NCBI GenBank assembly: GCA_905213875.1 | Contig: CAJMJN010000004.1 | Coordinates: 2,370 to 66,369 of the forward strand | Direction of reading: 5' to 3' | Length of the DNA: 64,000 bases | DNA from: an uncultured Clostridium sp. | Lineage (GTDB): Bacteria; Bacillota; Clostridia; TANB77; CAG-508 | In this document: piece after piece, positions 1 through 64,000 of the stretch | How the letters are laid out: every line of letters begins with the position of its first letter | Position numbering within the stretch: the first letter of the stretch is position 1 | The notes under the pieces: generated by a model | Database searches by the model: none | Seen by the model: the letters and a program-made list of their open reading frames with translations, nothing else | What the model was told of the DNA's origin: nothing | Position numbers and translations under genes: made by a program

Positions 1-327
1 TTCAACATCTGCTGGGTTTTTGTCAACTATTTGTTTTGCAACATCCATAACAAATGTTTTGAATTCTTCATTTTTTGCAACAAAGTCTGTTTCTGAGTTT
101 ACTTCTACAACTGCTCCTACTTTTCCATCTTCTGAAATATATGCTTCAACTAATCCTTCTGCTGCAACTCTTCCTGATTTTTTAGCTGCTTTTGCAATTC
201 CTCTTTCACGTAATAATTCGATTGCTTTTTCCATATCTCCATCTGTTTCTGTTAAAACTTTTTTGCAGTCCATCATCCCTGCTCCTGTTTTTTCTCTTAG
301 GTCTTTTACTTGACTTGCAGTAATCAT
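1..327 (-). CDS. tsf: Elongation factor Ts, N-terminal part (gene runs off the window start)
   Basis: The reverse strand from the ATG at 327-325 reads [60 protein letters not shown]..., the conserved EF-Ts N-terminus. It lies directly downstream of rpsB, the usual arrangement. The listed + ORF 20..313 is its antisense shadow. Confidence 0.9.
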
Positions 328-426
328 ATTATATTCCTCCTTTTATTATATAACTAATATACTAATAGAGAGTAGAGCAGAAAAGCTCCACCCTCTTTTT
401 ATTTAATATAAATAGGTTTTATTAAA

Positions 427-1209
427 TTATTCTGTTACTTCTTCAGCTTCTTCGTTAGCAACAACTTGTTCAATTGTTGTTGTTTCTTCTTCTACTGATT
501 GTTCTTCTTGTTCAGCTTCAAAGCTTTCGCCTTGTTTTCCTTCAATAACTGCATTTGCCATAACATCAGCTATTAATTTAACTGCTCTTATAGCATCATC
601 ATTTCCAGGAATTACATAATCTACATCTTCTGGATTACAGTTTGTATCTACTAATCCAACTAATGGAATTCCTAATTTTTTAGCTTCTAATACAGCTATT
701 CTTTCTTTTTTAGGATCTACTAAGAATATTACTCCTGGTAGTTCTTTCATGTCTTTAATTCCACCAAGGTTTCTTTCTAATTTTTCCATTTCTTTCTTTA
801 ATAATATTACTTCTTTTTTAGGTAATACTTCAAATGTACCATCTTCTGCCATTGCTTCTAAGTCTTTTAATCTTTTAATTCTTGTTTGGATAGTATCGAA
901 GTTTGTTAACATTCCTCCTAACCATCTTTTATCAACATAGTACATTCCACATTTTAAAGCTGCTTCTTTCATGCAGTCTTGAGCTTGTTTTTTAGTTCCA
1001 ACAAATAATATTGTTTTTCCTTCTTCAGCTTGTTCTCTCATGAAGTTATATGCTTCATCTAATTTTTTTGATGTCTTTTGTAAATCGATAATATGGATAC
1101 CATTTCTAGCTTGGAATATGTATTCAGCCATTTTAGGATCCCATCTTCTTGTTTGATGTCCAAAGTGAACACCTGCTTCTAGTAATTGTTTCATTGCAAC
1201 TACTGCCAT
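427..1209 (-). CDS. rpsB: 30S ribosomal protein S2
   Basis: [32 protein letters not shown]... is the canonical S2 N-terminus. It has an acidic C-terminal tail and a GGAGG RBS upstream. Confidence 0.97.
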
Positions 1210-1506
1210 TTTTAATTCCTCCCTTTTTGTTATTCTTCCGCCTAAGTTTCTCGTTTTTTAGGACCTAACTTTTAGGCACTTCCCGTAAAACTAGCTTATG
1301 ACGTGATTAATTACGTTAGCTATTATACCAAGATTTTTGTTAAAAATCAACCCTTTTTCCATATTTTGTGCATATTTGTGAATTATCATTCCGTTATTTT
1401 AAACATATTGTGCAAAATATGTCAATTTATAACATATTATGTATTAATAGAATATAATATTTATTTATTATTTTCTAGGTATTCAATTTTAGAAAGGAGG
1501 GTTTTT

Positions 1507-2559
1507 ATGTCAAAAAGAACAAGTACAATACTATTCTTCTTTGTTTTTTCATTATTTTTAATGTTTTTTTATTGCACTTCTTTGGCATTTGGTCCTTCAA
1601 ATGAAAATCTTTATCAAGGAATTGATATTAGTTCTTGGCAAGGTTATGTTAATTTTTCTGCTGTGAAAAAATCTGGAATTGATATTGTATATATAAAATC
1701 AAGTGAAGGAATATCATATGTTAATCCTTATTTAGAATATAGTTACAAAAATGCTAAATCTAATGGGCTAAAAGTTGGATTTTATCACTATGTTACTGCT
1801 AAAAATACAACACAAGCTCGTAATCAAGCCATTTTTTTTGCTAAAACTATTTTGGGAAAACAATTTGATTGTAAGCTTGCAATGGATTTTGAAGATTTTA
1901 GTAGTTTATCAAAATATGAAGTTAATCAAATATCTAAAGTATTTTTAAATACATTGCAATCATTATCTAATTCACAACCTATCATTTATAGTAATTCTTA
2001 TTCTGCTAGAACCATTTTTGATAAAAATTTAAATTCTTATCCTCTTTGGGTTGCAAATTACGGTGTTACTTCCCCTAGCAATAATGGTAAATGGCAATAT
2101 TGGCAAGGTTGGCAATATACAAGTTCAGGTAGAATAAATGGTGTTTCAGGTAATGTTGATAGGAATGTTTTTACTTCTGATATTTTTGTTACTAATTCTT
2201 CTATTTCAACTTTTCCTACTTCGTCATCTTCTTCAATTATATATACTGTAAAACGTGGCGATACTTTAAGTGCAATTGCTTTAAAATATAAAACTACTGT
2301 AAGTTCAATAGTTGCTCAAAATTCTTTTATAGTTAATCCAAATTTGATTTACCCAGGACAAAAAATTTCTATTAGTTCAAATATTAATTTTGGAAGCTCC
2401 TCTACTAGCACTAAATACTACAAAATAAAATATGGTGATACTTTAAGTCAAATTGCATCTAGATTTGGTACTACAGTATCTAAAATTGCTAGATTAAATA
2501 ATATTTCTAATCCGAACCTTATATATGCTGGAAGAACTATTCTAATTCCTAGTAGGTAA
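1507..2559 (+). CDS. Secreted GH25 (Lyc-type) muramidase with two C-terminal LysM domains
   Basis: The likely start is [12 protein letters not shown] (signal/TM segment) after a [20 protein letters not shown]...VDFVYIK-like and DRNVF motifs are typical of GH25. Two [13 protein letters not shown] / [13 protein letters not shown] LysM repeats follow. The upstream part of the listed ORF (from 1303) is non-coding-looking. Confidence 0.85.
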
Positions 2560-2616
2560 CTACAATTAATATTTTAAAAAAGGAATAAAAATAATTTTTT
2601 ATTCCTTTTTTATATT

Positions 2617-3519
2617 TTATAATGTTGCTCCTATTATTCCAGCTTCATTTCCTAATACTGCTGTTTGTATATTTATCTCTTTTCTAGGATTAAACAACAT
2701 ATCTTCTTTTAATATTGTTTTTTTTACATCTTGTAGCAATACTTCGGAAAAGTATACAAAGCTTCCACCAATTCCAATTGCTTCTGGTTCAAAAATATTT
2801 ACTAAGTTTGCTATACCTACACTTAAATCTCTAATGTATTGTTTTCTAACTTTTTCTATTTTAGCATAATCTTTACTTTCTTTTGTTGTGTCTTTTAAAA
2901 TTGCCATTAATTCTTTTCCACTTGTTTTATCTTCTAACCATAGTTCGTTCCTTAAATTATCCTTAAAAGCTCTCATTGAACCATACTTTTCGAAACATCC
3001 TTTTCTTCCGCAATTACACTTTAATCCATTTTCTTTTATTACCATATGACCAAATTCACACCCTGGATATTCCCCAGTTTCTAATAAATTTCCATTTATT
3101 ATTACTGCTCCACCAATTCCTGTTCCTAATGTCATAAATAATATTCTATTATATTTTTTTAATGCTCCATATTTATTTTCTGCTAAAGCTGCACACTTTG
3201 CATCATTACGTATTTTTATTGGTAAATTTATTTCTTTATTAATTGCATCTACTATATTATAATCTTTTAGTCCTAAATTTACAGATTTAATAATTTTATT
3301 TTGATTTACTGTTCCTGGTATTGCGATTCCTATTTCTGTTATTTTGTAATTATTTTGATATTCTTTTACATTATCTATAATTGTTTCTTCTATTGTTTTT
3401 TTTATTAGTCTATTTGCAATTCCTCTTAACTTTTTTTCTCTTTTATCCAAAATTTTTCCATCTTTGTCTACAACTCCTATTGCAATGTGGCTTCCTCCTA
3501 AATCTATTCCTATTTTCAT
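2617..3519 (-). CDS. glcK: ROK-family glucokinase
   Basis: MKIGIDLGGSHIAIGVV N-terminal ATPase motif. GTGIGGAVII motif. CxCGxxGCFE zinc motif (CNCGRKGCFEKYGS) characteristic of ROK sugar kinases. Confidence 0.8.
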   Translation of the reverse strand: MKIGIDLGGSHIAIGVVDKDGKILDKREKKLRGIANRLIKKTIEETIIDNVKEYQNNYKITEIGIAIPGTVNQNKIIKSVNLGLKDYNIVDAINKEINLPIKIRNDAKCAALAENKYGALKKYNRILFMTLGTGIGGAVIINGNLLETGEYPGCEFGHMVIKENGLKCNCGRKGCFEKYGSMRAFKDNLRNELWLEDKTSGKELMAILKDTTKESKDYAKIEKVRKQYIRDLSVGIANLVNIFEPEAIGIGGSFVYFSEVLLQDVKKTILKEDMLFNPRKEINIQTAVLGNEAGIIGATL

Positions 3520-3647
3520 TTATTTCCCTTTCATTTTATATTTATATAAAAAGACTGATAGTATTTCTACTTTCAGCCTTTTTGAATTTTTTATTTTTTC
3601 GTGTTTTAAAATGATTTTTTGCTCCGTCCCCAAAATCACCAAAATCA

Positions 3648-4997
3648 TTAGCCAACTCCATACGCTGAGAATAAGAAATTTCCCATATATACTTGGATAC
3701 AAGGTACTAATACTACTAATACGAAGAATATTAATACTACACCTACTATTGCATATACTACTTGTGGTAATGCTTTCATTATCTTTGTCATTATGTTGTC
3801 TATATCTATTTCCATATATTCAACTAATTTTTCCATCATTTCTGATAAATCTGTTTGCATACCTATTTTTAACATTTCTGTTACCATTGGTTTTGACAAT
3901 CCTGCTTTTTCAAATGGTTCTATCCATGATGTTCCCATTAATATATTATTTATTGATGTTTCAACCATTGATAGCATGACATAGTTTTTTACTACGTTTT
4001 TACTTACTTCTAATGCTTCTTGAATTCTCATTCCATTACGTAAGTTTAGTAACATTGCCTTCATTAATCTTGAAAAATCTAAGGCATATATAAGTTCTCC
4101 AAATATTGGCATCTTATATTTAAAATAATGAAAATTATATTTTCCTCTTGGTGTATTTATATATGCTATAATTCCTACAACAATTGCTACTACAATAAAT
4201 GTTGGTATATACCAATATTGAATAACTTTGTTTAAGAAGTCTGCAAACCATAATGTAACTGCTGGTAATGTGTCTTGTGTTCCCATTTCATCAAATACAT
4301 TTTGAATTGCTGGTATTGCTACTAATGTTCCTACAACTAGCATTACAAGTAATAATACAAATTGTACTATATTAGGTATTAAGATTGATCTTATCTTTTT
4401 ATTTAAACTTTCTGATTCATCTAAGTATTGAACTGCTTGTTCTAGTGATTTTGTTAATGATCCAGATAATTCACCAACTTTTATCATATTTATATAAATA
4501 TAAGGAAATACATTTGAATAATATTCCATTGTTGTATACATATTTTCACCAGCTTCTACCCCTGCAAGTATATCTTCTAGTATTCCTTTAAATGATACAT
4601 TTTCAGTTCCTTCAATAATTGTACTTAAAGCATGAATATTATTAAAGTTGGCCTTTTTTAATAAATAAAAGTTCTGTGTAAATACAACCACGTCTCTTGT
4701 TGTTATTTTTTCTGTTTTAGCAAAATATAAATTTATTTTTCCTTTTGTTGTAAGTGTTTTTGGCTTTCCTGCTATTTGTGTTGTATTAACATTTTTCATT
4801 ATTTCCTGAATGTCTGTTACATTTTTCTTTTTCCTTTTTGGTGCACTGTTTTTTCTATATGCCATTTGTTCTATAGATATTGGAAGTAAATTATTTTCTT
4901 TTAAACTTTTTATAAGATATAATCTACTTGATGCTTCAACTCTATTTTTTACAATTACGCCTTTATCGGTCATTGCTTTATACATATATGTTGGCAT
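3648..4997 (-). CDS. pilC: Type IV pilus assembly platform protein PilC (GspF family)
   Basis: 449 aa with duplicated T2SSF-type domains and three TM segments. It is the last gene of the pilus cluster after pilB and pilT. Confidence 0.9.
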   Translation of the reverse strand: MPTYMYKAMTDKGVIVKNRVEASSRLYLIKSLKENNLLPISIEQMAYRKNSAPKRKKKNVTDIQEIMKNVNTTQIAGKPKTLTTKGKINLYFAKTEKITTRDVVVFTQNFYLLKKANFNNIHALSTIIEGTENVSFKGILEDILAGVEAGENMYTTMEYYSNVFPYIYINMIKVGELSGSLTKSLEQAVQYLDESESLNKKIRSILIPNIVQFVLLLVMLVVGTLVAIPAIQNVFDEMGTQDTLPAVTLWFADFLNKVIQYWYIPTFIVVAIVVGIIAYINTPRGKYNFHYFKYKMPIFGELIYALDFSRLMKAMLLNLRNGMRIQEALEVSKNVVKNYVMLSMVETSINNILMGTSWIEPFEKAGLSKPMVTEMLKIGMQTDLSEMMEKLVEYMEIDIDNIMTKIMKALPQVVYAIVGVVLIFFVLVVLVPCIQVYMGNFLFSAYGVG

Positions 4998-5015
4998 AAA
5001 TTTATCCTCCTTCTA

Positions 5016-6122
5016 TTAAAGTTTTCTATCTCCTTTTTTTATCTTTAGTTGCATTATTGTTCTATTTAATATTTCTTGGTTTTTCTCTTCTATTTGTGCT
5101 TTTGCTTGATCTAGTGTTATTTTATTTTCAACAAATAATTCTGCAAGTGAATTTATTAATCCTATACTTCCTTTTTCTAAGTTACTTTGTATAGCATCTT
5201 CTATTTCTGATACACTTAATTTTTCTTTACGAATAATACCTGCTACTATGTTATCTACAACCATTACTTCTGGTACTAATACTAATTTGCCATCTCTTCC
5301 TTTTAATAATCTTTGTGATACAACAAGTTTTAATAATGCTGATAATAAGTATTTAATACTTGCTTGATCTCTTACTTCGTAGAAGTTTATCATTCTGTCT
5401 ATTGTTTCTGCACAAGATTTTGTATGCAATGTTCCTATAACTAAATGTCCAGATTCTGCCATTTCTATTGCTGCTTCCATTGTTACTTTATCACGAATCT
5501 CTCCTATTACAAGAATATCACAGTCTTCTCTTAATGCGTTTTTAACACCATCACTAAATGTTAAAGAATCTCTACCTTTTCCCACCTCTTTTTGTACAAT
5601 TAATGACATTTTAGAATGATGCTTATATTCTACTGGATTTTCTAGTGTTAATATTTTCTTATTTTGATTTTCATTTATATAATCTATTAATGAGTTTAAT
5701 GTTGTTGTTTTACCAGAGTTTGTTTTACCTGTTACTAATATCAATCCTTGTGGTTGATATGACATTCTTCTAACTATATCAGGTATTCCTAATGATTCAT
5801 ATGGTGGTAATTCACTTTTTATTAATCTTAGTGTGCAAAGTGGTACTTCATCTGTTAATGATATATTTACTCTTAAACGTATATCTTTATATTCATAAGA
5901 CATATCTAATTTTCTAGTTGTATTAAAAACTTCATCTTTATCTATATTCCCTCTAACTAAAAAATCATATATTTCGTTCATATCATCTGGTGTTAATATT
6001 TTTGTCCCTTTAACTGGTATCAAATCTCTTGATACTCTAAGCATTGGTTTGTTTCCAGGTACTAAATGTATATCTGAAGCATCTAATTCTATTGCTTCAT
6101 CTAATATTTTATTCATATCCAT
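5016..6122 (-). CDS. pilT: Type IV pilus retraction ATPase PilT
   Basis: ELDASDIHLVPG start, Walker A GKTNSGKTTT, Asp box/Walker B DILVIGEIRD and His box GHLVIGTLHT. About 368 aa, typical of PilT. Confidence 0.9.
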   Translation of the reverse strand: MDMNKILDEAIELDASDIHLVPGNKPMLRVSRDLIPVKGTKILTPDDMNEIYDFLVRGNIDKDEVFNTTRKLDMSYEYKDIRLRVNISLTDEVPLCTLRLIKSELPPYESLGIPDIVRRMSYQPQGLILVTGKTNSGKTTTLNSLIDYINENQNKKILTLENPVEYKHHSKMSLIVQKEVGKGRDSLTFSDGVKNALREDCDILVIGEIRDKVTMEAAIEMAESGHLVIGTLHTKSCAETIDRMINFYEVRDQASIKYLLSALLKLVVSQRLLKGRDGKLVLVPEVMVVDNIVAGIIRKEKLSVSEIEDAIQSNLEKGSIGLINSLAELFVENKITLDQAKAQIEEKNQEILNRTIMQLKIKKGDRKL

Positions 6123-6144
6123 ACTCTTTTTCTCCTTTGCAAAA

Positions 6145-7779
6145 TTAATAAATAAGTAATTTTTTATTTAGTTCTTCTAATGTTGTATAACCTTGTACAA
6201 CTTTTCTTATTCCATCTACAACTAATGGTCTATATCCTTGTTTTAATGCTTCTTGTTTTATTTCTATACTAGATTTTCCTCTCATTATTTCAGCTTGAAT
6301 TTCTTCTGTTACATTCAATATTTCAAACACACCTATTCTATCAAAAAATCCAGTATTATTACAATGTTTACATCCTATTGCATCATATGTCATTCCATTT
6401 AAGTTATATTCTACACCATATTTTTTACCTATTTTTTCTATTATTTGTTTTTCTTCTTCTGTAAATGGTCTTTCTTTTCTACATTTTGTGCATAATTTTC
6501 TTACTAATCTTTGTGATATTATAGTTGCTAATGTACTTGCTACATCATAATCTGAAAGTCCCATTTTTCTAAGTCTTGTTATAACTTCTACTGCATTTAT
6601 TGTGTGAATTGTTGATAAAACATAATGTCCTGTTTGCCCTGCTTGTATTGCAATTTCTCCTGTTTCTTTGTCTCTTATTTCTCCAACTAAAATTATATCA
6701 GGGTCTTGTCTTAAAACTGTTCTTAATGAATCTGAGAATGATGCTCTTGCATCTATTTCTATTTGGTTTAGCCCTTCTATACGAATTTCAACTGGGTCTT
6801 CTATTGTTGTTATATTTATTTCTGGACTATTTAAATAATCTATAATACTATATAAACTTGTTGTTTTACCTTCACCAGTAGGTGCTGCCATAATTGTTAT
6901 ACTATTTCTTTTGTTAATACTTTTACTAAGTTCTTCTTCTGTTGCTGGAAATCCTAGATCAAATATATTACGTATGTTTGAATTTTTCTTTAATAATCTT
7001 AAAACAAATTTTTCTCCATATACATTTGGTTGTGAAGATACACGAATATTATAATCTTCATATAATAAAATTCTACCATCTTGTGCTTCTTGTTTTTCTT
7101 GATGCATATTTGATATTGCTTTTAATCTTCCTATAATTTGTCCTTGTTTTTCTTTGGCAATATTTGCAGCTGTAAATAATTCACCATCTATTCTGTATCT
7201 AACTCTTACTTTATTTTCCATTGGTTCAATATGAATATCACTAGCACGTCTTTCAATTCCCGTTTTTATGATACTATCAACTAGGTTTGTTATAGTGTCA
7301 TTTCTTCCTCTTACATTTAAATTAGTTGTTGCTTCTCCTTCTTGTGATTTTATTATTCTATCTATATCACTTTCAAAAGTAATGTAACTTTCCATTACTA
7401 ATCCTTTATTTAAAAGTAATAATCTCATTGCATCCATTGATCTTTGGTTCACATTATCTGCAAAACATACTTTAATCTTTCCATTATTAATTTCAAATGG
7501 TATTGCTTTATTTTCTTTTGCAATATCCAAAGATATATAATCTGTTATTTTTATTTTTAAGGTTTTGTTTGTTAATAATACACCTTTTGTTCCTATTATA
7601 TCTCCTATTGCTTCTACCAACTTAAATGGATCACATACTTCTAATATATATAAAATATCACCTAATTTTTTCTTAGGATGTTCTCTTTGATATTCTAATG
7701 CTTTTTCTATATCATTTTCTGTTACAATCCCTCTTTTTACTAATTCCACACCTATAGGTTGTCTTCTTTTTAAATCCAT
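6145..7779 (-). CDS. pilB: Type IV pilus assembly ATPase PilB (GspE family)
   Basis: Walker A PTGEGKTTS, DIILVGEIRD and GHYVLSTIHT motifs, a tetracysteine cluster (CTKC...CKHCNNTG), and an N-terminal GspE-N/MshEN-like domain. Confidence 0.9.
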   Translation of the reverse strand: MDLKRRQPIGVELVKRGIVTENDIEKALEYQREHPKKKLGDILYILEVCDPFKLVEAIGDIIGTKGVLLTNKTLKIKITDYISLDIAKENKAIPFEINNGKIKVCFADNVNQRSMDAMRLLLLNKGLVMESYITFESDIDRIIKSQEGEATTNLNVRGRNDTITNLVDSIIKTGIERRASDIHIEPMENKVRVRYRIDGELFTAANIAKEKQGQIIGRLKAISNMHQEKQEAQDGRILLYEDYNIRVSSQPNVYGEKFVLRLLKKNSNIRNIFDLGFPATEEELSKSINKRNSITIMAAPTGEGKTTSLYSIIDYLNSPEINITTIEDPVEIRIEGLNQIEIDARASFSDSLRTVLRQDPDIILVGEIRDKETGEIAIQAGQTGHYVLSTIHTINAVEVITRLRKMGLSDYDVASTLATIISQRLVRKLCTKCRKERPFTEEEKQIIEKIGKKYGVEYNLNGMTYDAIGCKHCNNTGFFDRIGVFEILNVTEEIQAEIMRGKSSIEIKQEALKQGYRPLVVDGIRKVVQGYTTLEELNKKLLIY

Positions 7780-7802
7780 AAGATTCCTTCCTTTCTTTTG
7801 TG

Positions 7803-8219
7803 TTATTTTAATGTATATGTTGTAGTTCTATTTTGACTTCCTGCTTTGAATTTTACTTGTATCACTTGTTTTCCATTTTTTATTTGTTCTATAAATGTAC
7901 AGTAATCTACATTTTTTGCTATTTTCACTTGGTTTTTATATATCCCCTTATTTGCTGATATATATGTGTATTGAACTCCATTATCAAATGCTACATAATC
8001 TTCTTTACATTCTAAAATTTTTATTCCTTGATGATTAATTTCATCTGTAAAATTACTATTAAATGCTGTATATTCAGTTAATGGGTCTGTATAAAAATTT
8101 GATGTTTTAACACTTTTAACAAAAGCACCTGTTATGATTCCTATTACAGCTACTACAATTGTTAACACAAGTATATATATTGTTAATGATATCAGTGTAA
8201 TACCCTTTTCTGAATTCAT
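7803..8219 (-). CDS. Minor pilin-like protein (prepilin-type N-terminus)
   Basis: The likely start is MNSEKGITLISLTIYILVLTIVVAVIG after an AAAGGAG RBS. This is a short basic leader ending in G followed by a hydrophobic helix. It lies within the pilus operon. Confidence 0.6.
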   Translation of the reverse strand: MNSEKGITLISLTIYILVLTIVVAVIGIITGAFVKSVKTSNFYTDPLTEYTAFNSNFTDEINHQGIKILECKEDYVAFDNGVQYTYISANKGIYKNQVKIAKNVDYCTFIEQIKNGKQVIQVKFKAGSQNRTTTYTLK

Positions 8220-8220
8220 T

Positions 8221-8646
8221 TTAATTCTCCTTTGTAAGTATTGTTGATAATTCAACTGTTTGCTCTTTTGCTTTAAACATATATGTTATTTTAACATTTA
8301 CCTTTTTTACTATATCTTTTGTTTTATCTGTTTTTCCTTCTAAATCTGTATAATCTGTTACTGTAATTGTTTTATAATATCCTTGTTTCTCTGTTTCTTC
8401 ATTTTCAGCAATAATACTATTTCCATTTGCCACACTTTTTCCTATATATGCTTCTATTCCTTCATTTTTTATATTTTCAACTTCATTTATTGCAACATAT
8501 GTAGCATCAGATTTTAACTGAATTTCCTGTGATGTACTATTTATTCTATATACTAATAATGAAATAATTGAAATAAATATAAAAATTACAATTACTGAAA
8601 CAGATATGTCAATTCCTGTAAATCCTTTTTCACTACATACTTTCAT
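8221..8646 (-). CDS. Minor pilin-like protein
   Basis: MKVCSEKGFTGIDISVSVIVIFIFISIISLL is a leader ending in G-F followed by a hydrophobic helix. It lies between pilD and another pilin-like gene. Confidence 0.55.
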   Translation of the reverse strand: MKVCSEKGFTGIDISVSVIVIFIFISIISLLVYRINSTSQEIQLKSDATYVAINEVENIKNEGIEAYIGKSVANGNSIIAENEETEKQGYYKTITVTDYTDLEGKTDKTKDIVKKVNVKITYMFKAKEQTVELSTILTKEN

Positions 8647-8675
8647 TACAATTTTAATTCCTTTCTTATTGTTTT

Positions 8676-9494
8676 TTATATTATGTAATAATTATAATTA
8701 TAAATTAATGTTATTACAAAAATTAAAATATTCGAAGCTCCTAACCAAAAGCCTATACTGATTTCATCTGATATTTGTTTGTCTGATTTTTTTCTTTTTA
8801 AATCTTGTTTTATTTTATAAATTAATATGTATATACCTATTCCTAAAAGTGCTGTTACTAATGATATAGATGTAATAAATTCACCTGTAAATGATGCCAT
8901 TATTAAAATTAATAATAATATACCATTTAAATATGTACTTTTAGCAAATTTTTTTAATGTTATTGTATCTACTAATAGAATTAAAATATATAAAATTAAA
9001 TATATACCATATCTATATATATTAGTTTCTCCTACTATGCATAGATATGACATATACATAATAGATATTGCTATACCATAGATATTTACTGCTTTATCAA
9101 TTTTTCTGTTTTCCTTATCTATACCTGCCATTAAAATTATATATGTTAAATATAAAACTACAAAACAAAAATTAATAATATTTATTGAGTTTAAATTTTC
9201 TAATTTTAATCCCATAAAATATGCTATTATTATAAATAATAATCCTGATAAAGTTTCTAATATCAAATAACGAGGTCTTATTTTTTGTTTACAATATCTA
9301 CATTTTCCACCTAAAAAGATATAACTAAAAATTGGGAACAAGTCTAATAAACCTAATTTATGGTTACAATTAGGGCAATATGAATGTGTATGAACTATAT
9401 CTTGTCTTTTTGGAATTCTATATACTGCTAATGTATAAAAACTTCCAAATAGAGTTCCTATTATAAATATTATTACATAAAAAAATATTTCCAT
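8676..9494 (-). CDS. pilD: Prepilin peptidase PilD (A24 family)
   Basis: Polytopic membrane protein with paired CxxC motifs (CPNCNHKL...CRYCKQKI) in the first cytoplasmic loop. The start was chosen at MEIFFYV (RBS AAAGGAA) because the longer ORF would include the pilA terminator hairpin. Confidence 0.85.
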   Translation of the reverse strand: MEIFFYVIIFIIGTLFGSFYTLAVYRIPKRQDIVHTHSYCPNCNHKLGLLDLFPIFSYIFLGGKCRYCKQKIRPRYLILETLSGLLFIIIAYFMGLKLENLNSINIINFCFVVLYLTYIILMAGIDKENRKIDKAVNIYGIAISIMYMSYLCIVGETNIYRYGIYLILYILILLVDTITLKKFAKSTYLNGILLLILIMASFTGEFITSISLVTALLGIGIYILIYKIKQDLKRKKSDKQISDEISIGFWLGASNILIFVITLIYNYNYYII

Positions 9495-9518
9495 TTTAGT
9501 TTTTCCTTTTATTAATTT

Positions 9519-9547
9519 AGCCATACACACATTGTGTGCGTATGGCT
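9519..9547 (-). terminator. Stem-loop immediately after pilA (candidate partial terminator/attenuator)
   Basis: AGCCATACGCACACA/TGTGTGTATGGCT palindrome between the pilA stop and the pilD start. A partial terminator after the major pilin gene is a common way to set pilin excess. Confidence 0.4.
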
Positions 9548-9566
9548 ATTTTACTTTTTATTTTTA

Positions 9567-9968
9567 TTATTGTACATCAGCTTTTGTTACAGCTTGGAAT
9601 GATTTTCCTGCTGCTGTTAATGTTACTGTGTATGTTGCTGAATTTTGTGTAATAGTTAATTTGTTTTCTGCTACTGCTGCAGAACCAGTACCATTGTCAG
9701 AAATATATTGATTTTTAACTTCATCTAATGTTAATGCTGCTGATGCAACACCACTTCCATCTGCTACTTTTTGTGCGTAAGCTGCTTGAACAGCCATATT
9801 TACTTTTTCAGCAATTTCAGCTTTTGCTGTATCTGATTTTGCATTACTTGCTTGTGTTAATATACCATTTTGTCCTGTTAACATCGCAATTGATACACCT
9901 GCTAATATTAATAGAACTATAATTGTTATTACTAATGCAATAAGTGTTATACCTTTGTTATTTGTCAT
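9567..9968 (-). CDS. pilA: Major type IV pilin
   Basis: MTNNKGITLIALVITIIVLLILAGVSIAML is a prepilin leader plus hydrophobic alpha-1 helix. The protein is 133 aa with a strong RBS (AAAGGGGGG) and its own AT-rich promoter region. Confidence 0.8.
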   Translation of the reverse strand: MTNNKGITLIALVITIIVLLILAGVSIAMLTGQNGILTQASNAKSDTAKAEIAEKVNMAVQAAYAQKVADGSGVASAALTLDEVKNQYISDNGTGSAAVAENKLTITQNSATYTVTLTAAGKSFQAVTKADVQ

Positions 9969-10043
9969 TTGTTTTTCCCCCCTTTTCTTTAGAATTTTAT
10001 TGTACTATATTTATATATATAAATATAATGTTAATAACTAATT

Positions 10044-10544
10044 TTATTTTGTTCCCTTATCTGGGAAATAACTTCCTCCTGATGTTGTTGTGTTATTATT
10101 AGTTGATGAATTTGATTGTTGGTTTCCTGAAGAAGTTGTATTTTCTGTTGTAGTACTTCCTGAATTATTATTTGAAGAACTACCTGTATTACTATTTCCA
10201 TTTGTAGTATTTGTTCCAGTTGATGAACTAGAGCCTTCACCACTTCCTGAAAATGGATTTGCTTTTCCTGGTTTATAATTTTGTATCTTTTTATAGTTAT
10301 TTAAGTCATCTTGATTAACTTCATATGTTACTATTATTTGATCATCATCTACATCACTGCTTGAAAGTAATTCTTCTTTTACATCACTTGGTGTTGTATA
10401 AGCAACCTCATTTGGTATTGTTTTAGATATTGGTACATATTCATATAATAGTATTCCTAATACTAAAATTATAGCCAAGCATATCAATAATATAATTATA
10501 ATTTCTTTTATAATTGATTTTGCCATTTTCTGTTTCCTTTCCAT
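10044..10544 (-). CDS. Single-pass membrane protein with S/N/T-rich tail (pilus-cluster accessory)
   Basis: N-terminal TM segment (IIIILLICLAIILVLGILL) and a low-complexity C-terminus (GSSSSTGTNTTNGNSNTGSSSNNNSG). The start overlaps the stop of the PilO-like gene. Confidence 0.5.
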   Translation of the reverse strand: MERKQKMAKSIIKEIIIILLICLAIILVLGILLYEYVPISKTIPNEVAYTTPSDVKEELLSSSDVDDDQIIVTYEVNQDDLNNYKKIQNYKPGKANPFSGSGEGSSSSTGTNTTNGNSNTGSSSNNNSGSTTTENTTSSGNQQSNSSTNNNTTTSGGSYFPDKGTK

Positions 10545-11290
10545 TATCTTGCATTTGATGTCGCTGTATTATTAGTTGTATTATTTGTTGTATTAGCATT
10601 ATTTACAGCATTTGCAGTATTATTACCTGTTGTGTTATTCCCTGCTGTATTTGTATTTGCTGTATTATTTCCATCAGTTGTTGTGTTTTGTGTTACTGTT
10701 GTAGTTGATGAAACTTGCTTTATAGGAATATCTTTACATACAAATGTTGCTTGTAAATCATTTCCAGATGGTGCCATTTTAAATTCTTCTATTTTGAATC
10801 CTAATGTACTATCATTTTCAATAGATGATATAAAATCTTCTATTTGTACATATCCACCTGTAACTGTAAAATTTAAGTTGTAACTATCTTGTGCTCCACT
10901 GCTTCCTGATGTTACATCCATTTTCATTACAACCCCTTCACTTGTTGCATGATTTCCTAGTTTTACCCATAATGTCTCGATTTCATATTTTTCTATTTGA
11001 TTTACTGCTTGTGTTTCTCCATCTGAACTTATTGCCGTCATATCTTGATAATTTTGTTTTTCTTCTTTTAATTTTTTTGCATTACTATTTACTTCACTAA
11101 TTGTTTGTGCATATGTTTTTTCAACCAATTTAGCTGCATCTTGTATTTTGCTATCAAGTTCGCTATTTTTGGCTTGAATTCCTTGAATTCCAAGAATTTC
11201 TATTTTTCCAATAGTTACTCCTTTTATTCCAATAAACATTGTAAGTATTAATAGTAATGTTATAAGAATTAAAATCAACAATTTTTTCAT
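10544..11290 (-). CDS. PilO-like pilus assembly protein with N/T-rich tail
   Basis: TM segment, then a coiled coil, then a globular domain, which is the PilO architecture. It overlaps pilMN by 4 nt. The C-terminal tail is TTTDGNNTANTNTAGNNTTGNN. Confidence 0.5.
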   Translation of the reverse strand: MKKLLILILITLLLILTMFIGIKGVTIGKIEILGIQGIQAKNSELDSKIQDAAKLVEKTYAQTISEVNSNAKKLKEEKQNYQDMTAISSDGETQAVNQIEKYEIETLWVKLGNHATSEGVVMKMDVTSGSSGAQDSYNLNFTVTGGYVQIEDFISSIENDSTLGFKIEEFKMAPSGNDLQATFVCKDIPIKQVSSTTTVTQNTTTDGNNTANTNTAGNNTTGNNTANAVNNANTTNNTTNNTATSNAR

Positions 11291-12906
11291 GGTAAGTCTC
11301 CTTCTATTTTTATAGTAACAATACTATTATCTTTTTGTCCCGCTGTTGAAACTACATTTGTTAATATAACATCATTTTTCAACTTTGCTACAAAAAATCC
11401 TAATTGTTCGTATTTGCTTGATTGTGCATTTATTACTACTTTTGTTCCTGTTGTGTTTTCTATTGATGTTAATTGCACTTGTTCAGGTATAACTGACATT
11501 ATTTGATTTAATAAGTTTGGAATCGCATTTCTTGTTTTGTTTCTATCTGTTATCCTGTCATTTGCATCTTCTAAGTTTTTAATCATTGTTGAATAATCAT
11601 TTGTTTTTGTTTTTATTTTTTCATTATCACTTTTAGCTAATGCTATTTGACTATTTGTTTGAGCCATAGACTCTTCTGCTTCTTGTTCCTTTTTGTTCAT
11701 TTGATAATTTAACATTCCTGAAAATCCACTATATATTACTACTAACAAAAATAGTGAAACAGCTATTCTTACTAGGCTTTTTTCAGTTTTATCTAGTTTT
11801 TCTCCTAAGTCCCATGTTAATAGTCCACCTTTATTTTTCTTTTCTTTTTTCGTTTTTTCCGGATCTATTTCTATTTTCATCCAACTTGGAATTTTTTCAA
11901 CAAAACTCATTTTTTTAAAGTTCATTCCTGCAATTCCTTCATTAAGTCCCATTAATGCAAGTGATATTGCCGAATTCACTTCTATATAATCTTTTATATT
12001 TATATTTCCTGTATTTTCCACAAAATATGGTTTTAATATTTCACATGTTACTTCTGTTAAATATTCTTGAAAATATAAGTCTATATTATTAACTAATGAT
12101 GCTGTACCTGTAATATATACTTTTTCAATTTTTTCTGTAGTTGAATTTATTGCTTTTTTTACTTGTCCTACAATATTATATAATGTAGGCATTATATCTG
12201 CTAAATATCCTTCTTCTTCTGATTGTAATTCTCTTCCTTCTGATGTATATATAGTTGTATTTTTACATATTTCATATGCTTTTGAATAAGAGTTTTCCCT
12301 TAGGTTTATTTTATCAAGTATTTCTTGACTTCCTTCATCTAGTTTTTCTACATTATATATTTTTCCATTTATTATTGTTGTCAACTCTGTATGGTCTTCT
12401 ATATTTACTATAATACAGTTTTCATCTTTTTCTATTTGTGCTAAATTCGGAATTGACATTCCTATAGGAGAAACATTTCCTAAATGATAATCTGAAATTT
12501 GTTGTATTCTTTTATTTAATTCAATTTTGTTATCTGCTATATGAATTATTCTTAATTTATCTCTGTCTAATTGATTATCTACAACTGCATATCTGGTTTC
12601 AAAAACATTTGGGTTGTAACCTTTATCTGCACAATATGCTTCAAATTCAGTTCTTATTGCCTTTTGCAAGTCACTTTTGGTTAATAATGCATACATGTTA
12701 AAGTAATTGTACATTTCTTCTGACATATTAACACTTATAGGTGTTTTTTGGCTATATGTTTCTTCTACAACTTGATCTATAGCATCGCCTAATTTTTCAT
12801 AAAATTTTATCCCAAAAGCATCTATTTTTAGATTGTCATGATCTTTTGAAACTTTTGCATATTTAATTATATTGTTTTCTATATATAGCCCTAAGCAACT
12901 TGACAT
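11287..12906 (-). CDS. PilM-PilN fusion protein
   Basis: The N-terminal ~330 aa are an actin-like ATPase fold of PilM type (LGLYIENNIIKYAKV...). These are followed by a TM segment (IAVSLFLLVVIYSGF) and a PilN-like coiled-coil/periplasmic part. It is the first gene of the cluster. Confidence 0.75.
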   Translation of the reverse strand: MSSCLGLYIENNIIKYAKVSKDHDNLKIDAFGIKFYEKLGDAIDQVVEETYSQKTPISVNMSEEMYNYFNMYALLTKSDLQKAIRTEFEAYCADKGYNPNVFETRYAVVDNQLDRDKLRIIHIADNKIELNKRIQQISDYHLGNVSPIGMSIPNLAQIEKDENCIIVNIEDHTELTTIINGKIYNVEKLDEGSQEILDKINLRENSYSKAYEICKNTTIYTSEGRELQSEEEGYLADIMPTLYNIVGQVKKAINSTTEKIEKVYITGTASLVNNIDLYFQEYLTEVTCEILKPYFVENTGNINIKDYIEVNSAISLALMGLNEGIAGMNFKKMSFVEKIPSWMKIEIDPEKTKKEKKNKGGLLTWDLGEKLDKTEKSLVRIAVSLFLLVVIYSGFSGMLNYQMNKKEQEAEESMAQTNSQIALAKSDNEKIKTKTNDYSTMIKNLEDANDRITDRNKTRNAIPNLLNQIMSVIPEQVQLTSIENTTGTKVVINAQSSKYEQLGFFVAKLKNDVILTNVVSTAGQKDNSIVTIKIEGDLP

Positions 12907-13103
12907 CTCTTTCTCCTTTTATTTTATATTTTTATTTTTTACATTAAATAAAAAAACATACTTGTAATATATTTTATATTATTCTATTTTTTTCTTGTTC
13001 ATAAAATCTCGAATATACTTATATTTTATATTTTATTGTAAAAAAGTCAATATGTTTAACAGAACCGTAATGTAAATGTAATAGAATTGTAATATTACGA
13101 TTT

Positions 13104-14477
13104 TTAGCCATTTTTAGCCATTTTGCAAATGAAAAATCCATCTGTTTTTTCATTCTGATATACTTGTAAGTACTTACAGTTTTTTATATATTTTTGAAAG
13201 AATTCATTTGCATTTTTTTCATCTTTTAATTGTTCATTTTTTTCAAAATCAAATTTTTCCACATTAAAATTCGAATTGTTTTTCATAAATTCTTCTATTA
13301 CATCTTCGTTTTCTTCTTTAAATATACTACAAGTCGAATACACAATTTTTCCATTTTTCTTTAAATATTTTGAACAATTTTCTAAAATTTTATATTGTAT
13401 TTTTGAAATTTCTTTTATATTTTTTTCATTTTTTTGCCATTTTATGTCTGGTTTTCTTTTTAAAACACCTATTCCCAAACATGGTACATCTAATAAAATT
13501 TTATCAAATTTTTCTTTATATTCATCTTTATATATTGTTGCATCTTGTACATTTGTTTCTATGATTTTTAGTTCTAATCTTTTGGCTGCATTTTCCACTA
13601 ATTTCGTTCTGTGTTCATGTATATCCCATGCTTCAATTTTTCCTTTGTCTTCCATTATCTCTGCTAAATATGTAGTTTTCCCTCCAGGACTACTACAAGC
13701 ATCTAAAATATTTTCTCCTGAGTCTGGATTTAAAACTAAAGCTGTTAATCCTGCTACCTCATCTTGTATCGTAAAATATCCTTTTTTAAATTCTTCTATA
13801 TTTTCTATTTTTTTAGCTTTTTTTATTATAAGGAAATCATTTAATATTCCGTCTTCTACTTCTATTCCTTTATTTTGCAATTTTTCTTTTAATTCTTGTT
13901 TGCTTATTTTTAAATTGTTAACACGAATAGAAATATTAGGTCTAATATTTGAACATTTACATATTTTTTCTATTTGTTCTAATGATAATCCTTCTTTTTT
14001 TAATTCCAAAATTATCCATTCTGGCATTGACGTAATTTTTGATATTCTTTTTATATTGTCTTTTTCTTCAAATAATTCAGTGTAATCTTTTTTATCCACT
14101 TTTCTTAATACTGCATTTACAAAACCTACGCTACCTTTATTTCCATATCTTTTAGCTAATTTTACTCCTTCATTAACTGCTGCTGATTTTGGTATTTTGT
14201 CTAAAAATATTATTTGATATATTGACATTCTTAAAATATTTAAAATCCATTTTGATATCTTTTTTAATTTTATTTTTGAATATTTTTTTATTATTTCATC
14301 TAATGTAAGTTTCCATGTTGTTACACCATATATAATTTCAGATATTAAACTAATGTCTTTAATATTTAAATTTTCTTTCTGTTTTTTTATTTCATTATTT
14401 AACACAATATTTGAATAAGCATTTTCTTCATCTATTTTATATAGAATTTTTAATGCTGTTTCTCTTGCTTTATCCAT
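13104..14477 (-). CDS. rsmB: 16S rRNA (cytosine967-C5)-methyltransferase RsmB/Sun
   Basis: NusB-like N-terminal domain (ARETALKILYKIDEENAYSNIVL), SAM-binding motif (LDACSSPGGKTT) and catalytic motifs DVPCLGIG and YSTCSI. Confidence 0.85.
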   Translation of the reverse strand: MDKARETALKILYKIDEENAYSNIVLNNEIKKQKENLNIKDISLISEIIYGVTTWKLTLDEIIKKYSKIKLKKISKWILNILRMSIYQIIFLDKIPKSAAVNEGVKLAKRYGNKGSVGFVNAVLRKVDKKDYTELFEEKDNIKRISKITSMPEWIILELKKEGLSLEQIEKICKCSNIRPNISIRVNNLKISKQELKEKLQNKGIEVEDGILNDFLIIKKAKKIENIEEFKKGYFTIQDEVAGLTALVLNPDSGENILDACSSPGGKTTYLAEIMEDKGKIEAWDIHEHRTKLVENAAKRLELKIIETNVQDATIYKDEYKEKFDKILLDVPCLGIGVLKRKPDIKWQKNEKNIKEISKIQYKILENCSKYLKKNGKIVYSTCSIFKEENEDVIEEFMKNNSNFNVEKFDFEKNEQLKDEKNANEFFQKYIKNCKYLQVYQNEKTDGFFICKMAKNG

Positions 14478-14582
14478 TTTTTTATTTCCTTTCTTTATTT
14501 CATATTGCAATTATACATTTTTTTGTATATTTTTTCTAGCTTTTGGAAAAGATATTTTTAAAAGCTATTTAGGAGGTTTTAA

Positions 14583-14801
14583 ATGGAAGTTAAAAAACAT
14601 TTATTTATTACTGGAACTTCAACAGTTTCATGGAAAGATGCTATTGTAAAAACAATTGCAGAAGCATCTAAAAGTATTGATTATTTATCAAATGTAAAAA
14701 TAATTGAGCAAAGAGCAAATATTGATGGTGATAAAATTTCTGAGTATTTTGTCGATTTAGATTTAACTTTTACTATTGATGAAAACAGAAAAAATAGTTA
14801 G
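14583..14801 (+). CDS. Dodecin-like small protein
   Basis: 72 aa. ITGTSTVSWKDAIVKTIAEASKSI...YFVDLDLTF resembles the dodecin (flavin-binding) fold pattern. It has a GGAGG RBS and directly precedes spoVAC. Confidence 0.5.
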   Translation: MEVKKHLFITGTSTVSWKDAIVKTIAEASKSIDYLSNVKIIEQRANIDGDKISEYFVDLDLTFTIDENRKNS

Positions 14802-14818
14802 GAGGTTTATTTATTATT

Positions 14819-15283
14819 ATGGATCCTTTAGAAAGTAAACAAACTTATCAAAAATATGTTGATAAGAAATCACCAAATTCACCTATATTAAAAAATTGCT
14901 TTAATGCTTTTTGGGTTGGTGGATTAATTTGTACAATTGGTCAAGTCATTTTTAATATTTGCAAAGAACGTGGTTTTGATACATCAACTTCAAGTACAAT
15001 TGTTTCCATCTTGCTTATTGGAATTTCTGCATTTTTGACTGGTCTTAATTTATTTAATAAAATAGGAAAATTTGCAGGCGCAGGTTCTTTAGTTCCTATA
15101 ACTGGTTTTGCTAATTCTATCGTTTCCCCTGCTATGGAATATAAATCTGAAGGATATGTTATGGGAGTTGGTGGAAAAATGTTCACAGTTGCTGGTCCTG
15201 TTTTAGTTTTTGGTATTTCTGCATCTATTTTAGTTGGAATTGTTTATTTAATTTTTAATACACAAGCTATTACTTTAGTATAA
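14819..15283 (+). CDS. spoVAC: Stage V sporulation protein AC
   Basis: 154 aa, four TM segments, conserved NAFWVGGLICTIGQ and ITGFANS motifs of SpoVAC. It is followed by spoVAD and spoVAE. Confidence 0.9.
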   Translation: MDPLESKQTYQKYVDKKSPNSPILKNCFNAFWVGGLICTIGQVIFNICKERGFDTSTSSTIVSILLIGISAFLTGLNLFNKIGKFAGAGSLVPITGFANSIVSPAMEYKSEGYVMGVGGKMFTVAGPVLVFGISASILVGIVYLIFNTQAITLV

Positions 15284-15308
15284 ATTATTTATAGCTTTAC
15301 TTAATTTT

Positions 15309-15410
15309 ATATATTTTTTTCTTGCAACTCCCAACTGCATAACAATCTGTAACTTCGTAACAGCTTGTAATTTGTCTGTCCCCCCGAATTGTTGCCACAA
15401 AAAAATATAT
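15309..15410 (+). repeat. Copy 1 of a ~102-nt structured inverted-repeat element (candidate cis-RNA or MITE-like insertion)
   Basis: Sequence ATATATTTTTTTCTTGCAAC-TCCCAACT-...hairpin...-GTCCCCCCGAATT-GTTGCCACAAAAAAATATAT. It occupies an atypical 178-bp gap between spoVAC and spoVAD. An inverted homologous copy lies at 19382..19483. Confidence 0.7.
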
Positions 15411-15461
15411 AAAATTATTCAAATGTGTATTAATGGATTTTAAAAGAAAGAGGTTGATTTT

Positions 15462-16463
15462 TTGAAAAAAGTAGGTAAACAAACTATTAGTTTTGATTCT
15501 CCACCAACCATTACAGAGTGTAATAGTATAGTTGGTCCTAAAGAGGCTCAAGGACCACTTGCTAAGTATTTTGATTTAACTTTAGATGATGAGTTTTGGG
15601 GCGAAAAAACTTGGGAAAAAGCTGAAAGTAAAATTATAAAAGAAAATGTAAGTGCATTAGTCACAAAGTCTGGTATATCTACAAATGATATTGATTGTAT
15701 TTTTGCAGGTGATTTATTAAATCAATGTATTTCATCTAGCTTTGGATTACGTGACAGTAATATTCCTTTTATCGGAATGTTTGGAGCTTGTTCAACTTTT
15801 GTTGAAAGTATGTGTATGGGTGCAATCGCAGTTGAAAGTTTTGCCAAAAATGTTATTTGTGCTACTTCTAGTCATTTTTGTAGTGCAGAAAAACAATTTA
15901 GGTTTCCATTAGAATTAGGAAATCAACGTCCACCAACAAGTCAATGGACTGTAACAGGTTCAGGAGCTACTATTTTATCAAAAGATGGTACAGGTCCTTT
16001 TATTACAAATATAACTTTAGGGAAAATTGTGGATATGGGTATAAAAGATGCAAATAATATGGGTGCAGCTATGGTCCCTGCTTTTGCAGATACTTTATTA
16101 ACACATTTTGCAGACACAGGCAGAAATCCTAGTTATTATGATGCTATTATTAGCGGAGATCTTGGTAAAATTGGAAAAGAAATAGCTATTGATATTGCCA
16201 TGTCTAAAGGTTATAACATAAAAAGTAATTATAATGATTGTGGACTTATGATTTTTGATACTAAAGCTCAAGATACTCATGCGGGTGGAAGTGGATGTGC
16301 TTGTTGTGGTTCTGTTTTTTCAGGATTTTTATTCAAACAATTAAAAGAGAAAAAAATTAAAAAATTGTTATTAATTGCAACAGGTGCTTTAATGAATTCT
16401 ACAAGTTCTCAACAAGGAGAAAGCATCCCTGGAATTGCACATGCTGTTAGCATTGAACTATAA
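15462..16463 (+). CDS. spoVAD: Stage V sporulation protein AD
   Basis: 333 aa with a thiolase/KAS-III-like fold and the SpoVAD signature (IVGPKEAQGPL, FAGDLLNQ, MFGACST). TTG start with an AGAGG RBS. Confidence 0.9.
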   Translation: MKKVGKQTISFDSPPTITECNSIVGPKEAQGPLAKYFDLTLDDEFWGEKTWEKAESKIIKENVSALVTKSGISTNDIDCIFAGDLLNQCISSSFGLRDSNIPFIGMFGACSTFVESMCMGAIAVESFAKNVICATSSHFCSAEKQFRFPLELGNQRPPTSQWTVTGSGATILSKDGTGPFITNITLGKIVDMGIKDANNMGAAMVPAFADTLLTHFADTGRNPSYYDAIISGDLGKIGKEIAIDIAMSKGYNIKSNYNDCGLMIFDTKAQDTHAGGSGCACCGSVFSGFLFKQLKEKKIKKLLLIATGALMNSTSSQQGESIPGIAHAVSIEL

Positions 16464-16571
16464 ATTTCTGTGCTTTATATGCTGATTTTACTTTTTTATT
16501 ATTTGTAAATTATATATTTATTTTTATAGATTTTTGTTTAAAATCTAAATTTGTTAATAAGGATTTTAATT

Positions 16572-16964
16572 ATGGATATAAATTGGACAAATATTTTTGA
16601 TGTTTATTCGCTATTAAAATGTTTTATAGTAGCTGGAATTATATGTGTCATTGGTCAAATTTTAATTGATAAAACCAAACTTACACCCGCCAAAATATTA
16701 GTAATTTTTGTTACAACTGGTGCTATTTTGGGAGGTTTAGGTATTTATAAATATTTAGTTGAATTTGCTGGTTGTGGTGCTACTGTTCCACTTACAGGTT
16801 TTGGTTATAATTTATCTAAAGGAGCAATTGAAGCAGTAAAAGAATCTGGTTTGCTTGGTGCATTTACTGGTGGTGTAAAAGCTGCTGCTGGCGGTATTGC
16901 TGCTGCTGTGTTTTTCGGTTATCTTGCTTCTTTAATTTCTAAGCCTAAAATGAAAAAACAATAA
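16572..16964 (+). CDS. spoVAE: Stage V sporulation protein AE (AEB-type)
   Basis: The start was chosen at MDINWTNIF. Membrane protein with the VPLTGFG motif paralogous to SpoVAC. It is the last gene of the spoVA operon. Confidence 0.85.
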   Translation: MDINWTNIFDVYSLLKCFIVAGIICVIGQILIDKTKLTPAKILVIFVTTGAILGGLGIYKYLVEFAGCGATVPLTGFGYNLSKGAIEAVKESGLLGAFTGGVKAAAGGIAAAVFFGYLASLISKPKMKKQ

Positions 16965-17012
16965 AAAAAGTCCTTATTACTTTCTATATTGAAAATAATA
17001 AGGATTTTTATT
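16965..17012. terminator. Bidirectional rho-independent terminator between spoVAE and rplT
   Basis: TCCTTATTA...TAATAAGGA stem flanked by an A-run and a T-run, between convergent genes. Confidence 0.6.
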
Positions 17013-17026
17013 TATAATTATAATAA

Positions 17027-17377
17027 TTATGCTTTTTTTGCTATTTCAGCAATTTCTGCAAATGCTTTTTCATCATTTACAGCTAAGTCAGCTAACATTT
17101 TTCTGTTAATTTCTACATTAGCTTTTTTAAGTCCTGCTATTAATTTGCTGTATGTAGTACCATTAATTCTTGCTGCTGCATTAATTCTTGTAATCCATAA
17201 TTTTCTGAAATTACTTTTTTTGTCTTTTCTTCCTACATATGCATATGTTAATGATTTTAAAACTGCTTGGTTTGCGTTTCTAAATCTATAACTTTTTGCT
17301 CCATAATATCCTTTTGCTTGTTTTAATACTTTTTTATGTCTTGCTCTTGTTGTTCTAGCTGTTTTTACTCTTGCCAT
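17027..17377 (-). CDS. rplT: 50S ribosomal protein L20
   Basis: [29 protein letters not shown] is the canonical L20 N-terminus. Confidence 0.97.
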
Positions 17378-17411
17378 TTATAATTCACCTTCCTTTGATT
17401 TCTACTTTATT

Positions 17412-17615
17412 TTAGTTTCCATATGGTAATAATTTTTTAATTGTATTTACACATGTTTTATCTGCATAAGCATCTTGTACTTTTCCAGATTTTCTTTGTC
17501 TAGCTGTTTTATTAGCTAGTAAATGTCTTCTGTTTGATTTTGTTCTTTTTACTTTTCCTGTAGCTGTTATTGAATATCTTTTTTTAGCAGCTTTATTTGT
17601 TTTTAATTTTGGCAT
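17412..17615 (-). CDS. rpmI: 50S ribosomal protein L35
   Basis: MPKLKTNKAAKKRYSITATGKVKR is the canonical L35 N-terminus. Confidence 0.95.
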   Translation of the reverse strand: MPKLKTNKAAKKRYSITATGKVKRTKSNRRHLLANKTARQRKSGKVQDAYADKTCVNTIKKLLPYGN

Positions 17616-17645
17616 AATGATATACTCCTTTCGATTTTTGTTATA

Positions 17646-18173
17646 TTATTTAGCAGAATTTTTTTCTGCTTTTTTAGCTAATATTGTAAACATATTTCTA
17701 CCTTCTAATTTAGGTTTCTTTTCCACTGTAGCAACATCTTCTAGGCTTTCAATAAACTTATTTAAAACAGTTTCTCCTGCTTTAGCATTATTTATTTCCC
17801 TTCCTCTAAATCTTACTGTTACTTTTACTTTGTTGCCATCATCTAGAAATTTTTTTGTGTTTTTTAATTTAAAACTAAAGTCATGTTCTTCAATATTCGG
17901 AGTTACTCTTATTTCTTTTACTTCAAGAGTTTTTTGCTTTTTCTTAGCTTCTTTTTCCTTTTTTGCTTGTTCAAATTTATATTTTCCATAGTTCATTATT
18001 TTGCAAACAACTGGATTTGCATTTGGTGCTACTAATACTAAATCTAAATCATTATCTTCTGCTTTTTTTAAAGCTTCTTCAAAAGAAACTAATCCTATTT
18101 TTTCTCCATCTGCTCCTATTAATTGAACTTCTTTAGCTCTAATTTGTCTATTGATTGGTAATTCTTGTTTTAT
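17646..18173 (-). CDS. infC: Translation initiation factor IF-3 (non-AUG start)
   Basis: The listed ORF starts at an internal Met. The frame stays open upstream as (M)KQELPINRQIRAKEVQLIGADGEKIGLVSFEEALKKAEDNDLDLVLVAPNANPVVCKIMNYGKYKF, matching the IF-3 N-domain. An ATA codon at 18173-18171 lies 7 nt after GGAGGTG. Atypical AUU/AUA starts are the established autoregulatory feature of infC. Confidence 0.9.
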   Translation of the reverse strand: MKQELPINRQIRAKEVQLIGADGEKIGLVSFEEALKKAEDNDLDLVLVAPNANPVVCKIMNYGKYKFEQAKKEKEAKKKQKTLEVKEIRVTPNIEEHDFSFKLKNTKKFLDDGNKVKVTVRFRGREINNAKAGETVLNKFIESLEDVATVEKKPKLEGRNMFTILAKKAEKNSAK

Positions 18174-18189
18174 GTTAAAACACCTCCAT

Positions 18190-18350
18190 AAATAAAAAAA
18201 TTTGACTTTTGTTACAAGTCAAATTAAAAAATACTTTAATACTTACATATTAAAATTATTTAATTCTAACCTTTTTCCCTCTTTGGATTAGGTGAGAAGT
18301 TTATTACTTCTTCTTGTAACGCTTATTATTATACACTGCCTTTTGTCCTT
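18190..18350 (-). promoter_or_regulatory. L20-leader-like attenuator upstream of infC-rpmI-rplT
   Basis: On the minus strand a terminator hairpin AATTTGACTTGTAACAAAAGTCAAATTTTTTT (about 18194-18224) lies just 5' of the infC RBS. It is preceded by GC-richer, stem-forming sequence (GAAGAAGT..ACTTCTC). Firmicute infC operons are known to be controlled by an L20-binding leader. The assignment is by position and architecture only. Confidence 0.45.
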
Positions 18351-18486
18351 TTGTCAAGGATTTTTCATGATTTTTTTATTTTTATATACATAAATTGGTC
18401 ACAAATTTTCATTTAGTTCCCAGCTAATTGTTTGGCTTTTTATGTGACAGACTTGAATATAAGCTTTTCTATAAATAAAATATTAA

Positions 18487-19317
18487 CTAATAACTTATCA
18501 GATATATTAATATACCAATTGATTGTATTACAAATAAATTCAACATATTTGAACTTATTAAATTATTTGTAGCCTCTATCACACCTTTTAACTGTTCTTT
18601 GCTTTCTTTTTTGTGATATTTTTGCGCCTCATTAAATGTTATAAATTCAGGTGCACTTGTAATTACTCCAAGTAATATTCCTATTATTATTTGTGATACT
18701 CCAAAGTTGTTGCACAATATTTCTAGTGAATCTGATAAAATATTACCTATTATAAATATTAAAATTGTTGCTCCAATTAATATAATTATATATTTTAATA
18801 TTTGCTTTTTATTTTTTTCCTCTGCTCCTTGCTTTTTTTCTATTTCATTTTCTTTTCCTAAATATTTCTTATGAATTTTGCTATCTGTTATAGAAAATAT
18901 ACAAAATAGCAATAAAAATATGATTATTATCATAAAATTTAGTTCTATATCTTTTACATATATTATAACTGGAATTATTATTGTAATTAGTACAATTATT
19001 AATTCTATTATAATTACTTTGTTTTTCATTTTTTTAATATTTCCATTTATTTTTACTGTTAAAAAATATTCTAATACATTAATTACATTTGAACTAAGTA
19101 TATTAAATATTCCGGTATCTATTAGTCCTGTGAAACCAGCTATACCAAGTGATAGTAGTTCTGGCACTGATGTTGCAATTCCTGCTATATTTCCAACTGT
19201 TTTTGACTTTAAATTCATACTTTGTGCTAATTTTCGAAGTGTGGTTGCTAATATATTTTTAGATATTATAACTATTAAGATTGAACAAATTATAAATTTT
19301 AAAAATGTTATTATCAT
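18487..19317 (-). CDS. CaCA-family cation/Ca2+ exchanger membrane protein
   Basis: 276 aa polytopic protein with two alpha-repeat motifs (GIATSVPELLSLG and GVITSAPEFITF) typical of Na+/Ca2+ or H+/Ca2+ exchanger (PF01699-type) halves. Confidence 0.8.
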   Translation of the reverse strand: MIITFLKFIICSILIVIISKNILATTLRKLAQSMNLKSKTVGNIAGIATSVPELLSLGIAGFTGLIDTGIFNILSSNVINVLEYFLTVKINGNIKKMKNKVIIIELIIVLITIIIPVIIYVKDIELNFMIIIIFLLLFCIFSITDSKIHKKYLGKENEIEKKQGAEEKNKKQILKYIIILIGATILIFIIGNILSDSLEILCNNFGVSQIIIGILLGVITSAPEFITFNEAQKYHKKESKEQLKGVIEATNNLISSNMLNLFVIQSIGILIYLISY

Positions 19318-19381
19318 AAAATCACCTATTATTATTTTGACATTTCTTTACCTTTTTATTCTAAATTTTATATATAGTTTA

Positions 19382-19483
19382 ATATATTTTTTATGCAGTA
19401 ACAATTCGGGGGGACCGACAAGTTACAGACTGTTATATAATTACAGTCTGTACGTAGTTGGGAGTTACAAAGAAAAAATATAT
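19382..19483 (-). repeat. Copy 2 (inverted) of the ~102-nt structured element
   Basis: The reverse complement aligns with 15309..15410 over its whole length, with conserved CTCCCAACT and GTCCCCCCGAATTGTT blocks and compensatory stem changes. It lies about 65 nt 5' of the exchanger start on the minus strand and upstream of the serS promoter on the plus strand. Confidence 0.7.
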
Positions 19484-19511
19484 TAAACTTGGAATATCTT
19501 TAGATAAATTA

Positions 19512-19540
19512 TTGATATTTGTCACAAAATACGATATAAT
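19512..19540 (+). promoter_or_regulatory. SigA-type promoter for serS
   Basis: TTGATA (19512-19517), a 17-nt spacer, then TATAAT (19535-19540). It lies about 30 nt upstream of the serS RBS AGAGGAG. Confidence 0.5.
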
Positions 19541-19571
19541 ACCTTAGAATTAAAGAAAAGAGGAGATTTTT

Positions 19572-20861
19572 ATGATAGACATTAAATTTTTAAGAGAAAA
19601 TCCAGATGTTGTAAAAGAAAACATCAAAAACAAATTTCAAGATGCGAAACTTCCTCTAGTAGATGAAGTTATTGAACTTGATAAAAAAAGTAGAGAAGCA
19701 AAATTAAATGGAGATAATTTACGTTCTCAAAGAAAAAATTTGAGTAATCAAATTGGAAGTTTAATGAGATCTGGTAATAAAGATGAAGCTGAAAAAGTAA
19801 AAGCTGAAGTTACTGAAATAAATGCTAAATTAGAAGAAAATGAAAAATTAGAAAATGAATATTCTGAAGAAATAAAATCTAGAATGATGAAAATTCCTAA
19901 TATTATGCATCCATCAGTTCCAATCGGTAAAGATGATAATGAAAATGTTGAAATTCAAAGATTTGGTGAACCTGTCGTTCCAGATTATGAAATTCCATTT
20001 CATGGTGAAATATTAGAAGCTCTTGGTGGTTTAGATTTAGATAGTGCTAGACGTGTTGCAGGTCAAGGTTTTTATTATTTAATGGGTGATGTTGCAAGAC
20101 TTCATTCTGCTGTTTTAACTTATGCAAGAGATTTTATGATAAATAAAGGGTTTACTTATTGCATACCACCTTTTATGATTCGTTCAGATGTTGTAACAGG
20201 TGTTATGAGTTTTGAAGAAATGGATGCAATGATGTACAAAATTGAAGGAGAAGATTTATATTTAATTGGTACTTCTGAACATTCTATGATTGGTAAATTT
20301 AAAGATCAAATTTTAAATAAAGAAGACATGCCATATACTATGACATCATATTCTCCTTGTTTTAGAAAAGAAAAAGGTGCTCATGGTATTGAAGAACGTG
20401 GCGTTTACCGCATACATCAATTTGAAAAACAAGAAATGATAGTTGTTTGCGAACCAGAAGATAGCTGGGAATGGTATGATAAAATGTGGTCATATACAGT
20501 TGAATTCTTTAGAAGTATGGGAATTCCTGTTAGAACATTAGAATGTTGTTCAGGTGACCTAGCTGACTTAAAAGCAAAATCTTGTGATGTTGAAGCTTGG
20601 AGCCCTCGTCAAAAGAAATATTTTGAAGTTGGTAGTTGTTCTAACTTAACTGATGCACAAGCTCGTAGACTTGGTATTAGAATAAAAGGTGAAAATGGAA
20701 CATATTTTGCACATACTTTAAACAATACCGTTGTTGCCCCACCTAGAATGCTTATTTCTATCATGGAAAATAATTATCAACCTGATGGTTCTGTAATTAT
20801 TCCAGAAGTTTTAAGACCATATATGGGCGGATTAGAAAAAATTCAAGTTAAAAAAAAGTAA
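19572..20861 (+). CDS. serS: Serine--tRNA ligase
   Basis: MIDIKFLRENPDVVKENIKNKF with an N-terminal coiled-coil arm, and class II motifs (YRIHQFEKQEM, FAHTLNNT). Confidence 0.95.
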   Translation: MIDIKFLRENPDVVKENIKNKFQDAKLPLVDEVIELDKKSREAKLNGDNLRSQRKNLSNQIGSLMRSGNKDEAEKVKAEVTEINAKLEENEKLENEYSEEIKSRMMKIPNIMHPSVPIGKDDNENVEIQRFGEPVVPDYEIPFHGEILEALGGLDLDSARRVAGQGFYYLMGDVARLHSAVLTYARDFMINKGFTYCIPPFMIRSDVVTGVMSFEEMDAMMYKIEGEDLYLIGTSEHSMIGKFKDQILNKEDMPYTMTSYSPCFRKEKGAHGIEERGVYRIHQFEKQEMIVVCEPEDSWEWYDKMWSYTVEFFRSMGIPVRTLECCSGDLADLKAKSCDVEAWSPRQKKYFEVGSCSNLTDAQARRLGIRIKGENGTYFAHTLNNTVVAPPRMLISIMENNYQPDGSVIIPEVLRPYMGGLEKIQVKKK

Positions 20862-20872
20862 TTAAATACTAA

Positions 20873-20910
20873 AAAAGACGGGTTCCAGATATTTGGAACC
20901 GCCTTTTATA
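20873..20910 (+). terminator. Rho-independent terminator after serS
   Basis: GGTTCC-AGATATTT-GGAACC hairpin with GC-rich flanks (GACGG/GCC) followed by TTTT. Confidence 0.6.
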
Positions 20911-20928
20911 TTATATGGAGGTATAAAT

Positions 20929-21510
20929 ATGATAGTTAAAAATCCTCAATTTGAAGTTTCTGCAGTTAGTCCTAAACAATATCCTAAAAATGGATTACCT
21001 GAAATAGTTTTAGTTGGAAAATCTAATGTTGGAAAATCAAGTTTTGTTAATACTATGATAAATAGAAAAAAATTAGCTCGTACAAGTAGCGAGCCTGGTA
21101 AAACTAGACAAATAAATTTCTACAATATAGATGACTCTTTCTATTTCGTTGACTTACCTGGATATGGGTATAGCAAGATGTCTAAAAAAGAACAAGCACA
21201 GGTTGGTGATTTTATTGAAGAATATCTATTTAACAGAAAAGAAATCGCTTTAATAATTTTCTTAATTGATATTCGTCATAACCCAACTGCAAATGATTTG
21301 CTTATGTACAATTATGTTATTTCAGCCAAATTACCTTTTATAATTTTAACTAATAAGGCTGATAAAATTGCAATAACAAAAGTTGATAATGCAGTTAAAA
21401 ATTTACAAAAACAAATTAATCCAATTGGTGATGTAACTACTTTACCATTTTCAGCTGAAAGAAAAATTTATAAAGATGATGTTTGGAATATAATTGAACA
21501 ATATATTTAA
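20929..21510 (+). CDS. engB: Ribosome biogenesis GTPase EngB/YsxC
   Basis: The start was chosen at MIVKNPQFEVSAV after a GGAGG RBS. G1 GKSNVGKSS, G3 DLPGYG and G4 TNKADK motifs. Confidence 0.9.
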   Translation: MIVKNPQFEVSAVSPKQYPKNGLPEIVLVGKSNVGKSSFVNTMINRKKLARTSSEPGKTRQINFYNIDDSFYFVDLPGYGYSKMSKKEQAQVGDFIEEYLFNRKEIALIIFLIDIRHNPTANDLLMYNYVISAKLPFIILTNKADKIAITKVDNAVKNLQKQINPIGDVTTLPFSAERKIYKDDVWNIIEQYI

Positions 21511-21577
21511 AAAAGAGCTTTTGCTCAGTCAATTACATTTTGTAATTAAACTGTGCTTAGCTCTTTTATTTTATATT

Positions 21578-21871
21578 TTAGCAACAACATTTGCATTTAT
21601 TTTTCTTATCTTTACCTTTGTTACAGAATAATAATATTAGTGTCAAGATTAGTAATATTCCTAGGACTACTGCTAAAACTATTATAGCTGCCAATGCTTC
21701 TAAGAACGTTCCTGCTAATGATGCACCAATTATTATGCCTATAACGGTTGTAAATGCTGCAAGTAATATCGCTGCTACTATTCCTAAACAGTTCTTTTTA
21801 TTTTTGCATTTTGGTTCTTTATTATCATAGCAATAAATTGTATCTTGTGGCTCCATAGAAGTCACCTCCAA
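21578..21871 (-). CDS. Small cysteine-rich membrane protein, unknown function
   Basis: 97 aa. Two predicted TM helices are flanked by Lys/Cys-rich termini (YCYDNKEPKCKNKKNC ... FCNKGKDKKNKCKCCC). RBS GGAGGTG. Confidence 0.5.
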   Translation of the reverse strand: MEVTSMEPQDTIYCYDNKEPKCKNKKNCLGIVAAILLAAFTTVIGIIIGASLAGTFLEALAAIIVLAVVLGILLILTLILLFCNKGKDKKNKCKCCC

Positions 21872-21996
21872 TATAGTATTTATTAATACTATACTATATT
21901 ATATGTATTTTAAGATATATTGTGATATTATACTTTTAATCTTATATTATATTCCATATTATCTTTTTATAAATTTTACTTAAAGTTATATTACAA

Positions 21997-22182
21997 TTAT
22001 TCTGCTTTTTTTTCTATTTTAGTAATTGCTTTTTTAGCTTTTTCTCTAGGTATCATAATAACATGTCCACATCCTTGGCATTTAAGTTTAAAGTCAACCC
22101 CTACTCTTGTTATTTCCCATAATTTACTTCCACATGGATGTTGCTTTTTAGTTCTTACAATGTCTCCTATGTTATATTCCAT
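21997..22182 (-). CDS. DUF951-family small protein
   Basis: MEYNIGDIVRTKKQHPCGSKLWEITRVGVDFKLKCQGCGHVIMIPREKA matches the DUF951 pattern (CG...CxxC), as recalled from the family. Confidence 0.65.
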   Translation of the reverse strand: MEYNIGDIVRTKKQHPCGSKLWEITRVGVDFKLKCQGCGHVIMIPREKAKKAITKIEKKAE

Positions 22183-22286
22183 AATTACTCTCTTTCTTTT
22201 TACTATTTTAGTTATTTTAAATAAAAACAATATATAATATATATATTGTTTTTATCAATAATCATATAAAATTGCAAATATAAATT

Positions 22287-23933
22287 TTATGAATTTATTG
22301 CCTTTTCATATCTAGCAACTATTCTATCTTTTCCTAAAATTTTCATAATTTCATACATATCTGGGGTATTTGTTCTTCCTGTTAATGCAACTCTTAAAAC
22401 TGTACTTATATCTCCAACATGTGCTTTATATTTACCTGGGTTTGCTTTAAATTCTTTTACATCTTTACAATATCCCATTTCTTCTGTTAATTCTTTTATC
22501 TTGTCAAACCAAGTTTGCTTGTCATCTGCATCATCATAGTATTTTTCTATATATGTTTTTAATATTTTATTAATTTCTTCTTTATCTGATATTACTTGAT
22601 ATGGATATTCTTTAACATTAAATAATTCGTCATACATATAATTAATATTTTCTTTTACATCTGACCATTTTGCAATATCCTTTCTTGGCTTTTTATTTCC
22701 TCTTTCTATTCCAAATACTTTTAATGAATATTCTTTATCTTCTAATATTTTTTCAAGTTCACTGTCATGACGTTTTGCCCATTTCATTGCTTCTTCATAT
22801 ACTTGTTCTGCAGTAAATTTAGATATCACTGTTTTCCCTACATCAAGTAATTTTACCATATCAAATAAGGCTCCACTAACACTCATTTTCTTTATTTCTA
22901 AATTAAATTCTGAAATATCTTTATCTGGATTAGCTCTTCTCCAATTTTCAAATGTTGAATTAGCAATATTTAATAAATATTCTTTTACTGCTTCTTTTGG
23001 AATACCTTCTTCTTCGTAATAAGAAACTGCTGCTTCTGCATCTTTTCTTTTACTTAGCTTTCTCTTATTTCCATTATCATTTTTCATAATTGGTGCAATA
23101 TGTGCATATTTAGGTGGTTTGAATCCTAATTCTTGGAATAATTGTAAATGTAATGGAACTGATGATAACCATTCATCACCTCTAATTGCAAGTGTTGTTC
23201 CCATTAAATGGTCATCAACTGCATGTGCAAAATGGTATGTTGGTAATCCATCACCTTTTATGATTACTACATCTTGGTCATTTTCTGGAAATTCTACATT
23301 TCCTTTTATTACATCTTTATGTTTTATTTTTCTATCTTCTCTTCCAGGTGATTTAAAACGAATAATATAGCTTTCACCATTTTTTATTTTTTCAGCCATT
23401 TCTTCTAGTGTTAGATGTCTACATTTTGCCCATACTCCATAATATCCTGGACGTATTTTAGCAGTTTCTTGTTTTTGTCTTATTTCATCAATTTCTTCTT
23501 GGCTACAAAAACATGGATACGCTTTTCCTTGTTCTATCATATATTTAGCATATGCTTGATATATTTCTTTTCTTTCAGATTGTTTATATGGTCCATAACA
23601 TCCTTTTTCTTCTGTTTCTGATGTCATACCTTCATCTGGTACAATATCAAAATCTTTTAAACTATTTACTATTCCACTAACACCATTTTCAACTTCTCTT
23701 TTTTGATCTGTATCTTCTATTCTTAAGAAAAATACTCCTTCTGTTTGGCTAGCTAATTTTCTTGCAATTAAACTTTGATATAAGCCACCAATGTGTACAA
23801 ATCCTGTTGGACTTGGTGCAAATCTTGTTACAATTGATCCTTCTTTTAGATTTCTTCCTGGATATTTTTCTTCATAGTATGATATTTCCTTTGCATTTGG
23901 AAATATTAAGTTTGCTAATTCTTTATAGTCCAT
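22287..23933 (-). CDS. gltX: Glutamate--tRNA ligase (long form)
   Basis: The start was chosen at MDYKELANL after AAGGAGG. RFAPSPTGFVHIGG (HIGH) and KLSKRK (KMSKS) class I motifs. EDTDQKR is typical of GluRS. Confidence 0.9.
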   Translation of the reverse strand: MDYKELANLIFPNAKEISYYEEKYPGRNLKEGSIVTRFAPSPTGFVHIGGLYQSLIARKLASQTEGVFFLRIEDTDQKREVENGVSGIVNSLKDFDIVPDEGMTSETEEKGCYGPYKQSERKEIYQAYAKYMIEQGKAYPCFCSQEEIDEIRQKQETAKIRPGYYGVWAKCRHLTLEEMAEKIKNGESYIIRFKSPGREDRKIKHKDVIKGNVEFPENDQDVVIIKGDGLPTYHFAHAVDDHLMGTTLAIRGDEWLSSVPLHLQLFQELGFKPPKYAHIAPIMKNDNGNKRKLSKRKDAEAAVSYYEEEGIPKEAVKEYLLNIANSTFENWRRANPDKDISEFNLEIKKMSVSGALFDMVKLLDVGKTVISKFTAEQVYEEAMKWAKRHDSELEKILEDKEYSLKVFGIERGNKKPRKDIAKWSDVKENINYMYDELFNVKEYPYQVISDKEEINKILKTYIEKYYDDADDKQTWFDKIKELTEEMGYCKDVKEFKANPGKYKAHVGDISTVLRVALTGRTNTPDMYEIMKILGKDRIVARYEKAINS

Positions 23934-24018
23934 TTTATATTCCTCCTTAAGTGCTTTTACACTCATAATTATAATTTTTATCTTTAATTATATTTAATGT
24001 AAAGTTCCTTAAGATTTT

Positions 24019-25959
24019 TTATACTTCCATAATAATTGGTATAATCATTGGGTTTCTTTTTGTTTTTGCAAATATATAATCTCTTAAGTTTTCTCTTACA
24101 GTTGTTTTTATTGTTGACCAATCACGAATTTCTCTTTCTTCACATTTTTTAACTTCATGTCTTACAACTGCTTTTACATCATCCATTAAATTTTCTGATT
24201 CTCTAACATAAACAAATCCTCTTGAAATAACATCTGGCCCAGCTATTACTTCTCCTGTTGATCCATCCATTGTTAATACTATGATTATTAAACCATCTTG
24301 TGATAAATGTTGTCTATCTCTTAATACAATATTTCCAACATCTCCTACTCCTAAACCATCAACAAGCACTCTTCCACTTTGAACTGTACTTGTAAATTCA
24401 GCACTATCTTCATTAATTTCTAATACTCTACCATTTTGTAACATTATGATGTTGTCTTTGTCTATTCCCATACTTTGAGCGGTTTCACTATGGGCAATTA
24501 ATTGTCTATATTCTCCATGTACTGGTATAAAGTATTTTGGTTTCGCTAATGCTATTATTAATTTTTGTTCTTCTTGACAAGCATGTCCTGATACGTGAAC
24601 ATCTTCTAATGCACTATATACAACTTCTGCTCCTATTTGCATTAAATCATCAATTACTTTTGATACAAATTTCTCGTTTCCTGGTATAGGTGTTGCAGAA
24701 ATAATTACTAAATCATTTGGTGTGATTTTTACTTTTCTATGATCCCCTGCTGCCATTCTTGTTAATGCTGACATTGGTTCTCCCTGACTTCCTGTTGTAA
24801 TTATAACTAGTTGTTCATCAGTATAATTTTTTATCATATCTATATCAATAAATAAATTTTCTGGACATTCGATATATCCTAATTCTCTTGCAGTTGTGAT
24901 CATATTTATCATACTTCTTCCACATACTGCAATTTTTCTGTTATATTTTATCGCTGCATTAACAATTTGTTGAACCCTGTGTACATTTGATGCAAATGTT
25001 GCTACAACTATTCTTTTTGTACAATGTAAAAATAATTTATCAAATACTTCTCCTACTGAACTTTCAGACATTGTAAATCCTTTTCTTTCACTATTTGTAC
25101 TGTCTGACATTAATGCTAAAATTCCTTGTTCTCCTAGTTCAGCAATTCTTCCAAAGTCCATTATTTTTCCATCTATTGGTGTAAAGTCTACTTTGAAGTC
25201 ACCAGTGTGCAATATTGTTCCTGCTGGTGTTGTTATTCCTAGCATTACTGAATCTGGGATACTATGTGAACTTCTAATAAATTCTACTTTAAAGTTTTTT
25301 CCTAATTTAACTGTTTCGCCTTGAGTAACTTCATGTAATTCAGTTGTTCTTAATAATTTGTGTTCTTCTAATTTATTTTTTATTAATCCAACTGTTAATT
25401 TAGTTGCATAAATTGGAACATTTATTTTCTTTAATAAATATGGTATTGAACCAATATGATCTTCATGTCCATGTGTTATTACTAATCCTTTTATTTTATC
25501 CACATTTTTTTCTAGATATGTTATATCTGGTATAACTAAGTCTATTCCTAACATATCATCTTCTGGGAATGATAAACCACAATCAACAACTATTATTTCA
25601 TTTTCATATTCAAAAACTGTTATATTTTTTCCTATTTCATGTAATCCACCTAATGGAATTATTTTTAATTTTGATTTTTTGAATATTGATTTATTTGTAT
25701 TTCTTGTTGTTTTTCTTCTTTGAGTAGTAGTACTTTTTCCTGCTTTTACCGTTTTTGCGTTTTCTCTTTTAGCTATTGATGTACTTTCTTTTTCTACTGC
25801 CCTTGTTCTTCTTTTTGTTTCTGAACTTTTGGCAGTTCTTTTTACTCCTTCTCTAGTCTTTTTTACATTTTCCCCTTCTTTTTTAGCTACTCTTTTTCTT
25901 TTTGTTTCTACTTTGGCTTTACTTTTGGTTTGCTTTTTTTCTAAATTCTCTTCTGCCAT
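24019..25959 (-). CDS. rnj: Ribonuclease J with a ~90-aa Lys/Arg-rich N-terminal extension
   Basis: Metallo-beta-lactamase/beta-CASP motifs (ITHGHEDHIG, HVSGHA). The core begins at KLKIIPLGGLHEIGKN. It is preceded by a KKQTKSKAKVETKRKRVAKK... basic low-complexity region. Confidence 0.92.
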   Translation of the reverse strand: MAEENLEKKQTKSKAKVETKRKRVAKKEGENVKKTREGVKRTAKSSETKRRTRAVEKESTSIAKRENAKTVKAGKSTTTQRRKTTRNTNKSIFKKSKLKIIPLGGLHEIGKNITVFEYENEIIVVDCGLSFPEDDMLGIDLVIPDITYLEKNVDKIKGLVITHGHEDHIGSIPYLLKKINVPIYATKLTVGLIKNKLEEHKLLRTTELHEVTQGETVKLGKNFKVEFIRSSHSIPDSVMLGITTPAGTILHTGDFKVDFTPIDGKIMDFGRIAELGEQGILALMSDSTNSERKGFTMSESSVGEVFDKLFLHCTKRIVVATFASNVHRVQQIVNAAIKYNRKIAVCGRSMINMITTARELGYIECPENLFIDIDMIKNYTDEQLVIITTGSQGEPMSALTRMAAGDHRKVKITPNDLVIISATPIPGNEKFVSKVIDDLMQIGAEVVYSALEDVHVSGHACQEEQKLIIALAKPKYFIPVHGEYRQLIAHSETAQSMGIDKDNIIMLQNGRVLEINEDSAEFTSTVQSGRVLVDGLGVGDVGNIVLRDRQHLSQDGLIIIVLTMDGSTGEVIAGPDVISRGFVYVRESENLMDDVKAVVRHEVKKCEEREIRDWSTIKTTVRENLRDYIFAKTKRNPMIIPIIMEV

Positions 25960-26371
25960 AAAATCTCCCTTCTTTTTTATAACTTTTTGGCTTCTTGCCT
26001 AATCTCCTGAGTTTTATCTTTTTTCCTAATTATTTTTATATACATTAATAAAGCTTATATTTATATTGCTTCTCCCAGCTTTTATATAAACTATTATAGA
26101 AAATTATATTACACAAAAATTCTCTCAATTTTTTCTCGTGTCTAAATAATCTTGCTTTACATTTTTTACATTTACTTTATTAAATTATTTTTCCGCTCTC
26201 ATATTTTTCGTATACCTTACTACATTTTAATTAGGTATCATTTATAATAAAATCTCATAATATAGCATTTACATATGCTATCAACTGTTTCCAATTATAC
26301 TATATTAGCTCGAAAAAGTCAAGAAAAGAGGAAAGCCCAATAATTTTAAACTTTCCTCTTCAATTTTATTA

Positions 26372-27238
26372 TTATTTATTTTCTCCTCTTCCTTCTGGAA
26401 GTGCATCTGAATAGTCTATAACTACTCTTATTCTTGTAATTGCTTTTACAGCTCTCACTATTTTACTATTTTTTATTCTTTGCCATAAACTTGGTTTAGC
26501 TTCAAATGTCATTTCTTGATTATATTGTTGTTGTTCTATTTCTTGTATTGGTGTTTCTTTTTCTGGTTCAGCAACTTCTATATTTTCAACAACAGGTTGT
26601 TCCTCTACTTCTTCAACTGGTGTTGGAATAGATTTTAATGCATCTGCAATTTCAATTCCTATATAACTTAAAGCTTTTGATTTATCTTCTATTCTTTCCA
26701 TATCTATTTCTATATGTAGATTAGATTCCAAATTGTTTACTCTTGCATTTAGTAATTTCATTGCATCTTGATAATTTTGTGAAGTTGTTCCTTTAGCTTT
26801 TCCTATTATATTTAATGGCTCAATTATATCTTCTGAAAAATCTTCTTCTGCTGCTTTAACCTGTTCTTTCCAGTCTTCTTCTTTATTTTCAACTGCTTCC
26901 ATTACTTCTTTTAATTTACCAGCTAATGCAATATTTTCTTCTCTTTGTCTAATTAATTCTTCAATTCTTTTAGTATTTTCTTCAAATTGATTTGTTGCAT
27001 ATTCTACTAATCCGTAAGCTGCTTTATATACACTTGCTGGAAAATTTTTCTTTTTAGGATATTCTATTAAATATGTTTTTATAGATTCAACTAAATCTTT
27101 AAAATATGTATCATCTTCTAGTTGAACTATTTGTTTCTTACTTTTGGGATTTATTAATTTTTGTACTTTATCTATATTTGATAATATTTTTTCTTCAGTG
27201 ATAACCATTCTCACATTTACTATGCCAGATTTAGACAT
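26372..27238 (-). CDS. Hypothetical acidic coiled-coil protein
   Basis: 288 aa, Glu-rich, predicted helical. I recognise no motif. It has an RBS GGAGG and a terminator hairpin downstream at about 26322-26362. Confidence 0.55.
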   Translation of the reverse strand: MSKSGIVNVRMVITEEKILSNIDKVQKLINPKSKKQIVQLEDDTYFKDLVESIKTYLIEYPKKKNFPASVYKAAYGLVEYATNQFEENTKRIEELIRQREENIALAGKLKEVMEAVENKEEDWKEQVKAAEEDFSEDIIEPLNIIGKAKGTTSQNYQDAMKLLNARVNNLESNLHIEIDMERIEDKSKALSYIGIEIADALKSIPTPVEEVEEQPVVENIEVAEPEKETPIQEIEQQQYNQEMTFEAKPSLWQRIKNSKIVRAVKAITRIRVVIDYSDALPEGRGENK

Positions 27239-27434
27239 TGTAAATTACCTCCTTCATCTTACGCGTATTCAGCTTTGCTGTTCTCTATTATTATACATTA
27301 ACCTACAAAAAACTACAAGATACAGCAGTTATTTTTTCTGTTAAATTTTTATTACAGTAACATTACAATAATATTACAAAAAAGTTTTAATGGTATTTCT
27401 GCATTGTTTTTCGATTTCTATGACTCATGAAATA

Positions 27435-27464
27435 AGTCCAATTCTAATCGAATTGGACTCTTTT
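27435..27464 (-). terminator. Terminator after the acyl-CoA ligase gene
   Basis: AGTCCAATTC-TAAT-CGAATTGGACT palindrome with T-rich tails on both strands. Confidence 0.55.
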
Positions 27465-27509
27465 AGAGCTAAAATATCTGTACTTACAATAAATTTATCA
27501 TATTTTTTC

Positions 27510-29222
27510 TTATAATACTGTTTTTATTTCTTCAGCTCTTTTTGTTTTCTGTGTTGTTGTTTTTATTAATTCTTTATCTGTAATACTAATATCCCTAATA
27601 TATTTATAAGCTGGCATTTCCTTATTTACTTTTTTAACTTCTTTCCATAGTATATCTTTTAATTCAGATTCATCTATAGTTCCATATGCTTCTTTTGCAA
27701 TTTCTGGATCATATACAATTTTAGCACAAATTTTATAATCCCCATCATCTTCTGGTCTTCCATATACAAAACTTTCTTTAACCCCTTCAATTTTATTTAC
27801 TAATGTCTCTAGTTCTTCTGGGAATATATTTTTTCCATTTTTTAATACTATTACAAATTTCTTTCTTCCAGAAATAAATATATATCCATCTTTATCTATT
27901 CTTGCTAAGTCTCCTGTATGTAGCCATTCTCCTTCTAATGTTTCTTTTGTAGCTTCTTCATTATTATAATAACCAAGCATAATTGATGGTCCTTTTGCTA
28001 CTAGTTCTCCAATTCCATCTTCATCTGGGTCTAATATTTTCGCATCTATACTCGGAAAAGCTTTTCCTATTGATCCTATTTTTTGATACTTGTCATCCTC
28101 AGCAGCTATAACTGGTGAACTTTCTGTAAGTCCATATCCTTGGTACATTGTAAATCCCATTGCATTAAATCCTTTTTCTGTTTCTGGATCTAATGCAGCA
28201 CCTCCTGAAACAAATAATCTAGCATCTTCACCTAATGTTTGATGTACTTCTTTAAATAATTGTTTTCTTATATCAATACCAAATTTTAGTAGAAATTGGC
28301 TTATTTTCATTCCTTTTTTTACCGTTTCTAGTTTACCTTTTTTCTCAATTCCTTTCATTACTTTTTTATACATAGATTCAAAAAGTATTGGAACTGATAT
28401 CATTGCTGTAATTTTATATTCTTTTATATTTTCTGCAATATGTCTTATCCCATCACAGAAGCAAATTGCTCCACCAACTGATATTGGATATAAAAATCCA
28501 ACTGTACATTCAAAAGTATGATGTAATGGTAAAAACGATAAAAATCTATCTTTTTCTGTTACTTTTATTACTGATGTAATATCTGCTAAATTTGAACAAA
28601 TATTTTTATGTGATAACATTACTGCTTTTGACATTGCTGTTGTTCCTGAAGTAAATAACATTATTCCCATTTTTTCGTTATCTATTTTAGCATTTAAAAA
28701 TTCTTTGTTTCCATTATCTATTAGTACTTTTCCTTGTTCTGTTAGCTCTTTTTGTGATTTTATACCATCTTCTTCTTTTTCTAAATCCATAGATATAAAA
28801 TATTTTAAATTAGTATTTTTTTGTTCTTTTATTTTATTCATAACTTCATTATATTTTTTTGAATAAAATATTGCTTCAACTTCTGAACGAATTATTAAAT
28901 TTTCAATTTCATTGTCTGGTAATGCTTTATCTAAAGGAACAATTACTCCTACTCCTGTTGCAACTGCAAGGTAATCCACTGCCCATTCATATCTATTTTC
29001 TGATATTACAGCTATTCTCTTATCTTTTAGTCCCATATCTATCAATTTTGTTCCTAAATTGTTTATTTCATCTCTGAATTCTTTATGTGTTATTTCCATA
29101 AATTTATCTTTTTTTTCTGTCTTAAATATATATGCTGGTCTATCTCCAAACTTTTTCCCTGATTCTTGTAGCATTTCTTTTAAATCTGAATATTTTGTAA
29201 ATTTATGTATTGGTTTTCTCAT
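27510..29222 (-). CDS. Long-chain fatty acid--CoA ligase (AMP-binding family)
   Basis: AMP-binding signature LFTSGTTAMSKAV, plus YGLTES and GDLARIDKDGYIFISGRKK motifs. Confidence 0.85.
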   Translation of the reverse strand: MRKPIHKFTKYSDLKEMLQESGKKFGDRPAYIFKTEKKDKFMEITHKEFRDEINNLGTKLIDMGLKDKRIAVISENRYEWAVDYLAVATGVGVIVPLDKALPDNEIENLIIRSEVEAIFYSKKYNEVMNKIKEQKNTNLKYFISMDLEKEEDGIKSQKELTEQGKVLIDNGNKEFLNAKIDNEKMGIMLFTSGTTAMSKAVMLSHKNICSNLADITSVIKVTEKDRFLSFLPLHHTFECTVGFLYPISVGGAICFCDGIRHIAENIKEYKITAMISVPILFESMYKKVMKGIEKKGKLETVKKGMKISQFLLKFGIDIRKQLFKEVHQTLGEDARLFVSGGAALDPETEKGFNAMGFTMYQGYGLTESSPVIAAEDDKYQKIGSIGKAFPSIDAKILDPDEDGIGELVAKGPSIMLGYYNNEEATKETLEGEWLHTGDLARIDKDGYIFISGRKKFVIVLKNGKNIFPEELETLVNKIEGVKESFVYGRPEDDGDYKICAKIVYDPEIAKEAYGTIDESELKDILWKEVKKVNKEMPAYKYIRDISITDKELIKTTTQKTKRAEEIKTVL

Positions 29223-29289
29223 TATTAAAATCATTCCCTTCTAAAGGTTTCAAATAATTTACTAATTTTTTATTATTATATCTACCTTA

Positions 29290-29859
29290 TTAATGTACCT
29301 TTAATCCTTTTATTATTGTATTTTCAAATTCTTTATATAATTTTATGATATTAAATTCCTCTTTATCTCTTACTTTATATACTAAACTTGAGCAAATTAA
29401 TCCATATATTTCTGAAGCAATTGCTTGTGGGTTTCCAGCCTTTATCTCTCCTTTTTCTATCCCTTCTTTTACTATTTGTTCAATTTGATTTATGTATAGA
29501 AAAATTTGATTTTTACACATTTGATTTCTTGATTCATTTCCCCAAAATTGACTTAATAAAATTGTTATAAGATCTTCATATTTATCTACAATTTTTATTT
29601 GTATTAAAACAATTGCTTTTAGCTTATCTATATAATTAGAAAATTTTGCAGTTTTTATATCAACACTATTTTGTAATAATTTTATCCCTTCTTCAACAAG
29701 AAAATTAAATATTTCTTCTTTACTCGAAAAATGATAATATAAAGTTCCCTTAGCCACTCCTACTGTTGCAGTTATTTCTTCTATACTGGTAGCGTCATAT
29801 CCTTTTTCTGCAAATAGTTTCATTGAAGTTTCAAATATTTTTCTTTTCGTTTTATTCAT
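29290..29859 (-). CDS. TetR/AcrR-family transcriptional regulator
   Basis: N-terminal HTH (KRKIFETSMKLFAEKGYDATSIEEITATVGVAKGTLYYHFSSKEEI). It lies upstream of and is co-oriented with the acyl-CoA ligase. Confidence 0.85.
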   Translation of the reverse strand: MNKTKRKIFETSMKLFAEKGYDATSIEEITATVGVAKGTLYYHFSSKEEIFNFLVEEGIKLLQNSVDIKTAKFSNYIDKLKAIVLIQIKIVDKYEDLITILLSQFWGNESRNQMCKNQIFLYINQIEQIVKEGIEKGEIKAGNPQAIASEIYGLICSSLVYKVRDKEEFNIIKLYKEFENTIIKGLKVH

Positions 29860-30113
29860 TTTTACCTCATTTCAATTTCATAGGATAAAGTTTTACTTGC
29901 TTAAACTTTTTAATTATTATTTTTTATCCATAATAATTCCTACTTATTATATATATTTTTATTCAATAATGCAATAGTTTTATTTTTTTTTGAATCACTC
30001 GTACAAAAAATACCATTAAACATTTTTATTATTTTAGAAATTTACTTTCTACTTACATGTTTCAATGGTATTTTTATTATAATTATAATTCCTTTATTTA
30101 CATTATAAAAATT

Positions 30114-30701
30114 TTATTTTACTATATGTAATTTGTTTTCTACTTTATTATTGGGATTTACAAGTTGTTTTATATATTCTAAAGTTTCATTTTGTACTTC
30201 TAAGATTTTTCCAATATTTAATCTATTTATTCTAATGTCATCTTTCATGACTAATTGTTCATTTCTAATTTCTATTTGTCCTTCTTTTAGAATTTTAATA
30301 TCACTTTTCATTTGTTTCATATCTTTTTTCATTGTCTGTTGTTCTCTTTTTATATTCTTTATGTCTTTTTTCATTACTTGTTGTTCTTCTTTGATGTTCT
30401 TGATATCTTCTTTCATTACTTGTTGTTCTTCTTTTATGTTTTTGATATCTTCTTTCATTACTTGTTGTTCTTCTTTTATGTTTTTGATATCTTCTTTCAT
30501 TACTTGTTGTTCTTCCTTTATGACTTTGATATCTTTTTCCATTACATCTTGTCTTTCTTTTATGTTCTTGATGTCTTTTTTTATTACATGTTGCTCTTCT
30601 TTTATATTCTTGATATCATCTTTCATCTCGTATTGAGCAGATTTAACATCTTTAACTTCGGAACTTATTGTTTTAAGAATATTTATAATTTTTTCTTCCA
30701 A
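30114..30701 (-). CDS. Coiled-coil protein built of 14-aa tandem repeats
   Basis: KEDIKNIKEEQQVM is repeated about 8 times, with the central copies identical. No TM segment or signal peptide is evident. Confidence 0.6.
   Translation of the reverse strand: MEEKIINILKTISSEVKDVKSAQYEMKDDIKNIKEEQHVIKKDIKNIKERQDVMEKDIKVIKEEQQVMKEDIKNIKEEQQVMKEDIKNIKEEQQVMKEDIKNIKEEQQVMKKDIKNIKREQQTMKKDMKQMKSDIKILKEGQIEIRNEQLVMKDDIRINRLNIGKILEVQNETLEYIKQLVNPNNKVENKLHIVK
30318..30630. repeat. 42-bp tandem repeat array (coding)
   Basis: The unit TTCATTACTTGTTGTTCTTCTTTTATGTTTTTGATATCTTCT recurs head-to-tail. Copies near 30412-30495 are identical and the flanking copies are degenerate. The array is in frame with CDS 30114..30701. 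Confidence 0.85.
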
Positions 30702-31069
30702 TGTAAATTCCTCCTTTCTGCAGTAATTTTACTATTAAATTTTTATTAATTCAATAGTAAATTATTTCTAGGTTTACTAATAGATTTCAGTTTTTTACAA
30801 TTTTTTTGAAATTTTTTTCGATTTAATTTTTGAATTCAATTTAAATAAAAAAATAAATTTTGAATAAAACTTTAGATAAATTAAAATATTTATATTAAAG
30901 AAATTATAATTATCAATTATCTTAACACATTTTTAAAATCACATCAACTATATTTGTTATAATTTTACATTTCTTTTACATTTTATACTATAATCTTTAC
31001 TTTTTATTTTAACTAATATAAAATAACAGAAGATTGGTTATACTAATAAAAAAACTTTGGAGGAAACAA

Positions 31070-33463
31070 ATGAAAAATAAAAATGAATTAAATTACAAAG
31101 ATTTAAAAATGAACTGTAATCCTAATATTTTTAACTTTGATTCTACAGCTGAATTAGAAGCTATTCAAGATGGTATTGGTCAAGAAAGAGGAATTAAAGC
31201 TTTAGAATTTGGTTTACAAGTTGATTTAAAAGGTTATAATTTATATCTTGAAGGACCTAGTGGTGTTGGTAAAACTTCATATACTAGAAATTACTTAAAT
31301 AAAATATCAGCTAAGAAAAAAATTCCTTCTGACTGGTGTTATGTTTATAATTTTCAGAATCCTAATGAGCCTATTGCAATTGAATTTCCTGCTGGAAAAG
31401 GTAAAGAATTCAAAGATGATATGGATGGATTTATTAAAGAAATCAAAAAAGATATTCAAAAAACATTTAATAATGATGATTTTGAAAAAGAAAAAGCTTT
31501 AATAAAACAAGAATTTGAAGCTAGACGTTCTGCTTTATTAGACAAATTGAATGAAAGTGCTTCGAAATACGATTTTCAAGTAAAAACTGCACAAAATGGT
31601 ATTTATATGATGCCTGTAGTTAATGGAAAAGTTATTGAAGAAGAAGATTTTGAAAAATTAGATGATGAATTAAAAAAGAGTTATGAAGAAAAATCTGCAG
31701 TTGTTCAAGAACAAATAATGACGGTAATTAATCAAATAAAAGAAATTGAACGTCAATCAGATAAAAGAATTTCAGAATGGCAATCAAATGTTGCCTTGCT
31801 TACAGTTAACGCACATATTAATTACTTAAAATCAAAATATAAAAGAATTAAAAAAGTTAATAATTTTTTCAATGATGTTAAACAAGATGTATTAAAAAAT
31901 ATACCTGTATTTTTAGATGATAATGAAAAAAATCAAAATACTCAACAACAGCCAATGAATCCGGCAATGAAGAAGCCTGATCCTTGTTTGAATTATAGAG
32001 TTAATCTATTTATAGATAATTCTAATAAAGAAGGTGCACCAGTTATTATGGATTCTAACTATTCTTATAATAACATCTTTGGTGCAATAGAATATGAAAA
32101 TTATTACGGTTCTTTAAAGACTGACCACACAATGTTAAAACCTGGTCTTTTACAACAAGCAAATGGAGGATATATAATATTCCAAGCAAAAGATTTATTA
32201 GCTAATGGTGCTTGTTATGAAGCCCTAAAAAAAGCTTTAAGAGTTAAACAAATTGCTATTGAAAATGCAACAGATCAACGTTCTTCAATGGTATTAATTT
32301 CTTTAAAGCCTGAACCTATTCCACTTAATTTAAAAGTTATATTAATTGGAAATGCTCAAATATACCAAACTCTTTTAGCTATGGATTCTGATTTTAGAAA
32401 ATTATTTAAAATAAAAGTTGAATTTGAAGAATCTGCTACATTAAACACAGCAAATGCTAATAAACTTGCTCAAATAATACATGGGTTCTGTGAGTATGAA
32501 GAATTACCACATTTAGACAAAGATGCAATGGCAAAATTAATTGAATATTCATCTAAATTAGCAGGAAGCCATAGTAAACTTTCTACAAGATTTGACGATT
32601 TAACTCAAATAGTTGGAGAAGCTGCAACTTGGGCAAAACTTTCTCGTTCAAAAACTGTTACTCCAAAATTTATAGATAAAGCTTTGGCAGAGCGTGTTGA
32701 GAGAGTAAAAAAATATGATGAAAAATATTTAGAAATGATTAAACAAAATACACTTCTTATTGATACAACTGGTTTTAAAGTTGGTCAGTTAAATGGTCTT
32801 ACTGTCTTAACAATAGGTGATTATACATTTGGGAAACCTGCTAGAATTACAGTTAATACATATACTGGAAAAAATGGAGTAGTAAATATAGAAAGAGAAG
32901 TTGAAATATCTGGTCCTTCACATTCTAAGGGAGTTCTTATTTTAACTGGATATTTAGGGGAAATGTTTGCACAAGATATTCCATTATGCTTAACTGCTAG
33001 TATATGTTTTGAACAGTTATACAATGGTGTAGATGGTGATAGTGCTTCTAGCACTGAATTATATGGGCTACTTTCTAGTTTGTCTGGAATCCCAATTAAC
33101 CAATCAATAGCTGTAACTGGTTCTGTAAATCAAAAAGGCCAAATACAACCTATTGGTGGTGTTAATGAAAAAATCGAAGGATTTTTCCAAGTTTGTCAGT
33201 CTCGTGGATTAGATGGAAGTCATGGAGTTATGATTCCAATACAAAATGTTGATAACTTACAATTATCTGATGAAATTGTAGAAGCTGTAAAAGATAAAAA
33301 ATTCCACATTTATGCAGTTTCAACTATTGAAGAAGGAATTGAAGTTTTAACAGGTGTTCCAGCTGGCAAAAAAGATAAAGATGGAAATTTCCCTGCAGGA
33401 ACTGTAAATTATTTAGTTGCAGAAAAATTGAAAAAATTTGCAAAAGCAACTGAAAGGAATTAA
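31070..33463 (+). CDS. Lon-like ATP-dependent protease (AAA+ N-terminal part with a C-terminal S16 domain)
   Basis: The start was chosen at MKNKNEL after GGAGG. Walker A GPSGVGKTS. C-terminal Lon protease domain with GDSASS (catalytic Ser context) and VTGSVNQKGQIQPIGGVNEKIEGF (catalytic Lys context). Confidence 0.85.
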   Translation: MKNKNELNYKDLKMNCNPNIFNFDSTAELEAIQDGIGQERGIKALEFGLQVDLKGYNLYLEGPSGVGKTSYTRNYLNKISAKKKIPSDWCYVYNFQNPNEPIAIEFPAGKGKEFKDDMDGFIKEIKKDIQKTFNNDDFEKEKALIKQEFEARRSALLDKLNESASKYDFQVKTAQNGIYMMPVVNGKVIEEEDFEKLDDELKKSYEEKSAVVQEQIMTVINQIKEIERQSDKRISEWQSNVALLTVNAHINYLKSKYKRIKKVNNFFNDVKQDVLKNIPVFLDDNEKNQNTQQQPMNPAMKKPDPCLNYRVNLFIDNSNKEGAPVIMDSNYSYNNIFGAIEYENYYGSLKTDHTMLKPGLLQQANGGYIIFQAKDLLANGACYEALKKALRVKQIAIENATDQRSSMVLISLKPEPIPLNLKVILIGNAQIYQTLLAMDSDFRKLFKIKVEFEESATLNTANANKLAQIIHGFCEYEELPHLDKDAMAKLIEYSSKLAGSHSKLSTRFDDLTQIVGEAATWAKLSRSKTVTPKFIDKALAERVERVKKYDEKYLEMIKQNTLLIDTTGFKVGQLNGLTVLTIGDYTFGKPARITVNTYTGKNGVVNIEREVEISGPSHSKGVLILTGYLGEMFAQDIPLCLTASICFEQLYNGVDGDSASSTELYGLLSSLSGIPINQSIAVTGSVNQKGQIQPIGGVNEKIEGFFQVCQSRGLDGSHGVMIPIQNVDNLQLSDEIVEAVKDKKFHIYAVSTIEEGIEVLTGVPAGKKDKDGNFPAGTVNYLVAEKLKKFAKATERN

Positions 33464-33480
33464 AAAATATATAATTAACT

Positions 33481-33665
33481 AAAAAGACTTTAGGTAAACT
33501 TTGAATGAAGTTACGAATGCGACTGGAGAAATTTTAGAAATTCTTACGTAGTTTTATGGAAAGAGTTCATTTTTAATGGAAGGGTGCCATAAAATAAGTT
33601 AGAATTTCGTAAATTTCGTAATGAGCCGAGAAACGTAATGAAAAGTTTACCTAAAGTCTTTTTTA
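33481..33665. repeat. 185-bp rod-like inverted-repeat element in a convergent intergenic region
   Basis: A perfect 22-bp terminal inverted repeat, AAAAAGACTTTAGGTAAACTTT / AAAGTTTACCTAAAGTCTTTTT, encloses nested complementary blocks (TTAGAAATTC/GAATTTC, TTTTATGG/CCATAAAA). It is GC-richer than its surroundings. Confidence 0.7.
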
Positions 33666-33723
33666 TATTAATAAATTGGTAGCTTTTATAATCCCTGTGT
33701 CATAGTATATACCAATTTTTCAA

Positions 33724-34110
33724 TTAAAAAATGTTTTTCAAATTAAATGCATATTTTTCTTCTATATGTTTAACCAAAAATGCTAACTCATTTATTTCTC
33801 TTATAGTTTCATCATGTTCCTCTGTTTCAATATAACTTTTTAGCAAGACCAAATTTGTATCTATTTTTTCAAGTTCATTATGTTCAATAAAATATGCTAA
33901 TTTATCTTGCTTGTTTTTCCATATTTTTTCTGTTTCTTCTAGCTTTTCTTTTACTTTAACATCATCTTCTTTTGCTTCTACTGCTTGTTTTATTTGTTGT
34001 AACGAATCTAATATTTCTTCTCCAGATTTCTTAGTATAATCTCTACTAAAAAAGTTCCCAATTGCTATTAATGCAATAATTATTAAGCAAATAACAAACT
34101 CTTTTCTCAT
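33724..34110 (-). CDS. DUF4363-like small membrane-anchored protein
   Basis: The start was chosen at MRKEFVICLIIIALIAIGNFF (one TM segment), followed by a helical domain. It lies directly downstream of a DUF421 gene, the usual pairing as I recall it. Confidence 0.55.
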   Translation of the reverse strand: MRKEFVICLIIIALIAIGNFFSRDYTKKSGEEILDSLQQIKQAVEAKEDDVKVKEKLEETEKIWKNKQDKLAYFIEHNELEKIDTNLVLLKSYIETEEHDETIREINELAFLVKHIEEKYAFNLKNIF

Positions 34111-34185
34111 TATAATTATTTTCCTTTCTCCTTCTACTTCTTTCATAACTTTAAGAAACTAAAATTTTATTTATCTTTTAAGAAA

Positions 34186-34872
34186 TTAGTCACCTTTTTC
34201 ACTTTTCTGACAAAATATTTGATTTTTTCCGTCAATTGTAATTATTAATGCTTCTTCTGGTTTTATTTTAAATTTTTCAGCTTGTTTTTTTAACCAATTA
34301 TAATCTTTTCCTATTTGTTGCAAATTCTTTTCCATTACTTTTCCATCTATAACTAAATCATATGGTATTCCTTCATATTCTGGAGTAATATTAAAATCTT
34401 CTGGTATTGTATTTCTTTTTTCTGGTTTTTGGATTACTGTTACTTGACCACTTGTCTCTAGGATTGCATATTCAACATCTCCAAAATTGAATACATTATC
34501 TGTTCTTAATCTTTCTTCTAATTCATTTATTGTAAATCTTTCCTTTTTCAAAATTTTTTCATTGATTTTGCCTCTATATATTAATATGCTTGGCTTTCCA
34601 CAAATAATTTCTCTTGCTCTCATACTTTTTAAATTTATTACAGATATTATTAAATGCATTGTAAGTAAACCTAGTATTGGAATAATTCCATTAAAAATAG
34701 GTATTCCTATATCAGTCATCGGTATTGATGCTAAGTCTGCTATCATTATTGATATTGCCAATTCAAATGGTTGTAATTGACCTATTTCTCTTTTTCCCAT
34801 TAATCTCATTACCAGTAAAACTAGAATATATAATATAATTGATCTTACAAATGTAATTATCATCAATAACAC
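34186..34872 (-). CDS. DUF421 (YetF/YdfS-family) membrane protein
   Basis: N-terminal TM region with the RLMGKREIGQLQPFELAISIMIADLAS motif and a C-terminal soluble domain. The family is known from spore inner-membrane proteins. Confidence 0.8.
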   Translation of the reverse strand: MLLMIITFVRSIILYILVLLVMRLMGKREIGQLQPFELAISIMIADLASIPMTDIGIPIFNGIIPILGLLTMHLIISVINLKSMRAREIICGKPSILIYRGKINEKILKKERFTINELEERLRTDNVFNFGDVEYAILETSGQVTVIQKPEKRNTIPEDFNITPEYEGIPYDLVIDGKVMEKNLQQIGKDYNWLKKQAEKFKIKPEEALIITIDGKNQIFCQKSEKGD

Positions 34873-35021
34873 CTACTTTAAACTTACTTTTTGTTTTAGC
34901 ATTTGCAAAATTTATATAATTTATTCAAAATTTACTGTATACTTTTTTTATTTTTGTAAATAATAATTTTATAACCTTAAAATTTTCTGCATAAATTTTT
35001 TAACTAAGGAGGTTGAATAAT

Positions 35022-35399
35022 ATGTCAGAAGTACAAGAGAATCATACATCTCAAAGTGAAACTTCTACTGTATGGCAAGTGGTTGGTAGGTTAGTTACCG
35101 CTGCTGTAGTGTTAGCTATTACTGCATTTTTCACACCTGGTTTTACTATAAATAACATTTGGACTTTAGCTATTGCAGCAATTGTTCTTACAATAGTAGA
35201 CTATCTTGTAATAAAATTTACTGGATTACATGCTAGTCCTTTTGGTAAGGGGTTTGTTGGCTTTGCATTAGCTGCAATTGTTTTATATGTAACTCAATTC
35301 TTTGTTGCAGGATATTCTATTTCATGGATGGCTGCAATTATAGGTGCTTTAATTTATGGTGTAGTTGATTACTTTATACCTGGAAATCAACAAATGTAG
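35022..35399 (+). CDS. Four-TM small membrane protein (holin-superfamily-IV-like)
   Basis: The start was chosen at MSEVQENH after AAGGAGG. Four hydrophobic helices with the repeated motif FFTPGFTI...DY. No phage genes are adjacent. Confidence 0.45.
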   Translation: MSEVQENHTSQSETSTVWQVVGRLVTAAVVLAITAFFTPGFTINNIWTLAIAAIVLTIVDYLVIKFTGLHASPFGKGFVGFALAAIVLYVTQFFVAGYSISWMAAIIGALIYGVVDYFIPGNQQM

Positions 35400-35543
35400 T
35401 AATATCAATTTAAAAGGACAATCTATTTTATTCATATTAATTGAATAAGATAAATTGTCCTTTTTTTAATTATTATAAATTTTATTTTTACTAACGATGT
35501 TATTTATTAACCTATACAAAACTTATATCTAATTACCAAAATT

Positions 35544-36218
35544 TTAATATTTTTCTACTATTTCATTTTTATTTTTATAAATATGATTTTCTGGGATAAC
35601 CCCTCTAACACATGATAATGGGTATATATTAGTATTTCTGCATACAACTGTTCCTGGATTTAATACACTATTACATCCAACTTCTACATTATCTCCAAGC
35701 ATTGCTCCAAATTTTTTCAAGCCTGTTTCTATTTGTTCTCTTTCATATTTTACAACTACTAATTTTTTATCTGATTTAACATTAGATGTTATAGAACCAG
35801 CTCCCATATGTGCTTTAAATCCTAATATTGAGTCACCTACATAATTATAATGTGGTACTTGCACTTTATTAAATAAAATAACGTTTTTTAATTCTGTTGA
35901 ATTACCAACTACAGCACCATTTCCTACAATTGCTTTTCCTCTAATAAAAGCACAATGTCTTACTTCAGCATTTTCTCCAATTATTGCTGGTCCATTTATA
36001 TATGCTGTTGGAGCAACTTTAGCTGATTTAGCTATCCATATATTTTCTCCTCTTTTTTCATATATATTAGAATCTAATTTATTTCCTAATTCAATTATAA
36101 ATTCTTCTATTTTAGGTAATGCTTCCCAAGGATATGTAACACTTTCTAACAATTCTTTTGCAATTGTTTCATCTAGATTATAAAGATTTTTAATTTTACA
36201 TTTTTCCATTTTTATCAT
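35544..36218 (-). CDS. Left-handed beta-helix (hexapeptide-repeat) acyltransferase, similar to the GlmU C-terminal domain
   Basis: Hexapeptide repeats (IIGENAEVRHCAFIRGKAIVGNGAVVGNSTELKNVILFN...). It lies downstream of a UAP-type pyrophosphorylase. Confidence 0.7.
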   Translation of the reverse strand: MIKMEKCKIKNLYNLDETIAKELLESVTYPWEALPKIEEFIIELGNKLDSNIYEKRGENIWIAKSAKVAPTAYINGPAIIGENAEVRHCAFIRGKAIVGNGAVVGNSTELKNVILFNKVQVPHYNYVGDSILGFKAHMGAGSITSNVKSDKKLVVVKYEREQIETGLKKFGAMLGDNVEVGCNSVLNPGTVVCRNTNIYPLSCVRGVIPENHIYKNKNEIVEKY

Positions 36219-36262
36219 TTCCTCTCTTAATTATTAAATTCGTAACTTAGCCCAAATTATAA

Positions 36263-37519
36263 TTATTTTCTGTTTTGCCAATATTTTTCATACAACTCTT
36301 TAGCAGTTTTAGGGCTATCTACACCTTCTCTATTTTTTACAGGTGCAAAATCATCTTCCCTTTTTCCTCTTAAAATTGCTATATCATCAAAAAATTCAAA
36401 AGCATCAAAAATAAATGATTCAAATTTATATGAATTTGGCTCAGTTGGTATTACTTCTTTTCCATTTTCGTCTATATATGAATTCTTCTTAAATGCTGTA
36501 TGATAAATAAGTGGTTCTTTACTTATTTTTTCTATTGCATCAATTGTATATAAATTACACATTATATGTGATTCTCCAAATTTTAATTCTCCATCACTAT
36601 CAACTTCTTCTGCCATTTTTTCTGGAAGTTCTGTGTATTCTATAACTTTAGGGTGATTATTCATTTTACAAAATACCCCCACTCTTTCTTGTGGGTTTGC
36701 CTTTGCAACAGATTTAGATGCTATTTGAACACCTTTTTTAACTGCCATTCCAAGTAATGTAACATCAATCATTTTTAACAAAGCATTATCCACACTACCA
36801 ATAAATACCCATTTTATTCCTTTTTCTTTCATATCTGCTAAACATCCACTTGCTCTTAAAGATGAATATGTGCCACCATTACCATCTGATGCTTCTTTTA
36901 TTTTATATTCTTTGTTTATTAAAAATTTTCCTTCTGTATCTACTAGTGGTAATTCACTTTGTTTAAATATTGTTACTTTATTTTTGTCATATCCGAAGTA
37001 ATTATTTTTTTCTAAGAACTCTACTGTATCAGCATTATTTTCTTTGCTTGTCATTATGTACCAATTAATAACTACACCATACTTTTTATTTGCTTCTTGT
37101 AAATTGTCTGCCAATATTTCAAATAAATATTTTCCTTTTCCATATACATCTAGTTTAAAAGTTCCTTTTGGGCCTGTATGTCCTAATCTTGTACCTTGAC
37201 CTCCAGCCATTGTTACAACAGCATATTGATTGTTTTTGACAATTTCTTCTCCTAATTTATCAAATTCTTCTCTTTGATCTTTTGTAAGTTTAGCTTTATC
37301 TAAATAAGGTACTGGCTCTATTTTACCTTCTTTAAATTTTATTTCTTTTTTAGTATTTTGATATAATTCCATCATTTGATGAAAATCTATTTTATTTATT
37401 TGTTCTATTAATTCTTGTTTTTTTGTTTCATCTAATTTTTCTAATATATTTACTATATGATTTTGACCATATTCTTTTAATTTGTCTATAGCTTCTTTTT
37501 CTCTATCCATTGTTTTCAT
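36263..37519 (-). CDS. UDP-N-acetylhexosamine pyrophosphorylase (UDPGP/UAP1 family)
   Basis: MAGGQGTRLGHTGPKGTF nucleotide-binding loop and the overall ~420-aa layout typical of the eukaryote-type UDP-sugar pyrophosphorylase family. Confidence 0.8.
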   Translation of the reverse strand: MKTMDREKEAIDKLKEYGQNHIVNILEKLDETKKQELIEQINKIDFHQMMELYQNTKKEIKFKEGKIEPVPYLDKAKLTKDQREEFDKLGEEIVKNNQYAVVTMAGGQGTRLGHTGPKGTFKLDVYGKGKYLFEILADNLQEANKKYGVVINWYIMTSKENNADTVEFLEKNNYFGYDKNKVTIFKQSELPLVDTEGKFLINKEYKIKEASDGNGGTYSSLRASGCLADMKEKGIKWVFIGSVDNALLKMIDVTLLGMAVKKGVQIASKSVAKANPQERVGVFCKMNNHPKVIEYTELPEKMAEEVDSDGELKFGESHIMCNLYTIDAIEKISKEPLIYHTAFKKNSYIDENGKEVIPTEPNSYKFESFIFDAFEFFDDIAILRGKREDDFAPVKNREGVDSPKTAKELYEKYWQNRK

Positions 37520-37747
37520 CCCTTCATAATCTTATATTACATTATATGTTCTATAACTAACGTTGCTATTGTATCACATGTACTTTATTTTCGCAAGTTT
37601 TGGTAAATTTTAAAATTTCATTTCGATTGTTATTTTTTCAAATTAATTTTTGTTACTAAAACTTGTCATATTTCTAATAAAAATTAAATATACATTAACT
37701 AAAGTATTAACGTAGTACAAACATCTACAAAATTCAAAGGAGGGTAT

Positions 37748-39037
37748 ATGATGGATAATACAATATTGTATCAAGACATCGCAAAAAGAACTGATGGTGA
37801 TATTTATGTAGGAGTTGTTGGTCCTGTAAGAACCGGTAAATCTACTTTTATAAAAAGATTTATGGACTTATTGGTTATTCCTAATATAGATAATGAATAT
37901 AAAAAAGAAAGAGCAAAAGATGAATTACCACAAAGTGCTGGTGGTAGGACTATAATGACAACTGAGCCAAAATTTATTCCAAATGAAGCTGTTGAAATAA
38001 GTTTAGCAAATAACTTAAAATTCAAGACACGTTTAGTTGATTGTGTAGGTTATTTAGTTGATAATGCAATTGGATATTTAGAAGATGATATGCCAAGAAT
38101 GGTAAAAACTCCTTGGTCTGAAGAAGAAATTCCTTTTGAAAAAGCAGCTGAAATAGGAACTAAGAAAGTTATAGAAGAACACTCTACTATTGGAATTTTA
38201 GTTACAACAGATGGCTCTGTAACAGGCATTCCAAGAGAAGATTATATAAAGCCAGAAGAACGAGTAGTTGCTGAATTAAAAAGCTTAAATAAGCCTTTTG
38301 TGATATTATTAAATTCTACTGACCCTAATTCTGATTATACTAAAGAATTATCTAAAACATTAGCAGAAAAATATGATACAACAGTTATTCCTATAAATTG
38401 TGAATACCTTGATATTAATGATATAAACAATATTTTTTCAAAAATATTATATGAGTTTCCTGCTGACCAAATTAGAATAAAATTTCCTAGATGGGTTGAT
38501 GGACTTGATTTTTCACACCCATTAAAAGCTGAATTATTTAAAGAAATCAAAGAAGCTTTTGAAAATGTAAATGTTTTAAAAGATATTTCCTCTTGTACTT
38601 CAAAAATTAGTTCCACTGAAATAATTTCTAATACTGTAATTACAGATATTCAACTTGGAACTGGAAATGTAAATGTTCAAATAACTTTAAAAGAAGAATT
38701 ATTTTATAAAGTTCTTTCTGAAATTACTGGTGTTGATGTAGCTAATGAAGGTGATTTATTTAAAATAATTTCAGAACTATCTATTACAAAGAAAAAATAT
38801 GACAAAATATCTTATGCCTTAGATGAAGTTGAACGTAAAGGTTATGGAATTGTTACACCTTCTATCGATGAACTTGTTTTAGAAGAACCTGAAATGGTAA
38901 AACAAGGTTCACGTTTTGGAGTAAGATTAAAAGCAACTGCACCTTCTATACATATAATAAGACCTAAACAGATACTTTTTTTATCCACCTCGCTCATTTC
39001 CAAGCCGAGGTGGAAATTTATTTTTAGCTTAACATGA
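37748..39037 (+). CDS. spoIVA: Stage IV sporulation protein A, 5' segment of a split gene (homology ends at about 38962; the last ~25 codons are element-derived)
   Basis: YQDIAKRTDGDIYVGVVGPVRTGKSTFIKRFM...DELPQSAGGRTIMTTEPKFIPNEA is the SpoIVA Walker-A N-terminus. Similarity runs to ...GSRFGVRLKATAPSIHIIR and is then replaced by PKQILFLSTSLISKPRWKFIFSLT. SpoIVA proteins are about 490 aa and continue VD[IV]E[ST]E... after this motif, so about 85 C-terminal residues are missing. Confidence 0.9.
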   Translation: MMDNTILYQDIAKRTDGDIYVGVVGPVRTGKSTFIKRFMDLLVIPNIDNEYKKERAKDELPQSAGGRTIMTTEPKFIPNEAVEISLANNLKFKTRLVDCVGYLVDNAIGYLEDDMPRMVKTPWSEEEIPFEKAAEIGTKKVIEEHSTIGILVTTDGSVTGIPREDYIKPEERVVAELKSLNKPFVILLNSTDPNSDYTKELSKTLAEKYDTTVIPINCEYLDINDINNIFSKILYEFPADQIRIKFPRWVDGLDFSHPLKAELFKEIKEAFENVNVLKDISSCTSKISSTEIISNTVITDIQLGTGNVNVQITLKEELFYKVLSEITGVDVANEGDLFKIISELSITKKKYDKISYALDEVERKGYGIVTPSIDELVLEEPEMVKQGSRFGVRLKATAPSIHIIRPKQILFLSTSLISKPRWKFIFSLT

Positions 39038-40563
39038 TTTTTTTCAATTCCTTGTACATATATCCTATCGATTTTTTCATGTATAAATTCTTTTGTTAAT
39101 TCAAATGTATCAAAATCAAAAAACTTCTTTATTTTTTGTTGATTTTTTCCAGTTTCATTTGCATCTCTATTTACTTTTAATTGTATTAATTGACTTTTAT
39201 AATCCATAATTTCGTCTTGATATTCATTCTTGATTTTTTCAAACTCATCATCAGTAATTTTATTCATAGTATATAATTTTATTAAATTAGCTTTATTCTT
39301 TTCCTTTTCATTTATTGCATTTTCTAAAATTTTTATATTTTTTTCTAATTTAAAATCCTTTTTGTCTAACCTAGAATTTGCTTTCAACATTTCTTTAAGT
39401 ATCATTGATTTCTTTTCTAATAATTCAGAAAAAACCTCACTTAATATACTATTTAATTCCTCAGTTCCAATATATGTATGATTATTACAATTTTTTAAGC
39501 CATTCTTAGCATATTCAGAACATATCCAAAATTCTTCTTTTGCTGTTGGTCTATGCTTTCTTCTCCAAAATTTTTTTCCATCATTAGTACATATCAATAA
39601 ATTAGAATATTGGTATTGATTATTCCAACGATCTCCAGTTCCAGTATACTTATTACTTCTCTTTTCCATTATTTCATTGCATTTTTGCCATATATCGTCA
39701 TTTACAATTTGTGGTACAATATTCTCTTCAGCTTTATAGGTAATCCATTCCTCTTTTGGAATTTCTATTCTTTCCTTACTCATAAAATCTATCACCTCTG
39801 TTTTTTTACCACAATAACATCCTTTATATTTTGGATTTGTAAGTATATTTTTTATTGTAGAATAAGCAAAAACATCTCCTTTTCTCGTTAATTTTCCCTC
39901 TTCTGCTAGTTTCTTTCCAATTCTCCTTATTCCAATATTTCCTGTGGAATATAATTCAAAAATTCTCGAAACAATTTCTGCTTCTTCATCGATTTTTTTC
40001 AATTTACAATTGTCTTTTTCATATCCCCATATAACATTACTGCCAAGCACTCTTCCTTTTTCTATTGCTCTATTAAATCCAAATTTTACCCTTTCTGAAA
40101 TTCTTCTACTTTCATCCTGTGCAAGTGATGCCATAAGTGTTAATCTCAATTCTCCTTCTTGTTCAAGAGTATTAATATTATCTAATTCAAAATATATACC
40201 TTTTCCTCTTGCTAATAAGTTTCTAGTAAACTGTAGTGTGTCTAATGTATTTCTTGCAAATCTACATACTTCTTTTGTTAAAATCAGATCATATTTATCA
40301 TCCATACCATCCTGTATCATATTATTAAAGTCCTCTCTTTTCTTTATTGATGTTCCTGTTATTCCACTGTCACTATAGCCTTGAACTAATGTCCATTTAG
40401 GTATAGATAAAATTTTGTTTTTGTAATAATCATCCTGATTTATTAGTGAATTTTTTTGTTCATTCTTTCCTGTAGAAACTCTTGCATAATATGTCACCCT
40501 TAAAGGTAAATCATATATTGTTTTTCCTGACATTAATGCTTTTCTAATTTCATATAATTCCAT
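38842..40563 (-). CDS. Large serine recombinase (element-proximal)
   Basis: N-terminal resolvase catalytic domain (YARVSTGKNEQKNSLINQ with catalytic Ser, LTKEVCRFARN), a recombinase domain, a Cys-containing zinc-ribbon region and a long coiled coil. The ORF reads through the junction, so its last ~40 codons are antisense spoIVA. Confidence 0.9.
   Translation of the reverse strand: MELYEIRKALMSGKTIYDLPLRVTYYARVSTGKNEQKNSLINQDDYYKNKILSIPKWTLVQGYSDSGITGTSIKKREDFNNMIQDGMDDKYDLILTKEVCRFARNTLDTLQFTRNLLARGKGIYFELDNINTLEQEGELRLTLMASLAQDESRRISERVKFGFNRAIEKGRVLGSNVIWGYEKDNCKLKKIDEEAEIVSRIFELYSTGNIGIRRIGKKLAEEGKLTRKGDVFAYSTIKNILTNPKYKGCYCGKKTEVIDFMSKERIEIPKEEWITYKAEENIVPQIVNDDIWQKCNEIMEKRSNKYTGTGDRWNNQYQYSNLLICTNDGKKFWRRKHRPTAKEEFWICSEYAKNGLKNCNNHTYIGTEELNSILSEVFSELLEKKSMILKEMLKANSRLDKKDFKLEKNIKILENAINEKEKNKANLIKLYTMNKITDDEFEKIKNEYQDEIMDYKSQLIQLKVNRDANETGKNQQKIKKFFDFDTFELTKEFIHEKIDRIYVQGIEKNHVKLKINFHLGLEMSEVDKKSICLGLIICIEGAVAFNLTPKREPCFTISGSSKTSSSIEGVTIP
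38984..39014 (+). terminator. GC-rich hairpin about 20 nt inside the element's left end
   Basis: TCCACCTCG-(13 nt)-CGAGGTGGA followed by AATTTATTTTT on the plus strand. It would stop spoIVA-derived transcription from entering the element antisense to the recombinase. Confidence 0.4.
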
Positions 40564-40671
40564 TGAAATACCTCCAAAATCTTATTTTAATCGCTTGTGT
40601 TGTAACTCTGTTTGTATTTATTGTCAACATTTTGAAAGATATTTCCAAAATTAAAAAGCCCTTATGGGCTT

Positions 40672-42303
40672 TTAACTAGCAATCTTTTGCTTATCTATGT
40701 ACTTAATTATTTTTTTCTTTTTATATAATAATTCTATTGTAATTCCAACTTTTAAAACTATTTCTAAATTTGCTAATCCTGTATCATCCAGTCTCTCTAC
40801 TTTTATTTTATCTAAAATTACATCTACTAATTGTGCTGGTATTCCTTGAAAAAATTCAAAATCCTTTTCAAAACTTTTCTTTATTATTTGCATCTTATCA
40901 TCTATTTCATCCTTATTTCTTGACATTATAAGTTTATTTTTTTCTTCTTCATAGGCTGATATTTTTTCGTTATATATATTGTTTTCTTCCTCAAATTCTT
41001 TTTCATCAATAAGTTCTGTAGTATATAATTTTATCAATTTTTTCTTTTCTTTCTTCAAGCTTTCAATTTTATTTTGTAGTGAAGTTATATCTATTTCAGT
41101 AGAACAGTCTTCAAAGCACTCTTTACATTTATTTAATAAATTCTCTATAAATTTTTCTTTATTTATAAACATTTCATTAAATATTCGTTTTAATACTTCA
41201 TCTAATGTTTCTGTATATATATTAACATTGTTTGCACATCCACTTATACCTTTTTTCTTATATAATGCACATTGCCAAAATTCTCTTCCTCTACTAATTG
41301 TTCTCCAATAACATTGTCCATCTTTTTTGCAATAAATTTTTCCAGAATATTTATATTTTGTATTATAACCAGTTGTTTCGCTTTTAGCTCTTTCACTTCT
41401 TTCTTTAAAGATTTCATTACATTTTTCCCAAATTTTTTCATCAACAATTTGTGGTACAACGTCATCTGTCGCTTTATATTCTACAATTTCATCTTCTCCA
41501 AGATTTACTCTTTGTTTAGTCATGAAATCTATAACTCTTGTCTTATTCCCAGAATAAAAGCCTTTATATTTCGGATTTGTAAGTATATTTTTTATTGTAG
41601 AATAAGCAAATGTTTCTCCTTTTTTTGTTAATATTCCTTCTTCTTCAAGTTTTTTTCCAACTTTTCGTATTCCAATATCACCTGATGCATATATTTCATA
41701 AATTCTTTTTACAATTTTTGCCTCATCTTCGTTCATTTTTAATTTACAATTATCTTTTTCATAACCCCATATAGCATTATTTCCCAATACTCGTCCTTTT
41801 TCTATTGATCTTTTAAAACCAAACTTTACTCTTTCTGAGATTCGTCTGCTTTCGTCTTGTGCTAATGATGCCATTATTGTTAATCTTAATTCTCCCTCTT
41901 GTTCTAATGTATTTATATTGTCCAGTTCAAAATAAACTCCCTTTCCCTTTGCCAATAAACTTCTAGTTAATTGTAATGTATCTAATGTATTTCTTGCAAA
42001 TCTACACACTTCTTTTGTCAATATTAAATCATACATATCATTAAGTCCATCAGAAATCATTTCATTAAAATCTTTTCTTTTTTTTGTAGAAGTACCTGTT
42101 ATACCTCTATCACTATATCCATCAACTAATGTCCACATTGGTGTATCTAAGATTTTATTTTTGTAATATATCTCTTGGTTATCTAACGAGTTTTTTTGCT
42201 CGTCCTTTTCTGTTGATACTCTTGAATAATATGTAACTCTTAGTGGTAAATCATATATCGTTTTTCCTGACATCAATTCTCTTCTTATTGTATATAAATC
42301 CAT
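40672..42303 (-). CDS. Large serine recombinase (second, paralogous)
   Basis: MDLYTIRRELMSGKTIYDLPLRVTYYSRVSTEKDEQKNSLDNQ... is closely similar to the first recombinase over the N-terminal ~300 aa and divergent in the C-terminal coiled coil. It has its own terminator hairpin (AAGCCC-TTAT-GGGCTT, about 40655-40670). Confidence 0.9.
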   Translation of the reverse strand: MDLYTIRRELMSGKTIYDLPLRVTYYSRVSTEKDEQKNSLDNQEIYYKNKILDTPMWTLVDGYSDRGITGTSTKKRKDFNEMISDGLNDMYDLILTKEVCRFARNTLDTLQLTRSLLAKGKGVYFELDNINTLEQEGELRLTIMASLAQDESRRISERVKFGFKRSIEKGRVLGNNAIWGYEKDNCKLKMNEDEAKIVKRIYEIYASGDIGIRKVGKKLEEEGILTKKGETFAYSTIKNILTNPKYKGFYSGNKTRVIDFMTKQRVNLGEDEIVEYKATDDVVPQIVDEKIWEKCNEIFKERSERAKSETTGYNTKYKYSGKIYCKKDGQCYWRTISRGREFWQCALYKKKGISGCANNVNIYTETLDEVLKRIFNEMFINKEKFIENLLNKCKECFEDCSTEIDITSLQNKIESLKKEKKKLIKLYTTELIDEKEFEEENNIYNEKISAYEEEKNKLIMSRNKDEIDDKMQIIKKSFEKDFEFFQGIPAQLVDVILDKIKVERLDDTGLANLEIVLKVGITIELLYKKKKIIKYIDKQKIAS

Positions 42304-42316
42304 ATTGAAAGCCCCC

Positions 42317-42469
42317 TTATATATTTCTAAGTATATAATCTTTCATCTGGTCATCAATTAACCCCTGTTTATTTGCTGAATTTATCAAATATTTACTTAA
42401 TTCTTCTTTAATACTGTTTTCAAATTTTTCTATTGTTTTGGTTTCGATCTTATCAAATATTTTGTCCAA
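42317..42469 (-). CDS. Small acidic ORF (50 aa) immediately upstream of the second recombinase
   Basis: TTG start 7 nt after AGAGGTGAAG. It reads MDKIFDKIETKTIEKFENSIKEELSKYLINSANKQGLIDDQMKDYILRNI and stops 13 nt before the recombinase ATG. It is not in the supplied ORF track because it is under 60 aa. Confidence 0.3.
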   Translation of the reverse strand: MDKIFDKIETKTIEKFENSIKEELSKYLINSANKQGLIDDQMKDYILRNI

Positions 42470-42526
42470 TTTCTTCACCTCTGTTAATGTATATTGAAGA
42501 AATCATTTAAATATTACTGTATTTTT

Positions 42527-42946
42527 TTATTCCCATAATATTTTCTTGGGTACATCATACCCTGTTATGATTCCACTCTTTAAATGATAAGATTTAGTAT
42601 TTTTATTATAATTATAAATAGATGAATTCCACTTTCTAAAAGCTCTATTATTTATTGTTTTTCTACCACCTGATAATTCTCTACTAGCTTGTATATGCAT
42701 TTGTCTTAATTGTGCATACGCTATATCACCATCTTTTCTTTGCTTTCTTTTTTTAGCAATATATTGCATAGTTTGAGCATTATGCTTTTTTTTGTTTATT
42801 TCTTTTCTTTTTTCTTTTTCTAATTTATATCTAAAATCTTTAGTCACTACTCTTGAAACTTTATATTTTGAAATATTTAATTCTTTCGCAATTTCTATTT
42901 GCTTCATTTTATCTTCAAAATACATTTTTAAAATTTTCTCATTCAT
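42527..42946 (-). CDS. Helix-turn-helix DNA-binding protein (element regulatory module)
   Basis: MNEKILKMYFEDKMKQIEIAKELNISKYKVSRVV has a sigma-region-4/HTH-like N-terminus followed by a basic region. Confidence 0.55.
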   Translation of the reverse strand: MNEKILKMYFEDKMKQIEIAKELNISKYKVSRVVTKDFRYKLEKEKRKEINKKKHNAQTMQYIAKKRKQRKDGDIAYAQLRQMHIQASRELSGGRKTINNRAFRKWNSSIYNYNKNTKSYHLKSGIITGYDVPKKILWE

Positions 42947-43016
42947 AGTACCCTCCTGCAACTTTTTGCTAACAGATTTTAAATATGAAGAAACTAATAG
43001 AGCTTATATTAAAACT

Positions 43017-43175
43017 CTATTTAATTTCTAAATCTTCCATTGCTTTTTTAAAATTTTGCTCACTTAATTTTTTTACAGTTTTATATCTTTTATTTCTTTC
43101 TAATATTTCTATGATCTCTCTAGCAAATATTCCTAAACTGAAAGAGATTATAGAAAAAATTAAATATTTTAGCAT
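43017..43175 (-). CDS. Small single-TM ORF (52 aa)
   Basis: MLKYLIFSIISFSLGIFAREIIEILERNKRYK... The ATG lies 1 nt after the stop of the upstream gene (translational coupling). It is below the track's size cut-off. Confidence 0.3.
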   Translation of the reverse strand: MLKYLIFSIISFSLGIFAREIIEILERNKRYKTVKKLSEQNFKKAMEDLEIK

Positions 43176-43176
43176 T

Positions 43177-43464
43177 TTATTTTTTCTCCTTTTTCTCTTT
43201 CATTATTATACTAGCTAATCTTTTTACTTCTGTATTTCCAAATTTTTCATAAAACATTGTTACTTCTTCTTTTATAGACTTGGCTGTTATGTCTGTATTG
43301 CTATTTTTTAATGTATGGAATGCTAACTGTGCATAAGCAGTAATAAGTTCTATTTCGGTTTTAGAATTATTTTTGCTTATTACATCTTTTGTTTTACTAA
43401 AAGTCTTTGTTTCTTTTAAATCTTTTACTTCTGTAACTTGATTTGTATTTCCTTTTTCATCCAT
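43177..43464 (-). CDS. Hypothetical protein
   Basis: 95-aa ORF with RBS GGAGG. I recognise no motif. Confidence 0.45.
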   Translation of the reverse strand: MDEKGNTNQVTEVKDLKETKTFSKTKDVISKNNSKTEIELITAYAQLAFHTLKNSNTDITAKSIKEEVTMFYEKFGNTEVKRLASIIMKEKKEKK

Positions 43465-43520
43465 ATTGTTACCTCCTTCTAATATTAGGAGTCCTATTTT
43501 TTATATTCGATGTTGCATTT

Positions 43521-43691
43521 TTATAATTTTTTTCTATTTTTTGTTAAAGTTTTATAAATCATATATTTTATTTCTTGCATTAAGTCTTCATCAATTCCAT
43601 TCCTTAGCTTACTCATACTTGTAATTAGTGGATTATAATCATCTAAAATTTTCAATATTTCTACATCATCTAAATTAAAGTTATTAAACAT
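43521..43691 (-). CDS. Small ORF (56 aa) overlapping the stop of the sigma-like gene
   Basis: MFNNFNLDDVEILKILDDYNPLITSMSKLRNGIDEDLMQEIKYMIYKTLTKNRKKL. The ATG overlaps the upstream stop. The arrangement resembles the small-ORF/sigma-like pairs of Firmicute conjugative or integrative elements. Confidence 0.35.
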   Translation of the reverse strand: MFNNFNLDDVEILKILDDYNPLITSMSKLRNGIDEDLMQEIKYMIYKTLTKNRKKL

Positions 43692-44118
43692 TGTTTTTTC
43701 CTCCTAGTAATTTTTTTGTAATCTTTTCTTGTGCCTTATTTCTTATTCTCCATATTGTTGTTCTTTCTACATTCATTTCTTTAGCTATTTGATTTATACT
43801 TTTTTCTTCTTTATATAAAGCAAAAAGCACCATCTTTTCTTTTCCAGACAATGCTTTCGCTACATTATATAATTTTTCATCACAAAAAAGTCTCTCGAAT
43901 TCAAGAGCGGACTTTAACTCATCGACACATTTATTAAGAACAGCATCAAATAAACTGCTACTTTCCATATCCTCACAAATATCCAAATTGATTTCTTTAC
44001 TGTTTAAATATTCATAATTATTTTTTATGTATTTTTTTCTAACATTTATAATCAACTTTTTTAAATATGATTTTTCTTCTTTTGATAATTCTTCTTGTAA
44101 ATAATTTTTTCTTTCCAT
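43684..44118 (-). CDS. Sigma-70 region-4-like / HTH regulator
   Basis: The C-terminal KEKMVLFALYKEEKSINQIAKEMNVERTTIWRIRNKAQEKI is a typical region-4 HTH. Confidence 0.6.
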   Translation of the reverse strand: MERKNYLQEELSKEEKSYLKKLIINVRKKYIKNNYEYLNSKEINLDICEDMESSSLFDAVLNKCVDELKSALEFERLFCDEKLYNVAKALSGKEKMVLFALYKEEKSINQIAKEMNVERTTIWRIRNKAQEKITKKLLGGKNNV

Positions 44119-44461
44119 TTATTATCTCTCCAATTTCTAAAAATTGGACAAATATCTAAAAGAGAAAGAAAAACAAATATTAAATTATTTTTTCTTATTC
44201 TTTATAATTTACTTTTACATATTTTTATCACTCCTAACAAATAATCTTTAATTAATAAAAAATCTCTTGTACTTTATTATTTCTTCTAATGTATTATTTT
44301 TCTAACTCTTAAAGACTATTTGTCCTATTGGAGATTATACTTTTTAATGTTGTTTCATTGTAAAAACGGCGATAGATGGCTAATAAACGGCGAAAAATGG
44401 TTAAAATTATTCATAATCAGTTATATTTTTAGTTTTATTTGTAAAAATCTTCCATTTTGTA

Positions 44462-44490
44462 TTGTGTTTACATAATTTTAGTGATATAAT
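44462..44490 (+). promoter_or_regulatory. Candidate promoter of the Spo0A-like gene
   Basis: TTGTGT, a 17-nt spacer, then TATAAT (44485-44490), about 35 nt upstream of the ATG. Confidence 0.35.
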
Positions 44491-44525
44491 ATTGTTGATT
44501 TATAAAATTGTTAGGAGAAGTTATC

Positions 44526-45230
44526 ATGGTAAAGATTCTTTCAGTCATTCAAAATATTGAGCAAAATTCTCAACTTTGCCAATACCTTACGCAAGATAAC
44601 AATATTGATTTTAAAATTACTAGTGATGAAGTTTCTGTTTTGAAACAGTATTACGATTTTAGACCTGACATTTTTATATTAGACACCAGTTTTAAAAATA
44701 TAAAATATAGTGATGTAATCAATGAGCTTTCATTAGATGATACTGAACAATTCAAATGTAATACCATATTACTTTATAACTCTACTACTGAATTATTAAA
44801 TCTTGCAAATTGGTCTAAAATATATAATATATTTTTAAAAACTACAGATTATAAAAATATTTTAAAAGCTATATATGAAATGTCTAATTACACTTTAGAA
44901 AGAAAAATTGATAGGCTATTTTTAAAGTTACATATTCCATTAGAAAGTAGCCCTTCAAATCGTGTTAGAAAAACATTAATTAAATGTTGTAATTCGCCTA
45001 ATTTACTTGGCAATTTAAACACTTTATTTAATACAGTTGGCAAGGAACTTGGAACAACCGGTGAAGGTATTCGTTCTTCTTTTAGAACTGCATTAAAGCC
45101 TTTAAATGAATTTAAAGATAAAGAAGATTTGCCTTTTGCAATTTATAAATTCTTTCCAAAAGGCGAAGAAGTTACCCCAAAATTATTTTTAGATATTAGC
45201 ATATATTATTTGAAAAACACAAAAAAATAA
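44526..45230 (+). CDS. Spo0A-like regulator paralogue (atypical receiver plus a Spo0A_C-like DNA-binding domain)
   Basis: The N-terminal ~120 aa have a CheY-like layout (DIFILDTSF...). The C-terminal LFLKLHIPLESSPSNRVRKTLIKCC...LFNTVGKELGTTGEGIRSSFRTALKPL parallels the Spo0A effector-domain pattern (..GVPAHIKGY.YLR.AI...LY..IA....TT.SRVERAIRHAI). Confidence 0.65.
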   Translation: MVKILSVIQNIEQNSQLCQYLTQDNNIDFKITSDEVSVLKQYYDFRPDIFILDTSFKNIKYSDVINELSLDDTEQFKCNTILLYNSTTELLNLANWSKIYNIFLKTTDYKNILKAIYEMSNYTLERKIDRLFLKLHIPLESSPSNRVRKTLIKCCNSPNLLGNLNTLFNTVGKELGTTGEGIRSSFRTALKPLNEFKDKEDLPFAIYKFFPKGEEVTPKLFLDISIYYLKNTKK

Positions 45231-45272
45231 CAGATAAGTTTTAGTATGATCAAAAACTTATCTGTTATTTTT
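45230..45272. terminator. Bidirectional terminator between the Spo0A-like gene and the radical SAM gene
   Basis: ACAGATAAGTTT...AAACTTATCTGT stem flanked by an A-run and a T-run, between convergent genes. Confidence 0.6.
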
Positions 45273-46465
45273 TATTTATTATTTTTATAATCATTATATT
45301 GATTAATAATATCCACTACACTATTACTTATGTTATCTGAACTTGATATTACTGAATTTAACTTTCTTCCTATAATATCATACATCTCATCTATTTCATT
45401 TTCTTGTACCTTATTATCTATTATCATATTGAATATAGGAATATTATTTTCTAATTTTTCTTTTGAAGATTTTACAAGATCTAATCCGTTCATATTATCC
45501 ATAGCATATTTTGTAAATATCATTTCTGGTTTTAAATCTACAATTTTATGATATGTTTCTGTTCCATCTTTTGCTGTACCAACTATATCAACAAAATCAA
45601 GTTTTTTTATTGCATCAACTATCTTGTTTGTTATATTTATATCATTATGTGCAATTAAAGTTCTAATTTTTCCATTTGAATATATTTTATCAAAATCTAT
45701 TATTTCTTCTTTTAAAGCATTTCCAAAATAATGATCCTTTCCATTTTGTGTTTGAATTATATCTGCATTTGGAACAATTACTATACTTTTTTCAAATTCA
45801 CTTTGTTTTTTATATTCTACAGTTTTGATATTCTCAAATTTTCTTAATCTTTTTACACTATTTTCTAATTCTTTTTCTTCTATTTCAAATAGTTTTTCAT
45901 TTTTTTCTGCCCTTTCTCTAATAGGCATAAACTTCAAAAATTTCCATTTTTCTATTTGATAGTTATTTAAAAATTCTCCTAATTCATCTAATTTATCAAC
46001 ATTAAGCCTGCTAACAACCGTGTTTATTCTTACTTTTATATTCTTGTTTTTAGTTTTTTCTAAAAGATTTTTTATAATATCTAAATGATTATTTTCTTTA
46101 CCTAATGCTAAATTGATATCATTTTCAATTGAATCAATAGATAAATTGATTTCATCAAGTGTATTTAAAATATCTTCTACATATTCGTTATCGTTCTTTG
46201 ATAAGTAAATTCCGTTCGTTACTAATTTATTATATAATCCTCTTTCTTTTGATTCTCTCATTAATTCATTTACTCTTGGATATAATACCGCTTCTCCACC
46301 AGTCCAAGTAATATGGTTTATCCCACTTGCAATTAAATGATTTAATACTCTTTCATTTTCTTCAAAAGATAGATTTGGTATATTGTTAAATCCAAAACAA
46401 TATTTACATCCTTGATTACATTTAGTTGTTATTTTCCAACAAACTTTTTTCTTAATCATATACAT
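45272..46465 (-). CDS. Viperin-like radical SAM enzyme fused to a C-terminal degenerate receiver (REC-like) domain
   Basis: CNQGCKYC (CX3CX2C) in the context [17 protein letters not shown]. By eye I could align it collinearly to animal viperin: [26 protein letters not shown] vs [34 protein letters not shown] vs FKINSVINRFNV, and [12 protein letters not shown] vs RWKVFQCLLIEG. Residues ~270-390 have a CheY-like alternating pattern, but with Lys where the phospho-acceptor Asp is expected. Confidence 0.7.
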
Positions 46466-46604
46466 CCTCTTTTCATATATAAAATCTCTTTTTACACATT
46501 TATATTATATATGAAAAGCAATTGGAAAACTATTCCTAATATTTTAACATCCCTTAAATATCATTGAAAGCAAAAAACATCCTATTTCTAGGACATTTTT
46601 TACT

Positions 46605-47480
46605 TTATATATTTTTTAAATATTCTTTAATGAATTTTTTATCTACCTTTGTCAATTCACCTTTTAGATAAATTAAGTTTAATTTTAGGCTAGGCAATTC
46701 TATTGGCATTTCAACTTCATATAATTCTTTATTATTTAATTCATTCTTTACAGCCTCTTTTATAACATATGCAATTCCCATATTTTTCTTAACTGCTTCA
46801 ACTCTTACTTCGGTTGCATCACACATTATATCAGCATTAATATTAACATTGTATTCTTTTAAAAGTTCCTTTAATCGTTTTGTTGCTTTTGTATTTTCAA
46901 GGTTTAAAATACAATTCAATTTTTCAATTTCTTTTATATCTGCAATTTTCAATGGTGCTTTTGAAACAAATATATTATTAATTTTTAATAATTCTTCTAT
47001 TTCAATATTGCTATTTTCAATCTCTGTATCTATTATTGCAAAATCAATTTCATGATTTTGCAACAAACTCATCATTTTGTTTATATCAACTTCACATATT
47101 ATTTTTATATTAAGATCTGGATAATCCCTCTTAACTTTTTCTATTTTTTCCATTAGTAAATAACTTGTAAAATGTGATGGGCATCCTATTTTTATGCAGC
47201 CACTTGATATATCATTCTTATCCTTTGCTAATTTTTCTGCAAAGTCAAATCCTGATATTGATTTATTTACTATTTCATATAATTCTTTGCCATTTTCTGT
47301 TAGAGTTACTCCTTTGTTTTCCCTATTAAATAGTTTTAAATTTAATTGTTCTTCTAAATTTGATATTTGTGTACTAACATTTGGAACTGATAATCCTAAT
47401 TTCTCTGCTGCCTCTGAATAACTTTTGGATTGAGCAACTTTACAAAATATTCTATATAAGTTCAAATTTACATTTGACAT
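46605..47480 (-). CDS. LysR-family transcriptional regulator
   Basis: N-terminal wHTH (LYRIFCKVAQSKSYSEAAEKLGLSVPNVSTQISNLEEQLNLKLFNR) and a C-terminal substrate-binding domain. Confidence 0.9.
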   Translation of the reverse strand: MSNVNLNLYRIFCKVAQSKSYSEAAEKLGLSVPNVSTQISNLEEQLNLKLFNRENKGVTLTENGKELYEIVNKSISGFDFAEKLAKDKNDISSGCIKIGCPSHFTSYLLMEKIEKVKRDYPDLNIKIICEVDINKMMSLLQNHEIDFAIIDTEIENSNIEIEELLKINNIFVSKAPLKIADIKEIEKLNCILNLENTKATKRLKELLKEYNVNINADIMCDATEVRVEAVKKNMGIAYVIKEAVKNELNNKELYEVEMPIELPSLKLNLIYLKGELTKVDKKFIKEYLKNI

Positions 47481-47492
47481 ACAATCACACTC

Positions 47493-48062
47493 CTATAAAA
47501 TTTTTCTTAATTCTATTTCAGCTTTCTTTATAAAATAATCATTTGTATCTACTGGAAGATTTAATCTTTCCAACTCTTGTTTTATTTTATCTATTGTATC
47601 TAATTGTTCATTTTCTTCAATCTCAATTAGCTTATCACCATTTAGTACATCTTTTATACATATTTGCAACTCATTTTTCTTATAAAGATAATCCATTTCC
47701 TTAATTTGCATAATTGCTTTATAATCAATTGCTTCTAAAAATTTTTTTCCATCATTTGAATCTATAATTTTACAATCAACTTTACTTTGTTTTACTATAT
47801 TTCCTTCTTGATCAATTTCTTTTTTCTTATATGTTAGTTTACTTTCTCTATATTTGTTTGGAATGTATCCTTCAACATTTCGTAAAATTATTGCTTTACT
47901 TAATATATCTCGTTCTGACATATTCTTTATATTAATTGTATTCGGTATATAATAAATATCGTCCAGTAAATATCTTTCTACAAATTGAAATCCTTTGCTT
48001 TCTAATATTTTGCATATTTCTTCTACAGTACATTTTAATTTGACTGTTATTTCATTACTCAA
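47493..48062 (-). CDS. CYTH-domain protein (CyaB / triphosphate-tunnel family), paralogue A
   Basis: 189 aa with a beta-rich pattern starting NEITVKLK (where ExExK is expected) and ending in a C-terminal helix. It is clearly paralogous to 63335..63925. Confidence 0.65.
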   Translation of the reverse strand: MSNEITVKLKCTVEEICKILESKGFQFVERYLLDDIYYIPNTINIKNMSERDILSKAIILRNVEGYIPNKYRESKLTYKKKEIDQEGNIVKQSKVDCKIIDSNDGKKFLEAIDYKAIMQIKEMDYLYKKNELQICIKDVLNGDKLIEIEENEQLDTIDKIKQELERLNLPVDTNDYFIKKAEIELRKIL

Positions 48063-48204
48063 CTTAATATATCTCCTTTACAGTATCACTCTTAAATTAT
48101 AACATATTATGTAAATTTTGTAAAGTTTTAACCAGTCTCTTTTCTCCTTTATTCCCTTAATATATTGCTTTTTATAAAACAAAAAAGATTAGCACTACGC
48201 TAAC

Positions 48205-48462
48205 CTACTCTTCCTCTTTTAAAAAGTCATCTAACTTTTTATCAAATAAAATACTAAATTTAATCAACAATTTTAATGAGCATGTTTTTACTTCATCATT
48301 TAGTGATTCAATTCTTCTTAAATAATCGTGGGACATATCCAATATTTCTGCTACTTCCATTAATGACATTCCACTTTCTTTTCTATACTTTTTTATATTT
48401 TTGTATATAATAGGCATATAATCTTTTGATAATAATGCCTTTAACTTTTCGTTATTCTCCAT
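48205..48462 (-). CDS. XRE-family HTH regulator
   Basis: 85 aa. ..ESGMSLMEVAEILDMSHDYLRRIES.. is an HTH_3-type motif. Confidence 0.8.
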   Translation of the reverse strand: MENNEKLKALLSKDYMPIIYKNIKKYRKESGMSLMEVAEILDMSHDYLRRIESLNDEVKTCSLKLLIKFSILFDKKLDDFLKEEE

Positions 48463-48644
48463 TTAAAACACCTCTTAACAAACTTATTTTTCCATAAATT
48501 AGATAAAAAATATGTAACTTATTTGTCCCATTTAGTGTTTTTATGGTATAATACTGAATAGTAATAAAAAAGTGGCGATTTTTGACAAGTTTTGTCGATT
48601 GTATTGATTATTTGTAAAAAAGTATTACTATATACTTATAGCAA

Positions 48645-48902
48645 TTACTTTTTTCGATGAATATCGACTCTTGGCTCTAGTTTATTTGCTTTTGGATTGG
48701 CAATAAAAAGCAAATAAGGATCTACATCAAGTGCTTTTGCTATATTTTCAATAGTAGGAATTGATGGACTGTATTTTCCTTGTTCAATATCTGATATATA
48801 ATGTGTACTTAAACCAGACAACTCTCCTAACTTTTCTTGTGAGTAGTCTTGCATAAATCTATAATACTTTACATTTTTGCGAAAAATATCTATTAACTTC
48901 AT
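48645..48902 (-). CDS. XRE-family HTH regulator
   Basis: 85 aa. NVKYYRFMQDYSQEKLGELSGLSTHYISDIEQGKYSPSIPTIENIAKAL is a canonical Cro/C1-type HTH. Confidence 0.85.
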   Translation of the reverse strand: MKLIDIFRKNVKYYRFMQDYSQEKLGELSGLSTHYISDIEQGKYSPSIPTIENIAKALDVDPYLLFIANPKANKLEPRVDIHRKK

Positions 48903-48941
48903 TATATATCACCACACTTTCTAATACCATTCTTTTTAGTA

Positions 48942-48950
48942 TGGTATAAT
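48942..48950 (+). promoter_or_regulatory. Extended -10 element (TGGTATAAT) upstream of the membrane REC gene
   Basis: TATGGTATAAT lies divergent from the XRE gene at 48645..48902. A near-identical TATGGTATAAT occurs at 48542-48552, divergent from the other XRE gene. Confidence 0.35.
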
Positions 48951-49063
48951 TTTGTAGCAATATTCACAATGAAGTATATAGCCCAAACATTTTTCTATTA
49001 TAATAAAATACTTTAAAAATCCCAGTATTTTTATTAAAATTTATAGAAAGGAATTCATAAAAA

Positions 49064-49693
49064 ATGTTGTATTTTTTTATTGGTCTTAGTATTGTATTTT
49101 TTGTGCTTATAATCATATTATTTTATAAGATAAATACCTATAATAATAAATTAGCTAAACTAAATAACACTATTTCACAAAAGGAAAGTAAGATTTCTTT
49201 TCTTAATAATGAAATTACAAGGCTAAAAAATTCAGCACAAATATTAGAAGAAAAAGAATTTGAATCTTTAAAGTCAAATCCTTTTAAATTCTCTGAAATT
49301 CCAGAAGAATATAACGGAAAATTTGAAGGTAAAAAAGCCTTAATTGGTAATTATGATAATTTTTCTTCTAAATTAACTCGTACAATGTTAATGAATTTTG
49401 GAATTTCGGCAGATATTGTTACTACAGGTATTGATATATATGACAGAATAAAAAATGGTTGTACATATGATATTATTTTTACAAACAATATTTATCAAAA
49501 AGGCTATACTGGTCCTGAATTATTACATAAATTAAAAAACATTAACGGTTTTAAAACCCCAGTTATTATTCATACTATATCACATGATGCAAGAGAATAC
49601 TTTGTAAATACTATTGGTTTTGATGATTATTTAGAAAAGCCAATAAAATATGAAGAACTTAAAAATATCTTAAACAAATTTTTAAATACTTAA
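49064..49693 (+). CDS. Membrane-anchored coiled-coil protein with a degenerate receiver domain
   Basis: N-terminal TM segment ([17 protein letters not shown]), a coiled coil, then a CheY-like domain ([10 protein letters not shown]...[19 protein letters not shown]...KPI) with Asn at the phospho-acceptor position. Confidence 0.6.
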
Positions 49694-49736
49694 GAAAAGA
49701 GCCACTTCAAAAGTTGGCTCTTTAATATATTATAAA

Positions 49737-50375
49737 TTAATATTTAAACATCAGATTTTCTATATCATTAATATTTTGTTTCTCATTAATTATTATTTTA
49801 AAAACTTCTGGTGCTTCAATTTGTTTATTAATAATTACTTTATCTTTAAATTTTAAACACTTTCTTTTTTCGTTATCAATATTTATCAGTTCGCACCATT
49901 TCATAAGTAAAAATATTATAGAAGCACCATGAGAAAAAATTGCAATTGTCTTACCTTTATTTTCATTAATTATATGCATAAAAGTTTTATACATTCTGTC
50001 AGTAACTTCTTTTCTGCTTTCTCCCTCTACATTTTTGATTTTTTCATCATAATATTGTTTCAAAGTTATATCTTCTGCATATTTAGGATTCCCATATTTT
50101 CTCTCATTTAAATTTCTATTAACATGAATTTTTTTATCCAACCTTTCTGCTAAATACTTTGCAGTTTGTATTGTCCTAACATAACTACTTGAATATATCA
50201 CATCTACTTTATCAAATTCCTTTTGTTTACTTAATATGTTTGCCTTTCTTTCTCCTTCTGCACTTAGTATTCTTTTTTCTCTAGTTATTTGATAATTCTC
50301 ATCATCATAGTATCTATCAATATATTTCATATCTAATTTTTCCGAGTGCCTAATTAAATAAACTATTGTGTTCAT
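49737..50375 (-). CDS. Histidine phosphatase family protein (phosphoglycerate-mutase-like)
   Basis: The RHSE motif (VYLIRHSEK) near the N-terminus and the SHGA motif (IFSHGASI) are typical of branch 1 histidine phosphatases. Confidence 0.8.
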   Translation of the reverse strand: MNTIVYLIRHSEKLDMKYIDRYYDDENYQITREKRILSAEGERKANILSKQKEFDKVDVIYSSSYVRTIQTAKYLAERLDKKIHVNRNLNERKYGNPKYAEDITLKQYYDEKIKNVEGESRKEVTDRMYKTFMHIINENKGKTIAIFSHGASIIFLLMKWCELINIDNEKRKCLKFKDKVIINKQIEAPEVFKIIINEKQNINDIENLMFKY

Positions 50376-50404
50376 ATCAAAACCTCGATTCTATATCTAA
50401 AAAA

Positions 50405-51571
50405 TCAATCTCTAAAATAAATATCTCTTGTATAAACCTTATCCATTACATCAGCTAATTCATCTTCTATTCTATTGGCAATTATAATCGAACTATTTTC
50501 TTTAAATGATTTTATATCCCTTACTATTTTACAATTTTTATAATTTTCATTTTCATATTGTGGCTCATATATTATTATGTTTTTGTTCTTTTCTATAAGC
50601 ATATCTATTATGTCAAATATAGCACTTGTCCTAAAATTGTCTGAATCTTTTTTCATTGATAATTTATATATGCCAATAATTTTAGGCTCTTTGCTTAATA
50701 TTTCTTTTACAATATGTTGTTTTCTTGTAGCATTACTATTCACAATCGCAGTAATAAGATTTTCAGGTACATCTTTGTAATTAGCTTTTAGTTGCTTGGT
50801 ATCTTTAGGTAAACAATATCCACCATATCCAAAAGATGGATTATTGTAAAAATCCCCTATTCTTTGATCCATGCATACACCTTCTATTAAATTTTTTGTA
50901 TTCAAGCCTTTTATTTCTGCATATGTATCTAATTCATTAAAATATGCAATTCTTAATGCCAAGTATGTATTAGAAAATAATTTTACAGCTTCTGCTTCTG
51001 TTGATTTCATAAATTTTATTGCTACATCTTTTTTTAATGAAGCTTTTTTCAATAACTCTGCAAACTTTTTCGCTTGTTCATTTTTATCTCCCAAAATAAT
51101 TCTAGATGGGTATAAATTATCATATAATGCTTTTCCTTCTCTTAAGAACTCTGGTGAAAATATAATATTATTCATGTTATGCTTTCTTTTCATTTTTTCT
51201 GTAAATCCTACTGGAACAGTAGATTTAATTATTATTGTTGTTGATATTTTCATATTTTTTATTTTTTCTATAATTTCTTCTACCAGAGAAGTATCAAAAA
51301 AATTATTTTTTTCATCATAATTTGTTGGCATACAAATTATAATGAAATCTGCGTTACAAAAAGCATCTTTATAATCTAATGTTGCTCTTAAATTTAATTT
51401 CTTCGTTCTTAGATATTTTTCTATATATTTATCTTCAATAGGACTTATTTTACTATTTATTTTATCCACTTTATCTTCTATAATATCTAATGCCACAACT
51501 TCATTATATTGACTTAACAATGTAGCCAAAGATAATCCAACATATCCTACTCCTGCTATTGCAATTTTCAT
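50405..51571 (-). CDS. ugd: UDP-glucose 6-dehydrogenase
   Basis: The start was chosen at MKIAIAGVGYVGLS (Rossmann GxGxxG) after AGAGGTG. The catalytic region is GFGGYCLPKD-like (SFGYGGYCLPKDTKQL). Confidence 0.9.
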   Translation of the reverse strand: MKIAIAGVGYVGLSLATLLSQYNEVVALDIIEDKVDKINSKISPIEDKYIEKYLRTKKLNLRATLDYKDAFCNADFIIICMPTNYDEKNNFFDTSLVEEIIEKIKNMKISTTIIIKSTVPVGFTEKMKRKHNMNNIIFSPEFLREGKALYDNLYPSRIILGDKNEQAKKFAELLKKASLKKDVAIKFMKSTEAEAVKLFSNTYLALRIAYFNELDTYAEIKGLNTKNLIEGVCMDQRIGDFYNNPSFGYGGYCLPKDTKQLKANYKDVPENLITAIVNSNATRKQHIVKEILSKEPKIIGIYKLSMKKDSDNFRTSAIFDIIDMLIEKNKNIIIYEPQYENENYKNCKIVRDIKSFKENSSIIIANRIEDELADVMDKVYTRDIYFRD

Positions 51572-51582
51572 ATTATTCACCT

Positions 51583-52635
51583 CTATTGCATATAATAATC
51601 TTTATACCATTTAGCAAATTTTTTTAATCCTTCTCTTAATGATGTACTTGGTTTAAAATTCATATCATCTTCCATTTGCTTTGTATCTGCATAAGTTATA
51701 GGTACATCCCCGGGTTGCATCGCCACTAATTCCTTATGAATTTCAAAATCATAATTTTGGGGTAAAACTTTTGCCTCAATTAATTCTTCTTGTAATATAT
51801 TAATAAAATCCAATAAATTTTCAGGTTGACCTTTTCCAATATTATATATTTTATATGGAGGTATTGGTAATCCATCTTCTCCGTTCTTTTTTATTGGAAT
51901 CTTATTTATTGTTCTTATTATTCCTTCTACTATATCATCTATGTAAGTAAAATCTCGTTCACATTTTCCATAATTATATATTTGAATTTTTTCACCATTT
52001 AATAGTTTATTTGTGAATTTAAAATATGCCATATCAGGTCTACCTGCTGGTCCATATACTGTAAAAAATCTCAAACCTGTTGTTGGAATATTATATAATT
52101 TTGAATAGCTATATGCTAAAAGTTCATTAGACTTTTTTGTTGCTGCATATAATGATACAGGCATATCTGTTTTATCATCTGTAGAATACGGTATTTTTTT
52201 ATTTACTCCATAAACAGATGAACTTGATGCATATACTAAATGTTCTATTTCATATTTTCTGCAACATTCTAATATATTATAAAATCCTATAATATTTGAT
52301 TGTATATATTCATCAGGATTAGTTATACTATATCTAACTCCTGCCTGTGCTGCCAAATTTACAACAATATCTGGCTTATATTTTTCAAATATCTGTCCTA
52401 TTTTTTCTTTATTCGCTATATCACATTTAATAAATTCAAATTTATCAAATTTTTGTAATTCTGATAGTCTATATTCTTTTAATTTTACATCATAATAATC
52501 ATTTAAATTATCAATACCTATTATATGTATCTTTTCATTTTTCAAATTTAATATTCTTTTTGCAAGATTTGCTCCAATAAATCCTGCAACTCCAGTAATT
52601 AAATACACTTTTATTTTATCGTTCACATTCTTCAC
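51583..52635 (-). CDS. NAD-dependent nucleotide-sugar epimerase (UDP-glucuronate 4-epimerase-like SDR)
   Basis: ITGVAGFIGANLA Rossmann motif, YAATKKSNE (YxxxK) catalytic motif and RFFTVYGPAGRPDMA, typical of the UDP-GlcA/Glc 4-epimerase subgroup. Confidence 0.85.
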   Translation of the reverse strand: MKNVNDKIKVYLITGVAGFIGANLAKRILNLKNEKIHIIGIDNLNDYYDVKLKEYRLSELQKFDKFEFIKCDIANKEKIGQIFEKYKPDIVVNLAAQAGVRYSITNPDEYIQSNIIGFYNILECCRKYEIEHLVYASSSSVYGVNKKIPYSTDDKTDMPVSLYAATKKSNELLAYSYSKLYNIPTTGLRFFTVYGPAGRPDMAYFKFTNKLLNGEKIQIYNYGKCERDFTYIDDIVEGIIRTINKIPIKKNGEDGLPIPPYKIYNIGKGQPENLLDFINILQEELIEAKVLPQNYDFEIHKELVAMQPGDVPITYADTKQMEDDMNFKPSTSLREGLKKFAKWYKDYYMQ

Positions 52636-53224
52636 TTTCCTTTATATCAACTCTCTCATCTATTCTTTTCAATATTTGATTTAATACTTGTTTTCTATTT
52701 TTAGATGTATCTATATACTCTATCCCATATTTAGGGCATTCTTTCTTTAATAATTGATTCTTCTCATTCCATTTGTCAGCATTTGTTGATAAATTCTCAT
52801 CTGATATTCCATATGTCCAATCTTTTTCTGTATCATATTCTCTACATAATTGCATAATTCCTTGTTTGTCAAGATCTCCATGTCCTAAACAAACACAAAT
52901 TAAATTTCCCATGTCAAGTAGTTCTTTTGCATATTTAGGCTCTAGTTGTCCACTTTCAAGAATAGTTCCATAATTTTTAGTATCTTGCTTTATGGAAGAT
53001 TTATAAATTTCTAATATAATCCTTTGAAATTTATCACTATGTACTAATTCTTTTCTTGCTTTTATGTTTTTAGTATAATATTCCTCTCTACCTGTTCCTC
53101 TTATTATTCCCCATATAATTGAATCTGCATGAATTATATTATACTGATTAAATTCATCTTTAATCATATTCCCTAATGTTGTTTTTCCCGCTCTTGCTAC
53201 TCCTATTATTAAAACATTTTTCAT
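52616..53224 (-). CDS. P-loop NTPase / small-molecule kinase-like protein
   Basis: Walker A GVARAGKTT at the N-terminus. About 200 aa. Its 3' end overlaps the start of the downstream epimerase gene by 20 nt. The substrate is unknown. Confidence 0.55.
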   Translation of the reverse strand: MKNVLIIGVARAGKTTLGNMIKDEFNQYNIIHADSIIWGIIRGTGREEYYTKNIKARKELVHSDKFQRIILEIYKSSIKQDTKNYGTILESGQLEPKYAKELLDMGNLICVCLGHGDLDKQGIMQLCREYDTEKDWTYGISDENLSTNADKWNEKNQLLKKECPKYGIEYIDTSKNRKQVLNQILKRIDERVDIKESEECER

Positions 53225-53245
53225 ATTAAATAAGTTCCTCCAATT

Positions 53246-54214
53246 TTATAAATATAAATTCATTTCATTTGAAAAGTCTTTTATTTCATCTTTATATTTT
53301 TGTGATATTACATCTGTATTAAAGTATCTATATATATCTAATAAACACTCATACATATTATCATCAAAATCAATTTTTTCACTATGTATTACTTTATTGT
53401 TTTGAATAATAGAAACATTTCCATCTTTTAATTTATTCAAATCTTTATCATAAAACAAAAATTCTCCTTTAATAACAATGTTATTTTCACATATAACAAT
53501 TACTTCCCTAATTTTGGTATTCGTTGCAAAATCACTCTCATGAATTACATAAACATCATTTTTCTTTGTAAAAATTTTACTATAGCCATGTTTTTCTAGT
53601 ATTCTATTTCCTCTTTCCATGGCTTTTTCTTCTTCAAGTAGCACTTGAGTATCTTTAGGATTATCTAGCAGAAACTGTGAAATATATACTTGATGTGGTA
53701 TATCATGTTCTATATTTCTTGTGACTTTTTTGTACATTCCCCTACCATTGAAGCTTTCTTCTGTCCTGTTTTTAGAAAAATTTGTATAAATAATAACTGG
53801 TTTTAATTCTTTTTGAACTATATATTCTTTAATTTTCATAACAATTTTTGAATACTCATAATTATGCACCATTGCGATATTTAAATCGTCATTTTCTTCA
53901 AAAAACTCCTTATTTACAATAAATGGTTTTTCGACCAATATATCTCTAATATTTAATTGTTTACATTCCATTATAATATCTAAAAATACACTTTTAGGAG
54001 TACATATATCAACAATAATATTGTTAACATCTAGTTTTTCTTTTTTTATTGTGCTTTCTATACTAGAATATACTTTTGAATCTTTTATATTTTCATTTTT
54101 TATTTTACCATCAATATCTACAAAATAAATTCTTCCTATTTTTTCAAACTTTTTATATGAATAATAATGCAAAAAACCTGCTTTTCCTGTTCCTACAATA
54201 ATTATATCTTTCAT
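53246..54214 (-). CDS. Gfo/Idh/MocA-family NAD(P) oxidoreductase
   Basis: N-terminal IIIVGTGKAGFLHY Rossmann motif and the EKP motif (VEKPF) characteristic of the family. Confidence 0.7.
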   Translation of the reverse strand: MKDIIIVGTGKAGFLHYYSYKKFEKIGRIYFVDIDGKIKNENIKDSKVYSSIESTIKKEKLDVNNIIVDICTPKSVFLDIIMECKQLNIRDILVEKPFIVNKEFFEENDDLNIAMVHNYEYSKIVMKIKEYIVQKELKPVIIYTNFSKNRTEESFNGRGMYKKVTRNIEHDIPHQVYISQFLLDNPKDTQVLLEEEKAMERGNRILEKHGYSKIFTKKNDVYVIHESDFATNTKIREVIVICENNIVIKGEFLFYDKDLNKLKDGNVSIIQNNKVIHSEKIDFDDNMYECLLDIYRYFNTDVISQKYKDEIKDFSNEMNLYL

Positions 54215-54228
54215 TTTTTACTCCTTTT

Positions 54229-55251
54229 TTACTCTAATAACTTTTTTGATATTTCATCTGCTTTTTTATATAAATCTCTACAAATATTAGTCCTATAAAA
54301 AGCAAACTCCAAATATTCATCTTTATTTTCTATATTTTTAAAATATTCACTATATCCAAATGTACTTCTTGCTAATTGTATCAAATATACATATGGTAAA
54401 TATTTAAAATCATATTCATTTAATTCAGTAAATTCTGCTACTTTTTTTGTATATTCAACTAAATTATCAACATCTATTTTTCCATCTTTAGCATCTTTAT
54501 CTATATAACTATAAGATCTAGCAATCTCCCAAACAATTGGTAATCTTTTTGTTTTAATAAAATCTAATATAACTCTTATTTTATCCTCATTATCATAAAT
54601 AAATTGTAAACTACTATAATCGCCATGTGATACTTTATGAGTTATATTCTTTATATCTTCTGCATTTATAGTTTTACTTAATTTAACTAATAATTCTTTT
54701 TTAAAAATAATATCCATTTTTATTTTTTCTGAAATTTTTGAATTATCCAATTTAGATAATATTTCATCATATTTTTTATTTGCTTTTTCAAATTCTTCGT
54801 TTGAATACCAATCTAGTATGTTAACATTATCATCTATCTTATAATTTTTAAATCCTTCTATAATTAACCCTAAATATCTTGCTGATTCCAATATTTGTTC
54901 ATGATTTCCTTTGTTTTTTTCAAAAACTTGTCCTTCTACAAATTTTTGAACCACTATCACTTTTCCTTTATGTACAAAATATAATTCATTGTTATTATTT
55001 TTTAAATATATTGGCAATGGAACTTGCGAATTTTTTCTTAAATATTCTATTGAATTTATTTCTTTTAAAACATTTTCTTTTGAATATTTTGACTGAAATT
55101 CTTTTACTATAAATTTTTCATTATTTGATATAATTTTAAATATATTTGCTGTTCCTTTATTTATTTTTTCTATTTTTTCAACCTTTATCCCATACTTTTT
55201 GTTCAGTTCTATTTGTAATTCTTTTTTAGAAAAAGTTGTTTTTTCAATCAT
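54229..55251 (-). CDS. APH/CotS-like phosphotransferase (protein-kinase-like fold), paralogue A
   Basis: N-terminal INKGTANIFKI...FIVKEF (Gly-rich loop and Lys), catalytic SHGDYSSLQFIY and ILDF metal-binding motif. It is paralogous to 61774..62820. Confidence 0.7.
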   Translation of the reverse strand: MIEKTTFSKKELQIELNKKYGIKVEKIEKINKGTANIFKIISNNEKFIVKEFQSKYSKENVLKEINSIEYLRKNSQVPLPIYLKNNNNELYFVHKGKVIVVQKFVEGQVFEKNKGNHEQILESARYLGLIIEGFKNYKIDDNVNILDWYSNEEFEKANKKYDEILSKLDNSKISEKIKMDIIFKKELLVKLSKTINAEDIKNITHKVSHGDYSSLQFIYDNEDKIRVILDFIKTKRLPIVWEIARSYSYIDKDAKDGKIDVDNLVEYTKKVAEFTELNEYDFKYLPYVYLIQLARSTFGYSEYFKNIENKDEYLEFAFYRTNICRDLYKKADEISKKLLE

Positions 55252-55253
55252 TC

Positions 55254-56024
55254 CTATATCTCCTCTAATTTTTTTATTATTTCTCTTTTATCTCCCCTGA
55301 CTTCAAAATTAAATATTTTACTTTCATCAATTTTACTCAAAAAACTTTTCACAAAAGTATTTGTATTATATAGTTCTACATTATCTGTAAATAAAGGCAT
55401 CATATAGTTCCAATAACAAAAAGGTGCTATATTTTTTACTATATAGTATTTGTTATTATTAATATCTATTTGTGTTTTTCCTTCATCGCATAAGCCTACT
55501 ATTCTAATTATTTTATTAATTTTTATTTCTTTTTTATATTGTTTTGTTTCCAAAGTTTTTATTTTCCCATTTTCTATATCAAAACTTGAGCCTAATTCTT
55601 GATACAAATCATTTTCTTTAAACTTTAGCCATGTTTGATCCGTTGAATTGATTTCATATCCATTATTTACAAACTCTTTTGCAAATGTTGATTTTCCTTG
55701 TCCAAATTCTCCAATAATTAATATTCCATCGTTCCCTTTACTAACTACCAATGAATGTACAAACATATTACTTTTGTCATTTATTATATATGCAATTACA
55801 TTATTAATAATAGGATATATATCTGTTTTTACTATTCTATTTTTTAATATTTTATAATCACCATTTATATTTATTTCAACTGATGTTTCATTAAATCTCA
55901 AATAATTATTGATTTCTTTATTGGTAACAATCTCAAATTGACTGAATCTTTTAAAAATATATTCATCATATTCATTACAATAGTTTATTACTTCTAAATA
56001 TTCATCTTTTATTTTATAAATCAT
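55254..56024 (-). CDS. HPr-kinase-C-terminal-like P-loop protein (short)
   Basis: HSLVVSKGNDGILIIGEFGQGKSTFAKEFVNNGYEINSTDQTWL parallels the HprK motif HG..v...g.GvLi.G.SG.GKS..a..L...G..l..DD. Confidence 0.5.
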   Translation of the reverse strand: MIYKIKDEYLEVINYCNEYDEYIFKRFSQFEIVTNKEINNYLRFNETSVEININGDYKILKNRIVKTDIYPIINNVIAYIINDKSNMFVHSLVVSKGNDGILIIGEFGQGKSTFAKEFVNNGYEINSTDQTWLKFKENDLYQELGSSFDIENGKIKTLETKQYKKEIKINKIIRIVGLCDEGKTQIDINNNKYYIVKNIAPFCYWNYMMPLFTDNVELYNTNTFVKSFLSKIDESKIFNFEVRGDKREIIKKLEEI

Positions 56025-57468
56025 ATTTTATTACCTCTATAAAATTTTCCTTATGCTCTAATATTTTTTCTATAATATCCTCTTGGACATGGTATACATT
56101 AACAAATGATATCAGATCTTTTTTACTATTTATTTTCAATAATTCTTCAAAAATTTTTCTTCTTTCTTCTATAGTATGTCCATTTAATTCATGACCACCT
56201 ATAAACATCAAATTTTTCCTATTAATATCTAATGGATTAATTAAATATTTTTCTTCTCTTGGAACACCTAATAAAATAATTTTAGATAAATTAGGTGCTG
56301 TTTCAACTATACTCTTAATAACTTCACTGCATCCTGTTGCTTCTATATATGTATCATAATCAAAATCATAGTCATCAACAAATTTTATATTTGAGTTATA
56401 TTCCTTATTTAATCTATTAATTGCTTCTGTCTGATATTTTTCAATTTTATTTGTTATTATTGATATATTTTTATAATTATTTTCTAATAAATACAACATT
56501 GCTGTAAAACCTATATTCCCTAGTCCTATTATTAAAATATTATCTTTTATTATATTTAATATAGGTTTTATTGTTATTGCTCCCATTAATTCAAATCTTG
56601 ATATTGCTATATTCTCAATAGAATATTTAGCTGAAATTTCAAATGAATCTTTATATGTATCAATATATTTGTCAAAATGTTTTGCTAATACCAATAGTCT
56701 TTTATTATTTTCTATTTTTGTTATACCTATATAACCTTTGCTACCTGCTTTTTCAGTTCCTCTTGAAACCACAGTGTATTCAATATCTTTTTCGGTTTGA
56801 TTTAATATTTTATTGATTTTTATATATTCTTCTTTAATATGATAGCCTATTTCATCAATGCTATGTGCATCACTTCCTACTGTATATCTTGTTCCATATT
56901 TTTTAAATAAATTCAACATATATTCTAATTGTTGTATATTCCATCTAGAACGATCACTTGTATTAATATCAAACATCAAATTTTTTTCAGTTGCTAATTT
57001 TACTATTTCTTCAATTTTTTCTTTATATTGTTCATACTCTTTTCTTAATTTTAAATGTCCTACAATATTAATTGGATAAGTTTTTATCATATCTATATTT
57101 GCTTGTAGATAATCTATGTAATTTACTTTTTCCATTCCATGTACTGAGCCTATAATATAATCGAATGGATAACTTTTTAATATTTTAATTTCTTTTTCTT
57201 TAAATTCTTCATCATACGAAAAATCACTTTCTATACCTGCATTAATTTCTATATCAGGATTATTTTCTTTTACAATTTTTATGTTTTCAAAAAATTTATC
57301 AATAACTTTGTTTTCATTTAAAACAGGGGTATGTTTTGGAGACATCCTATTTCCATGATCTAAAAATAAAACTCTATTTAATTTCATCTCCTTACATTTC
57401 TCTACATACTTTTGCATAATTGATATATCTGTTACACCTTTTTTTAAATGCATATGCATATCTTCCAT
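56014..57468 (-). CDS. Fusion of a PHP (histidinol-phosphatase-type) domain and an MDR-like Rossmann dehydrogenase domain
   Basis: The N-terminus has MHMHLKKG...FLDHGN...GSVHG...VGSDAHS metal-ligand motifs of the PHP family. The C-terminus has IIGLGNIGFTAMLYLLEN, a dinucleotide-binding motif, within an alcohol-dehydrogenase-like C-terminal half. Confidence 0.65.
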   Translation of the reverse strand: MEDMHMHLKKGVTDISIMQKYVEKCKEMKLNRVLFLDHGNRMSPKHTPVLNENKVIDKFFENIKIVKENNPDIEINAGIESDFSYDEEFKEKEIKILKSYPFDYIIGSVHGMEKVNYIDYLQANIDMIKTYPINIVGHLKLRKEYEQYKEKIEEIVKLATEKNLMFDINTSDRSRWNIQQLEYMLNLFKKYGTRYTVGSDAHSIDEIGYHIKEEYIKINKILNQTEKDIEYTVVSRGTEKAGSKGYIGITKIENNKRLLVLAKHFDKYIDTYKDSFEISAKYSIENIAISRFELMGAITIKPILNIIKDNILIIGLGNIGFTAMLYLLENNYKNISIITNKIEKYQTEAINRLNKEYNSNIKFVDDYDFDYDTYIEATGCSEVIKSIVETAPNLSKIILLGVPREEKYLINPLDINRKNLMFIGGHELNGHTIEERRKIFEELLKINSKKDLISFVNVYHVQEDIIEKILEHKENFIEVIKYDL

Positions 57469-57476
57469 AATTTTTC

Positions 57477-58919
57477 CTACTTTCTCTTGAAATAAAGATT
57501 ATAATATTCTTCAAGAATATTTGATTCATCAATCCACTTATCTACTATATCTAATTCTACTTGATTTCTTAAATCATCTTTTCCATTTATTATTTTATCT
57601 GTAACAACCAATTGACTCGCTTTAAATATATCATTTGATCTATTTGGAATAGCTTCAGAATCAAATAGATTTACTGACCTACCATTTCCTAATACCGTTA
57701 TCTTTTTACCATTAATTTCATATTGTGTACCATATTTAGGAATTGCCTTATATTTACATCCTTCTTTCTCATATTCTTTAAATATATTAAGGTCTGCTGT
57801 TGCTCCTGATGTAATAAATGTTCCATCTTCTAATTGTTCTATAACTTCTTTACTAATACTATTGTATCCACTTGCTCCCACAATAAGGAATGGTTTATCG
57901 TATTTTACTGCTTCTTCTAATGTTCTAAATGTTGTAAATCCTTTTTCTGCTGCCTCTATACATTTCATTACATCTGGTTCGATTACTATAATTCTTGCAC
58001 CATATTGACTGTATCTATCTGCTAAAACTTCTCCCAAATCACCATATCCTAATTGTATTACAGTTCTTCCAACTAATTTTTCACCTGCTAATAATTCAAT
58101 GCTTCGTGTAAAAATTGTATTTGCTATCTCCTTATATGTAATAAACCTTTTTAATTTTGATTTTGCAACATTTAATACTGGATAAGGTAATTCATTTTCC
58201 TTTAATTCACCTATTCTTTTTAATCCAGTTACAGTTAATTCAACAAATGCCTCGACATTTTCATAATTGTGCAATGTTAATATTCTTGATACTATCGCTC
58301 CATCATCTAAAATAACAATTTTTTTATCTTTTCTTTTGTCAATAAATTCTCTTATTAACCTTTTTCCATCTTCTATAAGAATATCATTTGCAACAGCTGT
58401 ATTATCCAAGACATCAACTTGATATCCTAATTTTTTAAATGTTGCCGTAATTTCTTGTCTATGTTTTGTACTATCTCCTTTATCTATTGCAAGTACATCT
58501 TCTGGTTTTACTCCCATTCTTACCATTGAAGTTAACAATCCAACATTTTCTTCTAAGAAATGATCTCTCCATATAATTGCTACTCCTTCGAGATTTTTCT
58601 TTCTTTCTTCTGAATATTTTTTTAAAATTGGCATTGTTTCTTCTATTGCTTCTATTTCTCTATCTGTATATGCAGTACAAATATCTTCTATTTTATTTGT
58701 TAATTCTTTATCATTTCCATCATAATTAATAATTGTTTGGTTTTCAACAAAATATGGAACAGAAAAACTTCTAACTCCAATATCTTTTTCTTCATATTTA
58801 ATGATTTCATTTTCTATTTTTATCTTATTTTCTTTCTCATTTATTTCAATACTTTTATTCAAATTTTTTTCTAAGTCCTTTACAAAATTATCAGCTATAT
58901 CATAATAAACTCTTTCCAT
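57477..58919 (-). CDS. Divergent S-adenosylhomocysteine-hydrolase-like NAD-binding enzyme
   Basis: The start was chosen at MERVYY after GAGGAG. ETMPILKKY...LEGVAIIWRDHFLEENVGLLTSMVRMGVKPEDV parallels SAHH MPGLM...LKGARI.G.LHMT.QTAVLIETL..LGAEV. GRTVIQLGYGDLGEVLADRYSQYGARIIVIEPDVMKCIEAAEKGF parallels GKVAVVAGYGDVGKG.A..L...GARV.ITEIDPI.ALQAAMEGY. Confidence 0.65.
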   Translation of the reverse strand: MERVYYDIADNFVKDLEKNLNKSIEINEKENKIKIENEIIKYEEKDIGVRSFSVPYFVENQTIINYDGNDKELTNKIEDICTAYTDREIEAIEETMPILKKYSEERKKNLEGVAIIWRDHFLEENVGLLTSMVRMGVKPEDVLAIDKGDSTKHRQEITATFKKLGYQVDVLDNTAVANDILIEDGKRLIREFIDKRKDKKIVILDDGAIVSRILTLHNYENVEAFVELTVTGLKRIGELKENELPYPVLNVAKSKLKRFITYKEIANTIFTRSIELLAGEKLVGRTVIQLGYGDLGEVLADRYSQYGARIIVIEPDVMKCIEAAEKGFTTFRTLEEAVKYDKPFLIVGASGYNSISKEVIEQLEDGTFITSGATADLNIFKEYEKEGCKYKAIPKYGTQYEINGKKITVLGNGRSVNLFDSEAIPNRSNDIFKASQLVVTDKIINGKDDLRNQVELDIVDKWIDESNILEEYYNLYFKRK

Positions 58920-58938
58920 TTTATATCTCCTCATATTA

Positions 58939-59724
58939 TTAAATTTTTATTTTTAATTTTTCTAAAATACTATAAAATAAATTTATAGATTTCAAAAATA
59001 ATTCCTGTTTAGTCTCTCCACTCTCATTCATAGGTAAATGTGTTTCAATTGAAATAACACCATCAAAGTTATCTCTTTTTATAATTTCCATAAATTTTTC
59101 AATTCCTATATCACCTTCTCCTAAATGAGCATATTTATTGGTCTTATTATCAAAATCCCTCAAATGTATATAAGTTATTCTATTTTTTGATTTTTCATAT
59201 TCTTCAAACACATTATATCCCTCAAGAAAAGCATTTGATAAATCAAATATTATATTTATGTTTTTTTCTTCTTGCATTAGATTAAAACAATCAACAGGAC
59301 TTTCAGCATAAGTTTTTCTTTCATTTTCCATTAGCAATTTTATATTTCTTTTTTCAGCCTTTTCACATAATCTCTTTAAATTTTCTTTTATTTCGTTTTC
59401 ATCAATATTTCTACCTAAATTAGAAAATATTCTTATATACTCACTCTCAAATATGTCACAAATATCTAAATAAATATCAAATAATTCCATTTTTCTTTCA
59501 TATGGTATCGGTTTCTTTCCAACTGGGCTATCTAATGTTATAACTTTTATATTTTCTCTATCCAAAATTTTCTTAAAATTTATTAACTCCTCTTTTGAAA
59601 ATTCCCACAAATACTTATCATCAATTTTTCTTAATTCAATATTTGAAATATTTGCTTTTTTTAAACTATCTATTTGTTCTTCAATAGATGTTCCTATTTC
59701 ATCTGCAACTACTGCCAATCTCAT
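58939..59724 (-). CDS. Sugar phosphate isomerase/epimerase (xylose-isomerase-like TIM barrel)
   Basis: 261 aa with alternating beta/alpha periodicity and the motifs ...IELR..., ...ENE..., ...IHLRD..., ...ISIETH typical of the AP_endonuc_2/IolE-like family. Confidence 0.7.
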   Translation of the reverse strand: MRLAVVADEIGTSIEEQIDSLKKANISNIELRKIDDKYLWEFSKEELINFKKILDRENIKVITLDSPVGKKPIPYERKMELFDIYLDICDIFESEYIRIFSNLGRNIDENEIKENLKRLCEKAEKRNIKLLMENERKTYAESPVDCFNLMQEEKNINIIFDLSNAFLEGYNVFEEYEKSKNRITYIHLRDFDNKTNKYAHLGEGDIGIEKFMEIIKRDNFDGVISIETHLPMNESGETKQELFLKSINLFYSILEKLKIKI

Positions 59725-59727
59725 ATT

Positions 59728-60801
59728 TTATTCCTCCTCTAACATTTTTAAAATTTCTTCTACCTTAGTATTTACACCATATTTTATTTTTTTTATTTTC
59801 ACCTCTTTCATTATTTTTTCATTTAATCTACTTTTGCAATCTAAAATTATTTTTTCACTTGTTTTTCTTTTTCTTATCCAGGGCTTTCGTAAAGATTCTG
59901 TATCATTTGGTGTAAAATTAGTTATTTCTAACAATTTTTTTTCTTCAACTTCTGACATTTCTAAAACTTCTAATTCTTTTGTATTTATATCAAATCTTGG
60001 ATATATTATATAATCAAGTTTTGTTCTTGCTTTCATTTCTGTATAATCAAAAACTTTTGCAACATCAGTTAATGGAGTATTACAATCAATGTTATTTTCA
60101 GCTTCTTCATAATTAAGTTTTTTTCTTCTTTCTAGTATTTTATTATCTATAAAATACTGATTTAATCTATTATTATTTTTTACCGTTCCCATTGCATAAG
60201 TAACAGCTTGTGGAAAATAATCCATTTGTAAATTTTCATTTACAAACACTCTATCATTTGAAAGAAATCCTTTTATTTCATTCAATTCTAATAATTTAAC
60301 TGCTAAAGTTGTTTTTCCACTTCCACTTGTCCCTAATATCATAATTCCTTTATTATGTATTTCTAGTGCAGTACCATGCATAAAGAAATATCCTTTATCT
60401 TCTTTCTCTCTTAAATATAATTCTCTTATTATTCTAACAATCCAATTTGCTGAAGTTTCTGTGTTTTCTTTTACTATTATTTTGTAATTTTTCTCATCAA
60501 TTTTATTTCCTATGTATTCTTGTGTATCAACTAAATAATAATACTCATTATTTAGTTTCACTTCTTTATGTTTTTGGTTTTTAAAACTATCATAAATAAT
60601 ACCTATACTATCATTTATTAAATTTAGCATTTCAAAAAACTTTTTTGAATCTACTATATATTCAATTGTTATTGTTTTTTCTGTATTTTTTTCAAAGGTT
60701 ATTATTGATTCGTTAATTTTCTTTATAACCTTTTCATAATTTTTCTCATCTACCTTAATATTAAAATTAATATCAGGCAAATTGCATTCTATATTTTTCA
60801 T
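59728..60801 (-). CDS. HPr-kinase-C-terminal-like P-loop protein (long)
   Basis: FMHGTALEIHNKGIMILGTSGSGKTTLAVKLLE...GFLSNDRVFV matches the HprK/P catalytic-core pattern. It also has an N-terminal ~140-aa domain I do not recognise. Confidence 0.6.
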   Translation of the reverse strand: MKNIECNLPDINFNIKVDEKNYEKVIKKINESIITFEKNTEKTITIEYIVDSKKFFEMLNLINDSIGIIYDSFKNQKHKEVKLNNEYYYLVDTQEYIGNKIDEKNYKIIVKENTETSANWIVRIIRELYLREKEDKGYFFMHGTALEIHNKGIMILGTSGSGKTTLAVKLLELNEIKGFLSNDRVFVNENLQMDYFPQAVTYAMGTVKNNNRLNQYFIDNKILERRKKLNYEEAENNIDCNTPLTDVAKVFDYTEMKARTKLDYIIYPRFDINTKELEVLEMSEVEEKKLLEITNFTPNDTESLRKPWIRKRKTSEKIILDCKSRLNEKIMKEVKIKKIKYGVNTKVEEILKMLEEE

Positions 60802-61694
60802 ATTTCAATTTCATCTCCATCATAAACATCTTTAATTCTGTTCTTTTCTATGCATTTAGATAATATTGTCATTTTATAATGATGTTCCTTTTCAGTTCCG
60901 TCTTTTGATAATCCACCTAATTTAACATTAGGTTTCATTATTTCCCCATGAAAGTCTGAGCCACCACTTATTAGTATATTTTCTCTTTTGGCTAACTTTA
61001 AATATCTCTTTATATCACTTAATGTATGTTTAGAATTAAATATTTCTATTCCATCTATTCCAGCATTTTTAAACATTCCAAATATATCCTCTATATTAAC
61101 TCCATATGTTCTTTCTAATGAAATTGGATGTGCCAAAACAGCATATCCTCCTGCCAAATGTATTGTATTAATTGCTTGTTCTAAAGGTGCAGTTGCAGGT
61201 GTCTTTAAGTCCATATATTTAAAATAATGGTCAAATGCATATTGAGTATTTGGAATAATTCCCCCTTTAGTCAACAATCTTGCTATCGTAGTTTGTCCAA
61301 CAAAATTTTTAGCTGTTAATAGTTTTTCAGTTTCATCTTTCGATATAATAATTCCAAATTTTTCTTTCAACTGTTGTATTATCTCTAAATTTCTTAAATT
61401 TTTTCTCATTTTCATATTCTGAAGTAATTGTACTAATTCCGTATTATTAACATCAATGTTATAACCTAATATATGCATTTTATAATCATTTTTTTCACAA
61501 GATATTTCAACACCAGGAATATATACTAATCCTCTTTTATCTACATTTTCCATTGCTTTTATGCTTTCTATATTATCATGGTCTGTAATTGAAAATATAT
61601 CTATTCCACACTGTCTTACTTTTGATACAATTTCTTCTACAGAATAATCACCATCTGAAAATTTTGAATGTATATGTAAATCATATTTTTTCAT
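60798..61694 (-). CDS. PHP-domain phosphoesterase (TrpH/YciV-like)
   Basis: YDLHIHSKFSDGDYSVEEIV...ITDHDN...HILGY...LAHP...GGSDFHG is the full set of PHP metal-ligand motifs in the order seen in nucleotide 3',5'-bisphosphate phosphatases / RNase AM. Confidence 0.85.
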   Translation of the reverse strand: MKKYDLHIHSKFSDGDYSVEEIVSKVRQCGIDIFSITDHDNIESIKAMENVDKRGLVYIPGVEISCEKNDYKMHILGYNIDVNNTELVQLLQNMKMRKNLRNLEIIQQLKEKFGIIISKDETEKLLTAKNFVGQTTIARLLTKGGIIPNTQYAFDHYFKYMDLKTPATAPLEQAINTIHLAGGYAVLAHPISLERTYGVNIEDIFGMFKNAGIDGIEIFNSKHTLSDIKRYLKLAKRENILISGGSDFHGEIMKPNVKLGGLSKDGTEKEHHYKMTILSKCIEKNRIKDVYDGDEIEI

Positions 61695-61773
61695 TTATAG
61701 TCCTCTTTCTAAAAAAAGATACAAATAAAAAACTCTACAAGCTATTTATTTGTATCCTTTGTGGTTTACTTTA

Positions 61774-62820
61774 TTATACTTTAGTATAACCATTAACTTC
61801 TTTCTGTAATCTTGTACTTATTTCTTTTGAATTGTTATATAAATATCTACACAAATTAGTTCTAAACAATGCAAATTCTAGTAAGCCTTTTTTTTCGTAA
61901 TCATCATTATATTGCTTATAACCAAATGGGCTACTTACAATTTGAATTAAATATAATTGTGCTGCATATTTTAAATCATACTCATTTAATTGCACATATT
62001 TTGCAAATTCTTTAACATATTCAACTAATGTATCTATATTTAACTCTCCATTTTTTGCTTCTTCATCAATATAACTATATGATCTCAATACTTCCCAAAT
62101 TATTGGTAGTTTTTTTGCTGTTTCAAAATCAATTACAGTTGTCTTACTATTGTCATTATAAATTAATTGTTGAACACTATAATCTCCATGGCTATTCATT
62201 ATTGTCATCTTTTTAATTATTTCAAAATCAAAATTGTTTAGCAAATCCTTTGACATATTTATTTTGTCTTGTAGATCTTTTTCAAATTTTTCTCTATATG
62301 GATTATCTAGATTTAATTTATTTATTAAATCTTCCATTTTTATTATTCCATTTTCTAAACTTTCTTTTGAAAACCATTTTTCTATTATTCCATCTTCCTC
62401 TAAACCTTCGTAATCCTTCAATTCTTTTGTCATTTTTCCTAATATTTTTGCACTCTCAATTGTCTTTTGATAATCACCTGTATTATTTTCCATTGTATAT
62501 CCATCTATACACTCTTGTAAAATTATTATTCTATTTTCAAACTTAATATAAAAACTATTTTGTCTTGATTTTATATAAACAGGAACATTTATTCCTCTTC
62601 CTTTTAAAAAGTTAATTATATTGGTTTCTTTTATTACTGATTCTTCTGTTCTTCCTTGGCTAAATTCCTTTAAAATATATACTTTGTCATTGGATTTGAT
62701 TTTAAATATATTTGCTGTGCCTCTATTTATTTTTTCAATATCCATTATTTCTATGCCATAATTTTTATTTATCAAATCCTTTATAATCTGCTCATTTAAA
62801 TTAGATTTTTGAATTCCCAT
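61774..62820 (-). CDS. APH/CotS-like phosphotransferase, paralogue B
   Basis: INRGTANIFKI...VYILKEF, catalytic SHGDYSVQQLIY and VIDFE motifs. It is collinear with 54229..55251. Confidence 0.7.
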   Translation of the reverse strand: MGIQKSNLNEQIIKDLINKNYGIEIMDIEKINRGTANIFKIKSNDKVYILKEFSQGRTEESVIKETNIINFLKGRGINVPVYIKSRQNSFYIKFENRIIILQECIDGYTMENNTGDYQKTIESAKILGKMTKELKDYEGLEEDGIIEKWFSKESLENGIIKMEDLINKLNLDNPYREKFEKDLQDKINMSKDLLNNFDFEIIKKMTIMNSHGDYSVQQLIYNDNSKTTVIDFETAKKLPIIWEVLRSYSYIDEEAKNGELNIDTLVEYVKEFAKYVQLNEYDLKYAAQLYLIQIVSSPFGYKQYNDDYEKKGLLEFALFRTNLCRYLYNNSKEISTRLQKEVNGYTKV

Positions 62821-63335
62821 TATCTTTCTTCCTCCAATTCTTTTTCTTTTAACATTTTTATAACAAAATCGCCTGACGGTGCTATTTCTCCTTTATTATA
62901 TAAACAAACATATTCATCTAGTGAAATCCATTTTGACTCAATTACTTCTCCATCATTATAACAAATATCTCTTTTTGCTATATCTCTTTTAAATTTCCAT
63001 ACATCCCTAAAATAATTTTTTTGCTGTATTGTCCCTAAAAATTTTCCTTCTTCTTGTGTAAAGTCAATTCCAATTTCTTCTTTTATTTCTCTTATTGTAG
63101 CATCTATGGAACTTTCTCCTGCTTTTGCAGAGCCTCCTGTGCATTCCCATAATCCTGGATATAACTTTTTGTTTTTATTTCTTCTAGTTATTAAAATTTG
63201 TTTATTAGAATTTTCAACAATTCCAGTAACAACAATGTGATATTCTCCATTTTTTAGTCGTTCATCACTATCTCTTTGTATTGTCTTATTTGTTCTATTT
63301 CTAAATTTATCGTAAACATCCCAGTATTCACTCAT
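62820..63335 (-). CDS. NUDIX hydrolase
   Basis: Nudix box GGSAKAGESSIDATIREIKEEIGI (GX5EX7REUXEEXGU). The start overlaps the CYTH gene stop and the stop overlaps the kinase start. Confidence 0.85.
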   Translation of the reverse strand: MSEYWDVYDKFRNRTNKTIQRDSDERLKNGEYHIVVTGIVENSNKQILITRRNKNKKLYPGLWECTGGSAKAGESSIDATIREIKEEIGIDFTQEEGKFLGTIQQKNYFRDVWKFKRDIAKRDICYNDGEVIESKWISLDEYVCLYNKGEIAPSGDFVIKMLKEKELEEER

Positions 63336-63925
63336 TAAAATTCTCCGTTCTTTATTTTTTCTAATTCTTCTTCTGCTTTTTTTACAAAATAATTGGAATT
63401 ATCAAATGGAATGTTTGTATTATTTATCTCTTTCTTTAATTTTTCTACTGTCCTATATTCCTTGTTAGTTTCTGCCTCAATTAAGATATTATTTTCAGAC
63501 AGTATTTTTACTATAATTTTAAAGTCTCCTTTATAATATGAGAAGTGTTTTTCTTTTATGGTCATGATTTCCTTATATCCTATGCAATCAAATATATTTT
63601 TCGCATCTTGAATATTTAACACTTCACAATTTATAGCATCCTGTTGCAGAATTTCTCCTTTTTCATTAATTTTCTTATGTTTAAAAGTAATTTTCATTTT
63701 ATGTTTGTTACTTGAAATCCCTTGAAATTCCCTTAATATAATTGCTCTGCTTAAACTCTCTCTTGTTGTGACTTTAAATATATCTATATCTTTGGGTATC
63801 ATAAAAATATCTTTTGCATAATATTCATTATTTAAGATAAATTTATCTTTAGCTAATATTTTCTTTAGCTCAACTTCAGAACATTGTACTCTTACTGTAA
63901 TTTCATTTTCTTCTTTAAATCCCAT
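63335..63925 (-). CDS. CYTH-domain protein, paralogue B (first visible gene of the long operon)
   Basis: The start was chosen at MGFKEENEITVRV. It is collinear with 47493..48062 (AIILRE/AIILRN, IEAETNKEY/IEIEENEQL, NYFVKKAEEELEKI/DYFIKKAEIELRKI). Confidence 0.65.
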   Translation of the reverse strand: MGFKEENEITVRVQCSEVELKKILAKDKFILNNEYYAKDIFMIPKDIDIFKVTTRESLSRAIILREFQGISSNKHKMKITFKHKKINEKGEILQQDAINCEVLNIQDAKNIFDCIGYKEIMTIKEKHFSYYKGDFKIIVKILSENNILIEAETNKEYRTVEKLKKEINNTNIPFDNSNYFVKKAEEELEKIKNGEF

Positions 63926-64000
63926 AACTATATTCCTTTTCTTTTTTCTTAAATTATAACATAAAGCAACATTTTTTACCACATTTTAACATTTTTATTA

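Follow-up and report, generated by a model that had tools for sequence, protein, structure and literature searches.

A viperin-like radical SAM protein with a pseudo-receiver domain, encoded beside a Spo0A-like regulator in uncultured gut Clostridia

Viperins are among the few immune enzymes common to bacteria and humans, and the locus described here raises the question of whether a bacterial gene that resembles them, and that continues into a receiver-like domain, encodes a viperin, and what such a domain would be doing there. The gene lies in a stretch of 64,000 nucleotides from an uncultured Clostridium sp. (hereafter the window), in which a first-pass annotation had described a viperin-like radical SAM (rSAM) enzyme fused to a CheY-like pseudo-receiver (REC). 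The open reading frame proved to be real, and all motif strings previously quoted from it were recovered in its translation. Public gene calls start it at Met3 (46459), two codons downstream, which gives 395 residues. Its parts are the following:

45272..46465, minus strand: the query (rSAM::REC), a 397-residue open reading frame with a viperin-like radical SAM domain and a pseudo-receiver
45686..46465, minus strand: viperin-like radical SAM domain, residues 1-260, a partial TIM barrel with the proximal viperin C-terminal extension
46397..46420, minus strand: CX3CX2C motif for the [4Fe-4S] cluster (Cys16, Cys20, Cys23), from translation and alignment
45275..45670, minus strand: receiver-like (beta-alpha)5 domain, residues 266-397, with the acceptor Asp, conserved Lys and acidic pair degenerate
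45509..45511, minus strand: codon of Lys319, in the column of the phospho-acceptor Asp of canonical receivers (profile alignment)

The viperin-like domain and its departures from viperins

The N-terminal ~260 residues had been proposed to be collinear with viperin, and their best NCBIfam, PADLOC, PDB-sequence and Foldseek matches are all of viperin type. Pfam Radical_SAM covers residues 11-165 (E 1e-19), the top NCBIfam model is viperin_w_prok (NF038283, residues 6-250, E 1.3e-36), the pVip HMMs are the best and sole matches in PADLOC (E 6e-41, 138 bits), and the nine top matches of a PDB sequence search are all viperins or viperin-like enzymes. When an AlphaFold2 model of the query (pLDDT 96.3, pTM 0.88) was compared with the PDB by Foldseek, the 18 best matches were viperins, with target-normalised TM scores of 0.74-0.82 and an rmsd of ~2.5-3.8 Å (mostly 2.5-3.3) over 254-286 aligned columns. 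HMM and Foldseek searches, suggested earlier as a check, returned a viperin-type fold for residues 1-260, and the model and profile matches show a (beta-alpha)5 REC fold for residues 266-397. These domain matches are far beyond chance, and the pTM of the model may point to a fixed geometry between the two domains.

The likeness extends to individual residues. Cys16, Cys20 and Cys23 and the GGE SAM-binding motif (residues 56-58, G56-G57-E58) align with C84/C88/C91 and G125-G126-E127 of mouse viperin, and the equivalents of N158, S180/D182, N222 and K247 are also kept. The basic residues of the viperin triphosphate pocket, which we take from structure 6Q2P to be mouse K120, K220, R245 and K247 (together with N222), correspond to a query pocket whose charge is mostly retained: the N222 and K247 columns are occupied by N148 and K175, the exchanges of K220 for R146, R245 for K173 and R194 for K123 are conservative, and H51 stands at the place of K120.

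Membership of the viperin/pVip family, and with it the synthesis of ddhNTPs, was nevertheless not upheld. On NF038283, an equivalog model with a curated cutoff of 180 bits, the query scores 126.3 bits, compared with 270-320 for five annotated pVips; its relatives reach 132-166 bits (166 being the top individual score seen), and none of the 146 family representatives had an E-value better than 2.9e-50. The PADLOC pVip HMMs give 138 bits for the query and 262-323 for annotated pVips. Three features of true viperins are missing. Where the six pVips and the mouse viperin examined carry N-[WFY]-H (mouse N77/H79), the query has C9-W10-K11 and its family the consensus C-W-N; note that in T. virens VLE2 the wild-type motif is N-Y-F, the N-Y-H form being the engineered F40H variant. 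The active-site Tyr (mouse Y302), which has been proposed to take part in proton-coupled electron transfer (PMC8124187), falls in a one-residue deletion in the query subclade, while 75 of 102 family members have Tyr in this column. Finally, the C-terminal Arg/Tyr clamp (RGGxY; F-x-x-R-G-G-x-Y) is absent from the query, as is the tail. Annotated pVips terminate in F-L-x-R-G-G-x-Y-x-W or F-L-x-R, and the nearest stand-alone relatives of the query stop at ~260 residues. This clamp acts on the terminal phosphate, and its mutation abolishes all ddhNTP synthesis by the human and fungal enzymes (bioRxiv 10.64898/2026.09.10.750538).

A neighbour-joining tree of 53 sequences, a rough method, points the same way: pVips and eukaryotic viperins were monophyletic in 84 of 100 bootstraps with the query excluded, so that the phylogeny proposed earlier places it outside the viperin clade. 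The idea that a CheY-like domain replaces the viperin C-terminal extension stands only in part, since the receiver is present but takes the place of only the last ~30 viperin residues, beginning at about residue 266, ~5 residues past the start point of the viperin tail. Judged by its sequence, the query is a viperin-like radical SAM enzyme and not a canonical viperin, and a viperin-like group lacking three features needed for the viperin reaction probably carries out a different chemistry.

The pseudo-receiver, its neighbours and the cassette

The earlier claim of a CheY-like domain in which Lys occupies the acceptor position is borne out by the family profile and the fold. DSSP assignment of the AlphaFold2 model runs from beta1-alpha1 to beta5-alpha5 across residues 267-396. 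The query itself matches Pfam Response_reg (PF00072) at E 1e-4, with 22.7 bits against a gathering score of 30.2, and the receiver family profile matches the receivers of CheB, CheY, VraR and Spo0A at E 1e-13 to 1e-6. The acceptor column holds K, E, Q, G, S, N, R or D across the receiver family and Lys319 in the query; the acidic-pair site after beta1 reads H-N-D, and after beta5 the query has S-S-S, K-P being kept in some relatives only. With these residues the query receiver is predicted to be dead, that is, incapable of being phosphorylated. The literature searched contains no description of a viperin-REC fusion, as had been surmised, and no described example of a pseudo-receiver coupled to a radical SAM enzyme and a Spo0A_C-type regulator. 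The genes and signals around the query are listed here:

37748..38962, plus strand: spoIVA, cut off after codon 405 where it meets the recombinase module
38963..44507, no strand: mobile-element module (recombinases, sigma-like proteins, small open reading frames), which the syntenic locus L033 lacks, as it does the Spo0A-like gene
38842..40563 and 40672..42303: two large serine recombinases, in the mobile-element module
42527..42961 and 43684..44118: two sigma-70-region-4-like proteins, in the mobile-element module
44508..45230, plus strand: Spo0A-like convergent partner, with an atypical receiver and a Spo0A_C DNA-binding domain
45229..45266, no strand: inverted repeat AACAGATAAGTTTT...AAAACTTATCTGTT, between the convergent stop codons
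46605..47480, minus strand: LysR-type regulator, directly upstream of the query on the same strand
47493..48062, minus strand: CYTH-like protein of 189 residues, first gene of the putative operon (TIGR00318 match)
48096..48124, minus strand: promoter-like site TTTACA-17-TATAAT with upstream TG, ~35 nt upstream of the CYTH start, a consensus match only

The query comes third in a putative CYTH-LysR-rSAM operon, and the inverted repeat, a homologous hairpin of which is found in L033, is likely a bidirectional terminator. A search for RNA families and riboswitches over positions 38000-50500 gave only a sub-threshold chance match. The annotation had placed the query next to regulators and a CYTH protein; the regulators do adjoin it, and the protein is CYTH-like by its full-length match to TIGR00318 cyaB, which lies below the cutoff (E 9.4e-13, 48 bits; cutoff 58). 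Its profile also matches the CYTH structure 1YEM (E 0.005), and the protein had no Pfam match. The motif N-E-I-T-V-K, invariant in 11 orthologues, has E-x-T-x-K in place of E-x-E-x-K (second Glu to Thr), and there is one Arg where relatives carry R-x-R, because of which the CYTH protein of the cassette may be catalytically altered or inactive.

The Spo0A-like gene likely starts at ATG 44526, giving 234 residues and matching public calls. A profile of its orthologues matches the Spo0A DNA-binding domain (1LQ1 and 1FC3) at E 5e-9 and receivers at ~3e-8, and 13 of the 19 orthologues individually match PF08769 (Spo0A_C), although the copy in the window has no Pfam match by itself. Most members of this partner family have lost the acidic Mg-binding pair, and the Spo0A-box TGTCGAA does not occur anywhere in the window. 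In an hhalign comparison the fused receiver and that of the partner are both REC folds (probability 96.8%) with 10% identity; since the identity is this low, the fused domain is ruled out as a recent duplicate of its partner's receiver.

As to the earlier statement that the query lies in a mobile element, the mobile-element genes are indeed adjacent, and the gene sits either within the element or just beside it. Stop-to-stop listing of open reading frames, motif regex and tblastn on all loci did not recover the 3' part of spoIVA, nor did a walk through the 10 kb beyond the window or a metagenome scan, in which 80 of 80 loci carry intact spoIVA of other species. For this reason, a restoration of spoIVA by excision is at most hypothetical, and the locus may hold nothing more than a disrupted gene.

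The same cassette, in the order CYTH-like gene, LysR gene, rSAM::pseudo-receiver gene and convergent REC+Spo0A_C regulator, occurs in ~35 species-level genomes of uncultured gut Clostridia (the diversity of the query family being taken from a 50%-cluster protein search). Most cassettes have the upstream CYTH gene, the Spo0A_C partner is adjacent wherever the flanking DNA is long enough, and in most loci the cassette adjoins the sigma-like genes and large serine recombinases of integrative elements. The REC-like domain is found as a stand-alone gene, on rSAM domains of the query type, on an unrelated 502-residue rSAM/SPASM protein and on Cys-less rSAM domains. Elsewhere, related rSAM domains occur in fusion with LysR, in which case a CYTH gene lies directly upstream, or with a PfkB kinase. 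Other variants have PfkB kinase and Nudix genes fused or adjacent, and one stand-alone relative has two CYTH genes and a thymidylate kinase nearby.

The query gene is a mosaic, in which the divergence of the REC domain follows the Spo0A-like partner and not the rSAM domain. LysR and rSAM identities covary (rho 0.99), and REC identity tracks that of the partner after control for rSAM identity, with a partial rho of 0.96. Simple genetic linkage between neighbouring stretches of DNA could account for this, with no need of a physical interaction; the loci are also phylogenetically non-independent. In L016/L017, for instance, identity is 91-92% for the rSAM domain, 44% for the REC domain and 29-30% for the Spo0A-like partner.

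Possible roles of the system

These observations point to an enzyme-plus-regulator system that the literature searched does not describe. The best overall reading, to which we assign a probability of about one half, is that of a non-canonical, nucleotide-directed viperin-like radical SAM enzyme coupled through a dead receiver to a Spo0A-family regulator. A phosphorylated nucleoside-type substrate would be bound and radically modified by the rSAM domain, probably in concert with the CYTH-like protein, in a reaction unlike that of viperin; the nature of this substrate is suggested solely by the conserved basic residues and the families of the neighbouring genes. A receiver unable to be phosphorylated would sit where the C-terminal tail of viperin gates the active site, and could serve as a protein-protein adaptor, either docking on the receiver of its cognate Spo0A-like regulator or forming REC-REC dimers. 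Through this contact the state of the enzyme might be reported to the Spo0A-like transcription factor, or that factor might gate the active site at the position of the viperin tail. The LysR protein would control the operon or sense its product, and candidate outputs are defence against viruses, regulation by the element of its excision or transfer, and host development. A more specific version, in which a system borne by the mobile element uses the viperin-like enzyme and the CYTH protein to make or sense a modified nucleotide and the cognate pseudo-receiver directly controls the Spo0A-paralogue factor, is held only tentatively and is itself rather doubtful.

The original expectation, a bona fide pVip that makes chain-terminating ddhNTPs against phage with the receiver as an allosteric switch, appears quite unlikely to us, even if the pVip HMMs are the best and sole PADLOC matches (138 bits), the top structural matches are viperins and several triphosphate-pocket residues are conserved. 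In addition, the cassette is mobile-element cargo, two diverged loci adjoin restriction-modification genes and a PemK toxin, and the kinase partners echo known pVip-kinase pairs. However, 126 bits falls short of the 180-bit cutoff and of the 270-320 bits of annotated pVips, N-x-H, Tyr302 and the Arg/Tyr clamp are missing, and the viperin clade excludes the query in 84 of 100 replicates of the crude bootstrap; moreover, Cys-less orthologues retain receiver and partner, and PADLOC run on the CYTH, LysR, Spo0A-like and TM-REC proteins found nothing specific, these partners matching no defence model. That the protein belongs to another radical SAM type (MoaA-like, peptide-modifying or a cofactor maturase) and resembles viperin at the superfamily level only is highly improbable. 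Models of MoaA, SkfB and SPASM maturases do match the query core, at 86 bits or less, and a different rSAM/SPASM enzyme can fill the same position in the cassette, but the family profile finds viperins at E 1e-43 to 1e-39 as against 3e-25 for SkfB and 3e-24 for MoaA, its alignment extends to mouse viperin residue 345, i.e., through the viperin-specific C-terminal extension, and the Foldseek TM score is 0.50-0.61 to MoaA as against 0.74-0.82 to viperins. Neither a SPASM/twitch cysteine cluster nor an RRE domain is present in the query, and a precursor-peptide-like open reading frame was not found in the operon.

In a further reading, also unlikely, the rSAM domain would serve chiefly to sense Fe-S/redox state, SAM or nucleotide occupancy on behalf of a pseudo-receiver/Spo0A-like/LysR circuit that controls the element or host development, with turnover secondary or absent. 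The two diverged orthologues P0141 and P0176 have lost the CX3CX2C cysteines and yet keep a full-length rSAM domain, the receiver and the Spo0A_C neighbour, which implies that catalysis is not always required for the conserved function; the loss of the catalytic Tyr in the query subclade, the relatives fused directly to a LysR DNA-binding regulator, the degenerate metal-binding motif of the CYTH partner and the sigma-like and recombinase genes that the cassette abuts in most loci are in keeping with such a circuit. On the other hand, the query and most orthologues strictly preserve the cluster cysteines, GGE and the pocket residues, and partners of the kinase and Nudix types point to a genuine flow of metabolites. 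Conservation within the gene is highest in the rSAM domain, at 91-92% identity where REC is at 44%, which argues for a constrained, active enzyme.

Current defence-finding HMMs would match (at 138 bits for PADLOC pVip) a sizeable sister group of viperins that probably has a different chemistry, and the CYTH, LysR, PfkB kinase and Nudix genes to which this group is repeatedly linked offer testable leads to the substrate. Over 1000 public contigs carry the exact query protein, and those contigs and genome bins that were inspected stem from gut samples, so that any role, be it in phage defence, element mobility or sporulation, would concern a common uncultured member of the microbiome. If the non-canonical enzyme is indeed coupled to the Spo0A-like regulator, radical nucleotide chemistry would be wired, in abundant human-gut Clostridia, to sporulation-type regulation, element excision or a new inducible anti-phage response, and a modular pseudo-receiver, swapped together with its Spo0A-like partner and carried on various radical SAM enzymes, would represent a new form of coupling between enzyme and transcription factor.

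Comparison with known systems

The closest relatives of the query are pVips and RSAD2 (NF038283, TIGR04278; 5VSL, 6Q2P, 7N7H, 7N7I, 9DFN), with which it shares the partial (beta-alpha)6 TIM barrel and a run of collinear motifs that reaches into the near part of the C-terminal extension. Also common to both are CX3CX2C and GGE, conserved Asn and basic residues where mouse viperin has K220, N222, R245 and K247, occurrence on mobile DNA and an association with nucleotide-metabolism genes. They differ in that the query has C-W-K in place of N-x-H, a deletion at Tyr302 and a receiver domain in place of the C-terminal clamp and tail, and in their partners, which are a CYTH protein, LysR and a Spo0A-like factor for the query and none or an NMP kinase for pVips. 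Shomar et al. (bioRxiv 10.1101/2023.09.13.557418) reported viperins of eukaryotes in fusion with a 'triphosphatase or cyclase' (COG1437/CyaB) domain and with kinases; as here, a viperin-type enzyme is linked genetically to a CYTH/CyaB-type protein and to kinases. In their case the partners are fused to true viperins of eukaryotes and no receiver or Spo0A-like partner is mentioned, whereas here CYTH is a separate gene upstream of a bacterial viperin-like enzyme. Intervening elements of the skin type, which are inserted in sporulation genes, encode a large serine recombinase (Serrano et al., PMC5025042; Abe et al., PMC5595907), and the present locus likewise has large serine recombinase genes at the junction of a truncated sporulation gene (spoIVA, on the opposite strand); it differs in that no 3' part of spoIVA with which a regulated excision could restore the gene came to light.

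The partner gene has the receiver plus Spo0A_C helix-turn-helix architecture of Spo0A (PF08769; 1LQ1, 1FC3, 1DZ3), but is a short, diverged paralogue beside recombinase genes and has no canonical 0A boxes nearby. Pseudo-receivers such as the N-terminal domain of KaiA and the Asp-less receiver of FrzS have the CheY fold and have lost the phospho-acceptor Asp. The query receiver shares with them this fold without the active-site residues, and would, like them, be expected to serve as a protein-interaction module; what sets it apart from the KaiA/FrzS type is its fusion to, or pairing with, radical SAM enzymes and its genetic coupling to a Spo0A_C regulator.

The fusion protein and its fold

The gene under study is listed here with the neighbouring features that enter the argument.

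Features of the window
45272..46465, minus: radical SAM (rSAM)::receiver (REC) fusion gene, intact, 397 aa
46605..47480, minus: LysR-type regulator, directly upstream of the fusion gene
47493..48062, minus: CYTH-like protein, 189 aa, full-length match to TIGR00318
44508..45230, convergent to the fusion gene: Spo0A-like partner gene, assigned by orthologue profile
45229..45266: inverted repeat between the convergent stop codons
37748..39037, plus: truncated spoIVA, cut after codon 405 (...APSIHIIR; junction 38962/38963) exactly where the serine-recombinase module starts
38842..40563 and 40672..42303, both minus: tandem large serine recombinases, 56% identical to each other

Public gene calls start at Met3, giving 395 aa, and the identical 395-aa protein occurs on more than 1000 public contigs. 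The first-pass annotation, whose quoted peptide strings were all found in the translation, had proposed a viperin-type rSAM domain fused to a CheY-like domain, and the profile and structure searches that it recommended confirm a viperin-type rSAM domain fused to a pseudo-receiver. In Pfam, residues 11-165 match Radical_SAM (E 1e-19), and residues 270-345 give a weak Response_reg match (E 1e-4, under the gathering score). The NCBIfam model NF038283, "viperin family antiviral radical SAM protein", ranks first by far (126 bits, residues 6-250), with MoaA second at 86 bits; pVip (prokaryotic viperin) models are the sole PADLOC matches (138 bits), and the top nine matches among PDB sequences are viperins or viperin-like enzymes. 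An AlphaFold2 model built from 146 diverse relatives (mean pLDDT 96.3, pTM 0.88) has viperin structures as its best 18 Foldseek PDB matches (target-normalised TM 0.74-0.82), against 0.50-0.61 for MoaA in the same comparison, and displays a clean receiver topology, beta1-alpha1 to beta5-alpha5, at residues 267-396.

The family profile of the C-terminal domain matches the receivers of CheB, CheY, VraR and Spo0A (E 1e-13 to 1e-6), and its alignments to known receivers place Lys319 in the phospho-acceptor Asp column, as had been read from the sequence. In relatives this column holds K, E, Q, G, S, N, R or D, with similar degeneracy at the acidic pair and the beta5 Lys; the receiver domain of the query is not phosphorylatable.

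Full-text literature searches returned no paper in which a receiver domain, CYTH, LysR or Spo0A is joined to viperin or radical SAM, in agreement with the earlier remark that no description of such a fusion was known. The broad viperin survey of Shomar et al. (bioRxiv 10.1101/2023.09.13.557418) covers kinase, E3-ligase, cyclase/triphosphatase and reverse-transcriptase fusions, a receiver not being among them, and one automatic annotation already labels the protein "radical SAM enzyme/CheY-like".

Position relative to the viperin family

The query retains the CX3CX2C cluster (C16, C20, C23), GGE, the TNG Asn, the LSxD motif and the INTVV Asn (mouse viperin N222), and the positions of mouse K220, R245 and K247 are still basic (R146, K173, K175). 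Three viperin-specific catalytic or substrate features are lost beside this radical SAM active site and largely conserved basic pocket, in which His stands for mouse K120. The N-x-H motif, kept in mouse viperin and six extracted pVips, has become C9-W-K11 (family consensus C-W-N). The query's subclade has a one-residue deletion that takes out the active-site Tyr (mouse Y302), which a review links to proton-coupled electron transfer (PMC8124187). Finally, the query has no C-terminal tail carrying the R-G-G-x-Y clamp; mutation of the Arg/Tyr clamp is reported to abolish all ddhNTP formation by human and fungal enzymes (2026 preprint, bioRxiv 10.64898/2026.09.10.750538). The receiver starts about five residues past the last helix common to the query and viperin, and the closest stand-alone relatives end at ~260 aa; the suggestion that the receiver replaces the viperin C-terminal extension holds for its last ~30 residues but not for the remainder.

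Scores were calibrated on five plasmid-borne proteins annotated as viperins, which reach 270-320 bits with NF038283 (cutoff 180 bits) and 262-323 bits with the PADLOC pVip HMMs, versus 126-166 and 138-168 bits for the query and its relatives. For 146 representatives of the query's family the best NF038283 E-value is 2.9e-50, and the top individual score seen, 166 bits, lies below the cutoff. In the phylogeny against pVips that had been recommended, pVips and eukaryotic viperins form a clade without the query in 84/100 bootstraps (neighbour-joining, a crude method). Taken with the lost motifs, these results fail to bear out the membership of the viperin family first proposed. The sequence comparisons place the query outside that family as defined, in a viperin-like sister radiation with the hallmark "vCWNIT..CNxxCxFC". 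This radiation is far nearer to viperin than to either MoaA or the SPASM enzymes (family profile E 1e-43 for viperins vs 1e-24 for MoaA/SPASM enzymes).

Partner genes, cassette and mobile element

The CYTH-like protein is assigned by TIGR00318 (class IV adenylate cyclase, CYTH; E 9e-13, 48 bits, below the cutoff of 58), and the regulators and CYTH protein first named as neighbours are upheld. The CYTH orthologue profile also matches the CYTH structure 1YEM (E 0.005); the CYTH-like protein has a degenerate motif, E-x-T-x-K. The region's best promoter-like site (TTTACA-17-TATAAT, with TG) lies just upstream of the CYTH-like gene, and we infer a three-gene operon, CYTH-LysR-rSAM::REC. In L002 and L008 (8398..8967 in each, equivalent to 47493..48062) the CYTH-like gene is broken into two ORFs of 91 and 72 aa, and rSAM::REC is intact.

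The convergent gene product alone has no Pfam match. Orthologues beside diverged fusion copies carry PF08769 (Spo0A_C), and a profile of 19 partner orthologues matches the Spo0A DNA-binding structures 1LQ1 and 1FC3 (E 5e-9) and receivers including Spo0A (~3e-8), with the acceptor Asp mostly retained and the acidic pair mostly gone. The product is a Spo0A paralogue with an atypical receiver. Past it lie two sigma-70-region-4-like proteins, small ORFs and the tandem recombinases. On the other side, the product of 49064..49693 (plus) is a coiled-coil protein anchored in the membrane, and the receiver at its C-terminus has a non-Asp acceptor by eye (DIIFTNN); this would-be third atypical receiver protein within a 5-kb stretch is kept only in the close relatives L012, L013, L017, L018 and L023.

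One scan of species-representative genomes gave 52 related loci. The cassette (CYTH, LysR, rSAM::REC and the convergent REC+Spo0A_C gene) is present in about 35 of them, and sigma-like genes plus one or two serine recombinases, of different lineages by locus, usually come after it. In L030, L031 and L040, rSAM and REC are separate genes with a PfkB-type kinase in between; L032 and L036 carry an rSAM::PfkB fusion, then a stand-alone REC, a second rSAM-like protein and a Nudix hydrolase. In the same cassette of L037, L038, L041 and L050, an unrelated 502-aa rSAM with a Cys-rich SPASM-like region is fused to the same REC. Two full-length orthologues (P0141 in L010, P0176 in L011; 30-32% identity) have lost all three cluster cysteines, retain the REC domain and the Spo0A_C neighbour, and look like pseudo-enzyme forms of this system. 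Beyond the cassette clade, a CYTH gene lies 3 nt upstream of rSAM::LysR fusions; one stand-alone relative has two CYTH genes and a thymidylate kinase on its flanks. The genetic pairing of the fusion with a Spo0A-family regulator is obligate, and CYTH, LysR, kinase and Nudix genes are recurrently linked to the rSAM family. Restriction-modification genes and a PemK toxin lie beside the cassette in two diverged loci.

Two side cases concern gene integrity. P0131 (326 aa, from the representatives search) joins a segment resembling, by eye, a tyrosine-recombinase N-terminal domain to the last ~190 residues of rSAM::REC, which points to the insertion of a further element into the gene or to an artefact of assembly. 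In L004, an IS element with an rve-family transposase (5338..6692) lies just outside the cassette, between His-phosphatase and TM-REC genes, in one strain.

LysR and the rSAM domain covary in their identity to the window (rho 0.99), and REC identity tracks that of the Spo0A-like partner given rSAM identity (partial rho 0.96): L016 and L017 have 91-92% identity in rSAM, 44% in REC and 29-30% in the partner. The fusion gene is a mosaic. The identities are also suggestive of REC and the partner being a cognate pair, only suggestive because the loci are non-independent and adjacent DNA is linked. Comparison of L012 with L013 and the window shows 97-100% identity between two genomes over the part of the cassette that runs from CYTH to the first sigma-like gene; the downstream recombinase modules are wholly different (a single 599-aa recombinase at 37% identity vs the tandem pair), which indicates recent modular exchange.

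In comparison with the syntenic L033 (chicken-gut MAG), 38963..45271, holding two recombinases, sigma-like genes and the Spo0A-like gene, stands where spoIVA codons 406-449 would be. In L033 an intact spoIVA is directly convergent with a decayed LysR-rSAM-REC cassette, and a terminator hairpin is common to both; the recombinase module is clearly an insertion or replacement. The fusion adjoins a regulation and recombination module of integrative elements. Its location in a mobile element, as first described, holds in part: the whole cassette travels with recombinase modules across species, but the rSAM gene itself is only at the module edge. The distal recombinase ORF runs ~35-40 codons past the junction into the spoIVA antisense strand, and the antisense of other species' intact spoIVA genes matches its C-terminus.

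The truncated spoIVA is without its SpoIVA_C domain, and a search of the window, the next 10 kb and 80 metagenome loci did not turn up its 3' fragment. Excision of skin-type elements restores the gene, whereas here, with no 3' piece found, there are two candidate readings for this prevalent gut species: a skin-like intervening element whose other end is distant, or a sporulation gene that has been disrupted. Strains differ in the regions that lie past spoIVA on its far side. Upstream of the spoIVA region, a gene for an 809-aa LonC-type (LonB-like AAA plus Lon_C) protease (31034..33463, plus) adjoins DUF4363 and YetF genes and appears to have no relation to the fusion. A long same-strand cluster (50405..64000, minus; also L064-L067) encodes UDP-glucose dehydrogenase, epimerase, two APH-type kinases, two PHP-domain proteins, and HPr-kinase-like, AP-endonuclease-2-fold, AdoHcyase-like NAD domain and Nudix proteins; it looks like a pathway for an unusual sugar or nucleotide-derived polymer or metabolite.

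Candidate function and comparison with viperins

We give roughly even odds (about 0.5) to a non-viperin, nucleoside-directed rSAM enzyme whose pseudo-receiver is an adaptor to the Spo0A-like regulator, with LysR as controller or sensor. The enzyme, probably with the CYTH-like protein, would act on a phosphorylated nucleoside-type substrate in a reaction other than the canonical viperin dehydration. The pseudo-receiver, placed exactly where the viperin gating tail would begin, could pass the state of the enzyme to transcription through its cognate regulator, or the regulator could gate the active site, and LysR would control the operon or sense its product.

A mainly sensory, non-catalytic module is unlikely: the Cys-less copies, the loss of Tyr, the fusions to LysR and the degenerate CYTH motif speak for it, but the rSAM domain is very highly conserved, which speaks against it. 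A true pVip under regulation is less likely still, weakened by the failed membership tests and the Cys-less orthologues, and assignment to another rSAM class is very improbable.

The family is uncharacterised and viperin-like, with a new regulatory architecture. What should surprise a specialist is the cassette itself, and that defence HMMs would match a non-viperin. Viperin and the query are alike in CX3CX2C, GGE and the fold, and the query mostly keeps the charge of the basic residues at the K220, R245 and K247 positions; viperin has N-x-H, Tyr302 and the R-G-G-x-Y tail, whereas the query has C-W-K, a deleted Tyr and a receiver domain, the tail being absent.

Follow-up and report, generated by a model that had tools for sequence, protein, structure and literature searches.

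A viperin-like radical-SAM, LysR and CYTH cassette carried by an element that interrupts spoIVA in an uncultured Clostridium

The window analysed here is a 64,000-nucleotide stretch of contig CAJMJN010000004.1 from an uncultured Clostridium sp. The five co-oriented minus-strand genes that an earlier note had placed between 45272 and 48902 are all present as open reading frames at those positions, and its domain assignments hold overall, with two corrections: the "REC" domain is a pseudo-receiver, and the CYTH motif is degenerate. The first two genes, XRE_a (48645–48902) and XRE_b (48205–48462), each encode an 85-aa helix-turn-helix protein (Pfam HTH_3, E 2e-12 and 1e-6); XRE_a is of the Cro/C1 type and is also matched by the PADLOC models HTH_VI, control-protein and capH-like. 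An XRE gene lies upstream in only 29 of 80 loci, and only 15 ORFs among the first 99 loci are homologous to XRE_b. Both are peripheral genes, restricted to the closest relatives and probably transcribed separately from the other three, and neither belongs to the core. The remaining trio, referred to here as the cassette, encodes a CYTH protein, a LysR-type regulator and a viperin-like radical-SAM enzyme.

The five genes probably form about four transcription units rather than one operon, because a hairpin follows XRE_b, a strong promoter-like site precedes the CYTH gene, and a conserved terminator and promoter lie between the LysR and radical-SAM genes. The terminator-like hairpin after XRE_b (48186–48206) was found by a terminator scan. 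The promoter-like site (TTTACA-17-TG-TATAAT, 48096–48124, minus strand), a consensus match at 11 of 12 positions with an extended −10, stands directly upstream of the CYTH gene and is the best match in the region. Only 12 bp separate the CYTH gene from the downstream LysR gene (46605–47480, minus strand; 291 aa, Pfam HTH_1 and LysR_substrate), and the two are probably co-transcribed. Directly after the LysR gene, an intrinsic-terminator-like hairpin with a T-run can be read from the sequence (46572–46596, minus strand); an equivalent hairpin and T-run occurs in 39 of 45 distinct orthologous intergenic regions, with 23 different stem sequences, against 0.3% of shuffles. Alignment of the orthologous regions also gave a conserved box, GTTAAAATATTAGGAATAGTT (46528–46548), and a −10 element, TATATAAT (46504–46511), with which no good −35 was found. 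The pattern AATA[GT]-N15-28-TAWAAT is present in 38 of the 45 regions against 18% of shuffles, and the segment 46504–46548 (minus strand) is a candidate activator-dependent promoter of the radical-SAM gene, at which LysR may bind. A 12-bp-stem hairpin resembling a bidirectional terminator can be read at 45231–45264, between the stop codons of the radical-SAM gene and the convergent orf240, and a similar hairpin lies 3' of the radical-SAM gene in locus L014. The earlier note had named separate transcription with unrelated expression as evidence against a module; several units do look likely, which is half of that statement.

The viperin-like gene was listed as an open reading frame of 45272–46465 on the minus strand, with a likely start at the ATG at 46459 (ribosome binding site AGAGGA) that would give a protein of 395 aa (45272–46459). 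Its radical-SAM part spans residues ca. 1–255 and its tail residues ca. 265–395. Viperins are its best matches in sequence and in structure: PADLOC pVip matches the protein at E 6e-41, the family profile matches viperins in the PDB at 1e-31 (MoaA at 1e-19), and viperins fill the top 15 Foldseek places for the model and 19 of the first 20 (TMt 0.73–0.81). The family shares with pVips and eukaryotic viperin (RSAD2) the radical-SAM partial TIM barrel, the CxxxCxxC and GGE motifs, and also K-I-N-[ST]-V and R/K-W-K, which in viperin hold the NTP triphosphate. CxxxCxxC, GGE, [KR]-I-N-T-V and K-W-K are kept in all or nearly all of 52 aligned sequences, and the catalytic cysteine set is complete in every one of the 52. 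Two distant homologues with the receiver-like tail lack the cluster cysteines, a loss that a sensor role fits better than an enzyme role.

These matches could be taken to mean that the gene is an ordinary stand-alone pVip making ddhNTP chain terminators next to unrelated CYTH, LysR and XRE genes. This is quite improbable, since the best NCBIfam family, viperin_w_prok, scores the window protein at 126 bits against a curated cut-off of 180, and all sampled homologues likewise stay under it (116–171). The Asn of the viperin N-x-H is replaced by an extra invariant Cys, so that N-x-H becomes an invariant C-W, and the last ca. 24 positions of the viperin profile are missing; the base-recognition segment at the C-terminus is truncated, its place taken by a pseudo-receiver, a LysR or a PfkB domain. 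From the failed cut-off and the missing N-x-H and profile end, the substrate could be something other than an NTP, and the extra Cys suggests a chemistry somewhat unlike that of viperin. Unlike pVips, the family is linked obligatorily to LysR and usually to CYTH, a linkage conserved in two architectures that include gene fusions, and the window cassette lies outside a defence island. The cassette is not a canonical pVip.

The tail of the enzyme matches a receiver domain at 22.7 bits, below the cut-off of 30.2, and none of 45 family members has Asp at the phospho-acceptor position, where K, E, R or S (mostly Lys) stands instead. Judged by these residues it is a non-phosphorylatable pseudo-receiver, and the plain "REC" label given to it earlier no longer applies.

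The CYTH or triphosphate-tunnel protein (47493–48062, minus strand; 189 aa, termed type 1) has no Pfam match, and NCBIfam cyaB scores it at 48.4 bits, under the cut-off of 58. Its fold is confirmed by the family profile, which matches TTM/CYTH proteins in the PDB at E 1e-13, together with the predicted AF2 structure (pLDDT 92), whose top Foldseek matches consist solely of triphosphate-tunnel and class IV cyclase structures (TM 0.70–0.76). As in other TTM enzymes (the CyaB class IV adenylate cyclase, Saci_0718, PH1819 and ThTPase), there is an eight-stranded tunnel with a conserved Arg/Lys/Glu lining; most of the tunnel charges are invariant, and the invariant residues include N3, E4, I5, T6, R61, K79, K81, E122, K137 and E147. 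In contrast to those enzymes, the N-terminal motif is N-E-I-T-V-K rather than ExExK, invariantly in 40 homologues, and with this degenerate motif the activity of the protein is uncertain and it is possibly inactive. CYTH is dispensable, because one strain of the same species has a nonsense codon in the CYTH gene and an intact radical-SAM gene, and one subclade of the loci with a tailed enzyme lacks CYTH altogether.

The trio recurs in ca. 90 loci in different species-level genomes of uncultured gut Firmicutes, an arrangement far above chance expectation. A survey of loci with the radical-SAM protein and its receiver-like tail (rSAM-REC) yielded 70 distinct loci at 39–100% identity, all of which belong to a single element family in a single set of related MAGs and are therefore not 70 independent events. 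The earlier note had asked whether CYTH and LysR recur near the viperin-like gene, and they do: LysR is adjacent in 64 of the 70 and CYTH in 53. A second lineage, in MAGs labelled Bacilli, Erysipelotrichaceae or Clostridia, has a different order, with CYTH followed by an rSAM-LysR fusion of ca. 561 aa or by separate rSAM and LysR genes. Aligned along its entire length, the window LysR shares 37% identity with the LysR portion of one such fusion (P0181), and the type 2 CYTH of this lineage is more canonical in appearance (E-x-E, W-I-R-L-R). The receiver tail, the Spo0A-like gene described below and the recombinase are all absent from the second-lineage loci. Linkage in the 70 loci, together with the order and fusion in the second lineage, indicates that CYTH, LysR and the viperin-like enzyme are a co-selected unit.

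If the loci were merely recent copies of one element, the shared order would reflect descent without any joint function. The origin of the rSAM-REC loci in related uncultured gut Clostridia fits this, as do some nearly identical copies, but the order is kept down to 39% protein identity, flanks and recombinases differ, and the order itself differs between the lineages. The rSAM-LysR, rSAM-PfkB and ToxN-CYTH fusions and the split REC also arose independently, by fusion, fission or replacement. Descent alone is a very improbable explanation, which the second lineage largely refutes already.

Enzyme-regulator fusions such as BirA, NadR and PutA sense their own product and are typical of metabolite-sensing regulators. 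The rSAM-LysR protein likewise joins an enzyme to a DNA-binding regulator within a single polypeptide; unlike these, it has a radical-SAM domain placed ahead of a complete LysR, an arrangement for which no description was found in the literature, and the window keeps separate genes.

Several variants of the cassette include toxins or kinases. In 21 loci the CYTH protein carries a fused ToxN domain (146 bits), and a ToxI-like tandem repeat (36 nt × 2.8) lies upstream; ToxN adjoins CYTH in loci L053 and L054 and occurs alone in L091. The repeated recruitment of this RNase into the cassettes of relatives speaks for the conflict output proposed below. The Pectobacterium ToxI is an array of 36-nt repeats, and the arrangement in the relatives resembles this type III toxin-antitoxin (abortive infection) system, ToxIN, except that ToxN is fused to CYTH inside the cassette. 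The window cassette itself has no ToxN, and no report was found in the literature of a CYTH protein fused to ToxN or paired with a radical-SAM enzyme. MazF-like toxins are present in 25 of the 70 rSAM-REC loci. A PfkB kinase is fused or adjacent in nine loci, none of which has CYTH. Viperin pairs with CMPK2 and pVips with nucleotide kinases; the PfkB variants recall these partners, the kinase here being of the PfkB type and not a nucleotide monophosphate kinase.

The mutual exclusion of PfkB and CYTH would suit a LysR-regulated nucleoside or nucleotide metabolism, in which the trio would supply the host cell with a modified nucleoside or cofactor, newly made or salvaged, LysR is the usual pathway-specific regulator, the triphosphatase and the kinase are alternative phosphate-handling steps, and the location on a mobile element is incidental. 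LysR regulators usually govern small metabolic operons, just one related locus was found on viral contigs, and the neighbours in the second lineage look metabolic (DeoD-like, amylase-like and acetate-kinase-like, from N-terminal sequences only), with no defence islands. The single viral find and these neighbours also count against the conflict function proposed below. A metabolic role is nevertheless unlikely: ToxN and MazF toxins have been recruited to the cassette repeatedly, no further biosynthetic genes were found conserved beside the trio, and the patchy distribution, with several copies per MAG and one block 95–99% identical between different species-level genomes despite unrelated flanks, is typical of accessory or conflict genes.

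The most constant partner of the cassette in the window lineage was absent from the module of the earlier note. This is the convergent orf240 (44526–45230, plus strand), a core gene found in 69 of the 70 loci, which encodes a 234-aa Spo0A-like regulator with a degenerate receiver and a Spo0A_C-type DNA-binding domain. Its family profile matches the Spo0A C-domain (1LQ1, 1FC3; E 2e-9) and receiver domains, and a paralogue in L014 matches Pfam Spo0A_C. Two 21-bp direct repeats detected by TRF upstream of the orf240 promoter (44364–44404, plus strand) are a candidate operator. The receiver tail and the Spo0A-like gene occur together in 69 of the 70 loci, and remain adjacent even where the tail is a separate gene.

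Beyond orf240 lies the regulatory and recombination arm of an element. It opens with a gene for a 144-aa sigma-factor-like/HTH protein (43684–44118, minus strand; Pfam Sigma70_r4, HTH_38 and DUF1492, all weak; sigma factor or transcriptional regulator in PHROGs), which is present downstream in 32 of 80 loci. It continues with orf144a (42527–42961, minus strand; 144 aa, weak Sigma70_r4), an HTH protein conserved beside recombinases and with homologues in 33 ORFs of related loci. Two large serine recombinases follow on the minus strand, of 543 aa (40672–42303; Pfam Resolvase, Recombinase and Zn_ribbon_recom) and 573 aa (38842–40563; also Pfam-matched). The 3' end of the second crosses the junction between element and chromosome, and its length depends on the flank (537, 560, 573 or 619 aa). 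The junction (38948–38967) has the core ATACATATAATAAGA, encoding IHIIR, and the match to the window ends at 38948 in L002 and at 38967 in L014. The element interrupts spoIVA, of which the 5' part (37748–38962, plus strand) retains the ATPase and middle domains (Pfam SpoIVA_ATPase, and SpoIVA_middle positions 3–167 of 179) and lacks SpoIVA_C; intact relatives have 492 aa. SpoIVA is broken after APSIH[IM]I[RS] in all element-bearing genomes. On the other side, a gene for a 209-aa TM/coiled-coil/receiver-like protein (49064–49693, plus strand; Pfam Response_reg, 30.6 bits), with 17 homologous ORFs, counting duplicates, among the first 99 loci, lies at the outer boundary of the block common to the window and L001, whose 95% DNA identity covers window positions 42539–49686 only.

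The known sporulation-gene intervening elements include skin in sigK, SPbeta in spsM and the skin element of C. difficile (PMC5025042). The window element likewise has large serine recombinases at one end and sits at a precise site of a late mother-cell sporulation gene; it differs in that its family targets spoIVA and cotJC, has two tandem recombinases, and brings along Spo0A-like and sigma-like regulators of its own with the radical-SAM cassette. Excision of the window element is putative. This context changes the likely biology of the module.

The cassette could accordingly be an element-control module in the regulatory core of a skin-like element, with no antiviral role. The radical-SAM/pseudo-receiver protein, the Spo0A-like protein, LysR and CYTH would read nucleotide, SAM or redox status and set expression of the sigma-like gene and recombinases, so that excision is timed and spoIVA or cotJC rebuilt during sporulation. 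In the window lineage the cassette always adjoins the Spo0A-like/sigma-like/HTH/recombinase arm while recombinase types and insertion sites vary; the same spoIVA codon is hit in four or more species-level lineages, with cotJC interrupted in relatives; and the pairing of tail and Spo0A-like gene, the homologues without cysteines and the enzyme-regulator fusion all point the same way. It is a somewhat unlikely explanation all the same, as a search of 25 kb in the window and another 9 kb past it did not recover the missing 3' part of spoIVA, and the catalytic cysteines are complete throughout the aligned family. The second lineage also has the trio without recombinase, Spo0A-like gene or sporulation-gene context, and the trio therefore has a function that does not depend on any element.

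No described system with viperin-like, LysR and CYTH components was found in PADLOC or the literature, in agreement with the earlier note, which could name none. One comparison is Ophion, an anti-jumbo-phage system of Pseudomonas composed of the radical-SAM enzyme OpnA, a PHP protein and a PRTase, whose radical-SAM enzyme is related to pVips and phylogenetically distinct (bioRxiv 10.1101/2025.09.30.679545). Both are multi-gene systems around a pVip-related radical-SAM enzyme; Ophion has PHP and PRTase partners instead of CYTH and LysR, and neither a regulator fusion nor a receiver tail.

The reading preferred here, tentatively and with somewhat less than even confidence, is that the trio is a LysR-controlled modified-NTP unit in which CYTH acts on the triphosphate, probably with a function in conflict. 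The conserved linkage and the fusion make the NTP-based pairing with a LysR switch, as first proposed in the earlier note, a reasonable reading. A single promoter would drive CYTH and LysR, and LysR, in response to a presumed signal, would act at the activator-dependent promoter ahead of the radical-SAM gene. The enzyme would use SAM and a [4Fe-4S] cluster to form a modified nucleoside triphosphate, as viperin does, and CYTH would bind or hydrolyse the triphosphate of substrate or product and so serve in turnover or sensing. In the window lineage, the receiver-like tail and the convergent Spo0A-like protein, which may interact, would tie the trio to the sigma-like/serine-recombinase arm of the spoIVA-interrupting element. 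The output would probably be anti-phage action, or stabilisation or control of the element.

Five consecutive minus-strand ORFs had been read in this low-GC DNA (the window is ca. 25% GC), and all five are present where the earlier note placed them. The gene for the viperin-like radical-SAM protein with a receiver-like tail (rSAM-REC; 45272–46459, minus strand) most likely starts at the ATG at 46459, giving a protein of 395 amino acids. Residues C14, C18 and C21 of the CxxxCxxC motif and G54-G55-E56 of the GGE motif (395-residue numbering) are invariant in 52 of 52 sequences, and Pfam Radical_SAM matches the window protein at E 1e-19. The best family is NF038283 (viperin_w_prok), which gave 126.3 bits, below its cut-off of 180; ten sampled homologues scored 116–171 bits, each under 180. 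The TIGR04278 viperin model gave the window protein 47.6 bits versus a cut-off of 450. The PADLOC models for pVip matched at E 6e-41. When the 52 sequences were combined in a profile, solved viperins in the PDB were matched at E 1e-31 to 1e-27 and MoaA at E 1e-19. The AF2 model of the protein has a pLDDT above 90 over roughly residues 10–250, and viperins were all of the top 15 and 19 of the top 20 Foldseek matches to it (TMt 0.73–0.81). By both the Foldseek matches and the profile E-values, the viperin fold is closer to this protein than other radical-SAM families are.

Two features define viperins – an N-x-H motif before the cluster loop and a C-terminal extension that closes over the base. 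Neither was found in the window protein. Viperin V-N-Y-H-F-T aligns to V-C-W-K-I-T, in which the Cys is invariant (52 of 52), and the viperin profile is covered only at positions 2–257 of 281, with the receiver-like domain in place of its final portion. The triphosphate in viperins is held by motifs of the [KR]-I-N-T-V and K-W-K type. Here K-V-R-I-N-T-V and E-K-W-K-F-L align to viperin K-I-N-S-V and R-W-K, with the basic residues in place; [KR]-I-N-T-V and K-W-K are conserved in the family, and N146 and W172 vary little or not at all. The protein is best called viperin-like, by its fold and by its probable substrate class, since it fails the curated threshold and lacks the N-x-H motif and the C-terminal extension. 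The match to the pVip models stands beside these differences, and that the gene is a plain pVip is quite improbable. Two full-length homologues (P0141 and P0176, 30–32% identity) have substitutions at the CxxxCxxC cysteines and are probably catalytically dead.

The tail of the protein had been taken for a receiver. It scored 22.7 bits against Pfam Response_reg, short of the cut-off of 30.2, and the residue at the phospho-acceptor position is K in 29 sequences, E in 8, R in 3 and S in 2 – never D. The receiver part of the AF2 model is of low confidence (pLDDT 47–85). Judged by these residues, the tail is a pseudo-receiver and not a receiver in the phosphotransfer sense.

The 189-residue CYTH protein (47493–48062, minus strand) has no Pfam match; Pfam CYTH did not hit it at E 0.01, and TIGR00318 (cyaB, class IV adenylate cyclase) gave 48.4 bits with a cut-off of 57.95. 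One cluster of its homologues carries PF01928. A PDB sequence search with the single protein found nothing and a family profile was required: built from 35 homologues, it matched CYTH/triphosphate-tunnel proteins at E 1e-13. The AF2 model (pLDDT 92) was matched by Foldseek to 2EEN, 7NSA, 1YEM and 2FJT, TM 0.6–0.76, with structures of this kind (0.70–0.76 for the top matches) above all others. Because of these profile and structural matches, the original CYTH call is right at the level of the fold. The N-terminal motif N3-E4-I5-T6-V7-K8, invariant across 40 homologues, replaces ExExK, and the two PDB alignments differ in register, with neither restoring ExExK. The protein is within the CYTH fold and outside its catalytic consensus, and given N-E-I-T-V-K its catalytic competence is uncertain.

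The product of the gene between these two (46605–47480, minus strand, 291 amino acids) is a complete, canonical LysR-type regulator as proposed, with HTH_1 and LysR substrate-binding domains at 71.8 and 79 bits, both over their cut-offs. The XRE genes, XRE_a (48645–48902) and XRE_b (48205–48462), do encode small HTH_3 proteins of the Cro/C1 type. Their membership of the module did not hold up: they are upstream in only 29 of 80 loci.

Transcription units were inferred from sequence alone. A terminator-like hairpin lies 3' of XRE_b. The region's best promoter-like site is 5' of the CYTH gene, which is separated from the LysR gene by 12 bp. A hairpin with a T-run follows the LysR gene; 39 of 45 distinct orthologous spacers have one, compared to 0.3% of shuffles, and it is formed by 23 different stem sequences. 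Before the rSAM gene there is a conserved box and a −10 element with no recognizable −35. This layout fits an activator-dependent promoter, for which the LysR protein would be the obvious candidate activator. A search for riboswitches and known RNAs between 37 and 51 kb found none.

Recurrence of the gene combination was surveyed in two scans of one-genome-per-species contigs, which recovered rSAM-REC homologues at 39–100% identity. ORF calls and family assignments were made with our own scripts and iterative local profiles, with duplicates removed and without curated annotation. All of the rSAM-REC homologues belong to MAGs of uncultured Clostridia from the gut of humans, rabbits, mice and chickens. 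Among 70 distinct loci, a LysR gene adjoins the enzyme gene in 64, a CYTH gene is found in 53, and a serine recombinase is downstream in 38. The most constant neighbor is a convergent gene that the earlier note had omitted, a Spo0A-like gene present in 69 of the 70. In scans of viral contigs there was a single related locus, and the fusion clade described below had no match.

A search of 1.8 billion representative proteins, which gave about 1,150 homologues at E < 1e-10, found fusion proteins of ca. 561 amino acids, in four clusters, that join the rSAM enzyme to a full-length LysR protein. The other architectures were an rSAM-PfkB fusion and rSAM-REC proteins without the cluster cysteines. Loci with the rSAM-LysR fusion are in MAGs labeled Bacilli, Erysipelotrichaceae or Clostridia. 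In this second lineage the gene order is CYTH > rSAM-LysR or CYTH > rSAM > LysR, the receiver tail, Spo0A-like gene and recombinase are all absent, and the flanks are unrelated. Over its full length, the window LysR shares 37% identity with the LysR half of the fusion. Some second-lineage loci have two CYTH genes each (L190 8774–9376, L191 11006–11581, L202 9517–10101): a "type 2" gene that is closer to the canonical form and precedes the rSAM gene, and a "type 1" gene that resembles that of the window and follows the LysR gene.

Most of the surveyed loci are on MAG contigs, in which fusions and frameshifts could in principle be assembly errors; the rSAM-LysR fusion occurs in four clusters and at least six genomes. 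The loci are also phylogenetically related, and the counts therefore overstate the number of independent events. Had the linkage been synteny alone, it would reflect that relatedness; the trio of rSAM, LysR and CYTH has been kept through a changed gene order, a fusion and a changed genomic setting, and this persistence is good evidence of a joint function. Synteny alone is hardly credible, and the trio is very probably a functional unit. The association of the viperin-like gene with LysR and CYTH genes, about which the earlier note had asked, is thus a recurrent one.

The accessory parts of the cassette vary. A ToxN-CYTH fusion (Pfam ToxN, 146 bits) replaces the CYTH gene in 21 distinct loci, and in one of them (L060 4638–5871) it is preceded by a tandem repeat of 36 nt x 2.8 that resembles a type III ToxI antitoxin array. 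Such a repeat is the hallmark of type III ToxI antitoxin RNA. ToxN is a separate gene beside CYTH in two loci (L053 and L054) and is present alone in another (L091). A PfkB kinase, fused or adjacent, is found in nine loci, none of which has CYTH – PfkB and CYTH look like alternative accessory parts. One rSAM-REC subclade lacks CYTH. In a 260-kb contig from the same species as the window, the CYTH gene has a nonsense mutation, Q92*, that stems from one C>T substitution (L016 8398–8967), with the LysR and rSAM-REC genes intact. Because this strain keeps an intact rSAM gene, CYTH is not an indispensable antidote. A MazF-like gene is present in 25 of the 70 rSAM-REC loci. With RNase toxins among the neighbors, a metabolic reading of the trio is improbable.

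Two individual loci have further genes. Directly 3' of the sigma-like gene in L060 is a MazF/PemK-type toxin gene (10413–11168), whose product has a membrane segment at its N terminus and is extended at its C terminus, with no obvious MazE. In L096, which has the rSAM-PfkB variant, an unrelated second radical-SAM-like protein of 558 amino acids is encoded between stand-alone REC and Spo0A-like genes (9076–10752).

The Spo0A-like gene in the window (44526–45230, plus strand) is convergent to the rSAM gene and encodes 234 amino acids. Its protein had no match in a Pfam search; a family profile matched the Spo0A C-terminal DNA-binding domain at E 2e-9 and receivers at E 3e-7, and a paralogue matches Pfam Spo0A_C. 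The acidic pair is missing from its receiver, where the Asp is not invariant either, and on these features the protein is Spo0A-like, not Spo0A. A hairpin with a 12-bp stem lies between the rSAM stop codon and that of the convergent gene. Two 21-bp direct repeats, AAACGGCGATAGATGGCTAAT and AAACGGCGAAAAATGGTTAAA, are found at 44364–44404, ca. 65–100 bp before the −35 element of the Spo0A-like gene and within the divergent region that it has in common with the sigma-like gene. Canonical 0A boxes (TGNCGAA) are absent from the repeat region and from the module, and were not enriched overall, with 5 found versus 5.6 expected.

Past the Spo0A-like gene, downstream in the direction of the module, come a sigma-like gene, some small ORFs, a gene for an HTH protein and the genes of two large serine recombinases, the second of which overlaps a truncated spoIVA. 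This 5' part of spoIVA (37748–39037, plus strand) is at its native locus and encodes the ATPase and middle domains only. A gene for a LonC/LonB-like AAA protease of 809 amino acids (31034–33463, plus strand) is a few kb upstream, in the chromosomal part. The junction with the element is at 38948–38967, after codon ~405 (...APSIHIIR), and the recombinases abut the break. The window shares the codon of the break with six contigs of its species and with three other species (L015–L020, L024, L048, L049). The element is skin-like, in that it has a serine recombinase and splits a sporulation gene at one fixed position.

The 3' part of spoIVA (SpoIVA_C) was not found in the 64-kb window or in 9 kb beyond it, by tblastn and a walk past the window, and tblastn of all surveyed loci found no partner. 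A scan of the genome collection for this part was swamped by intact genes. Since this part was not found, the element is either over 34 kb in size or has been rearranged. In many public genomes there are stand-alone SpoIVA_C ORFs whose prefixes derive from an element; split spoIVA genes are thus common. None of these ORFs could be linked to the species of the window. Seven of them, from many metagenomes (P0391, P0396–P0399, P0402, P0407), have a common prefix, ...NVCVCLEPIIH[LM]IK before TNV..., which indicates a putative attR, widespread, of one element family in spoIVA. Two stand-alone SpoIVA_C ORFs that were considered as the missing part of the window gene belong to unrelated elements and were rejected. 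In three further loci the closest gene to the 3' fragment of spoIVA encodes a SAM synthetase, MetK (L211 1358–2476, L212 806–1924, L213 4352–5470), followed in L211 and L213 by a DUF3560 gene; this is another family of spoIVA-splitting elements, whose ends do not resemble the window.

Related elements with a different pair of recombinases abut the 5' or 3' part of a spore-coat gene, which we take to be cotJC from what is known of CotJC and from adjacent CotJB- and CotJA-like genes, not from a family scan (L012 15557–15994, minus strand; L040 9286–9705, minus strand; L005 15693–16043, plus strand). The 5' half ends ...LQEDLAAD, with the CotJB- and CotJA-like genes upstream, and the 3' half begins ...EQKARATYE. 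The element was found in both orientations relative to the gene.

A 7.2-kb block that includes the whole module (42539–49686) is 95% identical in another species-level genome, L001, where the flanks are unrelated and the recombinase is different, which shows recent horizontal movement. The trio in the lineage of the window probably belongs to the recombinase element, together with the Spo0A-like gene. A smaller extent, a 6.3-kb recombinase unit from 38.95 to 45.27 kb beside a chromosomal rSAM module, was suggested by L014 and was rejected because the Spo0A-like and rSAM genes are linked in 69 of 70 loci, irrespective of which recombinase is present and of where the element is inserted. L014 itself (3933–7563) has a LysR gene and a frameshifted rSAM-REC gene beside a contiguous spoIVA with an internal deletion of 43 amino acids between two VNEG repeats. 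CYTH, the convergent Spo0A-like gene and the recombinase are all absent, and the locus may be a decayed copy or a misassembly. An extent of 38.95–49.70 kb, the block in common with L001, is not secure: L001, L005 and L006 have further "flank" genes in common despite their different recombinases. No spoIVA or cotJC partner fragment was found beside the gene for the receiver-like membrane protein (49064–49693, plus strand) at that end. In a same-species locus, an insertion sequence (rve transposase and an HTH ORF) lies between this gene and a histidine-phosphatase gene (L018 5338–6692, corresponding to ca. 49711–49716 in the window).

Upstream of the module is a minus-strand cluster (52616–63982, continuing in L180–L182) that is not a typical capsule locus. 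It encodes two APH-type kinases, two PHP-domain proteins, an AdoHcyase-like protein, an AP_endonuc_2 TIM-barrel protein, an HPr-kinase-like protein and a NUDIX hydrolase, followed by a UDP-glucose dehydrogenase, an epimerase and a histidine phosphatase.

All of the evidence is comparative. Its observed basis is the folds, the catalytic and binding motifs, the linkage, the fusions and swaps, the terminator and promoter signals, and the mobile context. The best overall explanation, put forward tentatively, is that the trio is a regulated modified-NTP system with a conflict output. The LysR protein would activate the rSAM promoter in response to a small molecule; the rSAM enzyme would modify an NTP; the CYTH protein would bind or hydrolyze a triphosphate, either substrate or product; and the pseudo-receiver tail would contact the Spo0A-like protein. 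The output would be phage defense, or the maintenance and control of the element. This specific chemistry and logic is more doubtful than the general explanation. The main rival, that the cassette regulates excision of the skin-like element, is somewhat unlikely. A bolder version of the modified-NTP system makes the trio a nucleotide-signal system, in which the rSAM enzyme would write a modified NTP, the effector domain of the LysR protein would read it, and CYTH domains would bind or erase it. In gut Clostridia the trio would in addition be the control center of skin-like elements that split spoIVA and cotJC, with the non-phosphorylatable receiver tail and the Spo0A-like protein coupling the circuit to excision or abortive infection. 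A LysR protein that reads the product would explain the rSAM-LysR fusion, and a CYTH domain that binds or erases the signal would explain the ToxN-CYTH proteins as signal-gated RNase effectors. As a whole, this version is unlikely.

PADLOC has no model for the combination of CYTH, LysR and viperin-like genes, and literature searches for viperin with CYTH, prokaryotic viperin with LysR, and CYTH with ToxN found nothing relevant; a preprint on viperin evolution does not mention CYTH or LysR partners. The earlier view that the combination matches no nameable defense or biosynthetic system is borne out to this extent. The closest precedent is Ophion, a multi-gene system with a viperin-related radical-SAM enzyme, but its partners differ.

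Known viperin-type enzymes are single-gene (or enzyme-plus-kinase) makers of chain-terminating nucleotides. The enzyme described here is from a sister family of viperin, and its partners are a ligand-sensing transcription factor, with which it forms a single protein in one lineage, and a triphosphate-tunnel protein; RNase toxins and a kinase come and go in this small system of 3–4 genes and about 3 kb. In the gut, abundant and uncultured Clostridia with small genomes have spoIVA and cotJC interrupted by elements with this cassette. This adds to the sporulation genes for which splitting by recombinase elements is known, and it suggests that elements of this sort bring Spo0A-like and sigma-like regulators of their own. 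Should the chemistry be nucleotide-based, a viperin-like product that is sensed or turned over by dedicated partners would be a first, and the idea of antiviral nucleotides would extend towards regulated or signaling nucleotides.

Follow-up and report, generated by a model that had tools for sequence, protein, structure and literature searches.

Fifteen genes in the genome of a common, uncultured and spore-forming human-gut Clostridium constitute a real, selected and horizontally mobile metabolic cluster, assembled around an ancient core of eight functions: TIM-barrel, SAHH-like and Gfo-like enzymes, a Rossmann dehydrogenase, an APH kinase and two or three kinases of PEPCK/HprK fold. The core matches no described pathway and thus probably makes a phosphorylated nucleoside or sugar-nucleotide compound; the best explanation, to which we give about an even chance, is that the cluster directs the cytoplasmic biosynthesis of a phosphorylated small molecule whose parent is either a nucleoside or a uronic-acid nucleotide-sugar.

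In the window (the whole 64,000-nucleotide stretch of DNA analysed), the list of open reading frames agrees with an earlier note, made from the sequence alone, in packing fifteen genes on the minus strand from 63925 down to 49737, where neighbouring frames share at most 20 bases or lie no more than 29 bp apart, the sole exception being a 79-bp gap at 61695-61773. The features of the cluster and its surroundings are:

63335-63925, minus: g01, CYTH / triphosphate-tunnel-metalloenzyme (TTM) fold protein, 196 aa, recognised by structure only
62820-63335, minus: g02, NUDIX hydrolase (Pfam NUDIX E 2.6e-15; intact NUDIX box GX5EX7REUXEEXGU)
61774-62820, minus: g03, APH/CotS-fold kinase 1 (Pfam APH E 6.7e-10; HGD motif)
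61709-61760, minus: AU-rich hairpin, then seven U, inside the sole intergenic gap, with the g04 ribosome-binding site after the hairpin
60798-61694, minus: g04, PHP phosphoesterase of TrpH / pAp-phosphatase / RNase AM type (NCBIfam, PDB)
59728-60801, minus: g05, two-domain mini-PEPCK/HprK-fold P-loop kinase, 'HprK1' (Hpr_kinase_C 28.4 bits, HprK_rel_B 46 bits)
58939-59724, minus: g06, xylose-isomerase-like TIM barrel (AP_endonuc_2), core (Pfam E 9.9e-27; dN/dS 0.09)
57477-58919, minus: g07, divergent SAHH-like NAD enzyme, the marker gene of the cluster (AdoHcyase_NAD E 1.8e-12)
56014-57468, minus: g08, fusion of a HisJ-type PHP phosphatase and a Rossmann dehydrogenase (Pfam PHP and Glu_dehyd_C; NCBIfam HisJ family)
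55254-56024, minus: g09, small PEPCK/HprK-fold P-loop protein, 'HprK2', core (Hpr_kinase_C E 1e-3, 19.2 bits)
54229-55251, minus: g10, APH/CotS-fold kinase 2 (Pfam APH E 6.4e-8)
53246-54214, minus: g11, divergent Gfo/Idh/MocA-like oxidoreductase, core (invariant EKP motif; dN/dS 0.06-0.09)
52616-53224, minus: g12, small Walker-A, NMP-kinase-like protein (Walker A motif; weak adenylate kinase match)
51583-52635, minus: g13, SDR, UDP-glucuronate 4-epimerase-like (Pfam Epimerase E 6.5e-56)
50405-51580, minus: g14, UDP-glucose 6-dehydrogenase (all three UDPG_MGDP_dh domains; GGYCLPKD motif)
49737-50375, minus: g15, histidine phosphatase, branch 1 (Pfam His_Phos_1 E 2e-22; RHS motif)
46605-48062, minus: regulatory pair associated with the cluster, a CYTH paralogue (47493-48062; 40% identity to g01), then a LysR regulator (46605-47480)

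The frames are co-directional and nearly touch one another. The gap hairpin (dG -18.8 kcal/mol, z -3.5) is a possible internal terminator or attenuator, so that the fifteen genes, proposed earlier as a single operon, may be two transcription units, or be internally attenuated. All fifteen are under purifying selection (dN/dS 0.06-0.29, with the minimum values in the TIM barrel, SAHH-like and Gfo-like genes); a motif scan found catalytic motifs intact in the encoded enzymes and a transmembrane scan found no membrane segments in the encoded proteins. Of the domain labels first proposed, Pfam clearly upholds NUDIX, both APH, both PHP, AP_endonuc_2, AdoHcyase_NAD, the SDR epimerase, UDP-glucose dehydrogenase and His_Phos_1, and 'HprK-like', as applied to g05, has been refined to a mini-PEPCK fold.

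Relatives of the cluster occur in 24 GTDB species, all of them uncultured MAGs (gut and rumen Clostridia and Bacilli), and the core is also found on linear plasmids of Streptomyces, as three HprK-like genes, a dehydrogenase, a TIM barrel, an APH kinase and a 907-aa SAHH::Gfo fusion. Gene order stays the same between species whose proteins are as little as about 50% identical, and among 26 loci the SAHH-like family is present in all 26, the TIM barrel in 25, g08 in 24, HprK2 and APH in 23 each and the Gfo-like enzyme in 22. Core functions are further joined as TIM::SAHH (P0202), SAHH::Gfo (P0212, P0232, P0235) and HprK1::APH (L031) fusions. The neighbourhood search proposed in the earlier note thus returned strong conservation, and the possibility that unrelated housekeeping or decaying genes lie together by accident is ruled out: each domain family is common by itself, and g05 and g07 are in fragments on one long contig (a single 1.46-Mb assembly), but together the many fusions, the selection on every gene and an order retained in 24 species and in two phyla leave that reading a practically negligible probability. 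The split g05 and g07 probably reflect faulty assembly or decay peculiar to the strain.

Amongst the core enzymes, the AF2 model of g05 (pLDDT 94.2) has ATP-PEPCK as its top Foldseek matches (E 1e-7, about 380 columns); the match to ATP-dependent PEP carboxykinase spans the whole model, that to HprK/P the P-loop half alone, and this PEPCK-like fold argues for a small-molecule rather than a protein substrate. Both HprK-like proteins fall below the Pfam threshold for Hpr_kinase_C of 33.3 bits. The smaller, g09, has its P-loop region in common with g05, and its homologues match Hpr_kinase_C at 1e-4 as well as PEPCK_ATP, somewhat weaker evidence on which it may be placed with the PEPCK-type g05. 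The marker enzyme g07 is 480 aa long in every homologue (an alternative start is possible at 58934), scores 107 bits against NCBIfam ahcY, for which the cut-off is 497.6, and none of its 176 homologues bears a name. It has the fold and NAD site of SAHH, but several of the substrate residues are gone: the equivalents of catalytic D131 and K186 are retained in the alignment, whereas those of D190, N191, H301 and H353 are lost, and the equivalence of H55 is a matter of motif inspection rather than alignment position. With those four residues missing, the enzyme may perhaps bind no nucleoside at all. In g08 it is the C-terminal Rossmann dehydrogenase half that belongs to the core. In other loci the PHP half stands apart or is missing, with split versions in L003, L029, L030 and Streptomyces. 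The Gfo/Idh/MocA label for g11, which itself has no Pfam match and only weak PDB matches to this family, is borne out by its EKP motif and by GFO_IDH_MocA matches in homologues and fusion partners.

To this core the window lineage has added a nucleotide-trimming set (the triphosphate tunnel protein, MutT-like NUDIX, pAp-phosphatase-like and HisJ-like PHP, histidine phosphatase and NMP-kinase-like P-loop protein) and a supply of UDP-GlcA/UDP-GalA from UDP-glucose dehydrogenase and the 4-epimerase. Of the genes remarked on earlier, those for phosphatases and for NUDIX, CYTH and UDP-sugar enzymes are lineage-specific and lie outside the conserved core; as the nucleotide-handling and UDP-sugar genes are missing from the Streptomyces core, they may serve a side function. 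No Pfam match was found for g01, which is restricted to the window clade (9 loci) and has E-I-T-V-R as its N-terminal ExExK motif, but its AF2 model (pLDDT 91.9) leads Foldseek to TTM 7ns9 (E 2e-9, TMq 0.70) and to class IV adenylate cyclases, so that the original CYTH label is correct at the level of the fold. The NUDIX protein g02 is closest to NTP pyrophosphohydrolases of MutT/NudG/NudI type, its NCBIfam matches to MutT and NudG being sub-threshold; g04 scores 167 bits against the NCBIfam 3',5'-nucleoside bisphosphate phosphatase, under the cut-off of 400, and matches PDB entries 3e0f, 7ug9 and 2yb1. The clade-specific g12 (6 loci) has no Pfam match. PDB matches of g13 include 5u4q (384 bits), the B. 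cereus UDP-GlcA 4-epimerase (157 bits) and MoeE5, and g14 scores 332 bits against TIGR03026, over the cut-off of 189.8.

The cluster is cargo of an element of more than 35 kb that entered spoIVA through the action of large serine recombinases, a setting absent from the earlier reading of this DNA. Its left end comprises:

38842-42303, minus: large serine recombinases, two in tandem, at the element's left end (Pfam Resolvase, Recombinase, Zn_ribbon_recom)
37748-39037, plus: spoIVA, disrupted near 38967 following codon ~403 (...ATAPSIH), the left junction of the element (comparison with L040)

In L040 the sequence agrees at 99.5% identity as far as 38967, and SpoIVA is intact with 493 aa, a form found in 74 of 80 relatives. 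A strain with an empty site exists, another species carries a 99.6% identical copy, and the element, which sits in a variable island, occurs in more than one species of gut Clostridia.

No equivalog in Pfam or NCBIfam and no Rfam element fits the set, and searches of the PDB and the literature tied the set to no known pathway, in keeping with the earlier failure to recognise a described system. The proposal that the substrates are of nucleotide or sugar-nucleotide type fits several independent links, as the SAHH fold, MutT/NudG-like NUDIX, pAp-phosphatase/RNase AM-like PHP, triphosphate tunnel protein, UDP-glucose dehydrogenase and UDP-GlcA 4-epimerase all point to such compounds. In the biosynthetic route that we infer, the SAHH-like enzyme, with tightly bound NAD, would transiently oxidise a ribose- or sugar-type hydroxyl, so that the positions next to it become open to elimination, addition or epimerisation; the Gfo-like enzyme and Rossmann dehydrogenase would perform net redox steps, and the TIM barrel would isomerise, epimerise or dehydrate keto intermediates. 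The PEPCK-like kinases and the APH kinases would add phosphates that serve for activation, as leaving groups or for protection, and nucleotide or phosphate handles would be taken off by the NUDIX, PHP, histidine phosphatase and CYTH proteins. The window copy is indeed without glycosyltransferase, transporter or aminotransferase, as first noted, and without a catabolic hydrolase; glycosyltransferases do occur in variant clusters, where GT1, GT2, hexapeptide acyltransferase, AMP-binding ligase, HAD and alpha/beta hydrolase genes are added, and the ensemble has a biosynthetic flavour. Against biosynthesis, the window copy has neither a glycosyltransferase to use UDP-GalA nor an exporter, and elsewhere the substrates of HprK-family kinases are proteins or peptides.

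The product could alternatively be an activated sugar of unusual type, either a nucleotide-sugar or a sugar phosphate made from UDP-GlcA/UDP-GalA, that glycosyltransferases encoded elsewhere attach to a glycan of the cell or spore surface, or to an S-layer protein, a pilin or a flagellin. UDP-glucose dehydrogenase in 17 of 26 loci and UDP-GlcA 4-epimerase in 9, the variant glycosyltransferases (including a Gfo::GT2 fusion in L003), a spore-forming host and the association of CotS-like kinases with spore coats all speak for this, as does the inclusion of anomeric sugar kinases among APH-fold enzymes. We nevertheless consider it unlikely: neither the cluster nor any relative encodes a nucleotidyltransferase, flippase, polymerase, polyprenyl-phosphate transferase or membrane protein, all NDP-sugar genes are missing from the Streptomyces core, and NUDIX, pAp-phosphatase-like PHP and CYTH proteins are atypical of glycan precursor pathways. 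A catabolic or salvage route, in which oxidation and elimination steps (by the SAHH-like, Gfo and TIM enzymes) break an imported nucleoside, nucleotide or glycoside into fragments that are then phosphorylated, is distinctly unlikely, as every version of the cluster is without a transporter or binding protein, catabolism would gain nothing from three or four kinases plus five phosphohydrolases, the UDP-sugar enzymes are anabolic, the variants add glycosyltransferases, an acyltransferase and an AMP-ligase, and the distribution is rare and patchy with carriage on mobile elements and plasmids. In its favour, LysR or XRE regulators border the cluster in several lineages (LysR also in Bacilli-type loci), pairs of Gfo/Idh/MocA enzymes and AP_endonuc_2 TIM barrels can perform oxidative C-/O-glycoside cleavage and inositol catabolism, and methylthioribose kinase is an APH-fold kinase.

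An equally low probability attaches to a role in conflict or defence, whether by halting phage or competitor replication with a modified nucleotide or a nucleoside analogue, or as a direct anti-phage island. PADLOC gave no meaningful match to any defence system, IMG/VR and phage records hold no relatives apart from true SAHH, the cluster lacks a sensor, nuclease or abortive-infection effector, and its 8-15 metabolic enzymes far exceed known nucleotide-based defence systems in size. Consistent with such a role are its carriage as mobile-element cargo rearranged from strain to strain within the island and a restriction endonuclease beside one Streptomyces copy. Were the small-molecule product of the favoured biosynthetic route merely antiviral, the two explanations would overlap. 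One relative adjoins a RhuM and DUF2397/DUF2398/SbcC (Wadjet-like) locus, and SAHH-like domains further removed from that of g07 occur in fusions with STAND-type ATPases, PRTase-CE and HTH_17, observations that are likewise compatible with a role in conflict.

We classify the operon that runs on the minus strand from 63925 down to 49737 as a putative biosynthetic gene cluster of the nucleoside or sugar type, the enzyme core of which has not been described before. What is established comprises its folds, motifs, conservation, fusions and selection, whilst the chemical steps set out further on are ones that we infer throughout. The stretch contains exactly fifteen minus-strand open reading frames (numbered g01 to g15 in transcription order), packed as the earlier note had described: neighbouring genes overlap by no more than 20 bases or are spaced by no more than 29 bp, and the junction check agrees that the 79-bp gap at 61695-61773 is the sole exception. 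Inside this gap, between g03 and g04, lies an AU-rich hairpin (61709-61760, minus strand; 21 predicted pairs, dG -18.8 kcal/mol, z -3.5), with seven U and then a ribosome-binding site on its 3' side. The hairpin is a possible internal terminator or attenuator, so the operon may consist of two units (g01-g03 and g04-g15) or be internally attenuated. Directly upstream of g01 is an extended -10 element, TGTTATAAT, at about 63953-63961, which we can only infer to be its promoter element because promoter scans are uninformative at the composition of the window (G+C about 25%); a sigma-70 scan returned 136 sites against 133 expected, carrying no information in DNA of 25% GC. An Rfam scan of 38000-64000 gave no match and therefore no riboswitch clue to a ligand. 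By motif and membrane-segment checks, none of the fifteen proteins is membrane-bound and each retains the catalytic motifs of its family. Comparison with orthologues in two other species yielded dN/dS values of 0.06-0.29 for every gene, with the strongest constraint on those for the TIM barrel (g06), the SAHH-like enzyme (g07) and the Gfo-like protein (g11).

Databases contain 176 close homologues of the SAHH-like protein, all without a name and most of them from gut metagenomes. At one genome per species, its gene occurs in 24 GTDB species of Clostridia, Clostridium sp., Lachnospiraceae, Erysipelotrichaceae and Bacilli, all of them uncultured MAGs, from human, rabbit, goat, chicken and rumen sources; misbinning most likely explains two more contigs that carry the label Muribaculaceae. 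Mapping all open reading frames of each locus onto the fifteen window proteins gave the variant patterns described here and, over 26 non-redundant loci, the following counts.

Occurrence of the operon protein families among 26 non-redundant loci
SAHH-like enzyme (g07): 26 of 26
TIM barrel (g06): 25 of 26
g08 family (in the window a PHP::Rossmann dehydrogenase fusion): 24 of 26
HprK2, second HprK-like protein (g09): 23 of 26
APH/CotS kinases (g03, g10): 23 of 26
Gfo-like protein (g11): 22 of 26
PHP1, PHP phosphoesterase (g04): 18 of 26
UDP-glucose dehydrogenase (g14): 17 of 26
HprK1, first HprK-like protein (g05): 15 of 26
NUDIX (g02): 14 of 26, plus 8 of a second type
CYTH (g01): 9 of 26
SDR (g13): 9 of 26
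Walker-A protein (g12): 6 of 26
Histidine phosphatase (g15): 4 of 26

Within the clade of the window, the order from g01 to g14 or g15 is unchanged down to about 50% identity, and Bacilli-type loci retain g04-g11 together with an NDP-sugar dehydrogenase. The minimal form comprises NUDIX, APH, NUDIX, PEPCK-like kinase, TIM, SAHH, dehydrogenase, HprK2 and Gfo, and a decorated form adds a GT1, two GT2s, a hexapeptide acyltransferase, an AMP-binding ligase, a HAD protein and alpha/beta hydrolases. Outside these lineages, tblastn against plasmids found SAHH-like homologues (34% identical, 268 bits) on Streptomyces linear plasmids, including pSCL4 of S. clavuligerus. Two annotated Streptomyces records contain a 907-aa SAHH::Gfo fusion, and the seven-gene Streptomyces operon (for example NZ_CP109456, 37312-46106) encodes SAHH::Gfo, three HprK/PEPCK-like proteins, a dehydrogenase of the type forming the C-terminal half of g08, an 'AP endonuclease' TIM barrel and a phosphotransferase, beside a divergent XRE regulator. 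When 1.84 billion representatives were searched exhaustively with a profile, 112 proteins were recovered at E <= 1e-30, TIM::SAHH and SAHH::Gfo fusions among them; HprK1::APH (locus L031) and Gfo::GT2 (locus L003) fusions also occur. Taken together, the locus mapping, the counts and the plasmid matches define a core of eight functions common to two phyla: TIM barrel, SAHH-like enzyme, Gfo-like protein, Rossmann dehydrogenase, two or three PEPCK/HprK-fold kinases and APH kinase. To this core the phosphatases, NUDIX, CYTH and UDP-sugar enzymes have been added.

Neither a precursor peptide nor conserved extra flanking genes were found, the flanks differing between species; the sole candidates from the flank search, 'conserved small ORFs', were rejected as antisense artefacts inside the SAHH-like gene. 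In one 1.46-Mb assembly (L034:12535-15875; contig_4387 of ERZ28759094) g05 and the SAHH-like gene are fragmented, either because the long-read assembly is prone to indels or because the operon is decaying in that strain. One minimal version of the cluster directly adjoins RhuM and a DUF2397/DUF2398/SbcC-like (Wadjet-like) locus (L029:9409-16316). Among remoter relatives, P0271, P0343 and P0348 join a SAHH-like domain to PRTase-CE, a STAND-type AAA ATPase and HTH_17, architectures that resemble conflict or immunity proteins.

Two components of this core, g05 and g09, had been labelled 'HprK-like'. The P-loop and an HprK/PEPCK-type fold bear this out (the Walker A motifs of the pair read GTSGSGKT and GEFGQGKS); the Pfam threshold and an HPr context do not, both proteins scoring below the Hpr_kinase_C gathering score of 33.3 (28.4 bits for g05, 19.2 bits for g09), and g05 is closer to PEPCK. 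Its AlphaFold model (pLDDT 94.2) superimposes on ATP-dependent PEPCK over both domains (Foldseek, E about 1e-7, some 380 aligned columns), whereas the match to HprK/P covers the P-loop half only (E 6e-5), and on these grounds we read g05 as a putative mini-PEPCK-like small-molecule kinase. By extension g09 may be a second, since it has a P-loop segment in common with g05 and its homologues give weak PEPCK_ATP matches. The Walker A motif and an S-N-D-R motif downstream of it are conserved, but g05 is about 170 residues shorter than PEPCK, 9-12% identical, and falls under the Pfam thresholds for both families. Neither an oxaloacetate-type context nor an HPr-like partner is present, and HPr and PTS genes are lacking from the cluster and from all related loci.

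As for g07, the divergent SAHH-like enzyme, the NAD motif and the equivalents of Asp131 and Lys186 tie it to SAHH, but the equivalog cut-off and four substrate and gate residues do not. The protein is 480 aa long in all homologues, scores 107 bits against the cut-off of 497.6 for the ahcY equivalog TIGR00936 and about 80-92 bits against SAHHs in the PDB, and aligns over both domains with archaeal and Thermotoga-type enzymes. In the profile alignment the NAD-binding GxGxxG is kept (GYGDLG, invariant), as are a DDG motif equivalent to Asp131 and K257, equivalent to Lys186, both invariant and aligned to SAHH. By motif inspection the invariant H120 probably corresponds to His55, the printed alignment starting at residue 202. 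Asp190, Asn191, His301 and His353 of SAHH are missing, with T, Y262, T374 and I424 aligned in their place, and basic residues invariant in the g07 family surround the catalytic lysine. This pattern fits an NAD-dependent transient oxidation of a substrate other than that of SAHH, and the invariant basic residues suggest that this substrate is phosphorylated.

Pfam and NCBIfam clearly back the assignments of the NUDIX protein, the two APH/CotS kinases, the PHP protein, the AP_endonuc_2 TIM barrel, the AdoHcyase-like protein, the HisJ-type PHP::Rossmann fusion, the SDR epimerase, the UDP-glucose dehydrogenase and the histidine phosphatase (branch-1), with all NCBIfam matches sub-threshold except that to a generic NDP-sugar dehydrogenase subfamily. 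The PHP protein g04 is of the TrpH/pAp-phosphatase type, its best PDB relatives including RNase AM and the Cv1693 pAp phosphatase. For g01 the label 'CYTH' is upheld by structure, not by a Pfam CYTH match or an ExExK motif: the protein gave no sequence-family match, with Pfam negative even at E 10, and its metal-binding motif is degenerate (E8-I-T10-V-R12, where T and R stand in for E and K), yet its AF2 model (pLDDT 91.9) has an eight-stranded tunnel fold matching the TTM protein 7ns9 (Foldseek, E 2e-9, TMq 0.70) and the class IV adenylate cyclase fold. The g11 protein of the window has no Pfam match of its own and a weak PDB profile match (E 0.003), and is a putative divergent Gfo/Idh/MocA protein on the basis of an invariant EKP motif, weak profile matches (one homologue at 20.8 bits against the GFO_IDH_MocA threshold of 24) and the clear GFO_IDH_MocA domains of fused homologues, in which the partners score 22.7-32.8 bits. 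The small Walker-A protein g12 is weakly adenylate-kinase-like. In g13, an extended SDR, the YxxxK motif reads YAATK; its closest PDB entries are 5u4q (384 bits), the B. cereus UDP-GlcA 4-epimerase 6zl6/6zla (157) and MoeE5 (110), so that it appears closest to UDP-GlcA 4-epimerases. The g14 protein carries three UDPG_MGDP_dh domains and the catalytic Cys motif GGYCLPKD, and exceeds the TIGR03026 cut-off (332 bits vs 189.8) but not that of the equivalog PRK15057 (526 bits vs 757).

The operon is carried by an element inserted in a sporulation gene. The host, which encodes SpoIVA and SpoVA, forms spores and turns up very commonly in samples. In the window the spoIVA reading frame (37748-39037) encodes the ATPase and middle domains only and continues into a convergent gene for a large serine recombinase, one of two in tandem (38842-42303) at the element end. 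It is broken at about 38967, after codon ~403 (...ATAPSIH), precisely where the window diverges from contig L040. SpoIVA is 493 aa long in 74 of 80 relatives in the metagenome scan, and L040, which matches window 31747-38967 at 99.5% identity, carries an intact gene of that length and no part of 38968-64000. The 3' fragment of spoIVA is absent from the window, from the 9.4 kb beyond it (L034-L036) and from all loci, so the insertion exceeds 35 kb, with the operon inside. In contig L077 (203-7453, matching window 37645-44896) the insertion is at the same codon; the spoIVA flank is 78.9% identical and the element part (38968-44896) 99.6%, which argues for recent transfer between species. At this site a third species (L047) carries a recombinase with 68% identity. 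The element is thus a mobile one that targets spoIVA and crossed between species recently.

About 35 kb of the element showed no phage structural genes. Its regulatory cargo comprises XRE, LysR, receiver-like and radical-SAM::receiver proteins, and its accessory cargo PBP/beta-lactamase, VanZ, GNAT and adhesin genes, rearranged in order between strains. Beyond the window end, upstream of the operon, PBP/beta-lactamase-like, VanZ, GNAT/YoaP, DUF5301 and DUF2651 genes are reordered or missing among three same-species contigs (L034-L036:4400-8200), which is a rearranging accessory region. At 45272-48062 a g01 paralogue (40% identical) lies co-directional with the LysR gene, and the gene for a radical-SAM protein that ends in a receiver-like domain follows. 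LysR regulators flank the cluster in Bacilli-type loci too, and the g01 family, with 728 homologues, extends much further than the operon. Element proteins are indexed far more often as exact copies in assemblies (NUDIX in 2612 sample blocks, the recombinase in 1589) than the seryl-tRNA synthetase allele (114), which suggests that it varies less, or is spread more widely, than the backbone of the host genome.

Like the skin, SPbeta and gin-type elements of sigK, spsM and gerE (PMC5025042, PMC4191935, PMC5595907), this element interrupts the reading frame of a sporulation gene of the mother cell and has large serine recombinase genes at its end, with intact alleles in related strains, here within the same species. 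Unlike them, its target is, unexpectedly, spoIVA, its recombinases are two in tandem, no phage structural genes were seen and its cargo includes fifteen metabolic genes. A literature search found no published description of a spoIVA-intervening element. To the sporulation genes known to be split in this way, spoIVA thus appears to be an addition, and the element that splits it carries a large metabolic cargo and has recently moved between species.

The earlier note had been unable to match the operon to any described system, and PADLOC, NCBIfam equivalogs, Rfam and the literature still offer no assignment; no paper with this gene combination was found. Amongst known pathways, herbicidin comes to mind by enzyme class, the SAHH-like enzyme of the operon lying beside Gfo-like, Rossmann dehydrogenase and UDP-GlcA enzymes. 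The herbicidin core contains a uronic acid. In the herbicidin/aureonuclemycin clusters (Her4-Her7/AnmB-E), the genes for building the nucleoside core group a SAHH homologue with two oxidoreductases (PMC6794829); the radical-SAM Her6/AnmE has no counterpart in the operon. Radical-SAM genes are absent from the operon and related loci, the nearest (45272-46465) being an element gene that is not conserved with the cluster; the operon has none of the methyltransferases or acyl-loading enzymes, and herbicidin clusters lack its PEPCK/HprK-fold kinases, APH, PHP, NUDIX and TIM barrel proteins. A herbicidin-type undecose nucleoside cluster was rejected, the Her4-7 set being incomplete without the radical-SAM enzyme. 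The angustmycin pathway (AgmA-F) resembles the operon in combining sugar-phosphate epimerase, kinase and phosphatase steps towards a nucleoside with a SAHH-like dehydratase, AgmF, that uses bound NAD in a redox-neutral transformation (PMC8599513). AgmF, however, keeps all the SAHH catalytic residues (H56, D129, K184, D188 and H299), whereas g07 lacks the equivalents of D190 and H301, and AgmD is an AlsE-type epimerase (PMC8599513) rather than an AP_endonuc_2 barrel; the PRPP-synthetase-like and phosphoribosyltransferase genes of angustmycin are also missing from the operon. Thuringiensin (thu) of Bacillus thuringiensis is a Firmicute adenine-nucleoside/sugar-acid/phosphate metabolite whose UDP-glucose dehydrogenase and shikimate-kinase-like small P-loop kinase recall g14 and g12, but which relies on glycosyltransferases, an NRPS module and a G6P dehydrogenase (PMC4147579) and lacks the SAHH-like, TIM, Gfo, PEPCK/HprK-fold, APH and PHP components. 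All three were set aside as matches, individual enzyme types being shared but defining components failing. A paper on Ara-A/PenF contained nothing relevant.

That the intermediates are nucleotides or nucleotide-sugars is suggested by five components independently: the SAHH fold, the MutT/NudG-like NUDIX, the pAp-phosphatase-like PHP, the TTM protein and the UDP-glucose dehydrogenase with its 4-epimerase. In the mechanism that we propose, the biosynthesis of a phosphorylated small molecule, to which we would give about even chances, the SAHH-like enzyme would carry out an NAD-dependent transient oxidation, the Gfo-like enzyme and Rossmann dehydrogenase would perform redox steps, and the TIM barrel would catalyse isomerisation, epimerisation or elimination. 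The PEPCK-like and APH kinases would add phosphates as activating, leaving or protecting groups, and in this lineage the NUDIX, two PHP, histidine phosphatase and CYTH proteins would trim phosphate or nucleotide.

Chance juxtaposition is practically inconceivable, the neighbourhood check proposed in the earlier note having found the gene set conserved across 24 species and Streptomyces. A pathway for surface-glycan precursors is unlikely, given that membrane proteins, nucleotidyltransferases and polymerases are lacking, and we give little credence to catabolism or salvage, against which stand the missing transporter and the variants with glycosyltransferases, an acyltransferase and an AMP-ligase. 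Those same variants and absences, together with carriage on a mobile element and plasmids and a patchy distribution, favour biosynthesis over both. A role in conflict or defence also seems improbable, although it would overlap with our main reading if the product were antiviral: PADLOC-DB v2 assigned ten of the proteins to no defence system, giving only a generic NUDIX (PDC-S07) and weak P-loop or PHP matches; and an IMG/VR scan and phage tblastn found no viral relative of the SAHH-like protein. A conflict-systems paper from the Aravind laboratory makes no mention of SAHH, HprK or PRTase.

Returning to biosynthesis, a more speculative extension, which we advance tentatively and think rather doubtful, is that the TIM/SAHH-like/Gfo-like trio and the mini-PEPCK and APH kinases form an undescribed module for a new class of phosphorylated nucleosides or nucleoside-uronic acids. 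A SAHH-type 3'-keto-4',5'-ene intermediate might be captured by a keto-uronate enolate or, alternatively, the enolate might be trapped as an enol phosphate. The producers would be very prevalent uncultured Clostridia of the human gut, the spoIVA-interrupting, presumably excising element would spread the module between species, and the product could act as an antimetabolite, an antiviral or a signalling molecule. If the biosynthetic reading as such holds, the operon would encode an unrecognised small-molecule pathway in a species that is among the uncultured gut Clostridia sampled more often, would add new chemistry for the SAHH, PEPCK/HprK and AP_endonuc_2 folds, and would point to a nucleoside or sugar phosphate as a candidate bioactive compound of the gut. 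The core is common to cultivable and genetically tractable Streptomyces, including S. clavuligerus with pSCL4. Its genes are unnamed in current annotation resources and the enzyme combination is absent from the literature searched. Many g05 homologues (for example L029:3093-4076) carry a precomputed Pfam label, PF27840 'ScmC', not traced in the Pfam copy used or in the literature, the source of which might name a related system.
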